From Candidatus Saccharimonadota bacterium (GTDB lineage Archaea > Nanohalarchaeota > Nanosalinia > Nanosalinales > Nanosalinaceae): a stretch of DNA of 32,000 bases. The notes below the pieces were generated by a model. That model saw only the letters and a list, made by a program, of their open reading frames with translations. It was not told the origin of the DNA and made no database searches. A program made the position numbers and the translations under genes. The stretch is taken from contig CP012986.1 of the NCBI GenBank assembly GCA_001761425.1, forward strand, positions 270,001 through 302,000, written 5' to 3'. Below, piece by piece: positions 1 through 32,000 of the stretch; the stretch's first letter is position 1, and every line of letters starts with the position of its first letter.

Positions 1-1
1 A

Positions 2-1186
2 GGTACAGCAGATGTAGATCAGGCAGTAGAGCTTACTGGAGGTTCTGACTTCAGCTTCGATACCAACCAGGCTGGAGAGACAGTAATCGAGACAAGAACT
101 CTACAGAGCAACGCAGATGTCTCTACACAGATCGGATTCGAGACAACCTGTAATGGCACTACTGAAACTACAAACCCTGCGGACTTCAGCGGAGATTGTA
201 AAGGAATCGACACACGGTACGTCGAGTACTTTGACGATGCAGGACATGAATTTAGTGATTATAGTCATCAATCAGGAACTCCAGTAACCTCTGACCTTCA
301 AACTGCAATTAACAAAGCATCGTCAGGAGACGTCCTAGTTGTAGAAGAAAATGGAGGCTACAATAATGTAACAGTCAACAAGTCTATAACTATTGTAGCT
401 AAGAATCAGGGAGGTCCAACTGTTGATGGATTCGACATTAGTGCCAGTGACGTAACTGTCAAAGGTTTCAACATCACCGATGGATTTGAGGCCCAAAACT
501 CTGGAAACTTTGTAGGAGTCAGAGTAAACAATGACGGCGACAATGCCGTTATTACCCACAACCACATCCACGGTATCAGTGGTTCTGGAGCGACGAAGGG
601 AGTTCAGGTATTCCGGGGCGACGCAGCAGTTAGAAATAACCACATTGAAGGAATTGAATCGACAGGAAGTGGTGCTTATGGGGTACTGGTTCAGCACGAC
701 TCAAAAGATGCGACTGTGTCTCAGAACACTGTTGAAGGAGTAAACGGTGTCTGGGCTTTCGGAGTTGATATTGATGATGCAGCGACAGGTGACGGAACGA
801 CTGGATCGCCAAGCAATGCGTTGGTAGAGTACAACCACATTGACACAGTTACAGGGGATAGTTACCTTGGAACTGCAGTAGGTGTAGAAGCTGCAGCTTC
901 ACCGGTCGATGTTCAAAACAACATCATGCTGACCGCAAGTGACATAGAGAGCAAGAACGATGTCACTGTGAACGCTAGCAACAACTGGTTTGGAACCGAC
1001 GGCATCAATCTAGATCAACAGGATTCAAGCACCATAGATGCCTCATGGGCTGACGCAGACACAACAGTTGAAGCTAACTCTGATGACAAGTTCGGTATTG
1101 TCAACGAGTTCGCTATCAATCTCAAGCCTGACACTTACAGCTTGACTACAAGCATCACTGCAGCAGGAGCTGAAGAAACGCCTTAA
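2..1186 (+). CDS. Cell-surface/secreted protein with right-handed parallel beta-helix (PbH1/NosD-like) repeats; 5' end lies outside the window
   Basis: Frame 2 is open from nt 2 to TAA at 1184-1186. The ORF track only lists the part after internal Met 716. My translation reads GTADVDQAVELTGG...TAINKASSGDVLVVEENGGYNNVTVNKSITIVAKN...VITHNHIHGISGSGATKGVQVF..VRNNHIEGIES..VSQNTVEGVNGVWAFGV..VEYNHIDTV..VQNNIML. This shows the ~22-aa N-x-I/V-x-G periodicity typical of pectate-lyase-like beta-helix surface proteins. The protein is acidic and Thr/Asn-rich. Confidence 0.7.
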   Translation, partial: GTADVDQAVELTGGSDFSFDTNQAGETVIETRTLQSNADVSTQIGFETTCNGTTETTNPADFSGDCKGIDTRYVEYFDDAGHEFSDYSHQSGTPVTSDLQTAINKASSGDVLVVEENGGYNNVTVNKSITIVAKNQGGPTVDGFDISASDVTVKGFNITDGFEAQNSGNFVGVRVNNDGDNAVITHNHIHGISGSGATKGVQVFRGDAAVRNNHIEGIESTGSGAYGVLVQHDSKDATVSQNTVEGVNGVWAFGVDIDDAATGDGTTGSPSNALVEYNHIDTVTGDSYLGTAVGVEAAASPVDVQNNIMLTASDIESKNDVTVNASNNWFGTDGINLDQQDSSTIDASWADADTTVEANSDDKFGIVNEFAINLKPDTYSLTTSITAAGAEETP

Positions 1187-1190
1187 TTTC

Positions 1191-1214
1191 CCTCTCTTTT
1201 TTATTTTTGAGAGG
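1191..1214 (+). terminator. T-rich putative archaeal terminator after the beta-helix gene
   Basis: CCTCTC (1191-1196) and GAGAGG (1209-1214) are inverted repeats flanking ttttttattttt (1197-1208), starting 5 nt after the stop codon. Confidence 0.4.
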
Positions 1215-1219
1215 CTCGG

Positions 1220-1264
1220 CGAACCGCAAGGTTTGACCGGTTTAGAAAACCTGCAAAGGTTTTC
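1220..1264 (+). other. Two tandem small hairpins, both with a GCAA (GNRA-type) tetraloop, in the spacer upstream of the LTD gene
   Basis: The first is CGAACC-GCAA-GGTTTG (1220-1235, one G-U pair). The second is GAAAACCT-GCAA-AGGTTTTC (1245-1264, 8 perfect pairs). Confidence 0.45.
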
Positions 1265-1321
1265 GTGTGAGCGGTGCTGGTGTCTTTGTCCGGTGTTCGA
1301 TTCCCGGAGCCGCTTTCAATC

Positions 1322-1789
1322 ATGAAGTATGCAAAAATCCTGGCAGTTTTCGCAGCACTAGCCCTAGCCGGAGCAGGTTCAGCAACCTTGCTGAATAGTT
1401 TTGGTACGATCAGTGGTACTGCTGATGTTAGGCCTGCTTTGAATATTACGGATGTAGGTAATGTTTCGAATGAGGAGGAGTATGTTAATCTGACTAGTCA
1501 GACTTCTGTTTCGGTTGATATTTCGCATCTAAGTATCGCTGATGAAGGAGGAAGTTATGATGTGTTAAATAATTCTGAGAACAGTGTTGTTGAGTTAGGT
1601 GAGAAGGTTGTAGTTACAGATAATTCTGTCTCGACCTCTGAAGTTGAGTCGTGGTTTGGAACTTCGGTACTGCATCTTACAACTGACGATAGTGCTATAG
1701 GTGCAGGCCTTAATCAGAATGTCGATACTGTTTATCTCAAAATCGATGACACAGTTGTAGATTCTTTCAGTTATGGTGATTCATCATGA
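1322..1789 (+). CDS. Small secreted lamin-tail-domain (LTD)-like protein
   Basis: I prefer the ATG at 1322 (MKYAKILAVFAALALAGAGSA, signal-peptide-like) over the alternative start at 1274 given by the track. EEYVNLTSQTSVSVDISHLSIADEGG ... DTVYLKIDDTVVDSFSYGD matches the LTD pattern (E-[FWY]-V-E-L-x-N...VDLSGW.L.D ... GD.V.L.D..G.VVD.V.Y). The stop TGA (1787-1789) overlaps the next ATG (1786-1788). Confidence 0.6.
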   Translation: MKYAKILAVFAALALAGAGSATLLNSFGTISGTADVRPALNITDVGNVSNEEEYVNLTSQTSVSVDISHLSIADEGGSYDVLNNSENSVVELGEKVVVTDNSVSTSEVESWFGTSVLHLTTDDSAIGAGLNQNVDTVYLKIDDTVVDSFSYGDSS

Positions 1790-3045
1790 ATAAGAAGCTA
1801 TTATTGACGGCCTTTGTCTTGATGTTGGTGTCTGGTGTTTCTGCTCAGTCGCTTCAGGGTTTTGAGTACAGTCCTGGGAATGGTTTTGAGAGGGGTTTGA
1901 CAGGTGGGGAGAGTTTCAGTCAGACAGTTAATTTTTCGAGTGTGGCTGGTCAGGAAGTTCCTTTCGGTGTAAAGGTTATTGTTGAGAACGATTCTACGGA
2001 CTTTGTGACAGATGATGTTGGGGCGGAGTTTGATTTGAACGGGAGTTTGGAAGGCCCTGAAGGCCTTAGAGGCCTTGATTTTGAGGAGAGGTTGAGTGAT
2101 GGGAACCTTGTTTACGTTGGTAGCGTTGTTGAGGATGATGGTTTGTCTGCTGGTTCGGATTATTCTGTTGAGTTGGTGGTTGAGGCTGATCCGAGGATTA
2201 GGCCTGATAGTTTTGGTTTTGAGTTTGATGTTCGTTCGGTTGCTGGTTTTGCTTCGGAGTCTGAGACTGAGGTTGTTGATTTTTCGGAGAATAGTAGTGT
2301 TGAGGTAGAGGCGGGGGACAGTGAGGTTGAGGTCAGTGCGGATGAGGATTCTGAGGTTAATGTGACGGTTGAGAGTTATGATGAGGTGACTGTTTCTCCG
2401 CCTGATGAGGATAGTAGTTTTGTTGGCGGTGTAGGTGTTGATGTTGAGAAAGGAGGGGAGGAGGTTGAGGCCTCGGGTACTGTCTCTATTGGTTATGATC
2501 AGAGCTATGTCGATGAGAACGGTCTTAATGAGTCATCTATGGATGTTTATTTCTACGATGAGGCCTCGGGTGAGTGGACTACTGAAGGCGTAGATGTTGT
2601 GTCGAGGGATCTTCAGGAAAACGTTGTGGAGGCGGATGTAGAGCATTTCTCGACGTATGCTTTGTTTGCGGAGGTTCGGGAGGATGATGGTGTTTCTTCG
2701 TTCACCGGTCCTATCGAGTGGAGTCCTCCGAGAGGTGAAGAGGATGTGAATGATTCTACACAGCCAGATCAGAACGGGACTGATGAACAGGAGGATACGG
2801 ATTCCGGTGAAGATCAGGATCAGAGCCAGGATGAGAGTTCGGAAGGCGAAGATCCTGGTCAGCAGGAGACAGGGCCTCAGCAGTCTCAACCTGGTTCAGG
2901 TCCGACAGGATTTTTCACAGCTCAGACAGGTAACGTGGCTCTAGGCCTTGCAGTTTTGTTTGTGGCTGTTGTGGCTGTGCTTCAGTACCTGGGGAGAGTT
3001 GATGTTAGAAAGGCCTCAGAGGTTTTGAGGAGTTGGGGGAGTTGA
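1786..3045 (+). CDS. Acidic secreted protein with a C-terminal membrane anchor (PGF-pre-PGF / PGF-CTERM-like architecture)
   Basis: N-terminal signal peptide MNKKLLLTAFVLMLVSGVSAQS. A beta-sandwich-like end (MDVYFYDEASGEWTTEGVDVVSRDL..VVEADVEHFSTYALFAEV) is followed by a D/E/Q/S-rich linker. Then comes GSGPTGFF...VALGLAVLFVAVVAVLQYLGR (TM helix plus basic residues). ATGA overlap with the upstream gene. Confidence 0.6.
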   Translation: MNKKLLLTAFVLMLVSGVSAQSLQGFEYSPGNGFERGLTGGESFSQTVNFSSVAGQEVPFGVKVIVENDSTDFVTDDVGAEFDLNGSLEGPEGLRGLDFEERLSDGNLVYVGSVVEDDGLSAGSDYSVELVVEADPRIRPDSFGFEFDVRSVAGFASESETEVVDFSENSSVEVEAGDSEVEVSADEDSEVNVTVESYDEVTVSPPDEDSSFVGGVGVDVEKGGEEVEASGTVSIGYDQSYVDENGLNESSMDVYFYDEASGEWTTEGVDVVSRDLQENVVEADVEHFSTYALFAEVREDDGVSSFTGPIEWSPPRGEEDVNDSTQPDQNGTDEQEDTDSGEDQDQSQDESSEGEDPGQQETGPQQSQPGSGPTGFFTAQTGNVALGLAVLFVAVVAVLQYLGRVDVRKASEVLRSWGS

Positions 3046-3051
3046 ATTTTT

Positions 3052-3606
3052 TTAGTCCAGTTCTATTTCCATTGTTTTTTCTGTTGATTTCCTGAGTTCT
3101 CCTTTCATTGCTGAGTTCATTCCTTCCTGGAGGCCTATGAGGACGGATTGTGCGTCCCAGCTGTCCATTTTTGCTGTGATTGATTTGATGAATCTTCTCA
3201 GTGTTTTTTCCTCGTTGTACGTGGTTGCTGCGTCTACGCTGTCTATGATGATGTATCCGCGTCTTTCCTGTGGTATGCTTTCTATGGCGTCTTCCAGTTT
3301 CATCTGGATGTTTGTGAGGCCTGATGGCTGGAAGAAGACGGTGTTTTCTGCTCTGTCTGGTGCTGTGCCTATGGATTTGGTTATGCAGTCGAAGAAAAGG
3401 ACTTGTTTGATGTTTACGTTGCGGTCGTTCAGTATGTCTTTGAGTTTGCTGACCTGTTTGGTGAATGATATGTAGATGACCAGGTCGTCGTTTTCCAGTA
3501 TTTCCTGTGTCAGGTCCATGCTTACCTCTCTCAGGTCGTTGGACTTTAGTTGGAGGAATACTACTTCTCCGTTTTCCAGGTCCTGTATGTCTTCGATCGA
3601 TGCCAT
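3052..3606 (-). CDS. RecA/KaiC-fold protein lacking a Walker A P-loop (putative pseudo-ATPase partner)
   Basis: 184-aa ORF. The pattern GEVVFLQL...DLVIYISF...VLFFDC...RGYIIIDSVDAATTY...RFIKSITAKM..WDAQSVLIG follows the strand order of KaiC/RadA-like domains, including a Walker-B-like hhhhDS. No GxxGxGK[ST] is present. Confidence 0.45.
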   Translation of the reverse strand: MASIEDIQDLENGEVVFLQLKSNDLREVSMDLTQEILENDDLVIYISFTKQVSKLKDILNDRNVNIKQVLFFDCITKSIGTAPDRAENTVFFQPSGLTNIQMKLEDAIESIPQERRGYIIIDSVDAATTYNEEKTLRRFIKSITAKMDSWDAQSVLIGLQEGMNSAMKGELRKSTEKTMEIELD

Positions 3607-3610
3607 CGGA

Positions 3611-3916
3611 TTATTCCTCGTACTGAAGTGATTTGAGGAAGAATACTGTTGAGGTTCCTGCTGTCAGGTAGAGAAGATCCTGAAGTGTCTGGAGGTTTTC
3701 AAGGCTTGAGAACCATGGAAGGCCTCCAGCGTTTGCCTGGTTCATGGCGAATACGAACTCCGAGGCAGCGAGTACTGCAAAGGAAAGCGTCAGTGGGTAG
3801 AACCATTTCAGGTCTTTTCTTGAACTGCTCGAAGTCATGTATACGAATATCAGGTTGAGCGAGTATATTCCCAGTGTCAATGCTGCAAGTGTCTGCATCA
3901 AGAGTATTGATTCCAT
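3611..3916 (-). CDS. Small membrane protein (about 3 TM helices)
   Basis: 101-aa hydrophobic ORF, 4 nt upstream of the next gene in an apparent three-gene operon. No recognisable family. Confidence 0.5.
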   Translation of the reverse strand: MESILLMQTLAALTLGIYSLNLIFVYMTSSSSRKDLKWFYPLTLSFAVLAASEFVFAMNQANAGGLPWFSSLENLQTLQDLLYLTAGTSTVFFLKSLQYEE

Positions 3917-3919
3917 AGT

Positions 3920-4246
3920 CTAGTCTACCTCCTGGAAGCCGGTGCTGGCGTAATTGTGTTTGTAGATTTCATGGATCCCCTTGAACAGGATAAGGCCTGC
4001 CAGTGCCTGGATTGCCTCCATGCTGAAAAGCACGTTGGCACTCGCTGAATAGGTCATTAGGTGAAGGGGATCGATCAGGCTGATAAGCAGGAAAAGGCCT
4101 GTGGCACCGACGAAGTAAGGCATAGCACTTGTATATCTTCCCTGGTTTTTCTGGAAGTTTGAAAGTTCCATGGTAAGGTAAAGTGCGTATGCCCAGATCG
4201 TTATAAGCACGAGATCAAGTCCTATTCCAACAGCCTGAAGTTCCAT
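3920..4246 (-). CDS. Small membrane protein (about 3 TM helices), first gene of the operon
   Basis: 108-aa hydrophobic ORF of similar size and topology to 3611-3916. A TATA-like box lies about 30 nt upstream of its ATG. Confidence 0.5.
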   Translation of the reverse strand: MELQAVGIGLDLVLITIWAYALYLTMELSNFQKNQGRYTSAMPYFVGATGLFLLISLIDPLHLMTYSASANVLFSMEAIQALAGLILFKGIHEIYKHNYASTGFQEVD

Positions 4247-4249
4247 TAC

Positions 4250-4265
4250 AAGATAATATTATCTT
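4250..4265. promoter_or_regulatory. Perfect 16-bp palindrome AAGATAATATTATCTT between the TATA box and the start codon (candidate operator)
   Basis: Read directly from the sequence. It lies 3 nt upstream of the ATG (4244-4246, minus strand) of the membrane-protein/KaiC-like operon. Confidence 0.45.
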
Positions 4266-4272
4266 CCTCGGC

Positions 4273-4279
4273 TTATAAA
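4273..4279 (-). promoter_or_regulatory. TATA-like box (TTTATAA on the minus strand) for operon 4246->3052; spacing suggests a leaderless mRNA
   Basis: The box is centred about 30 nt upstream of the ATG at 4246. No Shine-Dalgarno-like sequence lies in between. Confidence 0.4.
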
Positions 4280-4384
4280 GATGCGTTAAAGGTCTTCAGG
4301 CCTTCTTTCGGGTTATCTGGTAAGGCCTTGGTTTCCTGGAGTTTGGGTCCGGAAGTTTTCTTGGGCTTTGTACAGCCTCGTAGG

Positions 4385-4393
4385 ATTTATATT
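4385..4393 (+). promoter_or_regulatory. TATA-like box (ATTTATATT) for the Zn-finger-KaiC gene; spacing suggests a leaderless mRNA
   Basis: The box is centred 27 nt upstream of the ATG at 4416. Confidence 0.4.
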
Positions 4394-4415
4394 CAGGATT
4401 GCCTAACTTCTCAAC

Positions 4416-5414
4416 ATGGTCTTCGGCTGTTCGCAGTGTAATGAATCCTTTGAGAGCAAGACTGAGTTGAAGGACCATATAGATTCTGTGCATAACTCTG
4501 ATGGAGAACCTGAACTGAACCGGGGTCAGGAAAGTGATGAGGATGAGGCCTCTGAAGAAGATGGTTCGGAGGAGAATCCATGGTCGGACTTTAATGATGG
4601 TGGAAGTGGTTCTCAGAGCGGTGGAGAGAATCCGGATATTGGAGCTGGTGAGAGAGATGGATATCTTCGTACGGGTGTTGACGGCCTTGATGAACTGTTT
4701 GATGATGGTATTCGAGAGGAAAATGTTACATTGATCGCAGGTAATCCTGGTTCAGGTAAATCTATTTTCTCGCTTCAGATCCTGGATCATGCGGCTTCGA
4801 ACGGTGAGAAATGTCTTTACATGAGCTTTGAGGAGTCTCCGGATGCTCTTGTAAGCCACATGGAGGATTTTGGCTGGGATGCCGATGAGCATATCGATAA
4901 CGGTAATCTTGTTATTGAAACGTATGATCCATTTAATGTCTCCCGTACGGTGGAGGCCTTGTTCAGAAAACAGAGTGGGGAGCTTGAGATAGATACTAAA
5001 CCTTTGATCTTCGGTGATATGGACCAGGAGGAGGATGAATTTGACCGTGTGGTGGTTGACTCGCTTTCAGCTATCTCTGCGGGTTTCGGAGCTGATTCCA
5101 AGAACTACAGGCTGTATATAAGAGAACTGTTCAATCTTTTCAGGGAGATCGGTGTCACCGCTTTCGTGATCGCCGAGTCCCAGACCATACCTGATAAGAT
5201 CACTGAATCAGGCCAGGCAGAGTTCCTGGCGGACGGCGTGGTCCTGATGTACAAGCAGATGTCTTCCAGAGGAATACAGATCTACAAGATGCGTGGATCT
5301 AATTTTGAGGAGAAGATAGCGCCGATGACCATCGAAGGTGGGGTAGGCCTCAACGTAAGGCCTGACGACAAATTCTTTGGAAGCGGAAATGACAGCAGTG
5401 GCGGAATGTTTTAG
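4416..5414 (+). CDS. C2H2 zinc-finger fused to a KaiC/RecA-superfamily ATPase (COG0467-like)
   Basis: The N-terminus CSQCNESFESKTELKDHIDSVH has a C-x2-C-x12-H-x4-H pattern. An acidic linker follows, then GVDGLDELFDDGI..NVTLIAGNPGSGKSIF (Walker A at 4740-4763), CLYMSFEES, and a Walker-B-like RVVVDSLSAI. Confidence 0.75.
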   Translation: MVFGCSQCNESFESKTELKDHIDSVHNSDGEPELNRGQESDEDEASEEDGSEENPWSDFNDGGSGSQSGGENPDIGAGERDGYLRTGVDGLDELFDDGIREENVTLIAGNPGSGKSIFSLQILDHAASNGEKCLYMSFEESPDALVSHMEDFGWDADEHIDNGNLVIETYDPFNVSRTVEALFRKQSGELEIDTKPLIFGDMDQEEDEFDRVVVDSLSAISAGFGADSKNYRLYIRELFNLFREIGVTAFVIAESQTIPDKITESGQAEFLADGVVLMYKQMSSRGIQIYKMRGSNFEEKIAPMTIEGGVGLNVRPDDKFFGSGNDSSGGMF

Positions 5415-6733
5415 TCAAATCTGATCTGCTCTTTCAGATATTCTTTCAGGGTCTTCCTGTTTTTTCCCTGCCTCTCAGCTTTAAGCAAAGCCCTGTAATC
5501 TGGGTTTTCAAGGCCTTCTATCTGATCTCTGGCTTCTCCCACGGTCTCATTCTTCAGAAGCTCTATCTGGTCATCGCTCGTCTCCACATCGTCAAGATCG
5601 ATCTCTACTCTATCTTTGAGGAATTCTTTGAGCGTCTTCCTGTCCTTATTTTGGCTTTCGATCTCCAGTAAAGCCCTGTAATCAGGATCTTCGAGGCCTT
5701 TGATCTCGTCTTTTGCTTCATCGACAATGTCTTTCTTCAGGATCTCCCTGTATCTTTCACTGGTTTCTGACTGTCTTCTGTCGTTGATTCTCTCCAGGCT
5801 TCCTTTGATTTCTCCTGTCTCTTCCATAACCTGTCCTCTGGCCTGGAATTCGTCGCTTCTTTCCTTGATTTCTGGAGAGATAACTGGGAGGCCTTTGGTG
5901 CTTTCTAGACGTGATTCTATCTCGTTTATGTCCTGTTCTGTATCTCTTTTCATTTCCTGGAATTTTTCCGTTCTCGTCCTGAAGGCTATCTTCGAACCTT
6001 TGCCTTTGACGTAGTATTCCTGCTGGGCCTGTTCTATCATATCTTCGATAACTTGTTTTTTCTCTATAAGGTTCTCTCTTCTGGATTCCAGTTTCCACAA
6101 TCTGTATTCTTTGAGGAATACTGCGGATAAAGCGATGAAAATGATAGAGGCCATTGAAAGTTTTATCCAGTTGTTTGCGGCGTAATTAGCTGACTGCTGG
6201 TAGAGAACTATTATGTTCTGTCTCTGTGCCGAGGTGAAGGCCTGTACCTGTGTCTGTATGGATTTTGCGTCGGATATCTCGCTGTAGACGTTTTCTACCT
6301 GTCCTTCGGCTTCTTCAAATCTCTGGTTGTGGAAGGTCTGGTTTAGGTCGTTGAAAGCAGTTTTTACTCCTGAAAGGTTGAGTTCCTGCTCTTCAAGTTC
6401 CTCTATTCTTTCCTCCAGTGAGTTTATCCTGTCGTTTACTCTCAATGCGGTCTTTTTGATGTCTTTGATCTGTGATGTAAGCTCTCTGGTCCTTGAAAAA
6501 TCTGGTTCGGCATCCTGATTTTCTGCCAGGTTTTTCTGGGCCTGGAAGCTCTGGTTGGCAGTACTTAACAGGCTTTCAACTCTTTCTGTCGGTATGTTAC
6601 TGTTGTTCATCTCTTGGATTGTCTGTTCTGCCTCTGTTAACTCATTTCTGATCTCTGTATGGTTTTCTGCTGCGGAGGCTGTAGAAACTAGTACTAGAAC
6701 GATGGAAAGTATAATTATGGTTTTTTTCAGCAT
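5411..6733 (-). CDS. Bitopic coiled-coil membrane protein; stand-alone paralogue of the giant protein's stalk/TM/tail
   Basis: I prefer the start at 6733 (MLKKTIIILSIVLVLVSTASA), which is preceded by AGGTGA 5 nt upstream. The track's start at 6793 would overlap the giant gene by 56 nt. The protein has a signal/TM segment, a helical ectodomain, a second TM (6113-6169) and a charged cytoplasmic tail with two 61-aa-period repeats. Confidence 0.75.
   Translation of the reverse strand: MLKKTIIILSIVLVLVSTASAAENHTEIRNELTEAEQTIQEMNNSNIPTERVESLLSTANQSFQAQKNLAENQDAEPDFSRTRELTSQIKDIKKTALRVNDRINSLEERIEELEEQELNLSGVKTAFNDLNQTFHNQRFEEAEGQVENVYSEISDAKSIQTQVQAFTSAQRQNIIVLYQQSANYAANNWIKLSMASIIFIALSAVFLKEYRLWKLESRRENLIEKKQVIEDMIEQAQQEYYVKGKGSKIAFRTRTEKFQEMKRDTEQDINEIESRLESTKGLPVISPEIKERSDEFQARGQVMEETGEIKGSLERINDRRQSETSERYREILKKDIVDEAKDEIKGLEDPDYRALLEIESQNKDRKTLKEFLKDRVEIDLDDVETSDDQIELLKNETVGEARDQIEGLENPDYRALLKAERQGKNRKTLKEYLKEQIRFD
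5414..5722 (-). repeat. Two tandem copies (61-codon period) of an ..EA[KR]D[EQ]I[KE]GLE[DN]PDYRALL..E.Q.K.RKTLKE[FY]LK.. motif
   Basis: Protein units lie at aa 358-402 and 419-460 of the 460-aa track ORF. The repeat is also visible in DNA: aaagccctgtaatc..g.t.ttc.aggcct appears near 5490 and again near 5670. Confidence 0.8.
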
Positions 6734-6737
6734 TTTT

Positions 6738-9700
6738 TCACCTGAAAGGTATCCTGCTTGATTTATGCCTTGATTTTGCCTCTTTTTCCGCAAGCCTGGA
6801 CTCTATCGTGGACAGCTTCTCCGTCAGCTCCTCTACCTTGGTCTCGTACATTCCTGTGTCGGCGATATCGCCTTTAACGTAATCTTCCTGGGTGTCCCGG
6901 ATGATATCTTTCAGTTTGTCTCTCTGCTGTCTCAGTGAGTCTTCCTCTCTGAAGTTTGTGATGTTGGCCTTCTTGCTCTCCAGCTTGGTTCTCTCCTCGA
7001 TAAGTTGTATCAAGTCCTCGTTGTAGTCCTCGGCAGCGTCTTCATACTCATTTATCGACATATCACCCTGTTCGAAGGCCTCCTTCTGGTCCTGTTTCTT
7101 CATTTCGTGGATGCTATTTTCCTCCTGATCGATCTCTTCCAGCCGTGATTCAATCCTGTAAAGCCTGTACCTGTAGTAGGCTATTATTCCTGTAACAGAG
7201 GCCAGTAAGAGGCCTAGAAGGATTTTCTTCCAGTTTGAGGCAATCAGGTAGATATAGTTGACTTCTCCCTTTGTTTCCAGCTGGTAGAGGTTCCGGGCCT
7301 CTTCAAGCCTGTTCATCGAAGTGTCGTACGCTCCTCTTTCAAGTGCCTCTTCAGCCAGGTTGGCCATTCTTTTGGCCTGTGTTACGTCAAGGCCTTGCAT
7401 TTCAGCGGAATCTATCTGTTTTCCGAGTTCTTCGAGGCCTTCCTGTGTATCTGTGGCTGTCTCGTAGATGTTCTCTGCTTTTTCGTATCTGTCCTGGACT
7501 GTTCCGTATTCGCCTTCCTGGATGTCTTCTTCGGCGTCGGACAGGATTTTTTCGATTTCTGTGTCGGGTATTCCTGAGCTGTTGAGCTTCTTTTTGAGGC
7601 CCTTCATCTCTTCAGTCAGGTTCTGCGCTGCAGTCTCCGATATTTCGTGTATTTCAAGGCCTACCTGTTTGTTCAATGTGAAGTCGAAGTACGGGTTTAT
7701 GAAGGCTTCTGGATCGTAACCGGTGCCTGAAATCTGGAAGTCTATGTCAAAGCTGCTTGAGGCGAAGAAGTCTGGTGCGGTAATCTCTACAGAGATATTT
7801 TCTGAATCATTTACTTCAAGGGAATCTATGTATTCTTTCTTGAGGTCCAGGTACTGTGAGCGGAAGCCTGAGGCCTCTACAGTTATATTGGAGAGATTGA
7901 ACTCTGTGGGGTTTGTGAATACCACGCTGAAGTTTTGATCCTGTCCTCTTACAAGTTCAAAGTTTTTTGTGGTGTTGAAGATCCTGTCGGAGGCCTCTGA
8001 TACCTGCTCCTGGTTTGTCTGTCCGTCTGATGGAGTTGTTATGGCTCCTCCGCTGTCTTCTTCTATTATGGTTGTTGTCCTGTTTTCTGATACTTCTATC
8101 TGGAATGTCTGGATGAATGATCTATTCCCGGTCGATGTTGTGATGTTAATGTTTTTCGTACCGGTTGATGCGTCTTCTGGGACATTGATGGATACTGAGG
8201 AATCTGTTTTTTCGTCGACGCTGATGTTTTCAAGGTTCTGGGTTTTTGGCTTTGAGGTGCTTGAGAGGCTCCATTCGGAAGGTAGGCTGTAGTCTATTTC
8301 TGTACTTTCTGATTTCTCTGTCCCGATGTTTGTAGTATCTACGGGCAGTTCGACGTTGTCTGCTCCCTGGTTTATTGAGAGAGGGAAGCCGTCTCCTTTC
8401 TCAATGGAGAAGAAGGCAGCATCCAGTGTGAAGGTTGCCTGGCCTTCTATTCCTTCGCTTTCTGGGCTTGAGGTCTCGTTGTACGGTTCCATCTTTATCT
8501 GGAAGGAGTAAATTCCTTCATTATCTGCACTGGTGTCTTCGAGGTATGCTTCAATATCTAGGGCTTCTGATTCCTGTGCTGGAACGGTAAGGTTAGTCCT
8601 GTCTGTCTGCAATTCCAGGTTCGGGTCTTCAACTTTTGTGATACTGTATTTAAGAGGGAAATCTCCCGTGTTTTCTATCTTTGTAGGGGTATAGTCGATG
8701 AGGTTGTTTTCAAGCGTGCTGGAACCCGAGTATTCTGCTGGGGTTCTGCTCCAGGTGTAGTCCCAGCTGATGTTAACTGACTTTTTCTTGCTTATCTCGT
8801 TTCCGTAGGTGTCATTTGCCTCGTATTTGAATTCATAGGTCTCTCCGTCATCTCCAGGTGTGAAGTTTCCTGTATAAAGATCTCCAGAGCTGGTCAGGTC
8901 TCCCTGTTTCCATTTTCCTCCTTTCTTTCTGTAGAGAAGTGATACATTGTCTAACTCAAGGTTATCTGTAATGGTTGCGTTGACCTGAATCGATTTGTTG
9001 GGGTCCAGGTCCTTCTGTGTCTCTGGCGTGTGGTTAAATCCTGTGATATTTGGTTTTTCGATGTCCTCTACATCGAATGATATCCTGGAACTACCTGGAT
9101 TGTTGAGATGATCAGAAACCTGGAAACTGCATTTTCTGTTCCCTGCCTTCAGTTCTGAGGCCTCTATAGTCCTGTTGGCCCAGCCAGAGCTGAATTCCTG
9201 TTTACTGATGCTTGTGTTCTCCTCTGTAGAGTTGTCATAGATTTCAGCGTCTCCCAGTTCAAAGTTGTCGCTCCACTTTGAGTAGCATTTCACTGACTGA
9301 TTCTGGAGCGGAGCTGTCCTGGTAGAGTTTAAAACTTCTATTTGAGGGCCTTTAACCGGTACAGGAGCTTTTGAGTCTGCCAGTACATTGCTTCTGTCCG
9401 AAGTTGTGGTTGTCAATTTTTTTCCGTCGAACCTGTCTGTGGCAGTCACTTTCCAGGAAAGATTGGAGCTTTTCAGGCCTTTGATTGTTTCCTGTGGCTG
9501 TGTGAGGCGTGTGGACGTGTTTATTTTCTGTGTCTCGTTGAATATTTCTAGTTTGTATTCGAGGTTGTCGTTTTCGGGATCTGAGGCCTCCCATTTGAAT
9601 GTGATTTCTGTTTTGTTGGTCTTTGAGTTGTTTTCTGGTGCTTTCAGGTTTTCGATTGAAGGTTTGTTGTTTGGAATTTTGCCTGTTTTGGTGTTTGATG

Positions 9701-12700
9701 TTACCTGTGCTTTGTCTGTGTCGTTGAATGTGAATGTGGTGTTGACTTTTTCTTCGGGCTTTAGCCAGGTGGTTTTTGATGCGTTTACGGTGTAGGAGCA
9801 TTTGGCTTTTTTGGATCCTGTGTATGTGGTGTCTATCTTCTTTTCTACTGTTTTGTTGTTGTTTCCGTGCTGTATAAGTGCTTCGCAGTTGTTTTTGAGG
9901 TCTTTTTCTCCGTTTGGGTCCTGGGTTACTGTTGATACTGTGTATGCGTGTTCTCCAGTGATGTTTTCTATTTCCTGTCTTTTTGCTATCTCTGGCGGCG
10001 AGTTCTGGATTGGAAGTGTTTCTGGTGATTTGTTTTCTTGGCTGAGTGTGTTGTACTCGTCTACTATCTGTAGTGAAAGATTCCAGTGCTGGCCTTTTTC
10101 AGTATCTGCTGGTGTTACGGTGTCTGAAGTTATTGTGCTGGAGTTTGACTTCCATTCGTAGAAGCTGTTTGTGATTTGATCTTCTTCAGGATCCTGGACG
10201 GTGTAGCTCACGTTGAGTGTGTCTTCTGTGGTCGGTTGGTCTGGTTTGAGGTTTATTGAGGTTATTACTGGTGCTCTATTGGGTATGGTGTTTGATACTG
10301 TGCTTGAGTATGCTTTAAGGCCTTGTTCGTCTCTGGCAATTATCTGGACTGAAACTGTTTCTCCTACCTCGAATCCGTTTGTACTGGAGTTTATGTTTGA
10401 GTAGTTCGCCCAGGCGTATTCGTCTCCATCTTCACTGAAATTTTCTGTGTATCTAGTTGTGTTCTCCCCGTCATCTGCTATCACTGTGTAGTTGTCGAGG
10501 TCGCTGTCTCCGTTGAGATCTCTTATCTTTGCTGAGATGTTGAATCCGTGTTCGTTTTTCAGATTGCTGGTTTCTGTTCCTCTGGTGATCTCAGGGTCGG
10601 CGTTGCCGACTTTGAACTGGTCTGTCAGGGTAGAGTTCTCGAAGCTGTCGCTCGCTTTGAATGTCCAGTTGTAGGTTTCCAGTGATTTTCCGTAGAACGC
10701 AGATGAGTTCCATGTCTCTCCTGAGGTTGAATCTATTTTCTCATCGACAATTTTCTGAGGTGAGCTCTGGTTCCACACTTCGTAGAATGTGGCAGCGAGC
10801 GGATTGTCCGTTGCTGTGACGTTTGCTATCAGTTTGATCCATTCTGCTTCCTCACTTACTGATTCATTGATCTCTACAGATTCTATCCTTGGCTCCTGGT
10901 TCATGTGGAATGAGGCATTAGTATCTCTGCCGGTACAGCCCCAGTTATCACAGGCGAGAAGGTCTATTACGTAGTCCTCGTTGTCCTGAAGGTTGACGTT
11001 GTTCCCTCCGATTTCAAGTTCATCCGGCTGCGTATAATCTGTTGAGCTGATCTCTGTTCTGTTCTCCACGGTGAGAGGGTTTTGACTTGTTCCCAGGTAG
11101 GCCTTGACTGTGAGGTTATCACCATCTTTGTCGGAGGGATTAGTCCAGTTTATGTCGAATGTGTGGTTGACTACGTAGTTCTGGTTTCCGACCTCGAGAT
11201 CAAGGTTCTGAGGAAGTTCAGGTACATGGTTTGGAATCGAGTTCTCTGTGGAAGAACTTGCGGAGGCTCCGGATTTGTCTATCGCTTCCGCGTCAATGCT
11301 GAGTGTTTCCTCGACTTCGAAGCTTTTGAAGTAAGTCGAGTTTATGTTCGAGTAGTTCAGTGCTGCTTCGTCCTCTCCTCCGAAGCTGCGGTTTACTGAG
11401 GCCTTGATTTCTTCCTGGTTTCCGTCTCCGTCGCTTACTGTTATGTTGAAGTGTTCTATATTGATTGCTCCGTCAGCGTCAGTTGCTTTGGCGGAGATGT
11501 TGAACTTGTGTCCTTTATCGTAGTTAGCTGTGCTCAGGCCTGTTATTTCCGGTTGCTGGTTATTGACTGTTACTGTCCCTGTGGTGCTTGTTGGCTGGTA
11601 TCCATCGCTCACATTTACCGTGTAGTTGTAGGTGGTTTCTGCCTTTGTCTCCCACTTATCGGAGTTCCAGAGGCCTTTGTTTAGTGATCCGTTTGTGTTG
11701 CTGTAGATCTGTGTTCCTGCGGTCTGGTTGTAGACTGTGAAGTTTACCCATTCAATACTGTCCTGACTGTCCGTTATATTGGCCTCCAGATTCAGACTGT
11801 CTGAGCCGGTTATCGAGGAACTATTGGTTTCCACACTTTCTATGAAAGGCTCTTGGTTCATGGTGAATTCGATGTTGTCGGTATATCCGCTGCATCCATA
11901 CGGGTCACAGGCCTTTAATGTGACGTTGTATGTGTCACCGTCCAGTATCTCGACGTTCTGGCCTAGTGTTAGTTTGTTGTCTTGTGTTGTGGTGTCGTCT
12001 AGTTCCTGAGGGTTTGGCGAGGTTTCTGTGTAGGCTTTGACTGTTATCCGGTCTTGTTCGGGGTCTGTGGGTGTTGTCCAGTTTATTTCTGGTGTGTGGT
12101 CTATTACGTGGTTTAGATCAGCTTTTTCCTGGAGGAAGTGCGTCATGTTAGGTGTTTTCGGTTTACCTGGTACTTCGTTGGGTATGGTGTATGACCTTGT
12201 TGGAGTCTCTGCTGTGGCGCCTGCGTCGTCTCTTGCCGTTATTGTTGTCTCTATGTCGTCTCCTACGCTGAAATTTTCTATCGAGGTGTTTACGTTCGAG
12301 TACGTTATTGAGGCCTCGGTGCTGTCTCCGAATTCTGTATCTGTGATGCTTTCCTCAACTGTCTCCTGGTTTCCGTCTCTGTCTTCAAGTACCAGTGTGT
12401 AGTCTAGGAGGTCTCCGTCTCCATCATCGTCTTTTACAACTGCTGATACATTGAAAGCGTGTTTTCCAGTAATGTCGTCAAAACTTGGGCCTGATACTAT
12501 CTCAGGGTTTGAGTTATTTGTTTTGAAAGTTCCTGAGGTCTCTGAGGTCTCATAACTATCAGTTGTGTTTACAGTCCAGTTGTAGGTGGTTCCTGTGGAT
12601 ACTTTCCATGTATCTGAGATCCAGTTGCCGTTCTGGTTTATCGAACCGTTCACAGAGTCTACCAGTACGTCGTTGTCACTCTGGTTGTATGCTGTGAAGT

Positions 12701-15700
12701 TTGCTCTTTCGATGCTGTCTGATTCTGCATCCGAAATGTTGGCTGTTAGATGTACTTCGTCTCCATCACTGAGTTCTGAGCTTGATTTGTTCAGTTCTAC
12801 GGAGTTGAAGGTTGGTTCCTGGTTTGTATGGAACTCCTGGATGACTCTCTTGGATGTACAGCTTCCGAACGTGTCACAGGCCTCTACTGAGAAGTTATAG
12901 GTCGTCCCGTCATTTAGGTTTACCTGCTTCCCTAATTCAATTTCTCTGCTGGTGGTGTAGTTGTTTTCCGTTACCAGTATATCTCTGTCAACTGCTGTAG
13001 GATCTGCTGAAGATCCGGTGAAGACCTTGAAACTTAGATTGTCGTTGTCGGGGTCTGAACCTGTTGTCAGTTTTATCTCTGGGTTTTGATCTACTACATG
13101 CTGGAGGTCTGTTCCAGGTTCAAGTAGCTGGCTCATGTTTATGTTGGTAGCTGGGTCAGGCGCGTGGTTCGGTATGTTGTGGCTTTCGAAGTTCTGGGTT
13201 GTTTCTCCAGATTTATCTCTGGATATTACTGTTACGAAGACTGTCTCCCCTACCTCGAATCCCTGGATAGATGAGTTTACGTTTGAGAAGTTTGCTGCGA
13301 CCTCTTCAGGGCCTCCGTGGCTCTCGGTTACGTCTCTGGTATATTCGTATACTTTTTCTCCATCATTTAGCTGAATCGTGTAGTTAGCGAAGTTTACTTG
13401 GCCGTCCACATCGTTTGCCACCGCTGACACGTTGAATTTATGGCCCGTGCTGTAATCCTGGAAGCTAGGTCCAGACACCATTGAGGGAGCGGTGTTAGGT
13501 ACGCTGAATGAACCCGTACCTACTGCATGCTGGTATCCATCTGTCGCGTTTACTGTCCAGTTGTAAGATTTCGAGGCAAAGACCTCAAATTTCTCCGAGT
13601 TCCATTCTCCATTCTGGACTTCGCCAGAAACATCTGTAAGAACCTTGGTGTTATCATCCTCGTTCCACACCTTGAACTCAACATTAGATATACTATCCTC
13701 GTTATCAGTTACATTGGAAAGCAGTTTCACAAAGTCACTTCCTGTAGGGCTTGAGTCATTCAAAGCGGTATTTTCGATGACCGGTTCCTCATTCATACGG
13801 AACTCGATATTATCCGACCTGCTACTGCATTCGTAGCTGTCACATGCTATCAGTGTCACATTGTAGCTGTTTCCGTCGCTTAGGCTAACGCTGTTTCCGA
13901 GAGAAAAACTAGATGAGCTTCCGTAGTTTGTCCCGATGTTTAGGGAGTTATCGAGTGATGTCGGACTTGATGACTGCCCTGTGTAGGCCTTTACCGTTAC
14001 TGAGTCGTCTTCTGCGTCATCAGGGTTACTCCAGTTTATTTCTGGTGTTTGGTCTATTACGTGGTCGATATCGGCATTCTCATTCAGGAAGTATGTCATA
14101 CTGAGATTTTGAGGTATTTCTGGGGCCTTGTTCGGTATCCTGTTAGTTCCTGAAGTCGTTGCTGTCTTCCCTTCTTTGTCGATGAACTTTATGGATGCGC
14201 TGATCTCTTCTTTGACCTCGAATCCCTGGATAGATGAGTTTACGTTTGAAAAGTTTGCGGCTACTTCGCTGCTGGTTCCATAGGCCTTGTTTACCTGTCT
14301 GGAGAAGGTTTCCTGGTTTCCATCCCCATCTTTCAAAGTTATATTGTACTTGTCGATATTGATCTCTCCATCGGGTTCGTAAGCGACCGCTGATGCGTTG
14401 AACTTGTGCGCGTTCGAGAAATCTGTTGCTGTCAGGCCTTGAACTATTTCCGGTGCGCTGTTGGACACGCTGAATGTCCCGGTGTTACTGCTAGTCTGGT
14501 AGCCGTCAGATGTGTCTAGAGTCCAGTTGTAGGTGTTTCCTGCTAATACCTTGAAACTGTCGGATTTCCAGAGGCCTTTGTTTAGTGATCCGTTTGTGTT
14601 GCTGTAGATTTGTGTTCCTGCGGTCTGGTTGTGTACTGTGAAGTTTGTCCATTTTATATTGTCCTGGTTGTCTGTGATATTCGCTTCAAGATCTACAATA
14701 TCGTTTCCTGTAGGACTTGAGTCATTGAGGCCTACTGAATTGATTGAAGGTTCCTGGTTCACAGTGAATTCGGTGTTAGTTGTGTAGTTGCTGCATGCGT
14801 ACTGGTCGCAGGCTTTCAGGCTTACATTGTAGGTAGTTCCGTCGTTTAGGCCTATGTTTTGACCTAGTGTTAGTTTATTGCTGGAGTTGGTTTGGTTGTC
14901 TAGCTGGGTGGGGTTTGATGACTGTCCTGTGTAGGCCTTGACAGTTATTTGGTCTCCTTCTGGGTCTGTAGGGTTGGTCCAGTTTATCTCCGGTGTCTGA
15001 TCCAATAAATGATCGAGATCTTCTTTGCTGCTGAGGAAGTATGACATGTTGATATCTGTCGGTTTATTTGGTGCTTCGTTCGGTATTTCCTGTGTTCCTG
15101 TTGCATTCTGTGTCTCTGCTCCGTGTCTATCTGAGAACTTTACATTTACGGTGATTGATTCGCCTACAGTGAAGTTTTCTATCGAGTTGCTGATTGATGT
15201 GTTACATGAGGCCTGGTCGGTTGTTCCGAAGTTCTGGTTCAGAGGTCCTGAACCTGATATTATCTCTGTGTTTCCGTCTCCGTCCTCTGCGTATACTGTG
15301 CATGAGTTGATTTCAGTAGAGTCGGAATCGCTGTCAGCTCCTACTGCTGATACATTAAACGCGTGTTCTCCCGAGGCTTTCTCAACTGTGGGGCCAGTCT
15401 CTACTGTCGGATTGTGGTTTGGAATTGTTTCGCTGTAGATGGAAGTTGATTTGGTGGCTCCGGCTACATCAGTGAAGTCTGCGTGTACCTGGATGCTTTC
15501 TCCGACACTGAAGCCTGTGAGTGAGTCCGTGATGGTTGCGTTACATGAGGCCTGGTCGGTTCCTCCATAAGCGGTGTCAAGAGAGCCTAAAGTATTGGTG
15601 TTGCTGTCTCCGTCTTCCGCGTAAACTGTGCAGGACTGTATTTCGGAGCTACCTTGATCTCTGTCGTAGCCTACCGCCGAAAAATTGAATTTGTGATCTA

Positions 15701-18700
15701 GGCCTGATACCTTTCTGTCTGTGTTGTTTATCTGTGGCTGGTTGTTCGGAAGACTTTTCGTCCTGTTCTCGGTTGTCTTGGTGTATCCATCATTGTCTGT
15801 AAAGTTGAACTTGAAAGTTATTTCATCTTGATCTGGATAGCTTACTCCGAATAGCTCTCTACTGATTGTTGCGTTACATGAAGCAGTCTCTGAGTCGCCG
15901 AAGGCCTTGTTCAGTGATGCTGGTGTCCCTCCGCCGTTCTCTACCGATGAGTAACCCGTAAATCTATCTGTGTGGTAGTAAGCTGTACAGTCCTGGAACT
16001 GGCCGTCTGAATCTGCGCCTCTAGCCGTCGCAGATATATTGAATTTGTGCTGATCGCTGAAAGGATTCTCTGTGCTGTTTCCGACGACGAATGATTCCTC
16101 GTAGTGCAGATCGGTTCCGAAGATCTCCCATGTATCCTTGATATCTGTACTGTAGCCATCGAAGGAGAAATTGACTTTTTTCGAGTTCTCAAGGCCTGAA
16201 ATACTGTAATTGTTCAGGCCGTCGCTTACAGCAATGTTTTCCGTATTCAAGATGTTATTGGATGAGTCTAGGGAGTATACTGTGGCTGATAGAGATGTTT
16301 CTGCGGATATATTCGCGTCAAGTGCTATGTTGTTCCATGATTTCTTTCCCTCAGGTTTGATTGTGCTTGAGTTGTATGATCCGTCGAACTGACCGTCCGA
16401 ACCGTTGAAGAAAAGTCTTTCTATCTCGCTGGAGCTTAGTGAATTGTTGTAGGCCTTTACCTCGTCTATGCTCGCGTTTAACTTGCCGTTTGCTATCTTG
16501 AAGTCCTTTGAATTGGAGTTGACTGTTCCGAGACCTGTGCTTTTTGATTCGGTCAGCGTTGAATTGAAGTAGAGTTCTGCGGTCCCTGTGGACGCGTTGT
16601 ATGTCGCAGTGATCATCGTCCAGCTTCCCCGTTTCAGGCCTTGAACTCCCCTGTTCAGTATGCTCTGGCCGTTTATCCTGAGGACAGGTATGCTGTTGGA
16701 GGTTGATCCTGCGGAGATTCCTGGTGATTGATCTACTCCGGTGACTGATGTGCCGTCGTTTCTTTCCACTGGTTGTTCGTTTCCGCTCAGGTCTGAGAGG
16801 TAGAGTGTATCTGAGTTGCTGTTGATATGGATTATTTCCTCTGACGGGGTTCCTGTCCGGTCCACGGTTCCGAGAGGAGAGTTTTCTGCGTTTTCGTAGC
16901 TTGAGTCGATTGTATTCATTGATCCGGAGTCAGGTACCAGTGCGAGGTTGGAGTTGCCGTTTACGATGGGAACCTCTACTTCTCCGTCGTTGTCCAGGTC
17001 TGAAGGAGCTCCCATCTTCTTGACTGCTGATGAGGGGTTGTATATCAGTGTTCTGAGGGAGTTGCCGAAGTTTGTGTTTCCAGTGTCTGTGAGGCCTCCG
17101 CTGTCGTATTTTAGTACATTTCCGCTTCCATCTCCGATAAAGAATTTTTCTGATGAGGCCTTGTATTCGATTGAGTATATTGTGCTTCCTGTGGGTTTTC
17201 CAAGGTCTGTTACGGTTCCGTCTTCCTGGATTTTGATGAGGTATCCTCCGCCTCCTACCAGCCAGAATGAGTCGCCGTCTACTGTTCCCCATTCGATGGA
17301 GTAGATGGTTTTTCCGTTGTTTGTTATTGGGTTGTTGGTGTTGGGCTGGCTCCAGTCTGAGCCATCGTAGATCCCGATGTTTCCTCCTCCGCCTCCTCCC
17401 AGGTAGTGGGTTCCGTTGAAACCGATTTTTCTGACGGGGTTTCCGAAGACAGGGTCGCTTATCCTGGTGAATCCTGTGCTGTCGAATTTGGATAGGCGGG
17501 CTTTTGGAGTTCCTCCTGTTCTACTGTGTCCGACAAGCCAGTAATCTCCGATCTGGTCGCTGCCGTATGAATGAGCTGAGCCATACATTGATGGACCGCT
17601 TTTTACTCCTCCGTGATCTGTCCATGTTCCTGACTGAAGCGAATATGTGTATACAGAAGTTCCTGCTGTAGCAAGTAAATGAGTTTTGTTGGAGGAAAGA
17701 GAGCGTACCTGATTTGCCGGTCCTCCTGCCAGGTCTGTAAACGATCCATCCCATTTTGTGACCTCTCCACCGCCGCCTCCGAGGAAATAACCTGAGTTCG
17801 TGTCTGTACCTGAGTAAATACTGTTTATGGGAGCGTTATTCTTACCTGATAGATCCGTCCATGAACCATCTTCATATTTTTCAACCTCCGGTCCCGCTGT
17901 TCCGCCTATCCAGTACTGGAAATTATTCTCTCCAGCTACAGATTTTCCCGTACTCTGTATCTGCGTTCCATTCCACCAGCTAACCGTCTGCGATCCGTCA
18001 AGGTAGATTACATCTTTCTGTCCATCCCCATCGTAATCTGCAACTCCGGAGACTGCAGTAGCAGTTATCCCGCTGCCAACTACAGAAGCACTCCCTGAAT
18101 AGAAATCATACTCTGTAAGTTCTGAAGTTGAAGAATCGATAAAATATATCTCCTCTCTTTCATCGTCATCGAAGTCTCCGGCACCGAGCGTCGAGCGTGA
18201 GGCCTTTGCACCGGAAGCAAGATTCGTCGTGCTACCGCTTTCATCAACTGTATTGAGGTTTCCGGATCCGTCCACATAAGGTATTTCGATCGATCCATCC
18301 TGGTCGTAGTCTGCTAGAGGCCCTATCACGCTAGTTTCTATTCCCAGATTGCTTATATGGCCTGTAGAGTTCATCAGTTTCAGGTTAGAGTTCTGTGAGA
18401 ATGCTATGTAGTTCTCATCCTCGATCCTGAGGCTGTACGAGTCTCCTTTACCGATTATTTCAGGGTTGCTGCTCATGGAAGGCCTTACGCCCAGAGTTTC
18501 ATCCGGTTTTACCCACGCGTTCAATGTGAATCCTTCGTTCAAATCCAGTGAAGAGCTGTCAGGTATTACTACTTCATCTGCGCTTCCCTGAAACTCCATG
18601 GCATTGGTTCCAAATATTCCTGGAACGTCTCTCAATGCTCCGTATATTTCTCCGCTATTTCCTGTTCCTGAGTAATCGGTTACTCCTCCTGAGGTCGTGT

Positions 18701-18911
18701 CGAGTCTCCAGAATCCTTGTAGCTCCTCAGTGTCTGTACTGTTTTGATATCCTATGCCTAGATCGCCTGAATTATCTTTTCTATCGGCTGTGGAAAGGTC
18801 AAAGAGGCCTTCCTGCCAGTCGCTCTGTGAAGTGAACGTTGTTGTGCCTGCGAGCACCGCTGGCACCAGTATCACTGTCAGAAGTGAGAGAAAAAGGTTC
18901 TTTTTTTTCAT
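6738..18911 (-). CDS. Giant (4,057 aa) multidomain cell-surface protein / putative adhesin with a C-terminal TM anchor and cytoplasmic coiled-coil tail
   Basis: Uninterrupted 12,174-nt ORF. Signal peptide MKKKNLFLSLLTVILVPAVLAG. LamG/ConA-like motifs (GFTLNAWVKPD ... SWTMITATYN..AELYFN..IDEVKAYNNSLSSSEIERLF). FG-GAP-like D-x-D-x-DG repeats (ADYDQDGSIE, GAGDFDDDEREE, ADYDGDGQKD, DLDNDGEVE). Seven propeller-like blades, more than 20 Ig/FN3-like modules, and CARDB-like modules. The C-terminal part is a helical stalk, a TM helix (7176-7253) and a 145-aa cytoplasmic tail. N-x-S/T sequons are very dense. Confidence 0.9.
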   Translation of the reverse strand: MKKKNLFLSLLTVILVPAVLAGTTTFTSQSDWQEGLFDLSTADRKDNSGDLGIGYQNSTDTEELQGFWRLDTTSGGVTDYSGTGNSGEIYGALRDVPGIFGTNAMEFQGSADEVVIPDSSSLDLNEGFTLNAWVKPDETLGVRPSMSSNPEIIGKGDSYSLRIEDENYIAFSQNSNLKLMNSTGHISNLGIETSVIGPLADYDQDGSIEIPYVDGSGNLNTVDESGSTTNLASGAKASRSTLGAGDFDDDEREEIYFIDSSTSELTEYDFYSGSASVVGSGITATAVSGVADYDGDGQKDVIYLDGSQTVSWWNGTQIQSTGKSVAGENNFQYWIGGTAGPEVEKYEDGSWTDLSGKNNAPINSIYSGTDTNSGYFLGGGGGEVTKWDGSFTDLAGGPANQVRSLSSNKTHLLATAGTSVYTYSLQSGTWTDHGGVKSGPSMYGSAHSYGSDQIGDYWLVGHSRTGGTPKARLSKFDSTGFTRISDPVFGNPVRKIGFNGTHYLGGGGGGNIGIYDGSDWSQPNTNNPITNNGKTIYSIEWGTVDGDSFWLVGGGGYLIKIQEDGTVTDLGKPTGSTIYSIEYKASSEKFFIGDGSGNVLKYDSGGLTDTGNTNFGNSLRTLIYNPSSAVKKMGAPSDLDNDGEVEVPIVNGNSNLALVPDSGSMNTIDSSYENAENSPLGTVDRTGTPSEEIIHINSNSDTLYLSDLSGNEQPVERNDGTSVTGVDQSPGISAGSTSNSIPVLRINGQSILNRGVQGLKRGSWTMITATYNASTGTAELYFNSTLTESKSTGLGTVNSNSKDFKIANGKLNASIDEVKAYNNSLSSSEIERLFFNGSDGQFDGSYNSSTIKPEGKKSWNNIALDANISAETSLSATVYSLDSSNNILNTENIAVSDGLNNYSISGLENSKKVNFSFDGYSTDIKDTWEIFGTDLHYEESFVVGNSTENPFSDQHKFNISATARGADSDGQFQDCTAYYHTDRFTGYSSVENGGGTPASLNKAFGDSETASCNATISRELFGVSYPDQDEITFKFNFTDNDGYTKTTENRTKSLPNNQPQINNTDRKVSGLDHKFNFSAVGYDRDQGSSEIQSCTVYAEDGDSNTNTLGSLDTAYGGTDQASCNATITDSLTGFSVGESIQVHADFTDVAGATKSTSIYSETIPNHNPTVETGPTVEKASGEHAFNVSAVGADSDSDSTEINSCTVYAEDGDGNTEIISGSGPLNQNFGTTDQASCNTSISNSIENFTVGESITVNVKFSDRHGAETQNATGTQEIPNEAPNKPTDINMSYFLSSKEDLDHLLDQTPEINWTNPTDPEGDQITVKAYTGQSSNPTQLDNQTNSSNKLTLGQNIGLNDGTTYNVSLKACDQYACSNYTTNTEFTVNQEPSINSVGLNDSSPTGNDIVDLEANITDNQDNIKWTNFTVHNQTAGTQIYSNTNGSLNKGLWKSDSFKVLAGNTYNWTLDTSDGYQTSSNTGTFSVSNSAPEIVQGLTATDFSNAHKFNASAVAYEPDGEINIDKYNITLKDGDGNQETFSRQVNKAYGTSSEVAANFSNVNSSIQGFEVKEEISASIKFIDKEGKTATTSGTNRIPNKAPEIPQNLSMTYFLNENADIDHVIDQTPEINWSNPDDAEDDSVTVKAYTGQSSSPTSLDNSLNIGTNYGSSSSFSLGNSVSLSDGNSYNVTLIACDSYECSSRSDNIEFRMNEEPVIENTALNDSSPTGSDFVKLLSNVTDNEDSISNVEFKVWNEDDNTKVLTDVSGEVQNGEWNSEKFEVFASKSYNWTVNATDGYQHAVGTGSFSVPNTAPSMVSGPSFQDYSTGHKFNVSAVANDVDGQVNFANYTIQLNDGEKVYEYTRDVTESHGGPEEVAANFSNVNSSIQGFEVGETVFVTVISRDKSGETTQNFESHNIPNHAPDPATNINMSQLLEPGTDLQHVVDQNPEIKLTTGSDPDNDNLSFKVFTGSSADPTAVDRDILVTENNYTTSREIELGKQVNLNDGTTYNFSVEACDTFGSCTSKRVIQEFHTNQEPTFNSVELNKSSSELSDGDEVHLTANISDAESDSIERANFTAYNQSDNDVLVDSVNGSINQNGNWISDTWKVSTGTTYNWTVNTTDSYETSETSGTFKTNNSNPEIVSGPSFDDITGKHAFNVSAVVKDDDGDGDLLDYTLVLEDRDGNQETVEESITDTEFGDSTEASITYSNVNTSIENFSVGDDIETTITARDDAGATAETPTRSYTIPNEVPGKPKTPNMTHFLQEKADLNHVIDHTPEINWTTPTDPEQDRITVKAYTETSPNPQELDDTTTQDNKLTLGQNVEILDGDTYNVTLKACDPYGCSGYTDNIEFTMNQEPFIESVETNSSSITGSDSLNLEANITDSQDSIEWVNFTVYNQTAGTQIYSNTNGSLNKGLWNSDKWETKAETTYNYTVNVSDGYQPTSTTGTVTVNNQQPEITGLSTANYDKGHKFNISAKATDADGAINIEHFNITVSDGDGNQEEIKASVNRSFGGEDEAALNYSNINSTYFKSFEVEETLSIDAEAIDKSGASASSSTENSIPNHVPELPQNLDLEVGNQNYVVNHTFDINWTNPSDKDGDNLTVKAYLGTSQNPLTVENRTEISSTDYTQPDELEIGGNNVNLQDNEDYVIDLLACDNWGCTGRDTNASFHMNQEPRIESVEINESVSEEAEWIKLIANVTATDNPLAATFYEVWNQSSPQKIVDEKIDSTSGETWNSSAFYGKSLETYNWTFKASDSFENSTLTDQFKVGNADPEITRGTETSNLKNEHGFNISAKIRDLNGDSDLDNYTVIADDGENTTRYTENFSEDGDEYAWANYSNINSSTNGFEVGETVSVQIIARDEQGLKAYSSTVSNTIPNRAPVITSINLKPDQPTTEDTLNVSYTVQDPEEDQITNSFYEWKSNSSTITSDTVTPADTEKGQHWNLSLQIVDEYNTLSQENKSPETLPIQNSPPEIAKRQEIENITGEHAYTVSTVTQDPNGEKDLKNNCEALIQHGNNNKTVEKKIDTTYTGSKKAKCSYTVNASKTTWLKPEEKVNTTFTFNDTDKAQVTSNTKTGKIPNNKPSIENLKAPENNSKTNKTEITFKWEASDPENDNLEYKLEIFNETQKINTSTRLTQPQETIKGLKSSNLSWKVTATDRFDGKKLTTTTSDRSNVLADSKAPVPVKGPQIEVLNSTRTAPLQNQSVKCYSKWSDNFELGDAEIYDNSTEENTSISKQEFSSGWANRTIEASELKAGNRKCSFQVSDHLNNPGSSRISFDVEDIEKPNITGFNHTPETQKDLDPNKSIQVNATITDNLELDNVSLLYRKKGGKWKQGDLTSSGDLYTGNFTPGDDGETYEFKYEANDTYGNEISKKKSVNISWDYTWSRTPAEYSGSSTLENNLIDYTPTKIENTGDFPLKYSITKVEDPNLELQTDRTNLTVPAQESEALDIEAYLEDTSADNEGIYSFQIKMEPYNETSSPESEGIEGQATFTLDAAFFSIEKGDGFPLSINQGADNVELPVDTTNIGTEKSESTEIDYSLPSEWSLSSTSKPKTQNLENISVDEKTDSSVSINVPEDASTGTKNINITTSTGNRSFIQTFQIEVSENRTTTIIEEDSGGAITTPSDGQTNQEQVSEASDRIFNTTKNFELVRGQDQNFSVVFTNPTEFNLSNITVEASGFRSQYLDLKKEYIDSLEVNDSENISVEITAPDFFASSSFDIDFQISGTGYDPEAFINPYFDFTLNKQVGLEIHEISETAAQNLTEEMKGLKKKLNSSGIPDTEIEKILSDAEEDIQEGEYGTVQDRYEKAENIYETATDTQEGLEELGKQIDSAEMQGLDVTQAKRMANLAEEALERGAYDTSMNRLEEARNLYQLETKGEVNYIYLIASNWKKILLGLLLASVTGIIAYYRYRLYRIESRLEEIDQEENSIHEMKKQDQKEAFEQGDMSINEYEDAAEDYNEDLIQLIEERTKLESKKANITNFREEDSLRQQRDKLKDIIRDTQEDYVKGDIADTGMYETKVEELTEKLSTIESRLAEKEAKSRHKSSRIPFR
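11667..11749 (-). repeat. Near-identical DNA patch (copy 2) shared with 14568-14650
   Basis: ccagaggcctttgtttagtgatccgtttgtgttgctgtagat[c/t]tgtgttcctgcggtctggttgt.. has 5 mismatches over 83 nt against the copy 2,901 nt away. Flanking DNA of the same modules is much more diverged. Both copies encode AGTQIYSNTNGSLNKGLW. Confidence 0.85.
14568..14650 (-). repeat. Near-identical DNA patch (copy 1) shared with 11667-11749
   Basis: See the partner entry. The offset of 2,901 nt equals three super-repeat units. Confidence 0.85.
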
Positions 18912-19020
18912 TCTCTAGGCCTTCCCCGGATTTAGGTGATGGAGAGAAAAGTAATTCTCGGGTTTTAGGCCTTTATTCATGTTTGAGTTATGCGTTTCGC
19001 TCATTAAAATATATTGATAT

Positions 19021-19506
19021 CTAGGTATTGTTTCTCTCATATCTTACGAAGGCATAACCGTCTCTTTCATCTCTCTTGGTCTCTTTCCATCTTTCTTTAT
19101 TCCACTCTGGGAAGAAAGTATCGCCGTCGACTTCGCGGTGAACTTCTGTCAGGATAATCTCGTCCGCGTTTTTAAGAGCCTTCTTATACACTGAAGCCCC
19201 GCCGATTACGAAGGCCTTGTCGTTCAGTTCATCTGCTATCCGGTAGGATTCTTCGACACTGTTCGCAATTTTTACACTCTCGTTCTCTGGCCTGAATCCT
19301 GATCTGGTGAGTACTATGTTGGTTCTTCCGGGTAGAGGCCTCACGTTTTTGGGGAATGACTGGTATGTTTTCCTGCCCATTATTACCGGATGGTTCATAG
19401 TTGTCTGTTTGAAGTGCTTCATATCTTCTGGGATGTCCCAGGGTATCTCTCCGTTTTTTCCTATAGCTCTGTTTTCTGATACTGCTGCGATAATTATTTT
19501 CTTCAT
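19021..19506 (-). CDS. folA: Dihydrofolate reductase
   Basis: From Met35 of the track ORF: MKKIIIAAVSENRAIGKNGEIPWDIPEDMKHFKQTTMNHPVIMGRKTYQSFP..LPGRTNIVLTR..FVIGGASVYK, the classic DHFR signature. The longer start at 19608 would overlap the upstream gene. Confidence 0.85.
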   Translation of the reverse strand: MKKIIIAAVSENRAIGKNGEIPWDIPEDMKHFKQTTMNHPVIMGRKTYQSFPKNVRPLPGRTNIVLTRSGFRPENESVKIANSVEESYRIADELNDKAFVIGGASVYKKALKNADEIILTEVHREVDGDTFFPEWNKERWKETKRDERDGYAFVRYERNNT

Positions 19507-19513
19507 GGTCTGT

Positions 19514-20314
19514 CTACCTGTCGTTTTCCGAGAATTCGAGGAAGTCCTGGAGGTTTTCGATGGATTCAGCGTGTTTAACTGCTCTTGTGAATTCCTGTAT
19601 GCTTTCAAGCTCTATGGAATCCGGTATGTATCCTTTTCGGTCACTGTAGTTTTCTATGAGGCCTGCTGCTGCAAGTCCTGATAATACGATACCTATTTCT
19701 GATGCTCTTACATTTTCTACTTTTGCCTCTAGGTGTTTTGTTCTGAATAGGCCTGATTTTTCTGTCTTGATTTCCTCTAAGGCGGTGTAGACATCGTCTA
19801 TGTTTCTTCTCAGCTTTCCGTACTCCTGTGCTCCAATTTCCTGTATCTCTGGATCTATTTCTGGTTTTCTTCTGTCTGCCACGTCTTTCATCTTTTCTAT
19901 GCTTTCCGCAGCATTGTTGAACCTGTCATACTTTCTGAGTTTGTTTATGAACCCTGAGTAGAGGCCTTCCTCCTTTGCTGTAGGGTTTTCCTCCAGGATT
20001 TTTTCCGCGATTTCTTCGTCTTCCGGTGTTTCTCTCTGGGGTTCCACGTCCAGTCTGTATTCTATTCTCTCCCAGGCTTTTCCGTTAAGAAGTACAGCCT
20101 CCCAGGTTTTCGGGGCGTTACCTGTCATCAGGATGTGGTCGGTGCCTTCTTTCTCAACCATGTGTCTCAGGGCCTTTCCTACTTTCTGCGGACTGTATTC
20201 GTCAAGTCTATCAGCAATATCGTTGCTTGTGAACGAAGAAGCTTCTTCACTGCTGTAAGTCTCTATTTCGGGGAGTAAATCTTCGTAGAATCTTTCCTCC
20301 CAGCTCTTGGCCAT
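19514..20314 (-). CDS. Hypothetical acidic protein (266 aa), possibly with winged-helix-like ends, embedded between thyA and folA
   Basis: Its ATG (20312-20314) shares one base with the thyA stop TAA (20314-20316), giving TAATG. Its stop is 7 nt before the folA start. I recognise no family signature. SNDIADRLDEYSPQKVGKALRHMVEKEG and EIGIVLSGLAAAGLIENYSDRKG look HTH-like, but only weakly. Confidence 0.6.
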   Translation of the reverse strand: MAKSWEERFYEDLLPEIETYSSEEASSFTSNDIADRLDEYSPQKVGKALRHMVEKEGTDHILMTGNAPKTWEAVLLNGKAWERIEYRLDVEPQRETPEDEEIAEKILEENPTAKEEGLYSGFINKLRKYDRFNNAAESIEKMKDVADRRKPEIDPEIQEIGAQEYGKLRRNIDDVYTALEEIKTEKSGLFRTKHLEAKVENVRASEIGIVLSGLAAAGLIENYSDRKGYIPDSIELESIQEFTRAVKHAESIENLQDFLEFSENDR

Positions 20315-21411
20315 TACTCCGCCACCGAAAACTCGAGGCCTCCATGGGGATCATAACCTTCCAGCTGGAAATCTTTGTACTCCAGTTCGTCTATACTTTT
20401 TTGTGGAAGATGCATCTCAGGCCTTTCCCGGGGTTCACGTGAAAGCTGTTTCAAAAGGTTTGGAATGTGATCGAAGTTTTCCTCGCCTTCTTTTTCATCA
20501 GGTGCTTCTTTCTCGATCCATTCCTTGATGTCAAGGTATTCTTCTCTATCTGAGGCCTCTCTCATCTTTTCCTTGAGCTTTTCAGTGTTTTCCTGGTACC
20601 ATTCTCCTCTCTTGCCTTTGCCGCAGTAGATATGGCTGTCGACGATGGTGTGGGAGAAAGTTCCTGGCTTGAAATCAGTCTGTTTGGCTATTATTTTGGT
20701 TATCAGGGCGTAGGCTGCGATGTTGAACGGTATTCCGAGTGCGGTGTCTCCTGAACGCTGTGTCAGGTGTGTGTTAAGTTTTCCGTTCTGTACGTTCATC
20801 ACCCAGGTGAAATGGCATGGCGGGAGTTTCGAGACCGCTGCGTTAGCCGGATGCCAGGCATTGATGATAATTCTTCGTGACTCTGGACCTCTGTACGGGT
20901 GATCTCCGTTCAACGTATCGATCGCGTACTGTATCTGGTCGAAAGTTTTTCGCCCGTCTTTTTCCTCGTTAATCCAGCGTGAGATGCCTTCTCTGATCTC
21001 TTCATCCTGGAGGTTGTACTGTTTTTCAGCTTTATCCATCCATTTTTCCTGGTTTGTCGGCCACCACTCGCCTTCAAGCACGTCTTCGCCTTCTGGTATC
21101 GGGTAGCGTCTCCAGAAACGTCCGTATGCGGTTGGTAAAAGGCCTTTTTCGTCCGCCCATGCGTCCCAGATCTTGGTGTGTTCTCTCAGGTTCTTTGTGT
21201 GTTCCTCGCCGGTGAAGTACCAGAGAAGTTCGTGTATGAGGGAGTTCCAGCGGTATCCGGACAGATCTTTGGTTGTAAGGAGAGGGAATCCTTCCTGGAG
21301 ATCTATCTTGTAGTGCTGTGAGAAGCTGGATATAGTATCTGCGTCTGTCCGGTTTTTCTTGTAGTTTCCGTTCTTTATTATGTTCTTTACCAGTTGCTGG
21401 TACTGTTCCAA
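20314..21411 (-). CDS. thyA: Thymidylate synthase (ThyA type) with two ~45-50-aa insertions; TTG start
   Basis: MEQYQQLVKNII..NRTDADTISSF..FPLLTTK..IHELLWYFTG..IWDAWAD..SRRIIINAWHP..LPPCH (catalytic Cys at 20815-20817)..QRSGDTALGIPFNIAAYAL..DSHIY..LSREPR..EGYDPH aligns with the E. coli ThyA sequence as I remember it. The extra segments are 20947-21093 and 20473-20622. Confidence 0.9.
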   Translation of the reverse strand: MEQYQQLVKNIIKNGNYKKNRTDADTISSFSQHYKIDLQEGFPLLTTKDLSGYRWNSLIHELLWYFTGEEHTKNLREHTKIWDAWADEKGLLPTAYGRFWRRYPIPEGEDVLEGEWWPTNQEKWMDKAEKQYNLQDEEIREGISRWINEEKDGRKTFDQIQYAIDTLNGDHPYRGPESRRIIINAWHPANAAVSKLPPCHFTWVMNVQNGKLNTHLTQRSGDTALGIPFNIAAYALITKIIAKQTDFKPGTFSHTIVDSHIYCGKGKRGEWYQENTEKLKEKMREASDREEYLDIKEWIEKEAPDEKEGEENFDHIPNLLKQLSREPRERPEMHLPQKSIDELEYKDFQLEGYDPHGGLEFSVAE

Positions 21412-21514
21412 AAGAAGTTTTCCCCTCTAGAAAGATTTTGAGCCAGATAGTTTTATTCTTGACCCCTCCGAGTTCACCAGTAGGTTAAAACCTGCTGCAC
21501 AACAATTTCAATCC

Positions 21515-22246
21515 GTGGAGATACCCCGGATATTTGAGTCCCGTCAGAAGGAGAAGAAAGCTCTCAAATACCTGCTTGTGATCGCATTAGTTGCTGTAGC
21601 AGGATACTTCTTCGCAAGGCCTTACCTGGGAATACTGTTTGATGTCGAGCAGATGAGGAACTTTATCGAGGGCTTCGGCATCTGGGGGCCTCTCGTCCTG
21701 ATACTTTTACAAGCGGGTCAGGTCATAATCGCGCCGATACCTGGTCCTGTCACCGGTGCAGCAGCTGGCTATGCTTTTGGAGTTTTCTGGGGCACGATCT
21801 ACGGTTTTATAGGCCTGGCGATAGGAAGTACTGCAGCGATACTTGGGGCGAAGATCTATGGCAGGCCTTTCGTCGAGGATGTTATTGCAGATGAAACCAT
21901 GGATAAATTTGATTACCTTGCCGATGAACACGGTTTCCTGCCGTTCTTCCTTCTTTTCCTGCTCCCAGGATTTCCGGACGATGCGATCTGCTTCCTCGCA
22001 GGCCTCACAGATATAGATACGGAGAAATTGATCCTGATGGCAAGTTTCGGAAGAGTGCCTGGCCTTCTATCGTTGACGGTTTTTGGCAACAGCCTGGCGC
22101 TGGGTGACATGAAGGTCATGTTCCTAACCGGTGGGATAGTGATCCTGGTCAGCTCAGGAGCCTGGTATGCACGTGAAACCGTTGTGAAGCCGGGAGAACA
22201 GGTCAGGAATCCGGTTAAAGCTGTGAAAAAGAGACTCCAGGCCTAA
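21515..22246 (+). CDS. DedA / TVP38-TMEM64 (SNARE-associated) family membrane protein
   Basis: Multi-TM ORF with GPLVLILLQAGQVIIAPIPGPVTGAAAGYAFG..G..IGSTAAILGAKIYGRPFVE...LLPGFPDDAICFLAGLT, typical of the family. GTG start as given by the track; the start is uncertain. Confidence 0.65.
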   Translation: MEIPRIFESRQKEKKALKYLLVIALVAVAGYFFARPYLGILFDVEQMRNFIEGFGIWGPLVLILLQAGQVIIAPIPGPVTGAAAGYAFGVFWGTIYGFIGLAIGSTAAILGAKIYGRPFVEDVIADETMDKFDYLADEHGFLPFFLLFLLPGFPDDAICFLAGLTDIDTEKLILMASFGRVPGLLSLTVFGNSLALGDMKVMFLTGGIVILVSSGAWYARETVVKPGEQVRNPVKAVKKRLQA

Positions 22247-22328
22247 AAACAAGTTTATAAATAACTTTCGCTTGAATGTTACCTAAAGGTGGTCAAAGAT
22301 TTCAGGTTCGGATTCTCTTTTAGCTGGA

Positions 22329-23093
22329 TTGTTCCACCATGATATCGCCTCTACTATTACCTTGATGGATTCTGCTCTGGAAGATGAGGACTATGATCTT
22401 TTAGGGTTATGGGATCTTCCGGAAGACGAAAGAAGAGAGGTCAGAAATGCTTACAGCACCCTTGAAAGAGTCTATGAAGGCCTTGAACAGGGGACGCATC
22501 TGCAAGAGTTCTCTGAGGAATTCGAGGAGCTTGCAGGGTACCGTGAAAGATTTGCGGGTGATGTAGGAGACCAGTTCGAGGAGGTAGGACAGCTAAGTGA
22601 GTACGTATCTATGTACCTTGATGAGTTCGAGGACTCGGCTGAGAATGAGATGGAGCTCGGTCATATGATGATGCCTTTGGAAAAGCTGGGTGCGGAAATA
22701 CAGTATAACGGGAACCAGGAGTCAAAAGTAAGAGGAGATCCAGGCCTGTGTCTTGTCACAAATACTGTAGCAGAGAACGCGGAGAAATACGGCGGAGATG
22801 AACAGGATTACAGGCTCTGGGCAGATATAGAGGAACTTTCTGAAGGCTACGAGATCGAGATATGGGATAACGGCCCGGGAATACCTGAAGACATTGACGG
22901 AGAAAAATTGTTCCAGAAAGGAGTAGGAAAAGGAACAGGAGAAGGCCTTCACTACGCCTCGGAAATAGTAGATCTTTTCGGAGGAGAGATAGAGCATCCA
23001 GACTATCTACAGGAAAGAGAAGGCGGATACGGCCTCAGAATCCAGCTACAGAAATCTAGTGAGGCCTCCGAAGAATTAGTACCTCACACCTGA
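22329..23093 (+). CDS. Soluble minimal histidine-kinase-like protein (H-box plus HATPase_c), with no sensor domain
   Basis: FHHDIASTI (H-box-like) sits at the extreme N-terminus. N-box AENAEKYG, G1 box IWDNGPGIP, G2 box GTGEGL. TTG start per the track; the frame is open only from 22287. The 3' end overlaps convergent glyA by 18 nt. Confidence 0.6.
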   Translation: MFHHDIASTITLMDSALEDEDYDLLGLWDLPEDERREVRNAYSTLERVYEGLEQGTHLQEFSEEFEELAGYRERFAGDVGDQFEEVGQLSEYVSMYLDEFEDSAENEMELGHMMMPLEKLGAEIQYNGNQESKVRGDPGLCLVTNTVAENAEKYGGDEQDYRLWADIEELSEGYEIEIWDNGPGIPEDIDGEKLFQKGVGKGTGEGLHYASEIVDLFGGEIEHPDYLQEREGGYGLRIQLQKSSEASEELVPHT

Positions 23094-24338
23094 ATTCTCG
23101 TAAAGCTCAAACTCTTCAAGAAGCTCCGAGACATTTTCATGGACTTCATCCTTCAAGGCCTCGTCCTCAGGACTGTTCACAACCTTTCCGATCATCTCGC
23201 CAATCTTTTCAAGCATATCCTCTTCCATACCTCTTGTAGTTAAAGCTGGAGTGCCGATCCTGATACCGGAGGTGATACGGGGCGATTCCGGATCGTGAGG
23301 CACCATATTTTTGTTAACGATAATATTCACGTCTTCGAGGGCTTCCTCAGCTTCTTTACCGGTTACTTCTTCCTCACGAAGGTCTACCAGGACGAGATGG
23401 TTGTCCGTTCCGCCTGACACCATTTTAAGGTCTTCTCTTCTAAGGCCTTCCGCCAACGCCTTCGTGTTTTTCTTTATCTGTTTCGCGTAATCCTTGAACT
23501 CGGGTTTCATGGCTTCTCTGAAACACACTGCCTTTCCCGCGATCTGATGCATTAGTGGGCCTCCCTGAGAGAATGGGAACAGGGCTTTGTCCACCTGATC
23601 GCCGTACTCTTCTTTGCAGAGGATCATGCCTCCTCTCGCACCTCTGATGGATTTGTGCGTGGTTGTTGTAACTATATCACATTCTGGGAACGGTGAGGGA
23701 TGTTCTCCTGCTGCGACAAGGCCTGAAATATGTGCTATGTCACACATCAGGATGGCGTCTGCCTCGTTCGCTGCTTCCCTGAACGCTGAGAAGTTTATCT
23801 TCCTTGGATAGGCTGAGTAACCGCAGACGATTAGATCTGGGTCGTGTTCCTTTGCTGCTTTGATTATATCCTCTTTCTCGAACCTCTCTGTCTCCTCGTT
23901 TATACTGTATGTATCGAAGTCGAAAAGCTCGCCGGAGAAGTTAACGTGATGTCCATGTGTCAGGTGTCCGCCGTGGCTAAGTACAGGTCCAAGGATTTTA
24001 TCCCCGGCTTCCAGAACCGAAAAGTAGGCTGCAAAGTTTGCCTGGCTTCCCGAGTGAGGCTGGACATTCACATGGTAGGCACCGAAGATTTCCCTTGCCC
24101 TATCACGTGCCAGATCCTCTATCTCATCGTGGTATTTACAACCTGCGTAGTACCTCTTACCAGGATATCCTTCCGCGTACTTGTTCGTCAAGATACTTCC
24201 CTGCGCCTGTAGAATCTGCTTTGGCACAAAGTTCTCCGATGCTATCATCTCGAGGCCTTCCTTTTCCTGCCTCTCCATCTCATTTTCAAGTGCTTCATGA
24301 ACTTCCGGGTCTGCCTCAGAAAGATCTCGGTGCTCCAT
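23076..24338 (-). CDS. glyA: Serine hydroxymethyltransferase
   Basis: LEMIASENF..ILTNKYAEGYPGKRYYAGC..VNVQPHSGSQAN..GGHLTHG..VTTTTHKSIRGARGG (PLP-lysine motif). Confidence 0.92.
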   Translation of the reverse strand: MEHRDLSEADPEVHEALENEMERQEKEGLEMIASENFVPKQILQAQGSILTNKYAEGYPGKRYYAGCKYHDEIEDLARDRAREIFGAYHVNVQPHSGSQANFAAYFSVLEAGDKILGPVLSHGGHLTHGHHVNFSGELFDFDTYSINEETERFEKEDIIKAAKEHDPDLIVCGYSAYPRKINFSAFREAANEADAILMCDIAHISGLVAAGEHPSPFPECDIVTTTTHKSIRGARGGMILCKEEYGDQVDKALFPFSQGGPLMHQIAGKAVCFREAMKPEFKDYAKQIKKNTKALAEGLRREDLKMVSGGTDNHLVLVDLREEEVTGKEAEEALEDVNIIVNKNMVPHDPESPRITSGIRIGTPALTTRGMEEDMLEKIGEMIGKVVNSPEDEALKDEVHENVSELLEEFELYENSGVRY

Positions 24339-24377
24339 ACCTAAACAGTCTCACACAACTACTACATAACTTACGAT

Positions 24378-25565
24378 TCACTCAACATCCTCAAGAACAA
24401 AACCCTCCTCAAAACCGCCTCTCTCCCTGCTCTTCTCCTCCCTCAACTCTTCTAAACGTTCACGAGAAAGGCCTTCATTTTCGATGTACGCATCGATAAC
24501 CTCAAGAAGATCCGCAAGTTCCTCTCTTTCCCCATCCTCAGCGAACTCCTCAGCTTCCTCCACAACTTTCTCCCTAAGAAACCTGTCAAGCTCGAGGCCT
24601 TCAACTTCTCTAATTTTCGCTTTTTCACCGTTTTCCTCTATGACCTCGGGAATTCTGTCACGGACAAGCTTAGGAAGTTCCCTGGCCTCCTTCCATTCCT
24701 GATGAGCTCTTTTCAGGCCTTCACGCAGTTCATCGTGCATTTCCAGTTTATCCAGTTGTTCTTTCTCCACCCACTGGAAATCGGTGTGCTCATCGCCCAG
24801 CGATACTTCAAGAATCTTTGGATCGCATAGAAACATGGTTCCGAACACCTGTTCGCCGTTATCTCTCATAAACGTCCAGGAAGTAACAGGTCCAACGATT
24901 TCAGCTTCAATACCTGCCTCCTCTCTAACTTCCCGTTTCAGGCCTTCCTGCGGCTTCTCTTCGTAGTCAAATCGTCCATCCGCATTTCCGTTTGAAATGC
25001 TGTTAGGAGCATCCGGTTCCCGGATGCGTCCTCCTGGGACATCCCACAGGTTTTCGAGATGTGTTTCATCACCTGCACGTTTGATAACGAGTATTTTGCC
25101 TTTGCTGTTCACTATAACTGCTTTTCCGGCAGCCCTGAAGTTTTTTCGTTCCTCCAGGAACTTCTCGAATGCTTCCTTGAGGCCTCCTATCAGTTCATAG
25201 TCCATGAAATTCCCTGGATTGATCCATTTATATTTTATGTGGTCCTCGGATAGCTCTACTTCTGACTTCTCTGCTTCCGCAATGAAATAAGTGCCATGGA
25301 TATGCCAGCGTTCTCCTCCAACCTCAGGCCTCCAATCATCCGCGAAGAAAGGCCTGAGAACTTCTGCTTTGAGACCTGCTTCTTCTTTAACTTCTCCTTT
25401 CAGGCTTTGTGTAAAGCTCTGTCCTAGTTTTATTCTTCCCCCAGGTACATCCCATTTTCCGGCGTTGGCTCCTTCATCGTACTCTGTAGACTCTTTTAGT
25501 AGCAGGATTTTTCCTGAACTGTTCTGGATGAAGGCCTTTGCTGCTGTAAATGTTTTATCTGCCAT
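24378..25565 (-). CDS. Triple-domain nucleotide pyrophosphohydrolase: Nudix - Nudix - MazG/PRA-PH-like
   Basis: Nudix 1 box is GGRIKLGQSFTQSLKGEVKEEAGL (partly degenerate). Nudix 2 box is GGRIREPD..[insert]..EEKPQEGLKREVREEAGI. The C-terminal ~95 aa (24381-24668), LVRDRIPEVIEENG...EEAEEF....EELADLLEVIDAYIE..GLS...LEELREEKSRERGGFE, matches the stand-alone MazG-like/PRA-PH-like NTP pyrophosphohydrolase family. Confidence 0.75.
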   Translation of the reverse strand: MADKTFTAAKAFIQNSSGKILLLKESTEYDEGANAGKWDVPGGRIKLGQSFTQSLKGEVKEEAGLKAEVLRPFFADDWRPEVGGERWHIHGTYFIAEAEKSEVELSEDHIKYKWINPGNFMDYELIGGLKEAFEKFLEERKNFRAAGKAVIVNSKGKILVIKRAGDETHLENLWDVPGGRIREPDAPNSISNGNADGRFDYEEKPQEGLKREVREEAGIEAEIVGPVTSWTFMRDNGEQVFGTMFLCDPKILEVSLGDEHTDFQWVEKEQLDKLEMHDELREGLKRAHQEWKEARELPKLVRDRIPEVIEENGEKAKIREVEGLELDRFLREKVVEEAEEFAEDGEREELADLLEVIDAYIENEGLSRERLEELREEKSRERGGFEEGFVLEDVE

Positions 25566-25568
25566 TTT

Positions 25569-25979
25569 CTAGACCTCTGTTTCCTCTACTAACTTCTTCA
25601 TTTTTTCAGGAAGTTCTTGTTCTTTGACAAGTTCTGCTTTTCCTTCCCAGCTTCCGCCTTCAGAAAACTCCTGTTCAAGTTCGGCGGAGTAGAAGAAATG
25701 TAGGCCTGTTATGCCGTCGAACTCTGGCTTTATTACCTCGAGTTTTCTTATTTCGGCTTCAAGGCCTGTTTCTTCCTTTAGTTCTCTTTCAGCTGCTTCT
25801 GCTGGATGTTCTCCGGCCTTGATTATGCCTCCCGGGAACCTGTAGCCTGTTCCTGTGTTCAGTACAAGTATCCTGCCTTCTTCACGGCAGAGTGTATTGG
25901 AGCCGGGAACAGGGTAGAGCAGTTTCCCGATTACAGGTGAAATCTTTCTCTCTATCTCCGTTACCAGCTCTCTGATCAT
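25569..25979 (-). CDS. Nudix hydrolase (canonical Nudix box)
   Basis: GGIIKAGEHPAEAAERELKEETGLEAEI fits G-x5-E-x7-REUxEExGU. There are 3-nt spacers to both neighbouring genes. Confidence 0.8.
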   Translation of the reverse strand: MIRELVTEIERKISPVIGKLLYPVPGSNTLCREEGRILVLNTGTGYRFPGGIIKAGEHPAEAAERELKEETGLEAEIRKLEVIKPEFDGITGLHFFYSAELEQEFSEGGSWEGKAELVKEQELPEKMKKLVEETEV

Positions 25980-25982
25980 TTT

Positions 25983-26627
25983 CTATTCCTCTGCCAGCAT
26001 TCTGACGATGATCTGCAGTATCTCGACGAACACACCCATGTAGGCGATGTAGATTCCGATACCGTTCATTACTACCCGTCCAGGCCTCTGTTTCATCCTC
26101 CAGATCTCGTATACCAGATATACTATGAAACCTATCAGGACCAGGATGAATGTCAGAAGCATCAGTGGAGGGAAAAAGCTGCCGACAAGGCCTGAGCCTA
26201 GAGCAGCCATGAACAGGTAATTCGAGTATTTGCCCCACGATCTGAAGCTCCTGCCGGTCAAGTAGACTAGGAGTGTTGCTCCGACTGCGACAGCTGTCGT
26301 GATGACTGCTGTGAGGCCTAGAGCCAGTGGGAAAAGATTCGCTGGTAAAAGGGCGAGGATACCTCCGCCGAAGACTCCGTAAGTTATCTGCAGGAGGCCT
26401 GTTCCTGCTGTTGCGAGGCCTGTATTATCTTTTTTTATCCCTTTTTTGGCGAGCCATCTTCCGCCGGTTAGGCCTGCTCCGAAGATGACCATGCCGATGA
26501 TAGGTACGCTGAAAAGCAGGTTTGTTATTTTTGAGAGAGGTGTTACTGCGATGACTGCCATCAGTGCGACGTTGATCAGTATGAGGCCTGTGCTTAGGCC
26601 TATGCTTTTGAGTTCGTCGGAGTTCAT
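25983..26627 (-). CDS. Multi-pass (about 7 TM) membrane protein, Bax-inhibitor-1/YccA-like
   Basis: 214 aa, glycine-rich TM helices, size and topology as in BI-1/YccA. The assignment rests on overall pattern only. Confidence 0.4.
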   Translation of the reverse strand: MNSDELKSIGLSTGLILINVALMAVIAVTPLSKITNLLFSVPIIGMVIFGAGLTGGRWLAKKGIKKDNTGLATAGTGLLQITYGVFGGGILALLPANLFPLALGLTAVITTAVAVGATLLVYLTGRSFRSWGKYSNYLFMAALGSGLVGSFFPPLMLLTFILVLIGFIVYLVYEIWRMKQRPGRVVMNGIGIYIAYMGVFVEILQIIVRMLAEE

Positions 26628-26696
26628 GTGATTGTTTTGGTCGGTGATCTTTTAGGCTGTGGTGGCTTGATAAGTTTTCCAATCCAATCTGGTTGT

Positions 26697-27443
26697 ATGT
26701 CGGATGGAGATTTTGAAGGCCTTTTCATCGTTATTGAAGGACCTGATGCTTCGGGTAAGCAGACTCAGACGGCCAAGATAACTAAGTGGCTGAGGGAGAA
26801 GGATCTTTCAGATATTTCGGAAGATCAGGAGAAAGATTTGATTGAGAGGATGCCTGGAAAGTATCCTGCTCCAGAGACTGATGAGAAGGTGGAGGACTCC
26901 ATAGAAAACGGAGTCTGGAGGCTATCGTTCCCGTCTTACAGCCAGACTCCGGGAGGCAGAGTGGTCGAGGCCTATCTGGATGGAAGACTGGGTGCTAGAG
27001 AAGGCCTTTCTATGCAGGATAAGGTCGATATCTATGCTGGGGACAGGAAACAGTTCAAGGAACAGATCAGACAGTACCTGGAGAGAGGAGGGATCGTGGT
27101 CTGTGACCGCTACCGTGAAGCGAATCTTATACACCAGCTTGTAGGCTTTGAAGACGAAGAATGGGAGGAAAAACTTGAGGAGATCAAAGAAGTCGACGCA
27201 GATCTTCCAGACGCTGACAGAGTACTTTACCTTGACCTATCGCCTGAAGAAGCCCTGGAAAGGATGTCAGATAAAGATAAGGATATCCATGAACTGGATG
27301 ACAGCTACATGAAAAAATCCAACATGAATGGCAGAAAAGTAGCTGAACACGAATCCTGGAAGATCATAGACGCAGAGAGAACACGTGAACGGGTGGAGAA
27401 AGATATCAGAGACCAAATCAAGAAAATTCTCCAGAGAGACTAA
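26697..27443 (+). CDS. tmk: Thymidylate kinase-like dNMP kinase with an acidic ~35-aa insertion after the P-loop helix
   Basis: I prefer the ATG at 26697 (MSDGDFEGLFIVIEGPDASGKQTQ, P-loop). It continues RLSFPSYSQTPGGRVVEAYL...VVCDRY..AN..H. The track's start at 26628 adds an implausible hydrophobic leader that begins immediately after the first base (26627) of the divergent gene's start codon. Confidence 0.7.
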   Translation: MSDGDFEGLFIVIEGPDASGKQTQTAKITKWLREKDLSDISEDQEKDLIERMPGKYPAPETDEKVEDSIENGVWRLSFPSYSQTPGGRVVEAYLDGRLGAREGLSMQDKVDIYAGDRKQFKEQIRQYLERGGIVVCDRYREANLIHQLVGFEDEEWEEKLEEIKEVDADLPDADRVLYLDLSPEEALERMSDKDKDIHELDDSYMKKSNMNGRKVAEHESWKIIDAERTRERVEKDIRDQIKKILQRD

Positions 27444-27478
27444 CTGTCCAGAGAGTTCGAAAAATCAAATTCAAGGCC

Positions 27479-27529
27479 TTTTTTCAGGATGCCTCAGGAT
27501 TTCTGGTTTTTGCGTCTGGTTCTTTTTTT
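27479..27529 (+). terminator. Series of T-tracts after tmk (putative archaeal terminator region)
   Basis: T-runs occur at about 27479-27484, 27506-27511 and 27521-27529 within the 105-nt spacer. Confidence 0.35.
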
Positions 27530-27548
27530 AGGGTTTAACTAAAGTATT

Positions 27549-28220
27549 TTGGATTGGAAAACATTGTTTATGCTGGATCAGAGAGAAGTGGAGGAATTGA
27601 AGGCCTTGATCCGGGAGGAGTTTTCGGATTACTATGAGCTTGCCGGTGGGAAAAACTACAGGTATCATCACCTGGTCAGAACTCACAGGTATGTGAAGAA
27701 GATGATGAGAAGGGAAGAGCTTGAAGGCCTTAAGATTGATGAAGAAGTTCTGGAGGTCTCGGCACTTTTCCATGACCTAGGGAGAAAAGAGGATATTGAG
27801 GAAGGTTTCCTGAACCCTATGGAAGGGGAGAACAGTGAGCATGCGGAGAGAGGAGCCGAGATGGTTTCAGATTACATCGATGATTTTCTGGAAGATGACA
27901 AGGTTGAAAGAGTTGAGAAAGTTATCTCCAACCATCACAGAGAGGCAGAGACTGTTGAGGGAGAGATACTGCAGGACTGTGACGCGCTCTCAAACTTCGG
28001 AGTCAATAATCTCTGGAGGATGATACATTACTCTGCTGACAGGGAAAGAACTGTAGATGAAAGCATAGAGTATTTCTGGGATGAGGCCTTGAACGCTTAC
28101 AGGAAGAAACTGAAGGATTTCAATCTTGATGTATCGAAGAGGATAGCCAGGAAGAGAATAGTCAGACATCAGGAAGCGGTCATCCAGATGGATCAGGAGC
28201 TTCACGCTGAAGACATCTGA
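27549..28220 (+). CDS. HD-domain metal-dependent phosphohydrolase
   Basis: H..V (HHLVRTHRYV), ALFHDLGR (the HD motif), EHAERGA, NHH, DCD. The track start is a TTG at 27549. The ATG at 27570 lies about 30-35 nt downstream of a TATA-like TTTAACTAAAG and may be the real, leaderless start. Confidence 0.75.
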   Translation: MDWKTLFMLDQREVEELKALIREEFSDYYELAGGKNYRYHHLVRTHRYVKKMMRREELEGLKIDEEVLEVSALFHDLGRKEDIEEGFLNPMEGENSEHAERGAEMVSDYIDDFLEDDKVERVEKVISNHHREAETVEGEILQDCDALSNFGVNNLWRMIHYSADRERTVDESIEYFWDEALNAYRKKLKDFNLDVSKRIARKRIVRHQEAVIQMDQELHAEDI

Positions 28221-28256
28221 AAACACTTTTTAACCCGTTAAAACAAAGGAAAGTTT

Positions 28257-28958
28257 ATGGACCCCAGAAAAGCCCAGAAATTTGAGAGACACAGGAAAGA
28301 ACTCAGGAAAAAAGCCTTCCTCAACATAACAATCGTCATACTTGTAGCTACAGGCCTTGCATTCTACATAGGAGGATTTACAGCAGATTTCCTGTACATC
28401 TTTCTCTCCACAAACATCGCTGTCTGGTTCTCCACAGTCTTTGTCGCAGCACTGATATTTATCTGGAGCCTCCCGCTTCTACATTACCGTGAAGAGGCGA
28501 AGATGAAATCCGAAAAAGCCAAGGAGCACTTCCTGGACATGGAACCGGAGAAATCGCCTATAGTACAGGTAATGGAGGAAAGAGGATGGGAAAAGATCGA
28601 ATCAGATGAGAACGAAGTCAGACTGGAGACATACCCGACACTGTTCCACAGAATCCTCAAAAAGAAGGCCTCACTCCATCTCGAAGAAGAGGAAAGAGGA
28701 CAGGACCACGAGGTTACAGTACTGAAAACGGGAGGAAAAGAAGTCTCAAGGATAAAGACTGAATACGAGGAAACCGATGAAGGCCTTGAAATTACAGAAA
28801 CCACTGTTTCAAGAACCCGTGTATCACCGATCTACGTCGAGGTAACACTTTATCTTATGCCTGAGATTGAGGAATTGACGGAAGAAGCAGCGAACGAGGA
28901 GATAGAGATAATCGATGAAGATATAGATTACAGTATAAACCACTACGAGTTCGAGTAA
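28257..28958 (+). CDS. Hypothetical membrane protein (N-terminal TM helices, acidic C-terminal domain)
   Basis: 233-aa ORF. A TATA-like CTTTTTAAC is centred about 27 nt upstream of the ATG. No family recognised. Confidence 0.55.
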   Translation: MDPRKAQKFERHRKELRKKAFLNITIVILVATGLAFYIGGFTADFLYIFLSTNIAVWFSTVFVAALIFIWSLPLLHYREEAKMKSEKAKEHFLDMEPEKSPIVQVMEERGWEKIESDENEVRLETYPTLFHRILKKKASLHLEEEERGQDHEVTVLKTGGKEVSRIKTEYEETDEGLEITETTVSRTRVSPIYVEVTLYLMPEIEELTEEAANEEIEIIDEDIDYSINHYEFE

Positions 28959-28988
28959 AGAAGAAAAGAGGAGGTTAATATGTTTTTC

Positions 28989-29192
28989 TCAGTCGAGGCC
29001 GCGTTCTCTGGAGGCTTTCATGCTCAGAGGTATGTACTGGGCTATGAACGAGGAAATCAGTATCGTCAGGAAGAAACCTGTCTCTGAATTGATCGCTGGA
29101 AGGCCCATCACCAGTCTGTGCAGTATATAGACTGCTGTTACAGCTACAGCTCCTAAGAAGCTTATCTCGCCCGGACTCATCGAATTTTCCAT
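28989..29192 (-). CDS. Small 2-TM membrane protein (hypothetical)
   Basis: I prefer the start at MENSMSPGE (29192), which has AGGTGA 5 nt upstream. Two hydrophobic helices. Convergent with the previous gene. Confidence 0.4.
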   Translation of the reverse strand: MENSMSPGEISFLGAVAVTAVYILHRLVMGLPAINSETGFFLTILISSFIAQYIPLSMKASRERGLD

Positions 29193-29388
29193 AACTATCA
29201 CCTGACAAGAAATTGTTGACTACTTCATAACTTCTTTATTACATTTTTCCATAATTTTCCAGGATGAACTGGTCCGCCTGGTTAAAAACATGTGAAGGCC
29301 TGTAAGATTATCTATTGATGCAATAATGTGGTTTCCAGAAGCAATTCTTTTGGTTCAGAGCCTGTAAATACGTATACAGTGATTAAAA

Positions 29389-30345
29389 ATGAATTACAAG
29401 TTCATGATGACGGCGGTATTCGCTATAGCAGTGACTGCAGGCATCCTGACAAATACTCAGGGAGTGGCTGCCCAAGGCCTTGAGGACGATTTTTTCACGG
29501 GAAGTTTCTATAACGACAGCTTCTTCGATGAGTCTTCTGATGACAGTTTCTTCGAAGACTCGTTTTTCGGAGATGACCCGTTCTTCAGCGATGAAGATGA
29601 TTCAGCTGGAGATGATACAGGTAACCAGAGCGAGTCCGGGTGTGAACCTGGAGAAGTCCATATACCTGAGGATCAGGACTGTGATGGCGAGATAGATGAC
29701 AGGTTCCGAGGCAATGATACGGAACAGGATCCTGAAAACGGTTCGAACAACGAGACAGAAAATACTACCGAGGTAGAGGAAAGACATGTCACCCCTGCTC
29801 CAGAACCTTCCGCAACAGGTGAAGACTGGATCAGCTACCCTAACCCAAGAGACCATTACAAACATGACCAGGGTATACACAGAGAGGGATCGATCAAAGT
29901 ATGCAAAGTACTCCTCAACCAGAACAGCGAACCGATAACAGGGAAATCTATACCCGGAACCACGTTCACTGTCGATACGAACATCACATACGAAGACGGA
30001 AGACCTGTAACATTTACAACAGAGCTTGACCAGGTCGCAGACCTGATAGGAACAAGCCCAGACCTCATAGAAGGAGATGGATACCTCGATGCAGAATGCG
30101 CAGAGTTCCACGACCTTGAGCTAAACCAGACATACACCTACAGCCAGGAAACAATCACGGGAGAACACTCCGACCGAGTTAAAACTGTAGGATACGAAGA
30201 ATACTGGGAAAGAGGCCAGCCACAGCCATACACCGAGGCCAACAGCTACGGAGAAAAAAACGAATCCGACGGAAGAATCCATCTTACGCCAGGCGATGAC
30301 AACCGCCACGCAGAAATCATAATTATAAACCAGATAACAGGATAG
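29389..30345 (+). CDS. Secreted protein: signal peptide, acidic [DES]-x-F-F repeat region, C-terminal prealbumin/Cna-B-like beta-sandwich
   Basis: MNYKFMMTAVFAIAVTAGILTNTQGVAAQ, then DDFFTGSFYNDSFFDESSDDSFFEDSFFGDDPFFSDEDD. The C-terminal SIKVCKVLLNQNSEPITGKSIPGTTFTV....HAEIIIINQ resembles SpaA/SdrD-B-type domains, with low certainty. Confidence 0.6.
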   Translation: MNYKFMMTAVFAIAVTAGILTNTQGVAAQGLEDDFFTGSFYNDSFFDESSDDSFFEDSFFGDDPFFSDEDDSAGDDTGNQSESGCEPGEVHIPEDQDCDGEIDDRFRGNDTEQDPENGSNNETENTTEVEERHVTPAPEPSATGEDWISYPNPRDHYKHDQGIHREGSIKVCKVLLNQNSEPITGKSIPGTTFTVDTNITYEDGRPVTFTTELDQVADLIGTSPDLIEGDGYLDAECAEFHDLELNQTYTYSQETITGEHSDRVKTVGYEEYWERGQPQPYTEANSYGEKNESDGRIHLTPGDDNRHAEIIIINQITG

Positions 30346-30359
30346 ACAAAGGCCTTCCA

Positions 30360-30385
30360 TTTACCTTTTTTCCTTTCTTTTTACT
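30360..30385 (+). terminator. T-rich putative terminator after the secreted-protein gene
   Basis: ccttttttcctttcttttt begins 15-20 nt after the stop codon. Confidence 0.4.
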
Positions 30386-30402
30386 CGCAATTGAAGGAAA
30401 AA

Positions 30403-30424
30403 TGGCAGGGCAGGGATTTGAACT
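30403..30424 (-). repeat. Degenerate direct copy of the 3' end of the adjacent tRNA gene (acceptor 3' strand, T-stem 3' strand and T-loop)
   Basis: tggcagggcagggatttgaact (30403-30424) matches tggcggggccgagatttgaact (30467-30488) at 19 of 22 positions in the same orientation. It does not fold into a complete T-arm, and no 5' half is adjacent. Confidence 0.6.
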
Positions 30425-30428
30425 ACCC

Positions 30429-30448
30429 GAAAATCTCTGGAGATTTTC
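30429..30448. other. Hairpin/palindrome GAAAATCT-CTGG-AGATTTTC between the tRNA and its 3'-end duplicate
   Basis: 8 perfect pairs. The stem is identical to hairpin 1245-1264 except for one compensated pair (C-G becomes T-A). Confidence 0.5.
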
Positions 30449-30466
30449 TAAAAAACGTATAAATCT

Positions 30467-30539
30467 TGGCGGGGCCGAGATTTGAACTCGGGTCCGTACC
30501 GCCCCGGGGTACGATGATAGTCCACTACACTACCCCGCC
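30467..30539 (-). tRNA. tRNA-Pro (anticodon GGG by manual folding); no encoded CCA, no intron
   Basis: Reverse complement: GGCGGGG-TA-GTGT-AGTGGACTA-TCAT-C-GTACC-CCGGGGC-GGTAC-GGAC-CCGAG-TTCAAAT-CTCGG-CCCCGCC-A. It has a 7-bp acceptor stem, a 5-bp anticodon stem, a 5-bp T-stem with a TTCAAAT loop, G18G19 in the D-loop, and discriminator A. The anticodon is at 30503-30505 (ccc on the plus strand). Position 33 reads C. Confidence 0.8.
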
Positions 30540-30649
30540 GAACTTAGATGATAAGTTCGAGCAATCGAAGCCATGCTATGCATCGCTTTCAGGAATACCC
30601 TACAGACGAGGCCTTTGTCGTGAGAAATTTTAAATCTGAACTTGGGGGA

Positions 30650-32000
30650 TCAGTCCCTGATCTCGGATTTTCCCGGCGGTAAAGCTCTGATAATGTAGTC
30701 CAGTTCGAGTTCCCTGTTTAAACGGGACTGAATTGTCTTCGCCAGATCCGACTTCTTTTCGTGTCCAGGCCTTAGAGATAGGTAGTTACCGCAGTGTTTC
30801 TTCACTGCGGATTCAGGTCCGCACATCGGAACTTTGTGATCCTCTATCTCGTAGACTCCGATAGAGGCCTCGACTGACATATTTCTCATGTAGGTTCTGT
30901 CCCCCCGGATTACGAAGGCGCCTTTCTGCAGGTACTCTCCTGACTCGGCCTCTTCGGTGACCTGTTCTGGGTCGACATAGTAGACGTCATCAGCGCCTAT
31001 GCCAGCCTTCCAGGTCTTTGCGAACGTGACAGCAGCCTTCGCAGCCTCCTCTCGCGTCGCCTCTCCACATTCCTGACCTTCCTTGACTACGACACTGGGC
31101 GCGCCGTCAAAGTCTGCGTGGAAGTAGAGATCGTTCTTCTCCATGTGTTTGTTGACCAGCATATCGTTGGTCTGAGCATCTCTACCGGCAAGAACCAGGT
31201 AGCCTTCGGAGGACTTGAACCAGCGGTATTTCTCGTACCATTCTTTTTCACGTTTCTCGGTCTTATCCTCCATCACTTCCTCAAGCTCTATATCCTCCTT
31301 CTTCAATTCCTCAAGCTCTTTTTCCGTCTCTTTCAAGGCCTCTTCGACTGAGTCAATCTTTGACTCGGAGTTCTTCGCCTTATCGTAGTACCGGGAAGCT
31401 ATAGCCTCCAGATCCTCGTCCAAAGTAAGTTTTATCTTCATCCCGTCAACTGAGACAGAGATAAACTCGTCCTGCTCATTCAGGGAATTAATGCGGTCCG
31501 TCATAGGCCTTTCTGACTCTTCAAGCATCTCCTCGGTCTCCTTCCAGCCGTGTTTCTCAACTCCTTTACTTGCTGCTTCCTGGATCTCCTCCAGAATCTG
31601 ATAGTTCTCATAGACCAGTTCGGCCTTTTCACGGTTCTGCTCCGCGGACTTTTTTAGGCCTTTCTTCTTCCGCTTCTGCTGTTCTAGTTTTCTTTCAATA
31701 CCTTCCTTTCTTTCTTTATAGGCCTTTTTCTTCTGTCTCTCCTCTTTCCTCTGCTCTTTTCTGTAGAAAAACTCGTCTAAGGCCTCTGAGAATTTTTCGA
31801 ATTCTTCGCTGTTGTATTTGTCGTAGGTCTGTAACGGGAACGGTGTCGCGCGCTCCATTCTTTCCCCGTCCTTGTAGAGGATTGGTTCTGGCTTGTCTGC
31901 TGATTCAAAGATTTTTCTGATCTCCTCTTCTGTCCTTTCTTTTTCTTCTCCGCTGAGACTTGAAATCTCCGTGTTTTTCTCGATCTCTGCCCGGGCGCAG
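30650..32000 (-). CDS. NFACT / RqcH (FbpA-like, DUF814-containing) ribosome-quality-control protein; 5' end lies outside the window
   Basis: The frame stays open upstream of the track's Met (31858) to the window edge (..ARAEIEKNTEISSLSGEEKERTEEEIRKIFESADKPEPILYKDGERMERATPF..). A coiled-coil middle region is followed by WFKSSEGYLVLAGRDAQTNDMLVNKHMEKNDLYFHADFDGAPSVVVK, the NFACT-R/DUF814 signature. Confidence 0.8.
   Translation of the reverse strand, partial: CARAEIEKNTEISSLSGEEKERTEEEIRKIFESADKPEPILYKDGERMERATPFPLQTYDKYNSEEFEKFSEALDEFFYRKEQRKEERQKKKAYKERKEGIERKLEQQKRKKKGLKKSAEQNREKAELVYENYQILEEIQEAASKGVEKHGWKETEEMLEESERPMTDRINSLNEQDEFISVSVDGMKIKLTLDEDLEAIASRYYDKAKNSESKIDSVEEALKETEKELEELKKEDIELEEVMEDKTEKREKEWYEKYRWFKSSEGYLVLAGRDAQTNDMLVNKHMEKNDLYFHADFDGAPSVVVKEGQECGEATREEAAKAAVTFAKTWKAGIGADDVYYVDPEQVTEEAESGEYLQKGAFVIRGDRTYMRNMSVEASIGVYEIEDHKVPMCGPESAVKKHCGNYLSLRPGHEKKSDLAKTIQSRLNRELELDYIIRALPPGKSEIRD

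Follow-up and report, generated by a model that had tools for sequence, protein, structure and literature searches.

Why should a single palindromic hexamer, AGGCCT, be so abundant in the DNA of Nanohaloarchaea archaeon SG9 (Ca. Nanopetramus, DPANN), a salt-loving symbiotic archaeon? In the 32-kb stretch of this genome analysed here (hereafter the window, positions 1 to 32000), AGGCCT has the highest count of all hexamers. Its 124 copies, exactly the number and positions reported in a preliminary description of this DNA, run from 1430 to 31780, approximately one per 258 bp. The 6-8 copies per 32 kb that had been proposed as the expectation agree with zero-order composition (6.4), with dinucleotide-preserving shuffles (7.15 ± 2.66, maximum 14, n = 100) and with Markov models of orders 0-4 computed after masking of the motif copies, each of which predicts 5.7-7.7. 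With the motif left in place, the observed/expected (O/E) ratios for orders 0-4 are 18.5, 17.4, 7.0, 2.1 and 1.05. A maximal-order ratio near 1, which the preliminary description would have read as a sign of a mere compositional effect, is therefore formally what we obtain, but this value is itself an artefact because AGGCCT dominates its own sub-words, accounting for 124 of 136 occurrences of AGGCC, 124 of 152 of GGCCT and 124 of 176 of GGCC. Every other NGGCCN word has between 0 and 11 copies, and the runner-up palindromic hexamer in the window reaches 2.0-fold at most. Amongst palindromic hexamers that have more than a handful of copies in 77 unrelated control loci, the top values are ~3-7-fold, and the few ratios above this range are based on 1-10 copies.

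The signal resides in the DNA and is independent of reading frame, strand and coding status, as had been claimed. Coding sequences contain 116 copies compared with 13.5 ± 3.6 after synonymous-codon shuffling, and the counts in the three codon phases (13/39/64 versus 1.4/4.6/7.5 in the shuffles) correspond to an enrichment of 8.5-9.0-fold in every phase. Spacers are as dense in the motif as genes (4.5 per kb in non-coding and 3.8 per kb in coding DNA). An origin in composition, codon usage or dipeptide preference could draw on the order-4 ratio of 1.05 and on the over-representation of the G-L, K-A and R-P dipeptides (1.2-1.7-fold), but it is refuted by the synonymous shuffles, by the masked Markov models, which predict 6-8 copies at any order, and by codon choice in outgroup orthologues, where the same peptides are encoded without the motif; we give it practically no weight. 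The DNA itself is under a strong directional force.

The distribution of sites along the window illustrates this independence. The gene for a KaiC-like ATPase with an N-terminal C2H2 zinc finger (4416..5414, forward strand) has the motif in each codon phase (phase 0 at 5358, phase 1 at 4546 and 4954, phase 2 at 5345), all as previously assigned. The spacer sites already listed are likewise confirmed: those at 18917 and 18967 (18917..18972) lie just upstream of the start codon of the gene for the giant surface protein SPEARE 2, and four further intergenic sites are found at 27474, 29296, 30350 and 30609 (27474..30614), the last two on either side of tRNA-Pro(GGG) at 30467-30539. To these we add 4298 and 4323 (4298..4328), in the divergent intergenic region between 4246 and 4416. 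The SPEARE 2 gene itself (AQV86_02335, 6738..18911, reverse strand, 4057 aa) holds 37 sites (3.0 per kb), and a Bax1-I family membrane protein gene (25983..26627, reverse strand) has the highest density in the window, with 8 sites (12.4 per kb), 5 of which are common to all four ingroup lineages compared. The motif-free stretch at 1..1429 includes the 3' part of a forward-strand surface protein gene (window -136 to 1186); since this 440-aa, T/G/V/A/D-rich, beta-helix-like protein offers only two peptide contexts permissive for AGGCCT, a foreign origin need not be invoked for the gap.

The enrichment is a clade-specific trait of the Ca. Nanopetramus SG9 lineage within the Nanohaloarchaeota. A check on relatives, an idea carried over from the preliminary description, finds the motif ~19-fold enriched in five lineages whose SHMT identity is 88% or more (O/E 18.6-22 across SG9 and L083-L087; identity 88-99%, GC 46-51%; sequences from independent JGI, ENA, Logan and NCBI assemblies), whereas O/E is 0-0.8 in the further relatives L089, L005, L003 and Nanohalobium constans L099. 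Permissive peptide contexts are encoded with AGGCCT in ~74% of cases in SG9 and 62-74% in the ingroup, compared with 0-5% in outgroups. The contexts themselves are also more numerous in the ingroup (38 versus 21, 26 versus 14 and 20 versus 12 in orthologous blocks), an excess of ~1.8-fold over outgroup orthologues with ingroup pairs being equal; amino-acid sequences have therefore been reshaped. In the conserved folate and thymidylate genes at 19021..24338 (DHFR, a 266-aa ORF, ThyA, a VTT-domain protein, a histidine-kinase-like ATPase and SHMT), the outgroups have non-motif sequence, with synonymous or non-synonymous differences, where the ingroup conserves AGGCCT, as in ThyA, where ingroup codons AGG-CCT face AGA-CCA or AGA-CCG.

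Site positions are conserved amongst ingroup lineages well beyond expectation (30/56, 24/45 and 32/52 versus 8-10 expected), also where the amino-acid context is itself conserved (25/29, 19/28 and 27/28 versus ~10), and four-way conservation amounts to 28% for AGGCCT and 2.2% for other hexamers. G2 in phase 1 is no more conserved than the background (35% versus 32% changed). In the fast-evolving SPEARE 2, which has 45% amino-acid identity to its L085 orthologue, site positions turn over while density stays: the aligned part contains 13 sites in SG9 and 15 in L085, of which only 2 positions are shared.

The favoured word is the exact 6-mer only, since one-mismatch neighbours are present at 0.74-1.6-fold, with one pair at 3.0-fold, compared with 16-fold for AGGCCT. 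GGCC outside the motif is under-represented (0.09-0.7-fold across loci, except L004 at 0.91-fold), and distant relatives including N. constans show a general avoidance of GGCC. Moreover, sites interfere mutually at distances below ~100 bp: permissive contexts are filled in 22 of 44 cases with another site within 50 bp versus 173 of 219 beyond (P = 2e-4), and 11 gaps of less than 50 bp are seen versus 28.8 ± 4.4 expected. Above 100 bp the spacing follows a Poisson-like distribution in which long gaps are not in deficit, and hence there is no sign of selection for even coverage. Occupancy of permissive contexts, the additional contexts and site interference together support the earlier contention that an active drive is required. 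Exact 6/6 specificity and interference narrow the options of methyltransferase, uptake signal and binding site, without deciding among them.

One drive initially suggested, very-short-patch (VSP) repair, in which a Vsr-like endonuclease coupled to a cytosine methyltransferase would convert T:G mismatches in AGGTCT or AGGCTT to AGGCCT, as is known for CCWGG in E. coli, fares poorly as the sole builder of the motif. C-to-T/G-to-A variants are the commonest one-step differences amongst ingroup lineages, which speaks for it; this pattern is confounded with codon phase and is unspecific as evidence of methylation. Yet the deamination neighbours, whose counting had been proposed as a test, are close to expectation and not depleted (48 versus 41.9 for AGGTCT/AGACCT; 35 versus 34.4 for AGGCTT/AAGCCT). 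Outgroup states at orthologous positions are 1-4 bases away from the motif and include transversions (for example AGGACT and AGACCA) that lie beyond T:G repair; sites have also been gained from ancestral states 2-4 mismatches off. In a simple flux model VSP repair alone would give at most ~3-fold enrichment, compared with the 16-19-fold observed, and it leaves the neighbour-dependent occupancy unexplained. With no Vsr homologue found in the sampled DNA (~60 kb of SG9 and ~100 kb of relatives), we consider this mechanism very improbable.

We favour, with a probability of about 0.5, an AGGCCT-specific enzyme, most likely a cytosine methyltransferase, which marks sites that selection or biased conversion then favours. 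After its split from other nanohaloarchaea, the clade would have gained a protein with restriction/modification-grade specificity, most likely a StuI-type (AGGCCT-specific) cytosine methyltransferase, either orphan or a restriction-modification (R-M) partner. A marked site would then confer a small advantage, either because the mark has a function or because repair or gene conversion favours the marked allele, and the genome may now be at mutation-selection (or drive) equilibrium, with a scaled per-site advantage of roughly S = 4 as estimated from the odds ratio (0.74/0.26)/(0.04/0.96) = about 68. Methylation of AGGCCT would let an otherwise GGCC-avoiding phylum tolerate ~4 GGCC-containing sites per kb. 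Ordinary R-M systems lead to avoidance of their own site, not enrichment; this, the lack of added conservation at G2 in phase 1 and the lack of any sign of selection for even coverage run against a methyltransferase. Genes for a methyltransferase, a restriction enzyme or Vsr did not turn up in the ~60 kb of SG9 (5% of its genome) and the ~100 kb of relatives that were read. There are precedents in bacteria, where AGGCCT-specific R-M with cytosine methylation is known (PMC12128166) and where the distribution of GATC- and CGATCG-specific methyltransferases across cyanobacteria almost coincides with that of high-frequency HIP1 (PMC4390886).

Three further explanations are less likely. Motif-bearing DNA might be preferred in uptake or recombination among Nanopetramus cells and spread by molecular drive without methylation, a rather unlikely scenario. 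Frame-independent enrichment, conservation with turnover and reshaped peptides are also seen for the uptake sequences of Pasteurellaceae and Neisseria, and lower occupancy beside an existing site is what a one-site-per-fragment drive predicts, although the interference range (~100 bp or less) is far below typical recombination tracts. Even a 6-mer could discriminate self (~250 bp per site) from host or random DNA (~3-5 kb, judged from base composition), but known uptake sequences are 9-12 nt long, non-palindromic and present at ~1 per kb. To our knowledge, neither competence nor an uptake receptor has been described in nanohaloarchaea, and no such receptor was found in the ~60 kb of SG9 read. 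Recent preprints link HIP1 with transformation efficiency, in line with an uptake role.

We judge it similarly unlikely that the sites are a dense array bound by a dimeric protein of the nucleoid, chromatin or segregation machinery that is specific to the clade, with selection keeping the chromosome coated. A palindrome suits a dimeric binder and the occupancy dip within ~50-100 bp has the size of a nucleoprotein footprint, but architectural proteins usually tolerate degenerate sites, whereas one-mismatch variants here are not enriched. A role in chromosome architecture is the one preferred for HIP1 by Xu et al. Coating ~4,300 sites per 1.1-Mb genome, as extrapolated from 60 kb, would need an extremely abundant protein. 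Improbable, and entirely inferential, is the idea that modified AGGCCT serves the ectosymbiont as a self-mark, shielding its chromosome from its own DNA-degrading machinery such as the putative restriction-like cytoplasmic domains of SPEARE proteins, for which import and degradation of host DNA have been proposed (PMC6642349). The window does hold SPEARE 2 and also a cluster of genes for nucleotide salvage (ThyA, DHFR, SHMT, thymidylate kinase, NUDIX and RNR), and denser marks would protect better, favouring every new site; however, outgroup nanohaloarchaea have SPEARE-type proteins yet lack the motif. We know of no nuclease sensitive to such a mark.

Amongst known systems, AGGCCT is the counterpart in Archaea of the highly iterated palindromes (HIPs) of cyanobacteria, namely HIP1 (GCGATCGC) and its alternates GGCGCC (Calothrix PCC 7103), GGGATCCC (Synechococcus JA strains) and CAGGCCTG, an octamer over-represented in Synechococcus PCC 6312 that has AGGCCT as its core. 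Both are short GC-rich palindromes at least 15-fold over-represented, both in spacers and in genes whatever the frame, and both are lineage-specific, with relatives having no motif or another palindrome. The study that linked HIP1 to methyltransferases reportedly found the alternate HIPs, too, alongside an enzyme of matching specificity. As with AGGCCT, codon and amino-acid constraints do not account for the full conservation of HIP1 sites between genomes (PMC5861425). AGGCCT differs in being an archaeal 6-mer (in a DPANN symbiont genome of 1.1 Mb) and not an 8-mer, in its density (~4 per kb versus a quoted 0.3-2.7 per kb) and in its unenriched one-mismatch variants, whereas HIP1* variants are conserved. 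HIP1 has a cognate methyltransferase and a 10-90 kb periodicity; near-saturated permissive contexts, context increase and short-range interference, all shown here for AGGCCT, were not found described for HIP1 in the literature consulted.

Other systems resemble AGGCCT in part. The DUS of Neisseria and USS of Pasteurellaceae are hyper-abundant short motifs inside genes in all frames, conserved yet turning over, peptide-altering and possibly accumulated by molecular drive, but they have a known competence receptor and differ in length, symmetry and density as given above. Dcm/Vsr CCWGG in E. coli is a palindromic cytosine-methylation-type site with abundance possibly raised by repair bias, although its effect is small and accompanied by T-variant depletion, unlike the 16-19-fold enrichment, undepleted T-variants and transversion gains seen here. 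Dam GATC sites in Gammaproteobacteria with MutH are also palindromic, methylation-type and chromosome-wide at ~1 per 250 bp, a density that GATC reaches by chance because it is a 4-mer and to which the 6-mer AGGCCT had to be driven; we know of no MutH-like or methyl-directed repair in nanohaloarchaea. The StuI-type (AGG^CCT) R-M system of A. borkumensis SK2 methylates AgGCcT, and the genome as a whole contains 1674 sites (PMC12128166). It shares with the SG9 signal the recognition sequence and exact 6/6-base discrimination. In that genome of ~3.1 Mb and ~55% GC, AGGCCT is present at ~0.5 per kb, roughly twice expectation; targets of R-M systems are normally avoided or near expectation, in contrast to 3.8 per kb and 19-fold in SG9. 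Comparison of the ingroup with its motif-less close cousins could reveal how highly iterated palindromes arise.

AGGCCT is the top-ranking hexamer of the window, and the by-eye count of about 124 sites in the preliminary description proved, positions included, to be exact (124 in 32 kb). Base composition predicts 6.4 copies, and 100 dinucleotide-preserving shuffles of the window contained 7.15 ± 2.66 and never more than 14. The 15 other NGGCCN words are present in 0–11 copies each and the 18 one-mismatch neighbours of the motif in 2–21 copies each, while the runner-up palindromic hexamer is enriched 2.0-fold. Among 77 unrelated control loci of comparable length, no palindromic hexamer with more than ~10 copies exceeded ~7-fold enrichment. 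It had been proposed that an observed/expected (O/E) ratio near 1 under a maximal-order Markov model would reduce the enrichment to a compositional effect. The ratio is formally just that, 1.05, but the argument is circular and we reject it, since 70–91% of the occurrences of the sub-words come from AGGCCT itself (124 of 136 occurrences of AGGCC, 124 of 152 of GGCCT and 124 of 176 of GGCC). With AGGCCT copies removed before background estimation, Markov models of orders 0 to 4 predicted 5.7–7.7 copies in the window. Addition of the flanks gave an SG9 sample of ~60.5 kb, or ~5% of the genome (60,466 contiguous bases, contig positions 260748–321213), which contains 231 evenly spread sites at 3.8 per kb (O/E 18.7).

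The 25 gene models of the window place 116 sites in coding sequence and 8 in spacers, corresponding to 3.8 sites per kb of coding and 4.5 per kb of non-coding DNA. The coding sites are divided between phase 0 (AGG-CCT, 13 sites), phase 1 (xAG-GCC-Txx, 39) and phase 2 (xxA-GGC-CTx, 64), and synonymous-codon shuffles that retain the proteins and codon usage yielded 1.4, 4.6 and 7.5 sites in these phases, with a total of 13.5 ± 3.6 and a maximum of 24. Enrichment over the shuffles is 8.5–9.0-fold in every phase and spacer density is similar to coding density, which bears out the initial view of a DNA-level signal that is independent of reading frame and coding status. Sequences flanking the motif show a weak R(−1)/Y(+1) preference only, which could be explained by codon context. 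Sites at 30350 and 30609 flank the tRNA-Pro(GGG) gene (30467–30539, minus strand), which itself contains none; this was the only tRNA detected by the tRNA scan, and Rfam identified no RNA families in the window. Elsewhere (4416–5414 and 3052–4246), a KaiC/RadA-like ATPase bearing a C2H2 zinc finger at its N terminus is encoded beside a second, weak KaiC-like ORF and two small ORFs that lack a known family.

The SHMT protein encoded in the window is identical to that of Nanohaloarchaea archaeon SG9, and the window lies at ~269–301 kb of the 1,125,078-bp JGI contig Ga0136257_100001. SG9 (Candidatus Nanopetramus SG9) belongs to the DPANN nanohaloarchaea, and its genome was assembled from halite nodules of the Atacama; the paper describing it makes no mention of motifs, palindromes, methylation or restriction (bioRxiv 10.1101/029934). 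We graded syntenic regions of its relatives according to the identity of their SHMT to that of SG9. AGGCCT O/E is 19.7 and 22.0 in two loci with 99% SHMT identity (L083 and L084), 18.8 at 93% (L085), 18.6 at 92% (L086) and 18.7 at 88% (L087), and falls to 2.2 at 83% (L088), 0.3 at 82% (L089), 0.8 at 80% in the cultivated Nanohalobium constans LC1Nh (L099), 0.4 at 79% in NHA25 (L005) and 0 at 78% (L003). The trait is thus restricted to a clade, being ~19-fold in all sampled lineages with at least 88% SHMT identity and missing at 83% and below; we refer to SG9 and L083–L087 as the ingroup and to the last four loci as outgroups. The ingroup loci, which were assembled independently (JGI, ENA, Logan and NCBI), carry 4.2–4.7 sites per kb across 46 to 51% GC. 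Outside the motif, GGCC is under-represented in the nanohaloarchaeal loci sampled, at 0.09–0.54 of expectation in the clear outgroups and 0.56–0.71 in the ingroup, with the exception of a further relative, L004 (0.91). This scarcity suggests a widespread GGCC-directed restriction pressure in Nanohaloarchaeota or their hosts. O/E values for GGCC are 0.11 in NHA25, 0.29 in L003, 0.42 in N. constans and 0.52 in L089.

Local excesses of AGGCCT in L088 and L004 are each confined to one gene. The latter locus (79% SHMT identity; Ca. Nanohalobium sp. DAL-WCL_22_75C1R contig JBDGSL010000044.1) has 24 sites (O/E 8.5), and we rejected it as an intermediate form of the trait since 20 of these lie within one ingroup-like, intein-containing Hel308-type helicase gene (L004:7506–11387), the remaining contig being at background density. 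The encoded helicase is 83% identical to that of SG9, compared with 34–79% for the products of neighbouring genes, and nine site positions are common to both helicases. Given the single-gene cluster, the high identity and the common positions, this is a gene of ingroup type within a contig of the outgroup, and its origin looks like either horizontal transfer, in which intein homing may have played a part, or mis-assembly into a chimera. AGGCCT density serves to indicate genomic origin and offers a practical means of recognising recent gene transfer among nanohaloarchaeal lineages. A surface-protein gene in L088 (L088:7130–10174) holds four of the five sites of that locus and may be another ingroup-derived gene. 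LAGLIDADG inteins are present in the Hel308-type helicase of SG9 (one, L090:3920–7798, just upstream of the window) and in its L089 orthologue (two, L089:20164–21263). Several nanohaloarchaeal SMC homologues in the protein database also contain inteins, having ~1386–1396 aa as against ~845 aa without.

AGGCCT can be encoded without altering the protein in three peptide contexts, which we term permissive: Arg-Pro, [Lys/Glu/Gln]-Ala-[Phe/Leu/Ser/Tyr/Cys/Trp], and x-Gly-Leu in which one of the codons for x ends in A. Within the window, 13 of 15, 38 of 63 and 64 of 73 of these, respectively, contain AGGCCT, among them all 17 Glu-Gly-Leu contexts. Across the 60 kb of SG9, 195 of 263 permissive contexts (74%) are occupied; occupancy is 62–72% in the ingroup relatives and 1/63, 2/61, 0/11 and 3/58 in the outgroups. 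Together, the synonymous shuffles, the masked Markov models and the outgroup occupancy exclude codon, dipeptide and compositional explanations. The contexts themselves are also more frequent in the ingroup (4.8–6.9 per kb of coding sequence) than in the outgroups (3.05–3.4). Within aligned orthologous blocks, SG9 has 38 contexts to 21 in L089, 26 to 14 in L005 and 20 to 12 in L003, while pairs of ingroup members are equal (60/63, 62/59 and 65/63). Ingroup protein sequences have therefore changed, containing ~1.8-fold more permissive contexts than their outgroup orthologues, and the blocks concerned include the conserved enzymes ThyA, DHFR and SHMT. A motif-free stretch at 1–1429 was considered as foreign DNA and rejected, since it lies in a surface-protein gene rich in T, G, V, A and D that has two permissive contexts only. 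Genes of nucleotide metabolism are clustered at 19021–28220 and in the adjoining DNA (L097, SG9 contig 298676–321213), encoding DHFR, ThyA, SHMT, two NUDIX proteins, thymidylate kinase, an HD phosphohydrolase, the large and small subunits of RNR and a dCTP deaminase/dUTPase, a repertoire that fits a nucleotide-scavenging symbiont.

Positions of sites are conserved within the ingroup well beyond expectation. At 68–74% nucleotide identity, 30 of 56, 24 of 45 and 32 of 52 SG9 sites are also AGGCCT in L085, L086 and L087, where phase-matched background hexamers predict 8–10; for coding sites, pairwise conservation is 53–62% compared with 16–19% expected. Where the amino-acid context is unchanged, the motif is kept at 25 of 29, 19 of 28 and 27 of 28 positions, respectively, versus ~10 expected, and four-way conservation within the ingroup reaches 28% of AGGCCT positions compared with 2.2% for other words. 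Third codon positions are changed less often inside the motif than elsewhere for GGC (15% versus 61%), GCC (26% versus 64%), AGG (9% versus 46%), CCT (19% versus 54%) and xxA (13% versus 46%). The exception is G2 in codon phase 1, changed in 35% of cases against a background of 32% and hence without added synonymous conservation. With occupancy this high, part of the conservation is attributable to equilibrium occupancy and not to slow turnover. High occupancy at equilibrium explains the conserved positions equally well, so conservation alone is no measure of turnover, and for this reason we discarded slow site loss as the cause of the enrichment. Turnover is evident in the 4057-aa ORF at 6738–18911 (minus strand), a giant surface protein named SPEARE 2 by Hamm et al. 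(PMC6642349). With 45% protein identity between SG9 and L085, the aligned part has 13 and 15 sites, of which two are common to both, and the maintenance of density despite turnover of position indicates that sites are continually created. The outgroup states at orthologous site positions are AGGCCT in 0 of 31, 0 of 20 and 0 of 14 cases and differ from it by one to four bases, transversions included (AGGACT, AGACCA, AGGTTT). The base composition of the strands is also very strongly asymmetric at 5000–21000, where plus-strand AT skew falls to −0.44; the asymmetry matches the position of the long SPEARE 2 gene on the minus strand, so the SPEARE 2 mRNA is markedly A-rich.

The signal is highly specific for the exact hexamer. 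Under a motif-masked second-order model of the 60 kb of SG9, AGGCCT is enriched 16-fold and its one-mismatch neighbour pairs lie at 0.74–1.6-fold, GGGCCT/AGGCCC being the sole clearly raised pair among the nine (34 versus 11.3, 3.0-fold; SG9 260748–321213). All six bases of the motif matter, as in discrimination of a StuI-type target, although G2 in phase 1 is excepted from the conservation signal. Sites also interfere with one another at short range: there are 11 gaps of less than 50 bp compared with 28.8 ± 4.4 expected, and 22 of 44 permissive contexts are occupied if there is a further site no more than 50 bp away, compared with 173 of 219 otherwise (Fisher P = 2e-4). Occupancy climbs with distance to the other site (0.53, 0.48, 0.69, 0.82, 0.86); spacing above ~100 bp is Poisson-like, and no deficit of long gaps was found in the site spacing. 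The interference may stem from a protein footprint, from a second site close by conferring nothing further, or from counter-selection of hairpins between two nearby copies of a self-complementary hexamer.

We favour, with a probability of about one half, the reading that a clade-specific enzyme modifies AGGCCT and that selection, or conversion in favour of the marked allele, promotes the marked sites. Such exact discrimination, at 6/6 positions and with nothing gained by one-off variants, is typical of Type II restriction/modification enzymes and atypical of architectural DNA-binding proteins, and AGGCCT is the sequence recognised by StuI. A bacterial AGGCCT restriction-modification (R-M) system in which cytosine is methylated on both strands has been documented (PMC12128166). 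That a GGCC-avoiding phylum should carry four GGCC-containing sites per kb in one context would be most easily understood if this context were specifically modified. The odds ratio of occupancy, (0.74/0.26)/(0.04/0.96) = ~68, would translate into a scaled advantage of ~4 per site at an equilibrium of mutation with selection or biased conversion. A StuI-type R-M system in the usual sense would have cognate R and M genes and a site that is avoided or near expectation; here the site is enriched 19-fold, and the sampled DNA yielded no cognate R or M genes. No methyltransferase genes were found in the ~60 kb of SG9 and ~100 kb of relatives that were covered, and no methyltransferase, Vsr or Dam homologues were detected in the sampled DNA by tblastn with approximate queries or among the window proteins by Pfam, NCBIfam and PADLOC. 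The archaeal REBASE survey covers the 'Nanohaloarchaeota' genome M3_22 and not SG9 (PMC10609329). IMG/VR scans for viruses of the clade with ThyA and RNR gave matches of less than 50% identity only, and thus yielded no such virus.

Very-short-patch (VSP) repair, which had been put forward as a candidate driver, fails as the only explanation. It predicts depletion of the C-to-T deamination neighbours, but these occur at expectation (AGGTCT/AGACCT, 48 versus 41.9; AGGCTT/AAGCCT, 35 versus 34.4). Moreover, sites have been gained via transversions and multiple steps, a context-blind bias would take no account of a neighbouring site 50 bp away, and a simple flux argument suggests that a boost of the T-to-C edge alone would cap enrichment at ~3-fold. 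An approximate E. coli Vsr query gave no tblastn match in the sampled loci (~5% of the SG9 genome). A hypermutable inner cytosine, GG(m5C)C, at first drawn from an excess of AGGTCT/AGACCT variants, was dropped after normalisation for codon phase and background codon change. An uptake or recombination signal is viable, but DNA uptake sequences (DUS/USS) are non-palindromic motifs of ~9–12 nt with a flanking consensus, whereas AGGCCT is an exact 6-bp palindrome. Also viable are a dense protein-binding array, to which the footprint reading of the short-range interference would belong, and a self-mark that guards the DNA against the symbiont's own degradative machinery. More speculatively, one might picture a DPANN ectosymbiont clade with a recently evolved, near-saturating, genome-wide self-mark (AGGCCT, probably methylated, ~4 per kb), strong enough to rewrite housekeeping-enzyme sequences and serving as a self/non-self or exchange signal in a cell that imports foreign (host) DNA, an independently evolved archaeal equivalent of HIP1 or uptake sequences; we regard this picture as improbable.

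The closest precedent is the cyanobacterial family of highly iterated palindromes (HIPs), whose function and origin have been debated for ~30 years and whose alternate members reportedly, according to the abstract of a study of HIP1 and methyltransferases, co-occur with methyltransferases of matching specificity. HIP1 is over-represented 15–300-fold and conserved more strongly than coding constraints require (PMC5861425), is found together with methyltransferases whose target sequences lie within it (PMC4390886) and has a chromosomal distribution that is periodic at 10–90 kb (Xu et al., 2018), and the alternate HIP CAGGCCTG of Synechococcus PCC 6312 contains AGGCCT (PMC5861425). Like a HIP, AGGCCT exceeds ~15-fold enrichment (18.7 in the 60.5 kb of SG9 and 18.6–22 in four other ingroup lineages), is found in all frames and in non-coding DNA beyond codon or peptide usage, and is conserved between genomes above comparable words. 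It differs in that the one-mismatch variants, which in HIPs are also enriched or conserved, are at 0.74–1.6-fold here, save for one pair at 3.0-fold. Near-saturated permissive codon contexts, reshaped orthologous proteins and short-range interference were not found described for HIP1 in the literature examined, nor did we find an earlier report of AGGCCT over-representation or of its link with nanohaloarchaea in the literature searched, many subscription journals lying outside that search. The enrichment is real, strong and clade-specific, and constitutes a new archaeal variant of the HIP phenomenon. The findings show that measurable changes in protein sequence can result from a motif drive at the DNA level, and the contrast in AGGCCT between lineages allows its force to be quantified (74% occupancy, ~1.8-fold more permissive contexts); since close lineages differ in presence and absence, the causal gene or genes should be findable by that pattern. 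Comparison among cyanobacteria is weak because the trait there is ancient and almost universal, whereas the same phenomenon occurs here in a very small archaeal genome and has a sharply drawn phylogenetic limit, so that the origin of such palindromes becomes directly testable.

Follow-up and report, generated by a model that had tools for sequence, protein, structure and literature searches.

A candidate envelope-spanning module of a giant surface protein, its headless paralogue and a KaiC-like ATPase in nanohaloarchaea and other archaea

The genome of Nanohaloarchaea archaeon SG9 ("Ca. Nanopetramus") exhibits, within the 32,000-nucleotide stretch analysed here (the window), a giant surface protein gene (AOV94611.1) next to the gene of a headless paralogue of its membrane anchor (AOV94610.1) and that of a zinc-finger KaiC-like ATPase (AOV94609.1). 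The same three genes recur together in many distantly related archaea, and the three proteins thus very probably act together as one surface-to-cytoplasm module; judged from sequence, their co-function is well supported. With moderate confidence, given for the explanation as a whole, we take the positions 3052-18911 as the conserved core of the locus, in which the giant, the paralogue and the ATPase, together with helper proteins, would form one conserved envelope-spanning module through predicted contacts. All nine ORFs of the segment 2-18911 were found as the first-pass annotation had given them. It described the segment as encoding almost only envelope proteins; a single gene fills 12.2 of the 19 kb, so that the claim has to be carried by the eight others.

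Table 1. Features of the SG9 locus, with positions counted in the window
Feature	Position	Strand	Basis
Inactivated KaiC-like protein, 184 aa, DUF7504/DUF835 type, AOV94606.1	3052..3606	-	sub-threshold KaiC match, no Walker A
Small membrane protein, 101 aa, AOV94607.1	3611..3916	-	ORF
Small membrane protein, 108 aa, AOV94608.1	3920..4246	-	three hydrophobic segments
C2H2 zinc-finger / acidic linker / single-domain KaiC-like ATPase, 332 aa, AOV94609.1	4416..5414	+	Pfam, motifs
C2H2 zinc finger of the ATPase, aa 5-26 (CxxC...HxxxH)	4428..4493	+	in 19/19 nanohaloarchaeal orthologues examined
Headless stalk paralogue, 440 aa, AOV94610.1	5411..6733	-	signal peptide, TM, homology to giant C-terminus
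Two ~45-aa repeats, paralogue cytoplasmic tail	5426..5743	-	repeat pattern
Giant surface protein, 4,057 aa, AOV94611.1, AQV86_01640	6738..18911	-	ORF, Pfam, literature listing
~410-aa C-terminal anchor module of giant	6741..8000	-	homologue alignment, HMMER clusters
Giant cytoplasmic tail, aa 3914-4057, helical	6741..7172	-	homologue alignment, conservation
Giant TM helix, aa 3897-3913, ILLGLLLASVTGIIAYY	7173..7223	-	hydropathy 2.08 over 17 aa
NPCBM_assoc/NEW3 beta-sandwich of giant, aa 3519-3592	8136..8357	-	Pfam 25-29 bits vs cut-off 24.4
Five tandem three-domain (B-C-A) units of giant, aa 1278-2878	10278..15080	-	internal repeat comparison

The giant has an N-terminal signal peptide, a variable adhesin-like ectodomain and a conserved C-terminal anchor module. 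The B-C-A units of the ectodomain (317-331 aa each, 33-66% identity) exhibit a weak fn3 signal, and three additional A domains are found at aa 947-1278. Our Pfam scans returned only weak matches, to FG-GAP, fn3 and NPCBM_assoc/NEW3, the last lying directly upstream of the anchor module; the ConA-like assignment of this protein comes from SI Table S2 of Hamm et al. 2019 (PMC6642349). A sequence search of the PDB with the whole giant as query gave no match, and Pfam and NCBIfam scans for a serine protease region identified no peptidase family. The giant contains a single C-terminal hydrophobic helix; a hydrophobic segment at this position is kept in all homologues and aligned with the TM helix of the paralogue. 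The 144-aa tail that follows, with the conserved motif ...F(E)...MS..EYE.A..DY...Q..Y..G...YE.KV..L...LS.IE., showed no match to an NTPase even at E <= 10.

The paralogue gene is translationally adjacent to that of the giant, its true start being the ATG at 6733 (440 aa) rather than the TTG at 6793. The protein consists of a signal peptide, a helical ectodomain of ~165 aa, a TM helix (aa 189-207), a cytoplasmic helical hairpin and a variable tail. Its reading as a stalk paralogue of the giant, proposed in the first-pass annotation, was borne out by comparison with the giant's C-terminus: BLASTP (E 2e-8) aligned the two TM helices in register, and hhalign gave a profile-profile probability of 99.2% (E 2.2e-19, 220 columns); this paralogy is firm. 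Also as proposed there, both large membrane proteins carry substantial cytoplasmic parts, 144 aa in the giant and 233 aa in the paralogue. Fusions of the paralogue behind the anchor module, with consistent topology, occur in six cluster representatives, and a fusion is found as well at a further locus (L076). An AlphaFold model of paralogue aa 1-300 is all helical (pLDDT 83.5), the ectodomain stalk being modelled as a compact bundle of about 140 aa; a Foldseek search of the PDB with this model retrieved no known fold (best E 0.14). The repeats in the cytoplasmic tail follow the pattern ...TV.EA.DEI.GLE.PDYRALL..E..(N/G)K.RKTLKE(F/Y)LK..., match no Pfam family even at E <= 10, and were modelled at pLDDT 61 without a structural match. 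An assignment of these repeats to HeH/SAP-like DNA-binding motifs was dropped, being unsupported by family or structure matches.

The anchor module comprises, in order, a beta-sandwich, a helical ectodomain carrying ..LETxGExN.., a TM helix and a helical cytoplasmic tail of ~145 aa. The family was defined by an exhaustive HMMER search; a word-indexed search with the last 558 aa of the giant returned 2 matches, its candidates being swamped by coiled-coil words. With the giant's module as query, 549 protein clusters contain the module at E<=1e-10, and 258 clusters match it nearly over its full length at E<=1e-30. The proteins that carry it are large (449-5,389 aa). The module is C-terminal in all 145 family members examined and is followed by a median of 3 residues; where cytoplasmic extensions are present in these members, they consist of a fused paralogue, additional TM segments or low-complexity sequence rich in Lys. 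No KaiC fused to the tail was found among the best 145 members. The cytoplasmic tail is the best-conserved region of the anchor (2.24 bits/column vs 1.95-2.0 in the other regions), which implies a conserved cytoplasmic partner.

The KaiC domain of AOV94609.1 gives a full-length match to PF06745 (aa 85-317, E 1e-42, 146 bits vs a cut-off of 26.6). The Walker A sequence GNPGSGKS (aa 109-116) is kept in all orthologues, and the Walker B/catalytic motifs SFEES and VVVDSLS are readable in the sequence. The best PDB matches are to KaiC (E 4e-45); DnaB_C, RadA and RecA are matched too, far more weakly. The gene is convergent with that of the paralogue, the two stop codons overlapping, so that in the window it would be transcribed separately from the giant-paralogue unit, itself predicted to be a single transcript. 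A TATA-like box at 4386-4393 predicts a leaderless KaiC transcript, and the two transcripts would overlap by their 3' ends at 5411-5414. The same type of C2H2 finger is present at the N-terminus of the KaiC protein here and in the paralogue tail of other lineages (12-13 of 22 residues identical). Zinc fingers are found in the module in nanohaloarchaea only, and are absent from it elsewhere. In a neighbor-joining tree the linked KaiC proteins of all lineages group together, a result of low power as nearly all the sampled sequences were linked ones.

Several more specific assignments of this ATPase were considered and rejected. It is not a circadian KaiC, having one domain in its 332 aa and a circ_KaiC score of 71 bits vs a cut-off of 546; no kaiB-like gene occurs within the window. 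The archaellum protein ArlH (FlaH) and the gas-vesicle protein GvpD resemble it as single-domain KaiC-like ATPases, each dedicated to one envelope or organelle structure. However, the NCBIfam ArlH score is 39 bits vs a cut-off of 215 with no arlI/arlJ nearby, and the GvpD_P-loop match is marginal (24.9 vs 24) with no gvp genes nearby. Membership in an anti-phage defence system was rejected as well: in a PADLOC scan the ATPase exhibited only a P-loop-level match to mad8 (22 bits), and the remaining five cassette proteins matched none of the PADLOC models.

The neighbouring AOV94606.1 had been described as a P-loop-less KaiC-like protein, and we concur. It scores 25.3 bits against KaiC (cut-off 26.6) and E 0.0016 against DUF7504, without a Walker A motif. 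In a family of 15 sequences around it, DUF7504 is matched by 13, KaiC by 12, DUF835 by 9 and DUF7090 by 8, and GxxxxGK[ST] is absent from all 15 aligned members; an hhalign comparison with the adjacent KaiC protein was not significant (E 0.059). This protein is usually kept in nanohaloarchaea. Of the two small membrane proteins, AOV94608.1 is encoded by the first gene of the unit divergent from the ATPase gene. AOV94607.1 and AOV94608.1 are homologous neither to each other nor to the 2-TM protein of freshwater archaeal loci; they are kept in about half of the nanohaloarchaea and are not conserved outside them.

Conservation of the neighbourhood was the check that the first-pass annotation had put forward, and its expectation was confirmed: the core trio of giant, paralogue and KaiC co-occurs both in nanohaloarchaea and in distant archaeal lineages. 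It is present in nine nanohaloarchaeal lineages and also in about 15 metagenome lineages, and the lineages with the trio include freshwater archaeal metagenome contigs (probably DPANN) and a MAG labelled Nanoarchaeota. Flanks and orientations differ between loci; the trio stands in other flanks or another order in Ca. Nanoanaerosalina (L007), in Hydrothermarchaeales (L017) and at loci L008, L020 and L023. The three genes often lie on one strand, in several lineages with gaps of 6-110 bp, and many loci read, on one strand, giant, paralogue, small 2-TM protein, KaiC and then housekeeping genes. The linkage holds down to about 45% identity for KaiC and 25-30% for the anchor.

Co-occurrence was counted on de-replicated loci flanked by 2.5 kb of sequence or more, KaiC being scored within 5 kb. 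KaiC stands alongside the paralogue at 22 of 27 loci and is found at 1 of 8 loci lacking the paralogue (Fisher p = 8e-4); the tally is thus 22 loci with both, 5 with the paralogue only, 1 with KaiC only (the L076 fusion) and 7 with neither. Restricted to loci found via the anchor module, the count is 15 of 26 with KaiC within 5 kb. The loci having a paralogue and no KaiC within this distance are L016, where a different ATPase follows in place of KaiC, L021, where a KaiC cluster lies about 7 kb off, L030, L050 and L083. About a quarter of the anchor-bearing proteins have neither partner nearby, and for two close KaiC homologues (L019, L022) no anchor or paralogue occurs in the sequence available. 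Other neighbours at the loci of relatives include response regulators, PAS kinases, Roadblock-domain small GTPases, CheC-like proteins and TrmB regulators.

These counts bear on the alternative that the adjacency is merely inherited gene order and that the KaiC, inactivated KaiC and membrane proteins constitute a general signalling unit. Synteny is high overall among nanohaloarchaea; since Hel308, FBPase, ThyA and SHMT likewise retain their order, part of the linkage signal there may reflect no more than synteny. The opposite strand of KaiC in the window, the abundance of KaiC-like genes in archaea (proteomics of Ca. Nha. antarcticus detected three members of the family) and the existence of anchor loci without KaiC and of KaiC homologues without anchor would agree with it. 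Against this, the linkage is kept despite unrelated flanks, changed order and changed orientation, and KaiC tracks the paralogue as counted above. By a rough estimate assuming a few KaiC-like genes per megabase, chance would place one within 5 kb in a few percent of cases, vs about 60-80% observed. We thus hold this alternative to be improbable.

The first-pass annotation had also counted the three proteins encoded at 2-3045 as members of the locus, and this did not hold up. The beta-helix protein exhibits only a sub-threshold NosD-like match (37 bits), the LTD protein scores 32.6 bits vs a cut-off of 34.3, and the acidic protein (419 aa) combines a signal peptide with a TM helix at its C-terminus. 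That the whole 19 kb, including these three, is one co-functioning host-contact island could be argued from the contiguity of the genes, all predicted to be exported or anchored. However, phmmer searches of about 90 related loci revealed no homologues of the three, except that the acidic protein has a weak partial match in L010, the closest relative, and in L003, L005 and L009 the Hel308 helicase or DHFR directly adjoins the cassette where the three genes would stand. By these comparisons the three proteins are lineage-specific bystanders, neighbours and not members; the island is very improbable, the missing conservation having already largely refuted it.

A different role for the conserved core, which we consider unlikely, would be that of a main structural surface-layer or envelope protein similar to tetrabrachion, the paralogue and KaiC serving its biogenesis, spacing or positioning instead of host adhesion or signalling. 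A helical stalk with a TM helix and a beta-sandwich is a typical archaeal envelope design. The giant gene occupies a fixed position flanked by housekeeping genes in all nanohaloarchaea examined, the broad anchor family (549 clusters) extends to MAGs labelled Hydrothermarchaeales, which are not known as episymbionts, and at two loci (L020, L021) a ParA/MinD-like positioning ATPase is encoded between giant and paralogue. Like the tetrabrachion-type stalked S-layer proteins, the giant is a large extracellular protein on a helical stalk with a C-terminal TM helix; unlike tetrabrachion, its stalk is a compact bundle and not a 70-nm coiled coil, and the module adds a tail conserved on the cytoplasmic side, a paralogue and a partner ATPase. 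The ectodomains of the relatives vary strongly in length and content, even between close relatives (1,665 to 4,062 aa), and several anchor-bearing proteins can stand in tandem (L069), which argues against a structural surface layer. The tandem Ig/FN3-like arrays and putative lectin/propeller-type heads of the ectodomain fit an adhesin better than a lattice-forming protein.

The giant itself is not new: AOV94611.1 is listed as a SPEARE-type protein in SI Table S2 of Hamm et al. 2019 (PMC6642349), with no P-loop NTPase entry. The first-pass annotation had regarded a linked ATPase module as a new functional association, and in the searchable literature we found no description of a giant anchor linked with a KaiC cassette and with a headless paralogue. 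Related nanohaloarchaeal giants have a P-loop ATPase fused after the TM helix (PMC6642349, PMC10266531), which makes the combination of a surface giant and a cytoplasmic ATPase a recurring design. The SPEARE giants (Hamm et al. 2019, PMC6642349; Reva et al. 2023, PMC10266531) come from the same organism group as the SG9 giant, and share with it a length of several thousand residues, an N-terminal export signal, candidate lectin/propeller/Ig-like adhesion domains, NPCBM_assoc, one C-terminal TM helix, a cytoplasmic C-terminus and a P-loop ATPase associated on the cytoplasmic side. In contrast, the SG9 giant has no fused ATPase (ResIII, DUF87, VirB4/TraG-like), the feature by which the SPEARE group is defined, and no protease region, ending in its 144-aa helical tail; its ATPase is separate, KaiC-like and of a different P-loop lineage, and a headless paralogue accompanies it. 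The SG9-type anchor module occurs far more widely than do the SPEARE giants with a fused ATPase.

A further alternative is a transfer machine akin in principle to the SPEARE giants, in which KaiC, as a RecA/DnaB-superfamily ATPase, and the finger- or repeat-bearing tails would handle nucleic acid or an effector that crosses the envelope at the contact site. For SPEARE giants, with their VirB4/TraG- or HerA-like ATPases after the TM helix, a role in secretion or in the handling of DNA has been suggested (PMC6642349, PMC10266531). The weaker matches of the KaiC domain to DnaB_C, RadA and RecA point the same way, the C2H2 fingers of KaiC and of paralogue tails could bind nucleic acid, and nucleotide synthesis is missing in nanohaloarchaea. 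However, each protein has one TM helix with no channel-forming component, the zinc fingers are confined to nanohaloarchaea, the KaiC match is far above any helicase or translocase match, and no nuclease, pilus or secretion genes were identified in the cassette by Pfam, NCBIfam and PADLOC scans. Such a machine seems to us quite improbable.

For the preferred reading of one envelope-spanning module, we propose the following mechanism. The large surface protein, whose ectodomain is highly variable, would be held in the membrane via its conserved C-terminal anchor. The paralogue, having only the helical ectodomain, TM helix and tail, would be co-expressed from the next gene and most likely pairs with the giant's anchor via the helical and TM segments in which the two are homologous. 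The cytoplasmic tails, being conserved, may then be where a dedicated KaiC-like ATPase with a single domain and intact ATP-binding motifs docks or exerts control. In nanohaloarchaea this ATPase would be assisted by the inactivated KaiC-like protein and the two small membrane proteins. By acting on the tails in an ATP-dependent way, a KaiC ring would link the surface protein with the cytoplasm, either by reporting contact inward or by setting the assembly, position or active state of the adhesin outward. The sequences show the gene content, the paralogy, the breadth of the family, the conserved linkage and the giant-paralogue fusions; the giant-paralogue pairing, the binding of KaiC to the tails, the direction of signalling and any host-contact role are inferred. 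Host attachment, favoured in the first-pass annotation, would be a possible role only, as the module also occurs in the Hydrothermarchaeales MAGs. The most specific form, in which a hexameric KaiC-type ATPase docks on the paired tails and, through ATP binding, hydrolysis or autophosphorylation, switches the adhesin, reports surface or host contact to the cell or does both, in a widespread and previously unrecognised system, is possible but tentative.

Pairs of KaiC and inactivated KaiC have been proposed as archaeal signalling hubs (Makarova, Galperin & Koonin 2017, mBio, as cited in PMC5847659 and PMC6393860). As these hubs are described in the citing papers, the SG9 locus resembles them in its single-domain KaiC-like ATPase paired with a P-loop-less DUF7504/DUF835-type protein and, at the loci of relatives, in the neighbours listed above, from response regulators to TrmB regulators, and differs from them in that the partner is the anchor of a giant together with its paralogue. 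By functional analogy only, the module may also be compared with LapA-LapG-LapD, where the surface state of a huge repetitive adhesin is set from the cytoplasm via a membrane partner with one or two TM passes, and with the integrin alpha/beta heterodimers, where paired TM helices and tails signal both ways. The module is related to neither of these systems in sequence or fold. Its energy or signal would come from a KaiC-type ATPase, and the locus has no genes for a protease, a c-di-GMP receptor or type I secretion.

How hosts are recognised, held and responded to is an open question in DPANN archaea, for which giant surface proteins are the usual suspects, with no known wiring to the cell interior. 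The present analysis defines a conserved anchor module common to hundreds of large archaeal surface proteins, with an obligate-looking headless partner and a dedicated KaiC-like ATPase, and sets AOV94611.1 apart from the ATPase-fused SPEARE giants with which it was once grouped. A vague suspicion of an adhesin becomes a testable three-component system with clear interaction predictions, and the proposed archaeal KaiC signalling network gains a concrete membrane-proximal input or output. If true, the mechanism would represent a KaiC-based archaeal counterpart of integrin- or LapD-type adhesion control, and in DPANN episymbionts the module would be a device sensing and governing the attachment to the host.

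The locus belongs to Nanohaloarchaea archaeon SG9 ("Ca. Nanopetramus"), on a contig of 1.125 Mb. Its proteins match AOV94603-AOV94611 (AQV86_01600-01640) by exact sequence, and ORF listing, translation and family scans bear out all nine genes described in the first-pass annotation (see table). To the right of the giant protein there are only housekeeping genes (DHFR, ThyA, SHMT, dTMP kinase, Nudix proteins, tRNA-Pro and others). Those of the thymidylate cycle flank the giant gene; in one compared locus (L006) ThyX (Thy1) replaces ThyA. An acidic 266-aa protein without annotation lies between DHFR and ThyA, and a secreted, very acidic 318-aa protein without family match lies next to tRNA-Pro. 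In SG9 and L003, the Hel308-type helicase upstream of the locus contains an intein, which includes a LAGLIDADG endonuclease.

The giant (AOV94611.1) was counted among the SG9 "SPEARE" proteins by Hamm et al. 2019 (PMC6642349), a group defined by a conserved cytoplasmic P-loop NTPase following the TM helix, later re-read as VirB4/TraG-like (Reva et al. 2023, PMC10266531). In contrast to these, the giant exhibits neither an NTPase nor a detectable protease in family scans. Its signal peptide is followed by about 945 residues, in which our scans found a weak FG-GAP match alone and Hamm et al. 2019 reported ConA-like lectin, integrin-alpha-like and propeller regions. Then come three "A" domains of about 105 aa, five tandem B-C-A units of about 320 aa (33-66% identity) and more Ig-like sequence, with an NPCBM_assoc domain at aa 3519-3592. 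The final ~410 residues, the anchor module, comprise a beta-sandwich, a helical segment, a 17-residue hydrophobic helix and a 144-residue helical tail. This helix is short (Kyte-Doolittle 1.56 over 19 residues), is kept in all homologues and matches, in alignment, the TM helix of stalk protein AOV94610.1. In SI Table S2 of Hamm et al. 2019, the giant has an N-terminal TM helix only, with aa 28-4057 outside the cell. Judging from the sequence, the C-terminal helix was overlooked there, and the last 144 aa are predicted to be cytoplasmic. Accession numbers and locus tags among the SG9 giants are apparently swapped in the main text of the same paper.

The last 420 residues of the giant were searched exhaustively with HMMER against 1.84 billion cluster representatives. 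This gave 679 clusters at E≤1e-3, of which 549 reach E≤1e-10 and 258 reach E≤1e-30, nearly all matches covering the whole module. Among the best 145 matches with a length of 440 aa or more, the module forms the extreme C-terminus (median of 3 residues beyond it) of proteins 449 to 5,389 aa long (median 1,759). Its most conserved region is the cytoplasmic tail (2.24 bits per column); the beta-sandwich and helical ectodomain reach 1.95-2.0, the TM region 1.56.

Sequence comparison identifies the stalk protein as a true headless paralogue of this anchor (BLASTP E 2e-8, 241 residues; profile-profile probability between the two families 99.2%, E 2.2e-19, 220 columns). An AlphaFold model of its residues 1-300 (alignment of 21 sequences, pLDDT 83.5) predicts an ectodomain of five helices, the fifth continuous with the TM helix, then a cytoplasmic helical hairpin; Foldseek found no solved relative of the model (best E 0.14). 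The distal tail differs among lineages: it carries ~45-aa "PDY...RKTL" repeats, which match no known family, in the window (two) and L006 (three). L003 and L005 have two or three C2H2 zinc fingers there (35 bits, exceeding the Pfam cut-off), and L007, L008 and L009 have neither. In six cluster representatives the paralogue is fused right after the anchor module, with the uniform topology tail, hydrophobic helix, helical ectodomain, TM helix, tail. These fusions argue that giant and paralogue are functionally tied.

The ZnF-KaiC ATPase (KaiC hereafter) accompanies this pair. A search from KaiC orthologues found it convergent with paralogue and giant in four more nanohaloarchaeal lineages (giants of 1,665-4,062 aa). 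Housekeeping order is also kept in those nanohaloarchaea, so that mere synteny could account for part of the linkage there, and the distant loci are the informative cases. Giant, paralogue and KaiC recur in distant lineages (L007 to L023 in the table). A metagenome scan with the anchor module only gave 67 loci, many with giant, paralogue, a small 2-TM protein and KaiC in this order on one strand; unrelated housekeeping genes such as aRF1 and ScpB come next. After clustering at 85% identity and requiring at least 2.5 kb past the 3' end of the giant, paralogue and KaiC are both present in 22 loci, the paralogue without KaiC in 5, KaiC alone in 1 (L076, a giant-paralogue fusion) and neither in 7 (Fisher's exact p = 8e-4). 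In the subset reached via the anchor module, which is free of selection through KaiC, 15 of 26 loci have KaiC within 5 kb: 15/19 with a paralogue, free or fused, and 0/7 without. KaiC-like genes occur at roughly a few per megabase, a rough estimate anchored on the Ca. Nha. antarcticus proteome, in which three KaiC-family proteins were detected, so that chance adjacency would be a few percent. Mere synteny is thus unlikely. The linked KaiCs of all lineages cluster together in a neighbour-joining tree, which has little power because it contains few unlinked sequences. Other lineages add genes: a ParA/MinD-like ATPase between giant and paralogue, DUF7090 with two response regulators downstream of KaiC, or KaiC-Arf/Ras GTPase fusions with Roadblock/LC7 proteins.

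Lacking Walker A, the 184-aa protein falls into the inactivated KaiC-like group; members of its family match DUF7504 (13/15), KaiC (12/15), DUF835 (9/15) and DUF7090 (8/15). It adjoins KaiC in 7/9 nanohaloarchaeal lineages, and relatives lie beside KaiC in L008, L020, L021 and L023. The two small membrane proteins are kept in 4/9 and exhibit no relationship to the 2-TM protein of freshwater archaeal loci. The latter, conserved between paralogue and KaiC (156-200 aa), carries the motif DLAERMIRVEQ..S..F.K...Y..TEYYKS in its cytoplasmic part; aRF1 downstream holds inteins in two freshwater contigs (799 and 509 aa versus 370 aa in L038). The C2H2 finger of KaiC is present in 19/19 nanohaloarchaeal orthologues examined and absent elsewhere. 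The Nanoanaerosalina finger is identical at 12-13/22 positions to the paralogue-tail fingers of other lineages, against 8-9/22 to other KaiC fingers, which suggests that the same small domain was placed on either partner. The stop codons of the convergent KaiC and paralogue genes overlap (TTAG or CTAA type) in the window and at least five other loci, a feature shared by several lineages, leaving no space for separate terminators; their transcripts should therefore overlap at the 3' ends. Sequence reading places TATA-like boxes about 25 nt upstream of the KaiC start and of the divergent membrane-protein start.

The first-pass annotation had joined all of 2-18911 into one candidate host-contact locus. 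The conserved linkage supports joint function for the giant, paralogue, KaiC and inactivated KaiC, with host attachment as a putative role. The beta-helix, LTD and acidic proteins fall outside, being absent at the corresponding position in relatives; about 90 related loci contain no homologue of them, the one exception being the closest relative, where the acidic protein has a weak partial match. The unit that matters spans 3052-18911. At their N-termini, the beta-helix and LTD proteins have in common a signal-anchor and, after it, a 'GT(A/I)..GTADV' segment (phmmer E 1.9e-7), which may be a shared export or processing signal. The acidic protein exhibits a weak PGF_pre_PGF match (E 0.005) and a C-terminus (GPTGFF, hydrophobic helix, basic residues) resembling a PGF-CTERM archaeosortase sorting signal; it is 405 aa in the RefSeq/GenBank model AOV94605.1 versus 419 aa in the JGI call.

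Coordinates and arrangement of features (compared loci in their own coordinates; L001 is the SG9 locus)
Feature	Locus	Position	Strand	Remark
Beta-helix-like exported protein	window	2-1186	+	5' end outside window; NosD-like 37 bits, sub-threshold
LTD protein, signal peptide	window	1322-1789	+	32.6 bits; cut-off 34.3
Acidic protein, 419 aa	window	1786-3045	+	signal peptide, C-terminal TM helix
KaiC-like protein, 184 aa	window	3052-3606	-	P-loop absent
Small membrane protein	window	3611-3916	-	hydropathy
Small membrane protein	window	3920-4246	-	hydropathy
C2H2 finger, acidic linker, single-domain KaiC-like ATPase	window	4416-5414	+	PF06745 E 1e-42; Walker A GNPGSGKS
Stalk protein, 440 aa	window	5411-6733	-	paralogue of giant's C-terminus
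Giant, 4,057 aa	window	6738-18911	-	signal peptide, repeats, C-terminal anchor
C-terminal TM helix of giant	window	7173-7223	-	aa 3897-3913
Thymidylate-cycle cluster	window	19021-27443		
Acidic 266-aa protein	window	19514-20314		
Acidic 318-aa protein	window	29389-30345		
tRNA-Pro	window	30467-30539		
Beta-helix; LTD protein	L001	5449-6771; 6907-7374		
Hel308-type helicase with intein	L001; L003	1290-5168; 5630-9295		1,292 aa; 1,221 aa
Hel308-type helicase without intein	L005; L009	5448-7697; 5537-7789		749-750 aa
ThyX	L006	13082-13689		
KaiC/paralogue stop-codon overlap	window; L003; L005; L006; L011; L023	5411-5414; 10993-10996; 10990-10993; 3686-3689; 12606-12609; 10792-10795		
Ca. Nanoanaerosalina module	L007/L015			KaiC 52% identical; other flanks; paralogue-giant-KaiC
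Module	L008			KaiC 46% identical, divergent from giant-paralogue; further KaiC/DUF7504, TrmB genes close by
Hydrothermarchaeales MAG module	L017			anchor protein, paralogue; then convergent KaiC, KaiC-like protein, receiver protein
GCA_964354285.1 module	L020			one strand: giant, ParA-like, paralogue, KaiC, DUF7090, two response regulators
Metagenome module	L023			1,868-aa protein, paralogue, convergent KaiC, KaiC-GTPase fusions, Roadblock, DUF7504
ParA/MinD-like ATPase	L020; L021	7994-8806; 11494-12303		
DUF7090, two response regulators	L020	10963-12229		
KaiC-Arf/Ras GTPase fusions, Roadblock/LC7	L023	11731-17803		
Freshwater 156-200-aa protein	L035; L038; L042; L047; L049; others	8371-8868; 3204-3725; 3608-4114; 4499-4987; 2407-2970		two TM helices
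Intein-bearing aRF1	L042; L035	5005-7404; 11672-13201		

The locus is best read as a conserved module that spans the envelope. In this reading a variable adhesin-like giant would be held by the conserved anchor module and paired with the headless paralogue, and a dedicated KaiC-like ATPase would serve the conserved cytoplasmic tails. The data show the gene content, the paralogy, the breadth of the family, the linkage and the fusions; from these we infer the pairing, contact of KaiC with the tails, which way signals run and any role in host contact. A structural S-layer role, with KaiC acting in biogenesis, is still in contention. So is nucleic-acid or effector transfer. The neighbours in other lineages (response regulators, PAS kinases, small GTPases with Roadblock, CheC-like and ParA-like proteins) favour signalling or positioning over transport. 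KaiC-like ATPases with inactivated KaiC partners are proposed archaeal signalling hubs (Makarova et al. 2017, as cited in PMC5847659 and PMC6393860). In the papers we searched, no KaiC cassette is described as being linked to a giant surface protein or a headless anchor paralogue. The nearest known kinds of the envelope-spanning module are these hubs and the giant surface proteins that are membrane-anchored and have cytoplasmic ATPases. Since giants with a fused ATPase occur in the same organisms, the combination of a surface giant with a cytoplasmic P-loop ATPase would be a repeated design, here split.

Follow-up and report, generated by a model that had tools for sequence, protein, structure and literature searches.

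The gene at 6738..18911 on the minus strand encodes a giant membrane-anchored surface protein with a composite head on a long, probably glycosylated rod, and we propose that it serves as a long-reach adhesin. Adhesion is the most likely function suggested by its domains, and we give this reading as a whole a probability of about 0.6; we infer both host adhesion and glycosylation from domain content only. Giant surface proteins are leading candidates for the means by which DPANN archaea recognize and hold their hosts. The present one is already published and was on the list of candidates, and its rediscovery adds little. New here are the coupled anchor paralogue downstream of the gene, kept in five loci, the occurrence of one or five super-repeats among orthologues, and a KaiC-like ATPase as a recurrent neighbor.

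The gene is a single unbroken open reading frame (ORF) of 4,057 codons with an ATG start (12,174 nt, stop codon included). It fills 38% of the window, the 32-kb stretch of DNA that was analyzed, and its translation contains zero internal stops, which bears out the uninterrupted ORF reported by an earlier, sequence-only reading of the same DNA. An Rfam scan of the window gave no match. The protein is identical in sequence to AOV94611.1 (“hypothetical protein AQV86_01640”), on a 1.125-Mb contig of Nanohaloarchaea archaeon SG9. SG9 (Ca. Nanopetramus SG9) is an uncultured nanohaloarchaeon whose habitat is desiccating halite, and its genome comes from a short-read metagenome assembly. The product is predicted to be a type I membrane-anchored protein of 443 kDa, with a pI of 4.3 and a very acidic composition rich in S, T and N.

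A nested head on a modular rod

The features of the protein are given below from the N to the C terminus, with their coordinates in the window and their residues.

18846..18911 (-), Sec-type signal peptide, ~aa 1-22 (hydrophobic peak at aa 6-24, KD 2.18)
18384..18839 (-), LamG/ConA-like domain, N-terminal part, aa 25-176 (Laminin_G_3 positions 2-63 at aa 109-176)
17922..18383 (-), FG-GAP-like domain, part 1, aa 177-330 (DxDxDG loops at aa 201 and 292)
17016..17921 (-), inner propeller-like domain within the FG-GAP domain, aa 331-632 (stands alone in homologues)
16647..17015 (-), FG-GAP-like domain, part 2, aa 633-755 (DxDxDG loop at aa 638)
16380..16646 (-), LamG domain, C-terminal part, aa 756-844 (Laminin_G_3 positions 73-150 at aa 756-830)
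16080..16379 (-), beta-sandwich accompanying LamG, aa 845-944 (co-occurs with LamG in 56 homologous instances)
15078..16079 (-), three tandem Cys-pair HKFN-type Ig-like modules, aa 945-1278 (self-BLAST)
10278..15077 (-), five super-repeats, aa 1279-2878, each an FN3-like, an NITD and an HKFN module (alignment)
8757..10277 (-), about five further beta-sandwich modules, aa 2879-3385 (self-BLAST to HKFN modules; boundaries inferred)
7662..8756 (-), membrane-proximal E-set (CARDB/NPCBM_assoc-like) modules, aa 3386-3750 (NPCBM_assoc match)
7230..7661 (-), extracellular helix-rich stalk, aa 3751-3894 (residue composition)
7167..7229 (-), transmembrane (TM) helix, aa 3895-3915 (hydrophobic 19-mer ILLGLLLASVTGIIAYYRY, KD 1.56)
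6741..7166 (-), cytoplasmic helix-rich tail, 142 aa, aa 3916-4057 (helix-forming residues, no Walker A)

Homologues in which the halves lie side by side show that, at the level of protein sequence, an FG-GAP-like domain interrupts the LamG domain of the head and is in turn interrupted by a propeller-like domain of ~300 aa. The two LamG halves, ~580 aa apart, jointly cover positions 2-150 of the Pfam profile Laminin_G_3 (PF13385), with 24.5 bits for the N-terminal half and 34.4 bits, above the 27.6 cut-off, for the C-terminal one. The N-terminal part and the part at aa >=727 are contiguous in 56 homologous LamG instances. Likewise, FG-GAP part 2 follows directly on part 1 in 12 homologues, with a gap of 1-7 residues in 11 of them and of 28 in P0131. 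The FG-GAP halves are self-similar (aa 196-270 versus aa 633-703) and hold three DxDxDG loops between them; part 1 matches FG-GAP_3 of Pfam with an E-value of 2e-5 and 25.5 bits, just under the 26.9 cut-off. The inner domain is found solo at the N terminus of two proteins (P0080 and P0047), and the unit formed by LamG and its beta-sandwich is common to more than 4,000 proteins. The signal peptide, the LamG domain with a nested FG-GAP/propeller insert and the beta-sandwich at aa ~845-940, all of which the sequence-only reading had described, are thus recovered here.

The folds within the head should be interpreted with caution. The AF2 model of the whole head has low confidence (pLDDT 49.7, from a four-row alignment) and was used qualitatively, as all-beta; within it, aa 190-330 are mostly at pLDDT ~70-87 and all-beta, and aa 845-944 show strands at low confidence. 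The profile of the inner domain gives weak matches to WD40 propellers in the PDB (E 1e-3) and to Beta-prop_HVO_0234 and WDR55 in Pfam, and Foldseek with the low-confidence head model retrieved tandem propellers at TM-scores of ~0.2. Such weak profile matches and low TM-scores lend the propeller folds weak support.

The rod consists of ~27 FN3/Ig-like beta-sandwich modules, including the five super-repeats. In its first three modules, Cys pairs lie at 975/1012, 1094/1123 and 1204/1236 and HKFN motifs at aa 955, 1073 and 1183. The super-repeats are 316-330 aa each, with 34-59% pairwise identity. AF2 models the first of them as three beta-sandwiches (pLDDT 85.5, pTM 0.65), which Foldseek matches to tandem FN3 arrays (probability 1.00) and to the SiiE adhesin (2yn3) with E-values of 1e-9 to 6e-8; Pfam fn3 alone reaches an E-value of 0.12. 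This segment-wise modeling agrees with the FN3/Ig-like modules proposed from the sequence, and the motif counts hold as well: eight HKFN-type motifs plus one HAYT variant, five EINW[TS]-type and five N[QE]EP. The modules at aa 2879-3385 contain Cys pairs at 3009/3038 and 3209/3261 and a weak DUF4625 match. Closer to the membrane, the CARDB-like modules had been placed correctly in part: one is significant, at ~aa 3519-3593 (NPCBM_assoc, PF10633, CARDB clan; 30.8 bits, above the 24.4 cut-off), and the two modules flanking it have weak E-set matches, so that three modules are partly shown. The region at aa 3386-3750 also occurs in the Aenigmarchaeota protein P0030.

Below the rod, composition and hydrophobicity agree with the helical stalk, TM helix and helix-rich tail that had been proposed. 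Residues 3755-3885 are 56% A/E/L/K/Q/R/M, with 1 Pro in 131 aa. The whole protein has two hydrophobic 19-mers only, aa 6-24 in the signal peptide and aa 3897-3915 in the TM helix, which is kept in orthologues. The cytoplasmic tail had been given as 145 aa and measures 142. [quoted passage not shown]

How widespread is this architecture? The orthologues were found by an exhaustive HMMER search, which revealed a rare family of four full-length lineages, falling into four 50%-identity clusters. Word-index searches were nearly blind to it, with 5 matches for the head, 1 for the C-terminal third (an Aenigmarchaeota protein) and 3 for the anchor profile. The contig profile search keyed on generic FG-GAP motifs, the matches listed being distant haloarchaeal and bacterial FG-GAP relatives, and was uninformative on the taxonomic range of the family. 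The head, poor in sequons and combining lectin and propeller-like domains, is conserved in all four full-length orthologues, and the number of super-repeats among them is one or five. The family thereby varies its reach by whole three-module super-repeats.

Predicted glycosylation, reach and adhesion

The whole protein contains 142 sequons, versus 77 +/- 7.7 in shuffles. The enrichment, which the sequence-only reading had noticed, is real but limited to the stalk, where 117 sequons stand against 57.8 +/- 5.9 expected, a twofold excess along ~2,500 aa; the head, with 10 observed and 12.6 expected, shows no enrichment. The spacing of 15-20 residues then reported was slightly generous, since there is one sequon for every 21.7 aa of the stalk and for every 28.6 aa of the protein as a whole. 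Column-wise, 111 of the 142 sequons (78%) are conserved in P0031, and the sequon N is conserved there in 81% of cases, compared with 64% for all N. The stalk is therefore probably densely N-glycosylated.

A beta-sandwich module is ~4 nm long. If each module of the rod has that length, the rod would hold the sequon-poor head ~100 nm from the cell. There, the head could bind to some other surface through a glycan or glycoprotein; the envelope of a haloarchaeal host is the most plausible one. The giant protein would thereby act as a long-reach adhesin. For nanohaloarchaea, LamG-bearing surface proteins and giant proteins with Ig repeats have been proposed as host-attachment factors (PMC6642349, PMC10266531).

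The protein could instead be a structural or protective envelope glycoprotein and no specific adhesin: it would belong to a glycocalyx, a sheath or a layer resembling halomucin and protect the cell in halite. The conserved, twofold-enriched sequons, the acidic S/T/N-rich composition, the membrane anchoring and the desiccating habitat would all suit such a coat. A passive coat would not need a conserved, distal, sequon-poor lectin-plus-propeller head, though, and the rarity of the family and a stalk that changes by whole super-repeats, as in adhesins, also argue against it. We consider this explanation unlikely. Slightly less likely still is that the protein captures, or attaches to, something other than a host: kin cells, or a non-cellular target, be it exopolysaccharide, a polymeric substrate or the surface of a mineral. 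Carbohydrate-binding proteins commonly contain LamG, NPCBM-associated and FG-GAP modules, and polysaccharide use is reported for nanohaloarchaea. Against this, neither the giant protein nor the neighboring genes scanned have a glycoside-hydrolase catalytic domain; the data do not discriminate between possible targets. Attachment to a host is our preferred reading of the head.

Relation to the SPEAREs and integrity of the gene

The giant protein already figures in Hamm et al. 2019 (SI Table S2) as the 4,057-aa SG9 version of SPEARE, one of four. These authors had assigned ConA-like, integrin-alpha, propeller and FN3 regions to it, and threaded it with I-TASSER on BC/TcdA1 toxins at 7-10% identity; their SI gives no serine protease for it. 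The same SI calls aa 5-27, here the signal peptide region, a TM helix and missed the C-terminal TM helix. Our analysis corrects the published annotation on the latter point and on accessions swapped in a figure legend.

Is it then a SPEARE? The known ones (NAR1_1133 of Ca. Nanohaloarchaeum antarcticus; AOV94740.1, AOV95205.1 and AOV94739.1 of SG9; SVXNc_0300 and BNXNv_0298) come from the same phylum and partly from the same genome. Like them, the giant protein is mostly extracytoplasmic and has a Sec signal, adhesion-type domains (an N-terminal LamG/ConA-like domain and/or propeller, runs of Ig/FN3 modules), NPCBM_assoc, a single C-terminal TM helix (aa 3897-3915 here) and a coiled coil. It differs in lacking the serine protease and the cytoplasmic P-loop domain. 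The latter, described as “restriction enzyme type III” and later reinterpreted as a VirB4/TraG-like (DUF87) ATPase (Reva et al. 2023), is the most conserved region of SPEAREs. The giant protein is devoid of Walker A along its entire length, and no P-loop family of Pfam or NCBIfam matches it. Peptidase families gave no match at E <= 1 with the full-length sequence and none at E <= 5 with ten segments, and the motifs GTSMA and GDSGG are absent, in agreement with the sequence-only reading. The head of the giant protein, LamG > FG-GAP > propeller, is nested, and its downstream gene is a stand-alone anchor paralogue, where SPEAREs have a second VirB4-like ATPase. Hence, having neither cytoplasmic ATPase nor protease, the giant protein is not a SPEARE in the strict sense, as far as domain content and published descriptions set it apart. 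The distinction drawn from the sequence stands as regards the defining enzymatic domains, but it departs from the published count. The “SPEARE 2” of SG9, without SPEARE-defining domains, would represent a separate rare family with a nested head.

These differences also bear on the published view of SPEAREs as host-penetrating or secretion devices (a pore, a BC-toxin-like machine or a type-IV-secretion-like “straw”), which would move material between symbiont and host. In favor of such a role for the giant protein are its inclusion by Hamm et al. 2019, the threading on toxins and the shared size, signal peptide, LamG, membrane-near NPCBM_assoc, TM helix and coiled coil. Yet the 142-aa tail lacks the P-loop domain, no protease was found by family or motif, and the adjacent ATPase is KaiC-like, with none of VirB4 type next to the gene. 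The threading was at very low identity, whereas the confident AF2 model of the stalk consists of FN3-like beads, which leads us to reject a BC-toxin/TcdA1 reading of the stalk. We regard a penetrating or secreting device as improbable.

A repetitive gene in a short-read metagenome assembly might be suspected of being an artefact of assembly or a pseudogene in decay. For this ORF the suspicion is effectively refuted: the copies of its internal DNA repeats are only 60-92% identical (at most 83% over 168 nt), three independent assemblies are colinear with it, and dN/dS against the strain orthologue is 0.17 over 2,054 codons, with no stops. This agrees with the uninterrupted gene of the sequence-only reading. 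Strain copies are gapless, with 91-93% nucleotide identity. The ORF is far beyond chance and, given its dN/dS, under purifying selection. At the strain level, dN/dS of the head (0.18) is not above that of the stalk, and there is therefore no sign of an arms race at this level. In the MAG SW_7_46_7 an orthologue appears split into two ORFs because of an N-run scaffold gap, not of a frameshift.

The anchor paralogue and comparison with known systems

Two neighboring genes deserve attention.

5411..6733 (-), partner gene of 440 aa: signal peptide, helical ectodomain, TM helix and cytoplasmic coiled coil (paralogue of the giant protein's anchor)
4416..5414 (+), KaiC-like ATPase with an N-terminal C2H2 zinc finger (Pfam KaiC, E 1e-42)

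The partner gene follows the TGA of the giant gene after a 4-nt spacer and is kept in five loci, with tight coupling in L001, L002, L003 and L026; such a coupled paralogue invariably accompanies the family. Its product aligns with the anchor of the giant protein in hhalign (98.6%, E 8e-16), and its ectodomain is homologous to the helix-rich stalk at aa 3751-3894. It is thus a translationally coupled, stand-alone paralogue of the anchor, without cargo. Homology and gene coupling suggest that the two proteins may associate through their homologous anchor modules. The ATPase adjoins this cassette in L001, in L026 and, in a different context and 45% identical, in L002. The zinc finger is on the ATPase in SG9 and on the tail of the partner in L003. 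A link between ATPase and cassette is possible, not established.

These observations raise a more speculative possibility: the giant protein, the anchor paralogue and the zinc-finger KaiC-like ATPase could form one integrin-like, contact-sensing module. The lectin/propeller head would engage the host, the two homologous single-pass anchors would pair in the membrane, and the conserved cytoplasmic coiled coils would relay a signal to the KaiC-type ATPase. Hints in this direction are the conservation of TM helix plus tail, the adjacency of the ATPase in L002 and the different placing of the zinc finger in SG9 and L003. We think it unlikely that all this holds; if it did, it would be a previously undescribed outside-in signaling device in DPANN archaea, unlike the ATPase-bearing SPEAREs.

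The comparison with integrin alpha is a lead from general knowledge and no tested relation. Integrin alpha combines an FG-GAP beta-propeller, which has DxDxDG loops and an inserted domain, with Ig-like legs, a single TM helix and a tail in the cytoplasm; it pairs with a second single-pass membrane protein. In the giant protein, FG-GAP_3 falls short of the Pfam threshold, the insert is propeller-like instead of von Willebrand A, the FG-GAP unit lies inside a LamG domain and the ectodomain of the partner is helical only.

With the haloarchaeal S-layer glycoprotein and halomucin, the giant protein shares the character of an acidic, sequon-rich envelope protein, and the S-layer glycoprotein likewise has a C-terminal membrane anchor. 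There is no resemblance to either by sequence or domain (Pfam, NCBIfam), and the head-on-stalk modular design is unlike that of lattice-forming S-layer proteins. The LamG surface proteins of DPANN archaea (SVXNc_0801, 0806, 0807, 0813 and 0831) are secreted or membrane-bound ConA-like/LamG proteins with a proposed role in recognizing host glycans. The giant protein is much larger than these. Two nested beta-rich domains break up its one LamG domain, which is carried by a stalk of 27 modules that has a TM anchor of its own.

Finally, bacterial giant adhesins (SiiE, LapA/MpIBP-type RTX adhesins and Bap) share with the giant protein a tandem Ig-like rod and a distal ligand-binding region, which is predicted here. 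Repeat number varies among its orthologues, and SiiE itself is among the fold matches. Unlike these adhesins, it has an N-terminal head and a C-terminal TM anchor in a single membrane, and searches of Pfam and NCBIfam found neither RTX repeats nor a T1SS signal or retention module in it. The resemblance to bacterial giant adhesins is an analogy of architecture only, not homology.

Integrity and published record of the giant gene

The sequence-only reading had proposed one uninterrupted gene for a 4,057-aa surface protein (the giant), and the ORF listing and translation confirm it: 6738-18911 (-) is a single ORF of 4,057 codons with an ATG start and no internal stop. An exact-sequence look-up matched the product to AOV94611.1 from the 1.125-Mb genome contig of Nanohaloarchaea archaeon SG9, where it is named "hypothetical protein AQV86_01640," and the gene's neighbors match the SG9 thymidylate synthase, serine hydroxymethyltransferase, and KaiC-like ATPase. 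S, T, N, D, and E abound in the protein (443 kDa, pI 4.27). Four lines of evidence show that the ORF is real. The internal repeats of the gene have diverged (the closest DNA pairs share 83% identity over a 168-nt stretch and 92% over one of 53 nt), so that collapse or chimerism in the assembly is unlikely. With the head (aa 25-944) as query, an exhaustive HMMER search retrieved an orthologue of 4,056 aa (P0031), colinear with the entire giant at 62% identity and encoded on an independent metagenome contig with the gene order of the window. Two strain-level copies (6.2 and 3.7 kb, 91-93% nucleotide identity) lack frame-breaking gaps. Finally, dN/dS relative to the copy in the MAG SW_7_46_7 is 0.17 over 2,054 codons without a stop. 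The chance that the ORF is an artefact is negligible. Two further halite MAGs carry fragments of the giant that are at least 90% identical. We rejected a frameshift dividing the SW_7_46_7 copy into two ORFs, because a scaffold gap of 119 N (882-1000 of its locus L024) stands at the break in place of 47 nt. The dN/dS values are even from head to stalk (0.16-0.18).

The giant is not new. Hamm et al. 2019 listed SG9 versions of SPEARE, a class of giant nanohaloarchaeal proteins, of 8,553, 4,057, 3,315, and 655 aa, and SI Table S2 of that paper includes an entry headed "Nanopetramus - AOV94611.1" (PMC6642349). It gives ConA-like regions (60-184 and 727-838), an integrin-alpha N-terminal region (192-324), a "tricorn protease domain 2" propeller (399-616 and 643-745), and FN3 (1309-1389), so that the giant and the gist of its head were already published (PMC6642349). 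The entry has neither a protease nor a P-loop domain, and its only hydrophobic helix is N-terminal, which misses the C-terminal TM at aa 3895-3915; I-TASSER threaded the protein onto BC/TcdA1 toxins at 7-10% identity (PMC6642349). The legend of Fig. 7B assigns AOV95205.1/AQV86_02335 to the 4,057-aa SG9 protein, which by the SI table and the database is AOV94611.1/AQV86_01640 (PMC6642349). New here are the way in which the head is nested, a conserved partner paralogous to the anchor, variation in super-repeat copy number, the distribution of sequons, and a corrected version of the published topology.

A nested head on a repetitive stalk

In segment-wise Pfam searches, Laminin_G_3 matches the head twice, with profile positions 2-63 at aa 109-176 and positions 73-150, which exceed the gathering score, at aa 756-830; a single LamG domain is thus split by ~580 residues. 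FG-GAP_3 matches at aa 246-302 (E = 2e-5), and self-comparison shows that aa 196-270 resemble aa 633-703. The exhaustive search found 56 LamG homologue instances in which the parts equivalent to aa <=141 and aa >=727 adjoin. The parts equivalent to aa 165-331 and aa 631-748 adjoin in 12 FG-GAP homologues, with a gap of 1-7 residues in 11 and of 28 in the other. The equivalent of aa 328-632 stands alone at the N terminus of two proteins, P0080 and P0047. The head is thus a three-level nest, and the comparison of homologues settles its order: the inner domain within an FG-GAP-like domain and the latter within LamG. The nested insert first read from the sequence therefore stands, and its propeller fold is likely, not proven. 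A profile of the inner domain (seven sequences) matched WD40 propellers in the PDB marginally (E about 1e-3), and family members touch Pfam Beta-prop_HVO_0234 and WDR55. The AlphaFold model of the head, from a four-row alignment, is poor (pLDDT 49.7) and all-beta; most of its FG-GAP part reaches 70-87. Every Foldseek match of this model is a double-propeller protein, though TM-scores are only about 0.2. The FG-GAP parts contain three DxDxDG loops, and a ~100-aa beta-rich module (aa 845-944) follows LamG in the giant and in homologues. Relatives of the FG-GAP insert (L004, L005, L009, and P0027) include bacterial ones, and those from archaea are, among named records, proteins of Halobacteria (Halarchaeum, Haloparvum, and Halobaculum). 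Halobacteria are the host clade of nanohaloarchaea, and a host-symbiont exchange of modules is conceivable.

Self-comparison and alignment resolved three HKFN-type modules with Cys pairs at aa 945-1278, followed by five super-repeats.

Super-repeats of the giant (self-comparison and alignment)
aa 1279-1594: super-repeat 1
aa 1595-1915: super-repeat 2
aa 1916-2245: super-repeat 3
aa 2246-2561: super-repeat 4
aa 2562-2878: super-repeat 5

Each combines three modules, FN3-like (bearing an ACDxYxC loop), "NITD," and HKFN, and pairwise identities are 34-59%. The AlphaFold model of super-repeat 1, with 12 repeat copies as alignment input, has three beta-sandwiches (pLDDT 85.5, pTM 0.65). Its Foldseek matches are tandem FN3 arrays (fibronectin, contactins, titin, and cytokine receptors) and the SiiE adhesin (E of 1e-9 to 6e-8), which agrees with the FN3- and Ig-like modules first read from the sequence. 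About five further sandwich modules lie at aa 2879-3385. Two orthologues, P0033 and P0034, share the giant's head and C terminus yet carry one super-repeat versus five, so that stalk length varies in whole three-module units. We counted about 27 sandwich modules in the giant; such a module is about 4 nm long, and the ectodomain could thus extend roughly 100 nm.

The stalk (aa 846-3385) has 117 N-x-S/T sequons against 57.8 +/- 5.9 in composition-matched shuffles and 70 occurrences of the reversed motif. The abundance of sequons noted from the sequence is thus upheld, its spacing of 15-20 residues being slightly too short: the stalk has one per 21.7 aa, and the head has 10 sequons versus 12.6 expected. 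In P0031, 111 of 142 sequons occupy the matching alignment column, and asparagine is conserved at 81% in sequons versus 64% overall. This pattern supports selection for N-glycosylation of the rod, the head presumably being left bare.

The anchor, its partner, and neighboring genes

At about aa 3519-3593 there is a significant match to NPCBM_assoc, of the CARDB clan, and flanking modules have weak E-set matches, so that the several CARDB-like modules proposed are partly borne out. The region bearing it is common to the giant and an Aenigmarchaeota protein. The helix-favoring parts are aa 3751-3894 and the tail; A/E/L/K/Q/R/M make up 56% of residues in aa 3755-3885 and aa 3916-4057, with one Pro in each. 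Apart from the signal peptide, the sole hydrophobic stretch is aa 3897-3915, which agrees with the TM helix first called, and the cytoplasmic tail has 142 aa rather than 145. TM plus tail is the part most identical to P0031 (75%; stalk 67%, head 48%).

Genes around the giant
1274-1789 (+) and 1786-3045 (+): two secreted, very acidic proteins, one with a lamin-tail domain (E = 1e-7), the other of 419 aa with a weak PGF-pre-PGF match, a C-terminal TM, and a D/E/Q-rich linker
3052-4246 (-): three genes, for a KaiC-like protein truncated to 184 aa and for small membrane proteins of 101 and 108 aa, both multi-pass
4416-5414 (+): KaiC-like ATPase with an N-terminal C2H2 zinc finger
5411-6733 (-): partner, 440 aa, its ATG 4 nt past the giant's TGA, with AGGTGA shortly upstream
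19021-24338 and 26628-27443: folate/thymidylate cluster beside the giant gene (DHFR, ThyA, and GlyA; thymidylate kinase further off)
30467-30539 (-): tRNA-Pro (GGG), by ARAGORN

The partner combines a signal peptide with a helical ectodomain, followed by a TM helix and a coiled coil in the cytoplasm. A homologue of it lies 3' of the giant gene in four related loci (L001, L002, L003, and L026), at a spacing of 3-8 nt or with a 4-nt overlap. Profile-profile comparison shows the partner to be homologous to the helical stalk, TM, and proximal tail of the giant (98.6% probability, E = 8e-16, 228 columns), and the pairwise match to this anchor has E = 8e-7. The cassette thus comprises the giant and a copy of its anchor that bears no cargo, and giant and partner may therefore pair in the membrane. 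The partner's C terminus has two copies of a ~40-aa motif, GLE(D/N)PDYRALL...RKTLKE(F/Y)LK.

The KaiC-like ATPase is immediately next to the cassette in three loci (the window, L001, and L026). L002 differs in its other neighbors, and there a 45% identical KaiC-like ATPase is directly upstream (3465-4211), and in L003 (10746-12083) a C2H2 finger sits at the cytoplasmic end of the partner itself. These are hints, not conclusive, of a functional link; an integrin-like contact-sensing module of giant, partner, and ATPase is improbable.

The acidic pair and the cassette form a small surface-protein neighborhood. Gene order within 3052-4246 is preserved in L001 and L026; the order ThyA-x-DHFR-giant is kept in L001 and L003 and absent in L002. 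An Rfam scan of the window at gathering thresholds returned no family, tRNA included. The L002 contig, which encodes a 2,843-aa orthologue, carries a bacteriorhodopsin-family protein and cheA, cheB, cheC, and cheD (14427-19771); if this contig is indeed nanohaloarchaeal, such genes are unexpected, DPANN genomes of this kind being reduced.

Putative function and known systems

The architecture of the giant is well supported. The adhesin first proposed is partly supported: its architecture stands for the most part, and adhesion is putative, from domain logic. We propose that the giant would be a long glycosylated tether showing its lectin/propeller head to another surface, probably that of the haloarchaeal host. 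Domain logic, sequon distribution, and the view in the literature give this function a probability of about 60%. A protective envelope glycoprotein is an unlikely alternative, and binding to non-host targets slightly more so.

The published reading as a SPEARE secretion or penetration device is very doubtful. Reva et al. 2023, who rejected the protease and endonuclease readings, recast SPEARE as a signal peptide, propellers, Ig-like repeats, a TM, a VirB4/TraG-like ATPase, and a coiled coil (PMC10266531). Motif and domain-family scans of the giant found neither Walker A nor a peptidase, and its tail is 142 aa. The difference from SPEARE claimed earlier holds in this respect, but Hamm et al. 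2019 count the giant as a SPEARE (PMC6642349). By either definition, it shares the size, adhesion domains, and anchor of the class and lacks the enzymatic part, so that, strictly speaking, we do not class it as a SPEARE. By its domains it is a predicted giant adhesin with a LamG/propeller head and no ATPase, belonging broadly with the LamG surface proteins of DPANN archaea and analogous in architecture to bacterial repeat adhesins.
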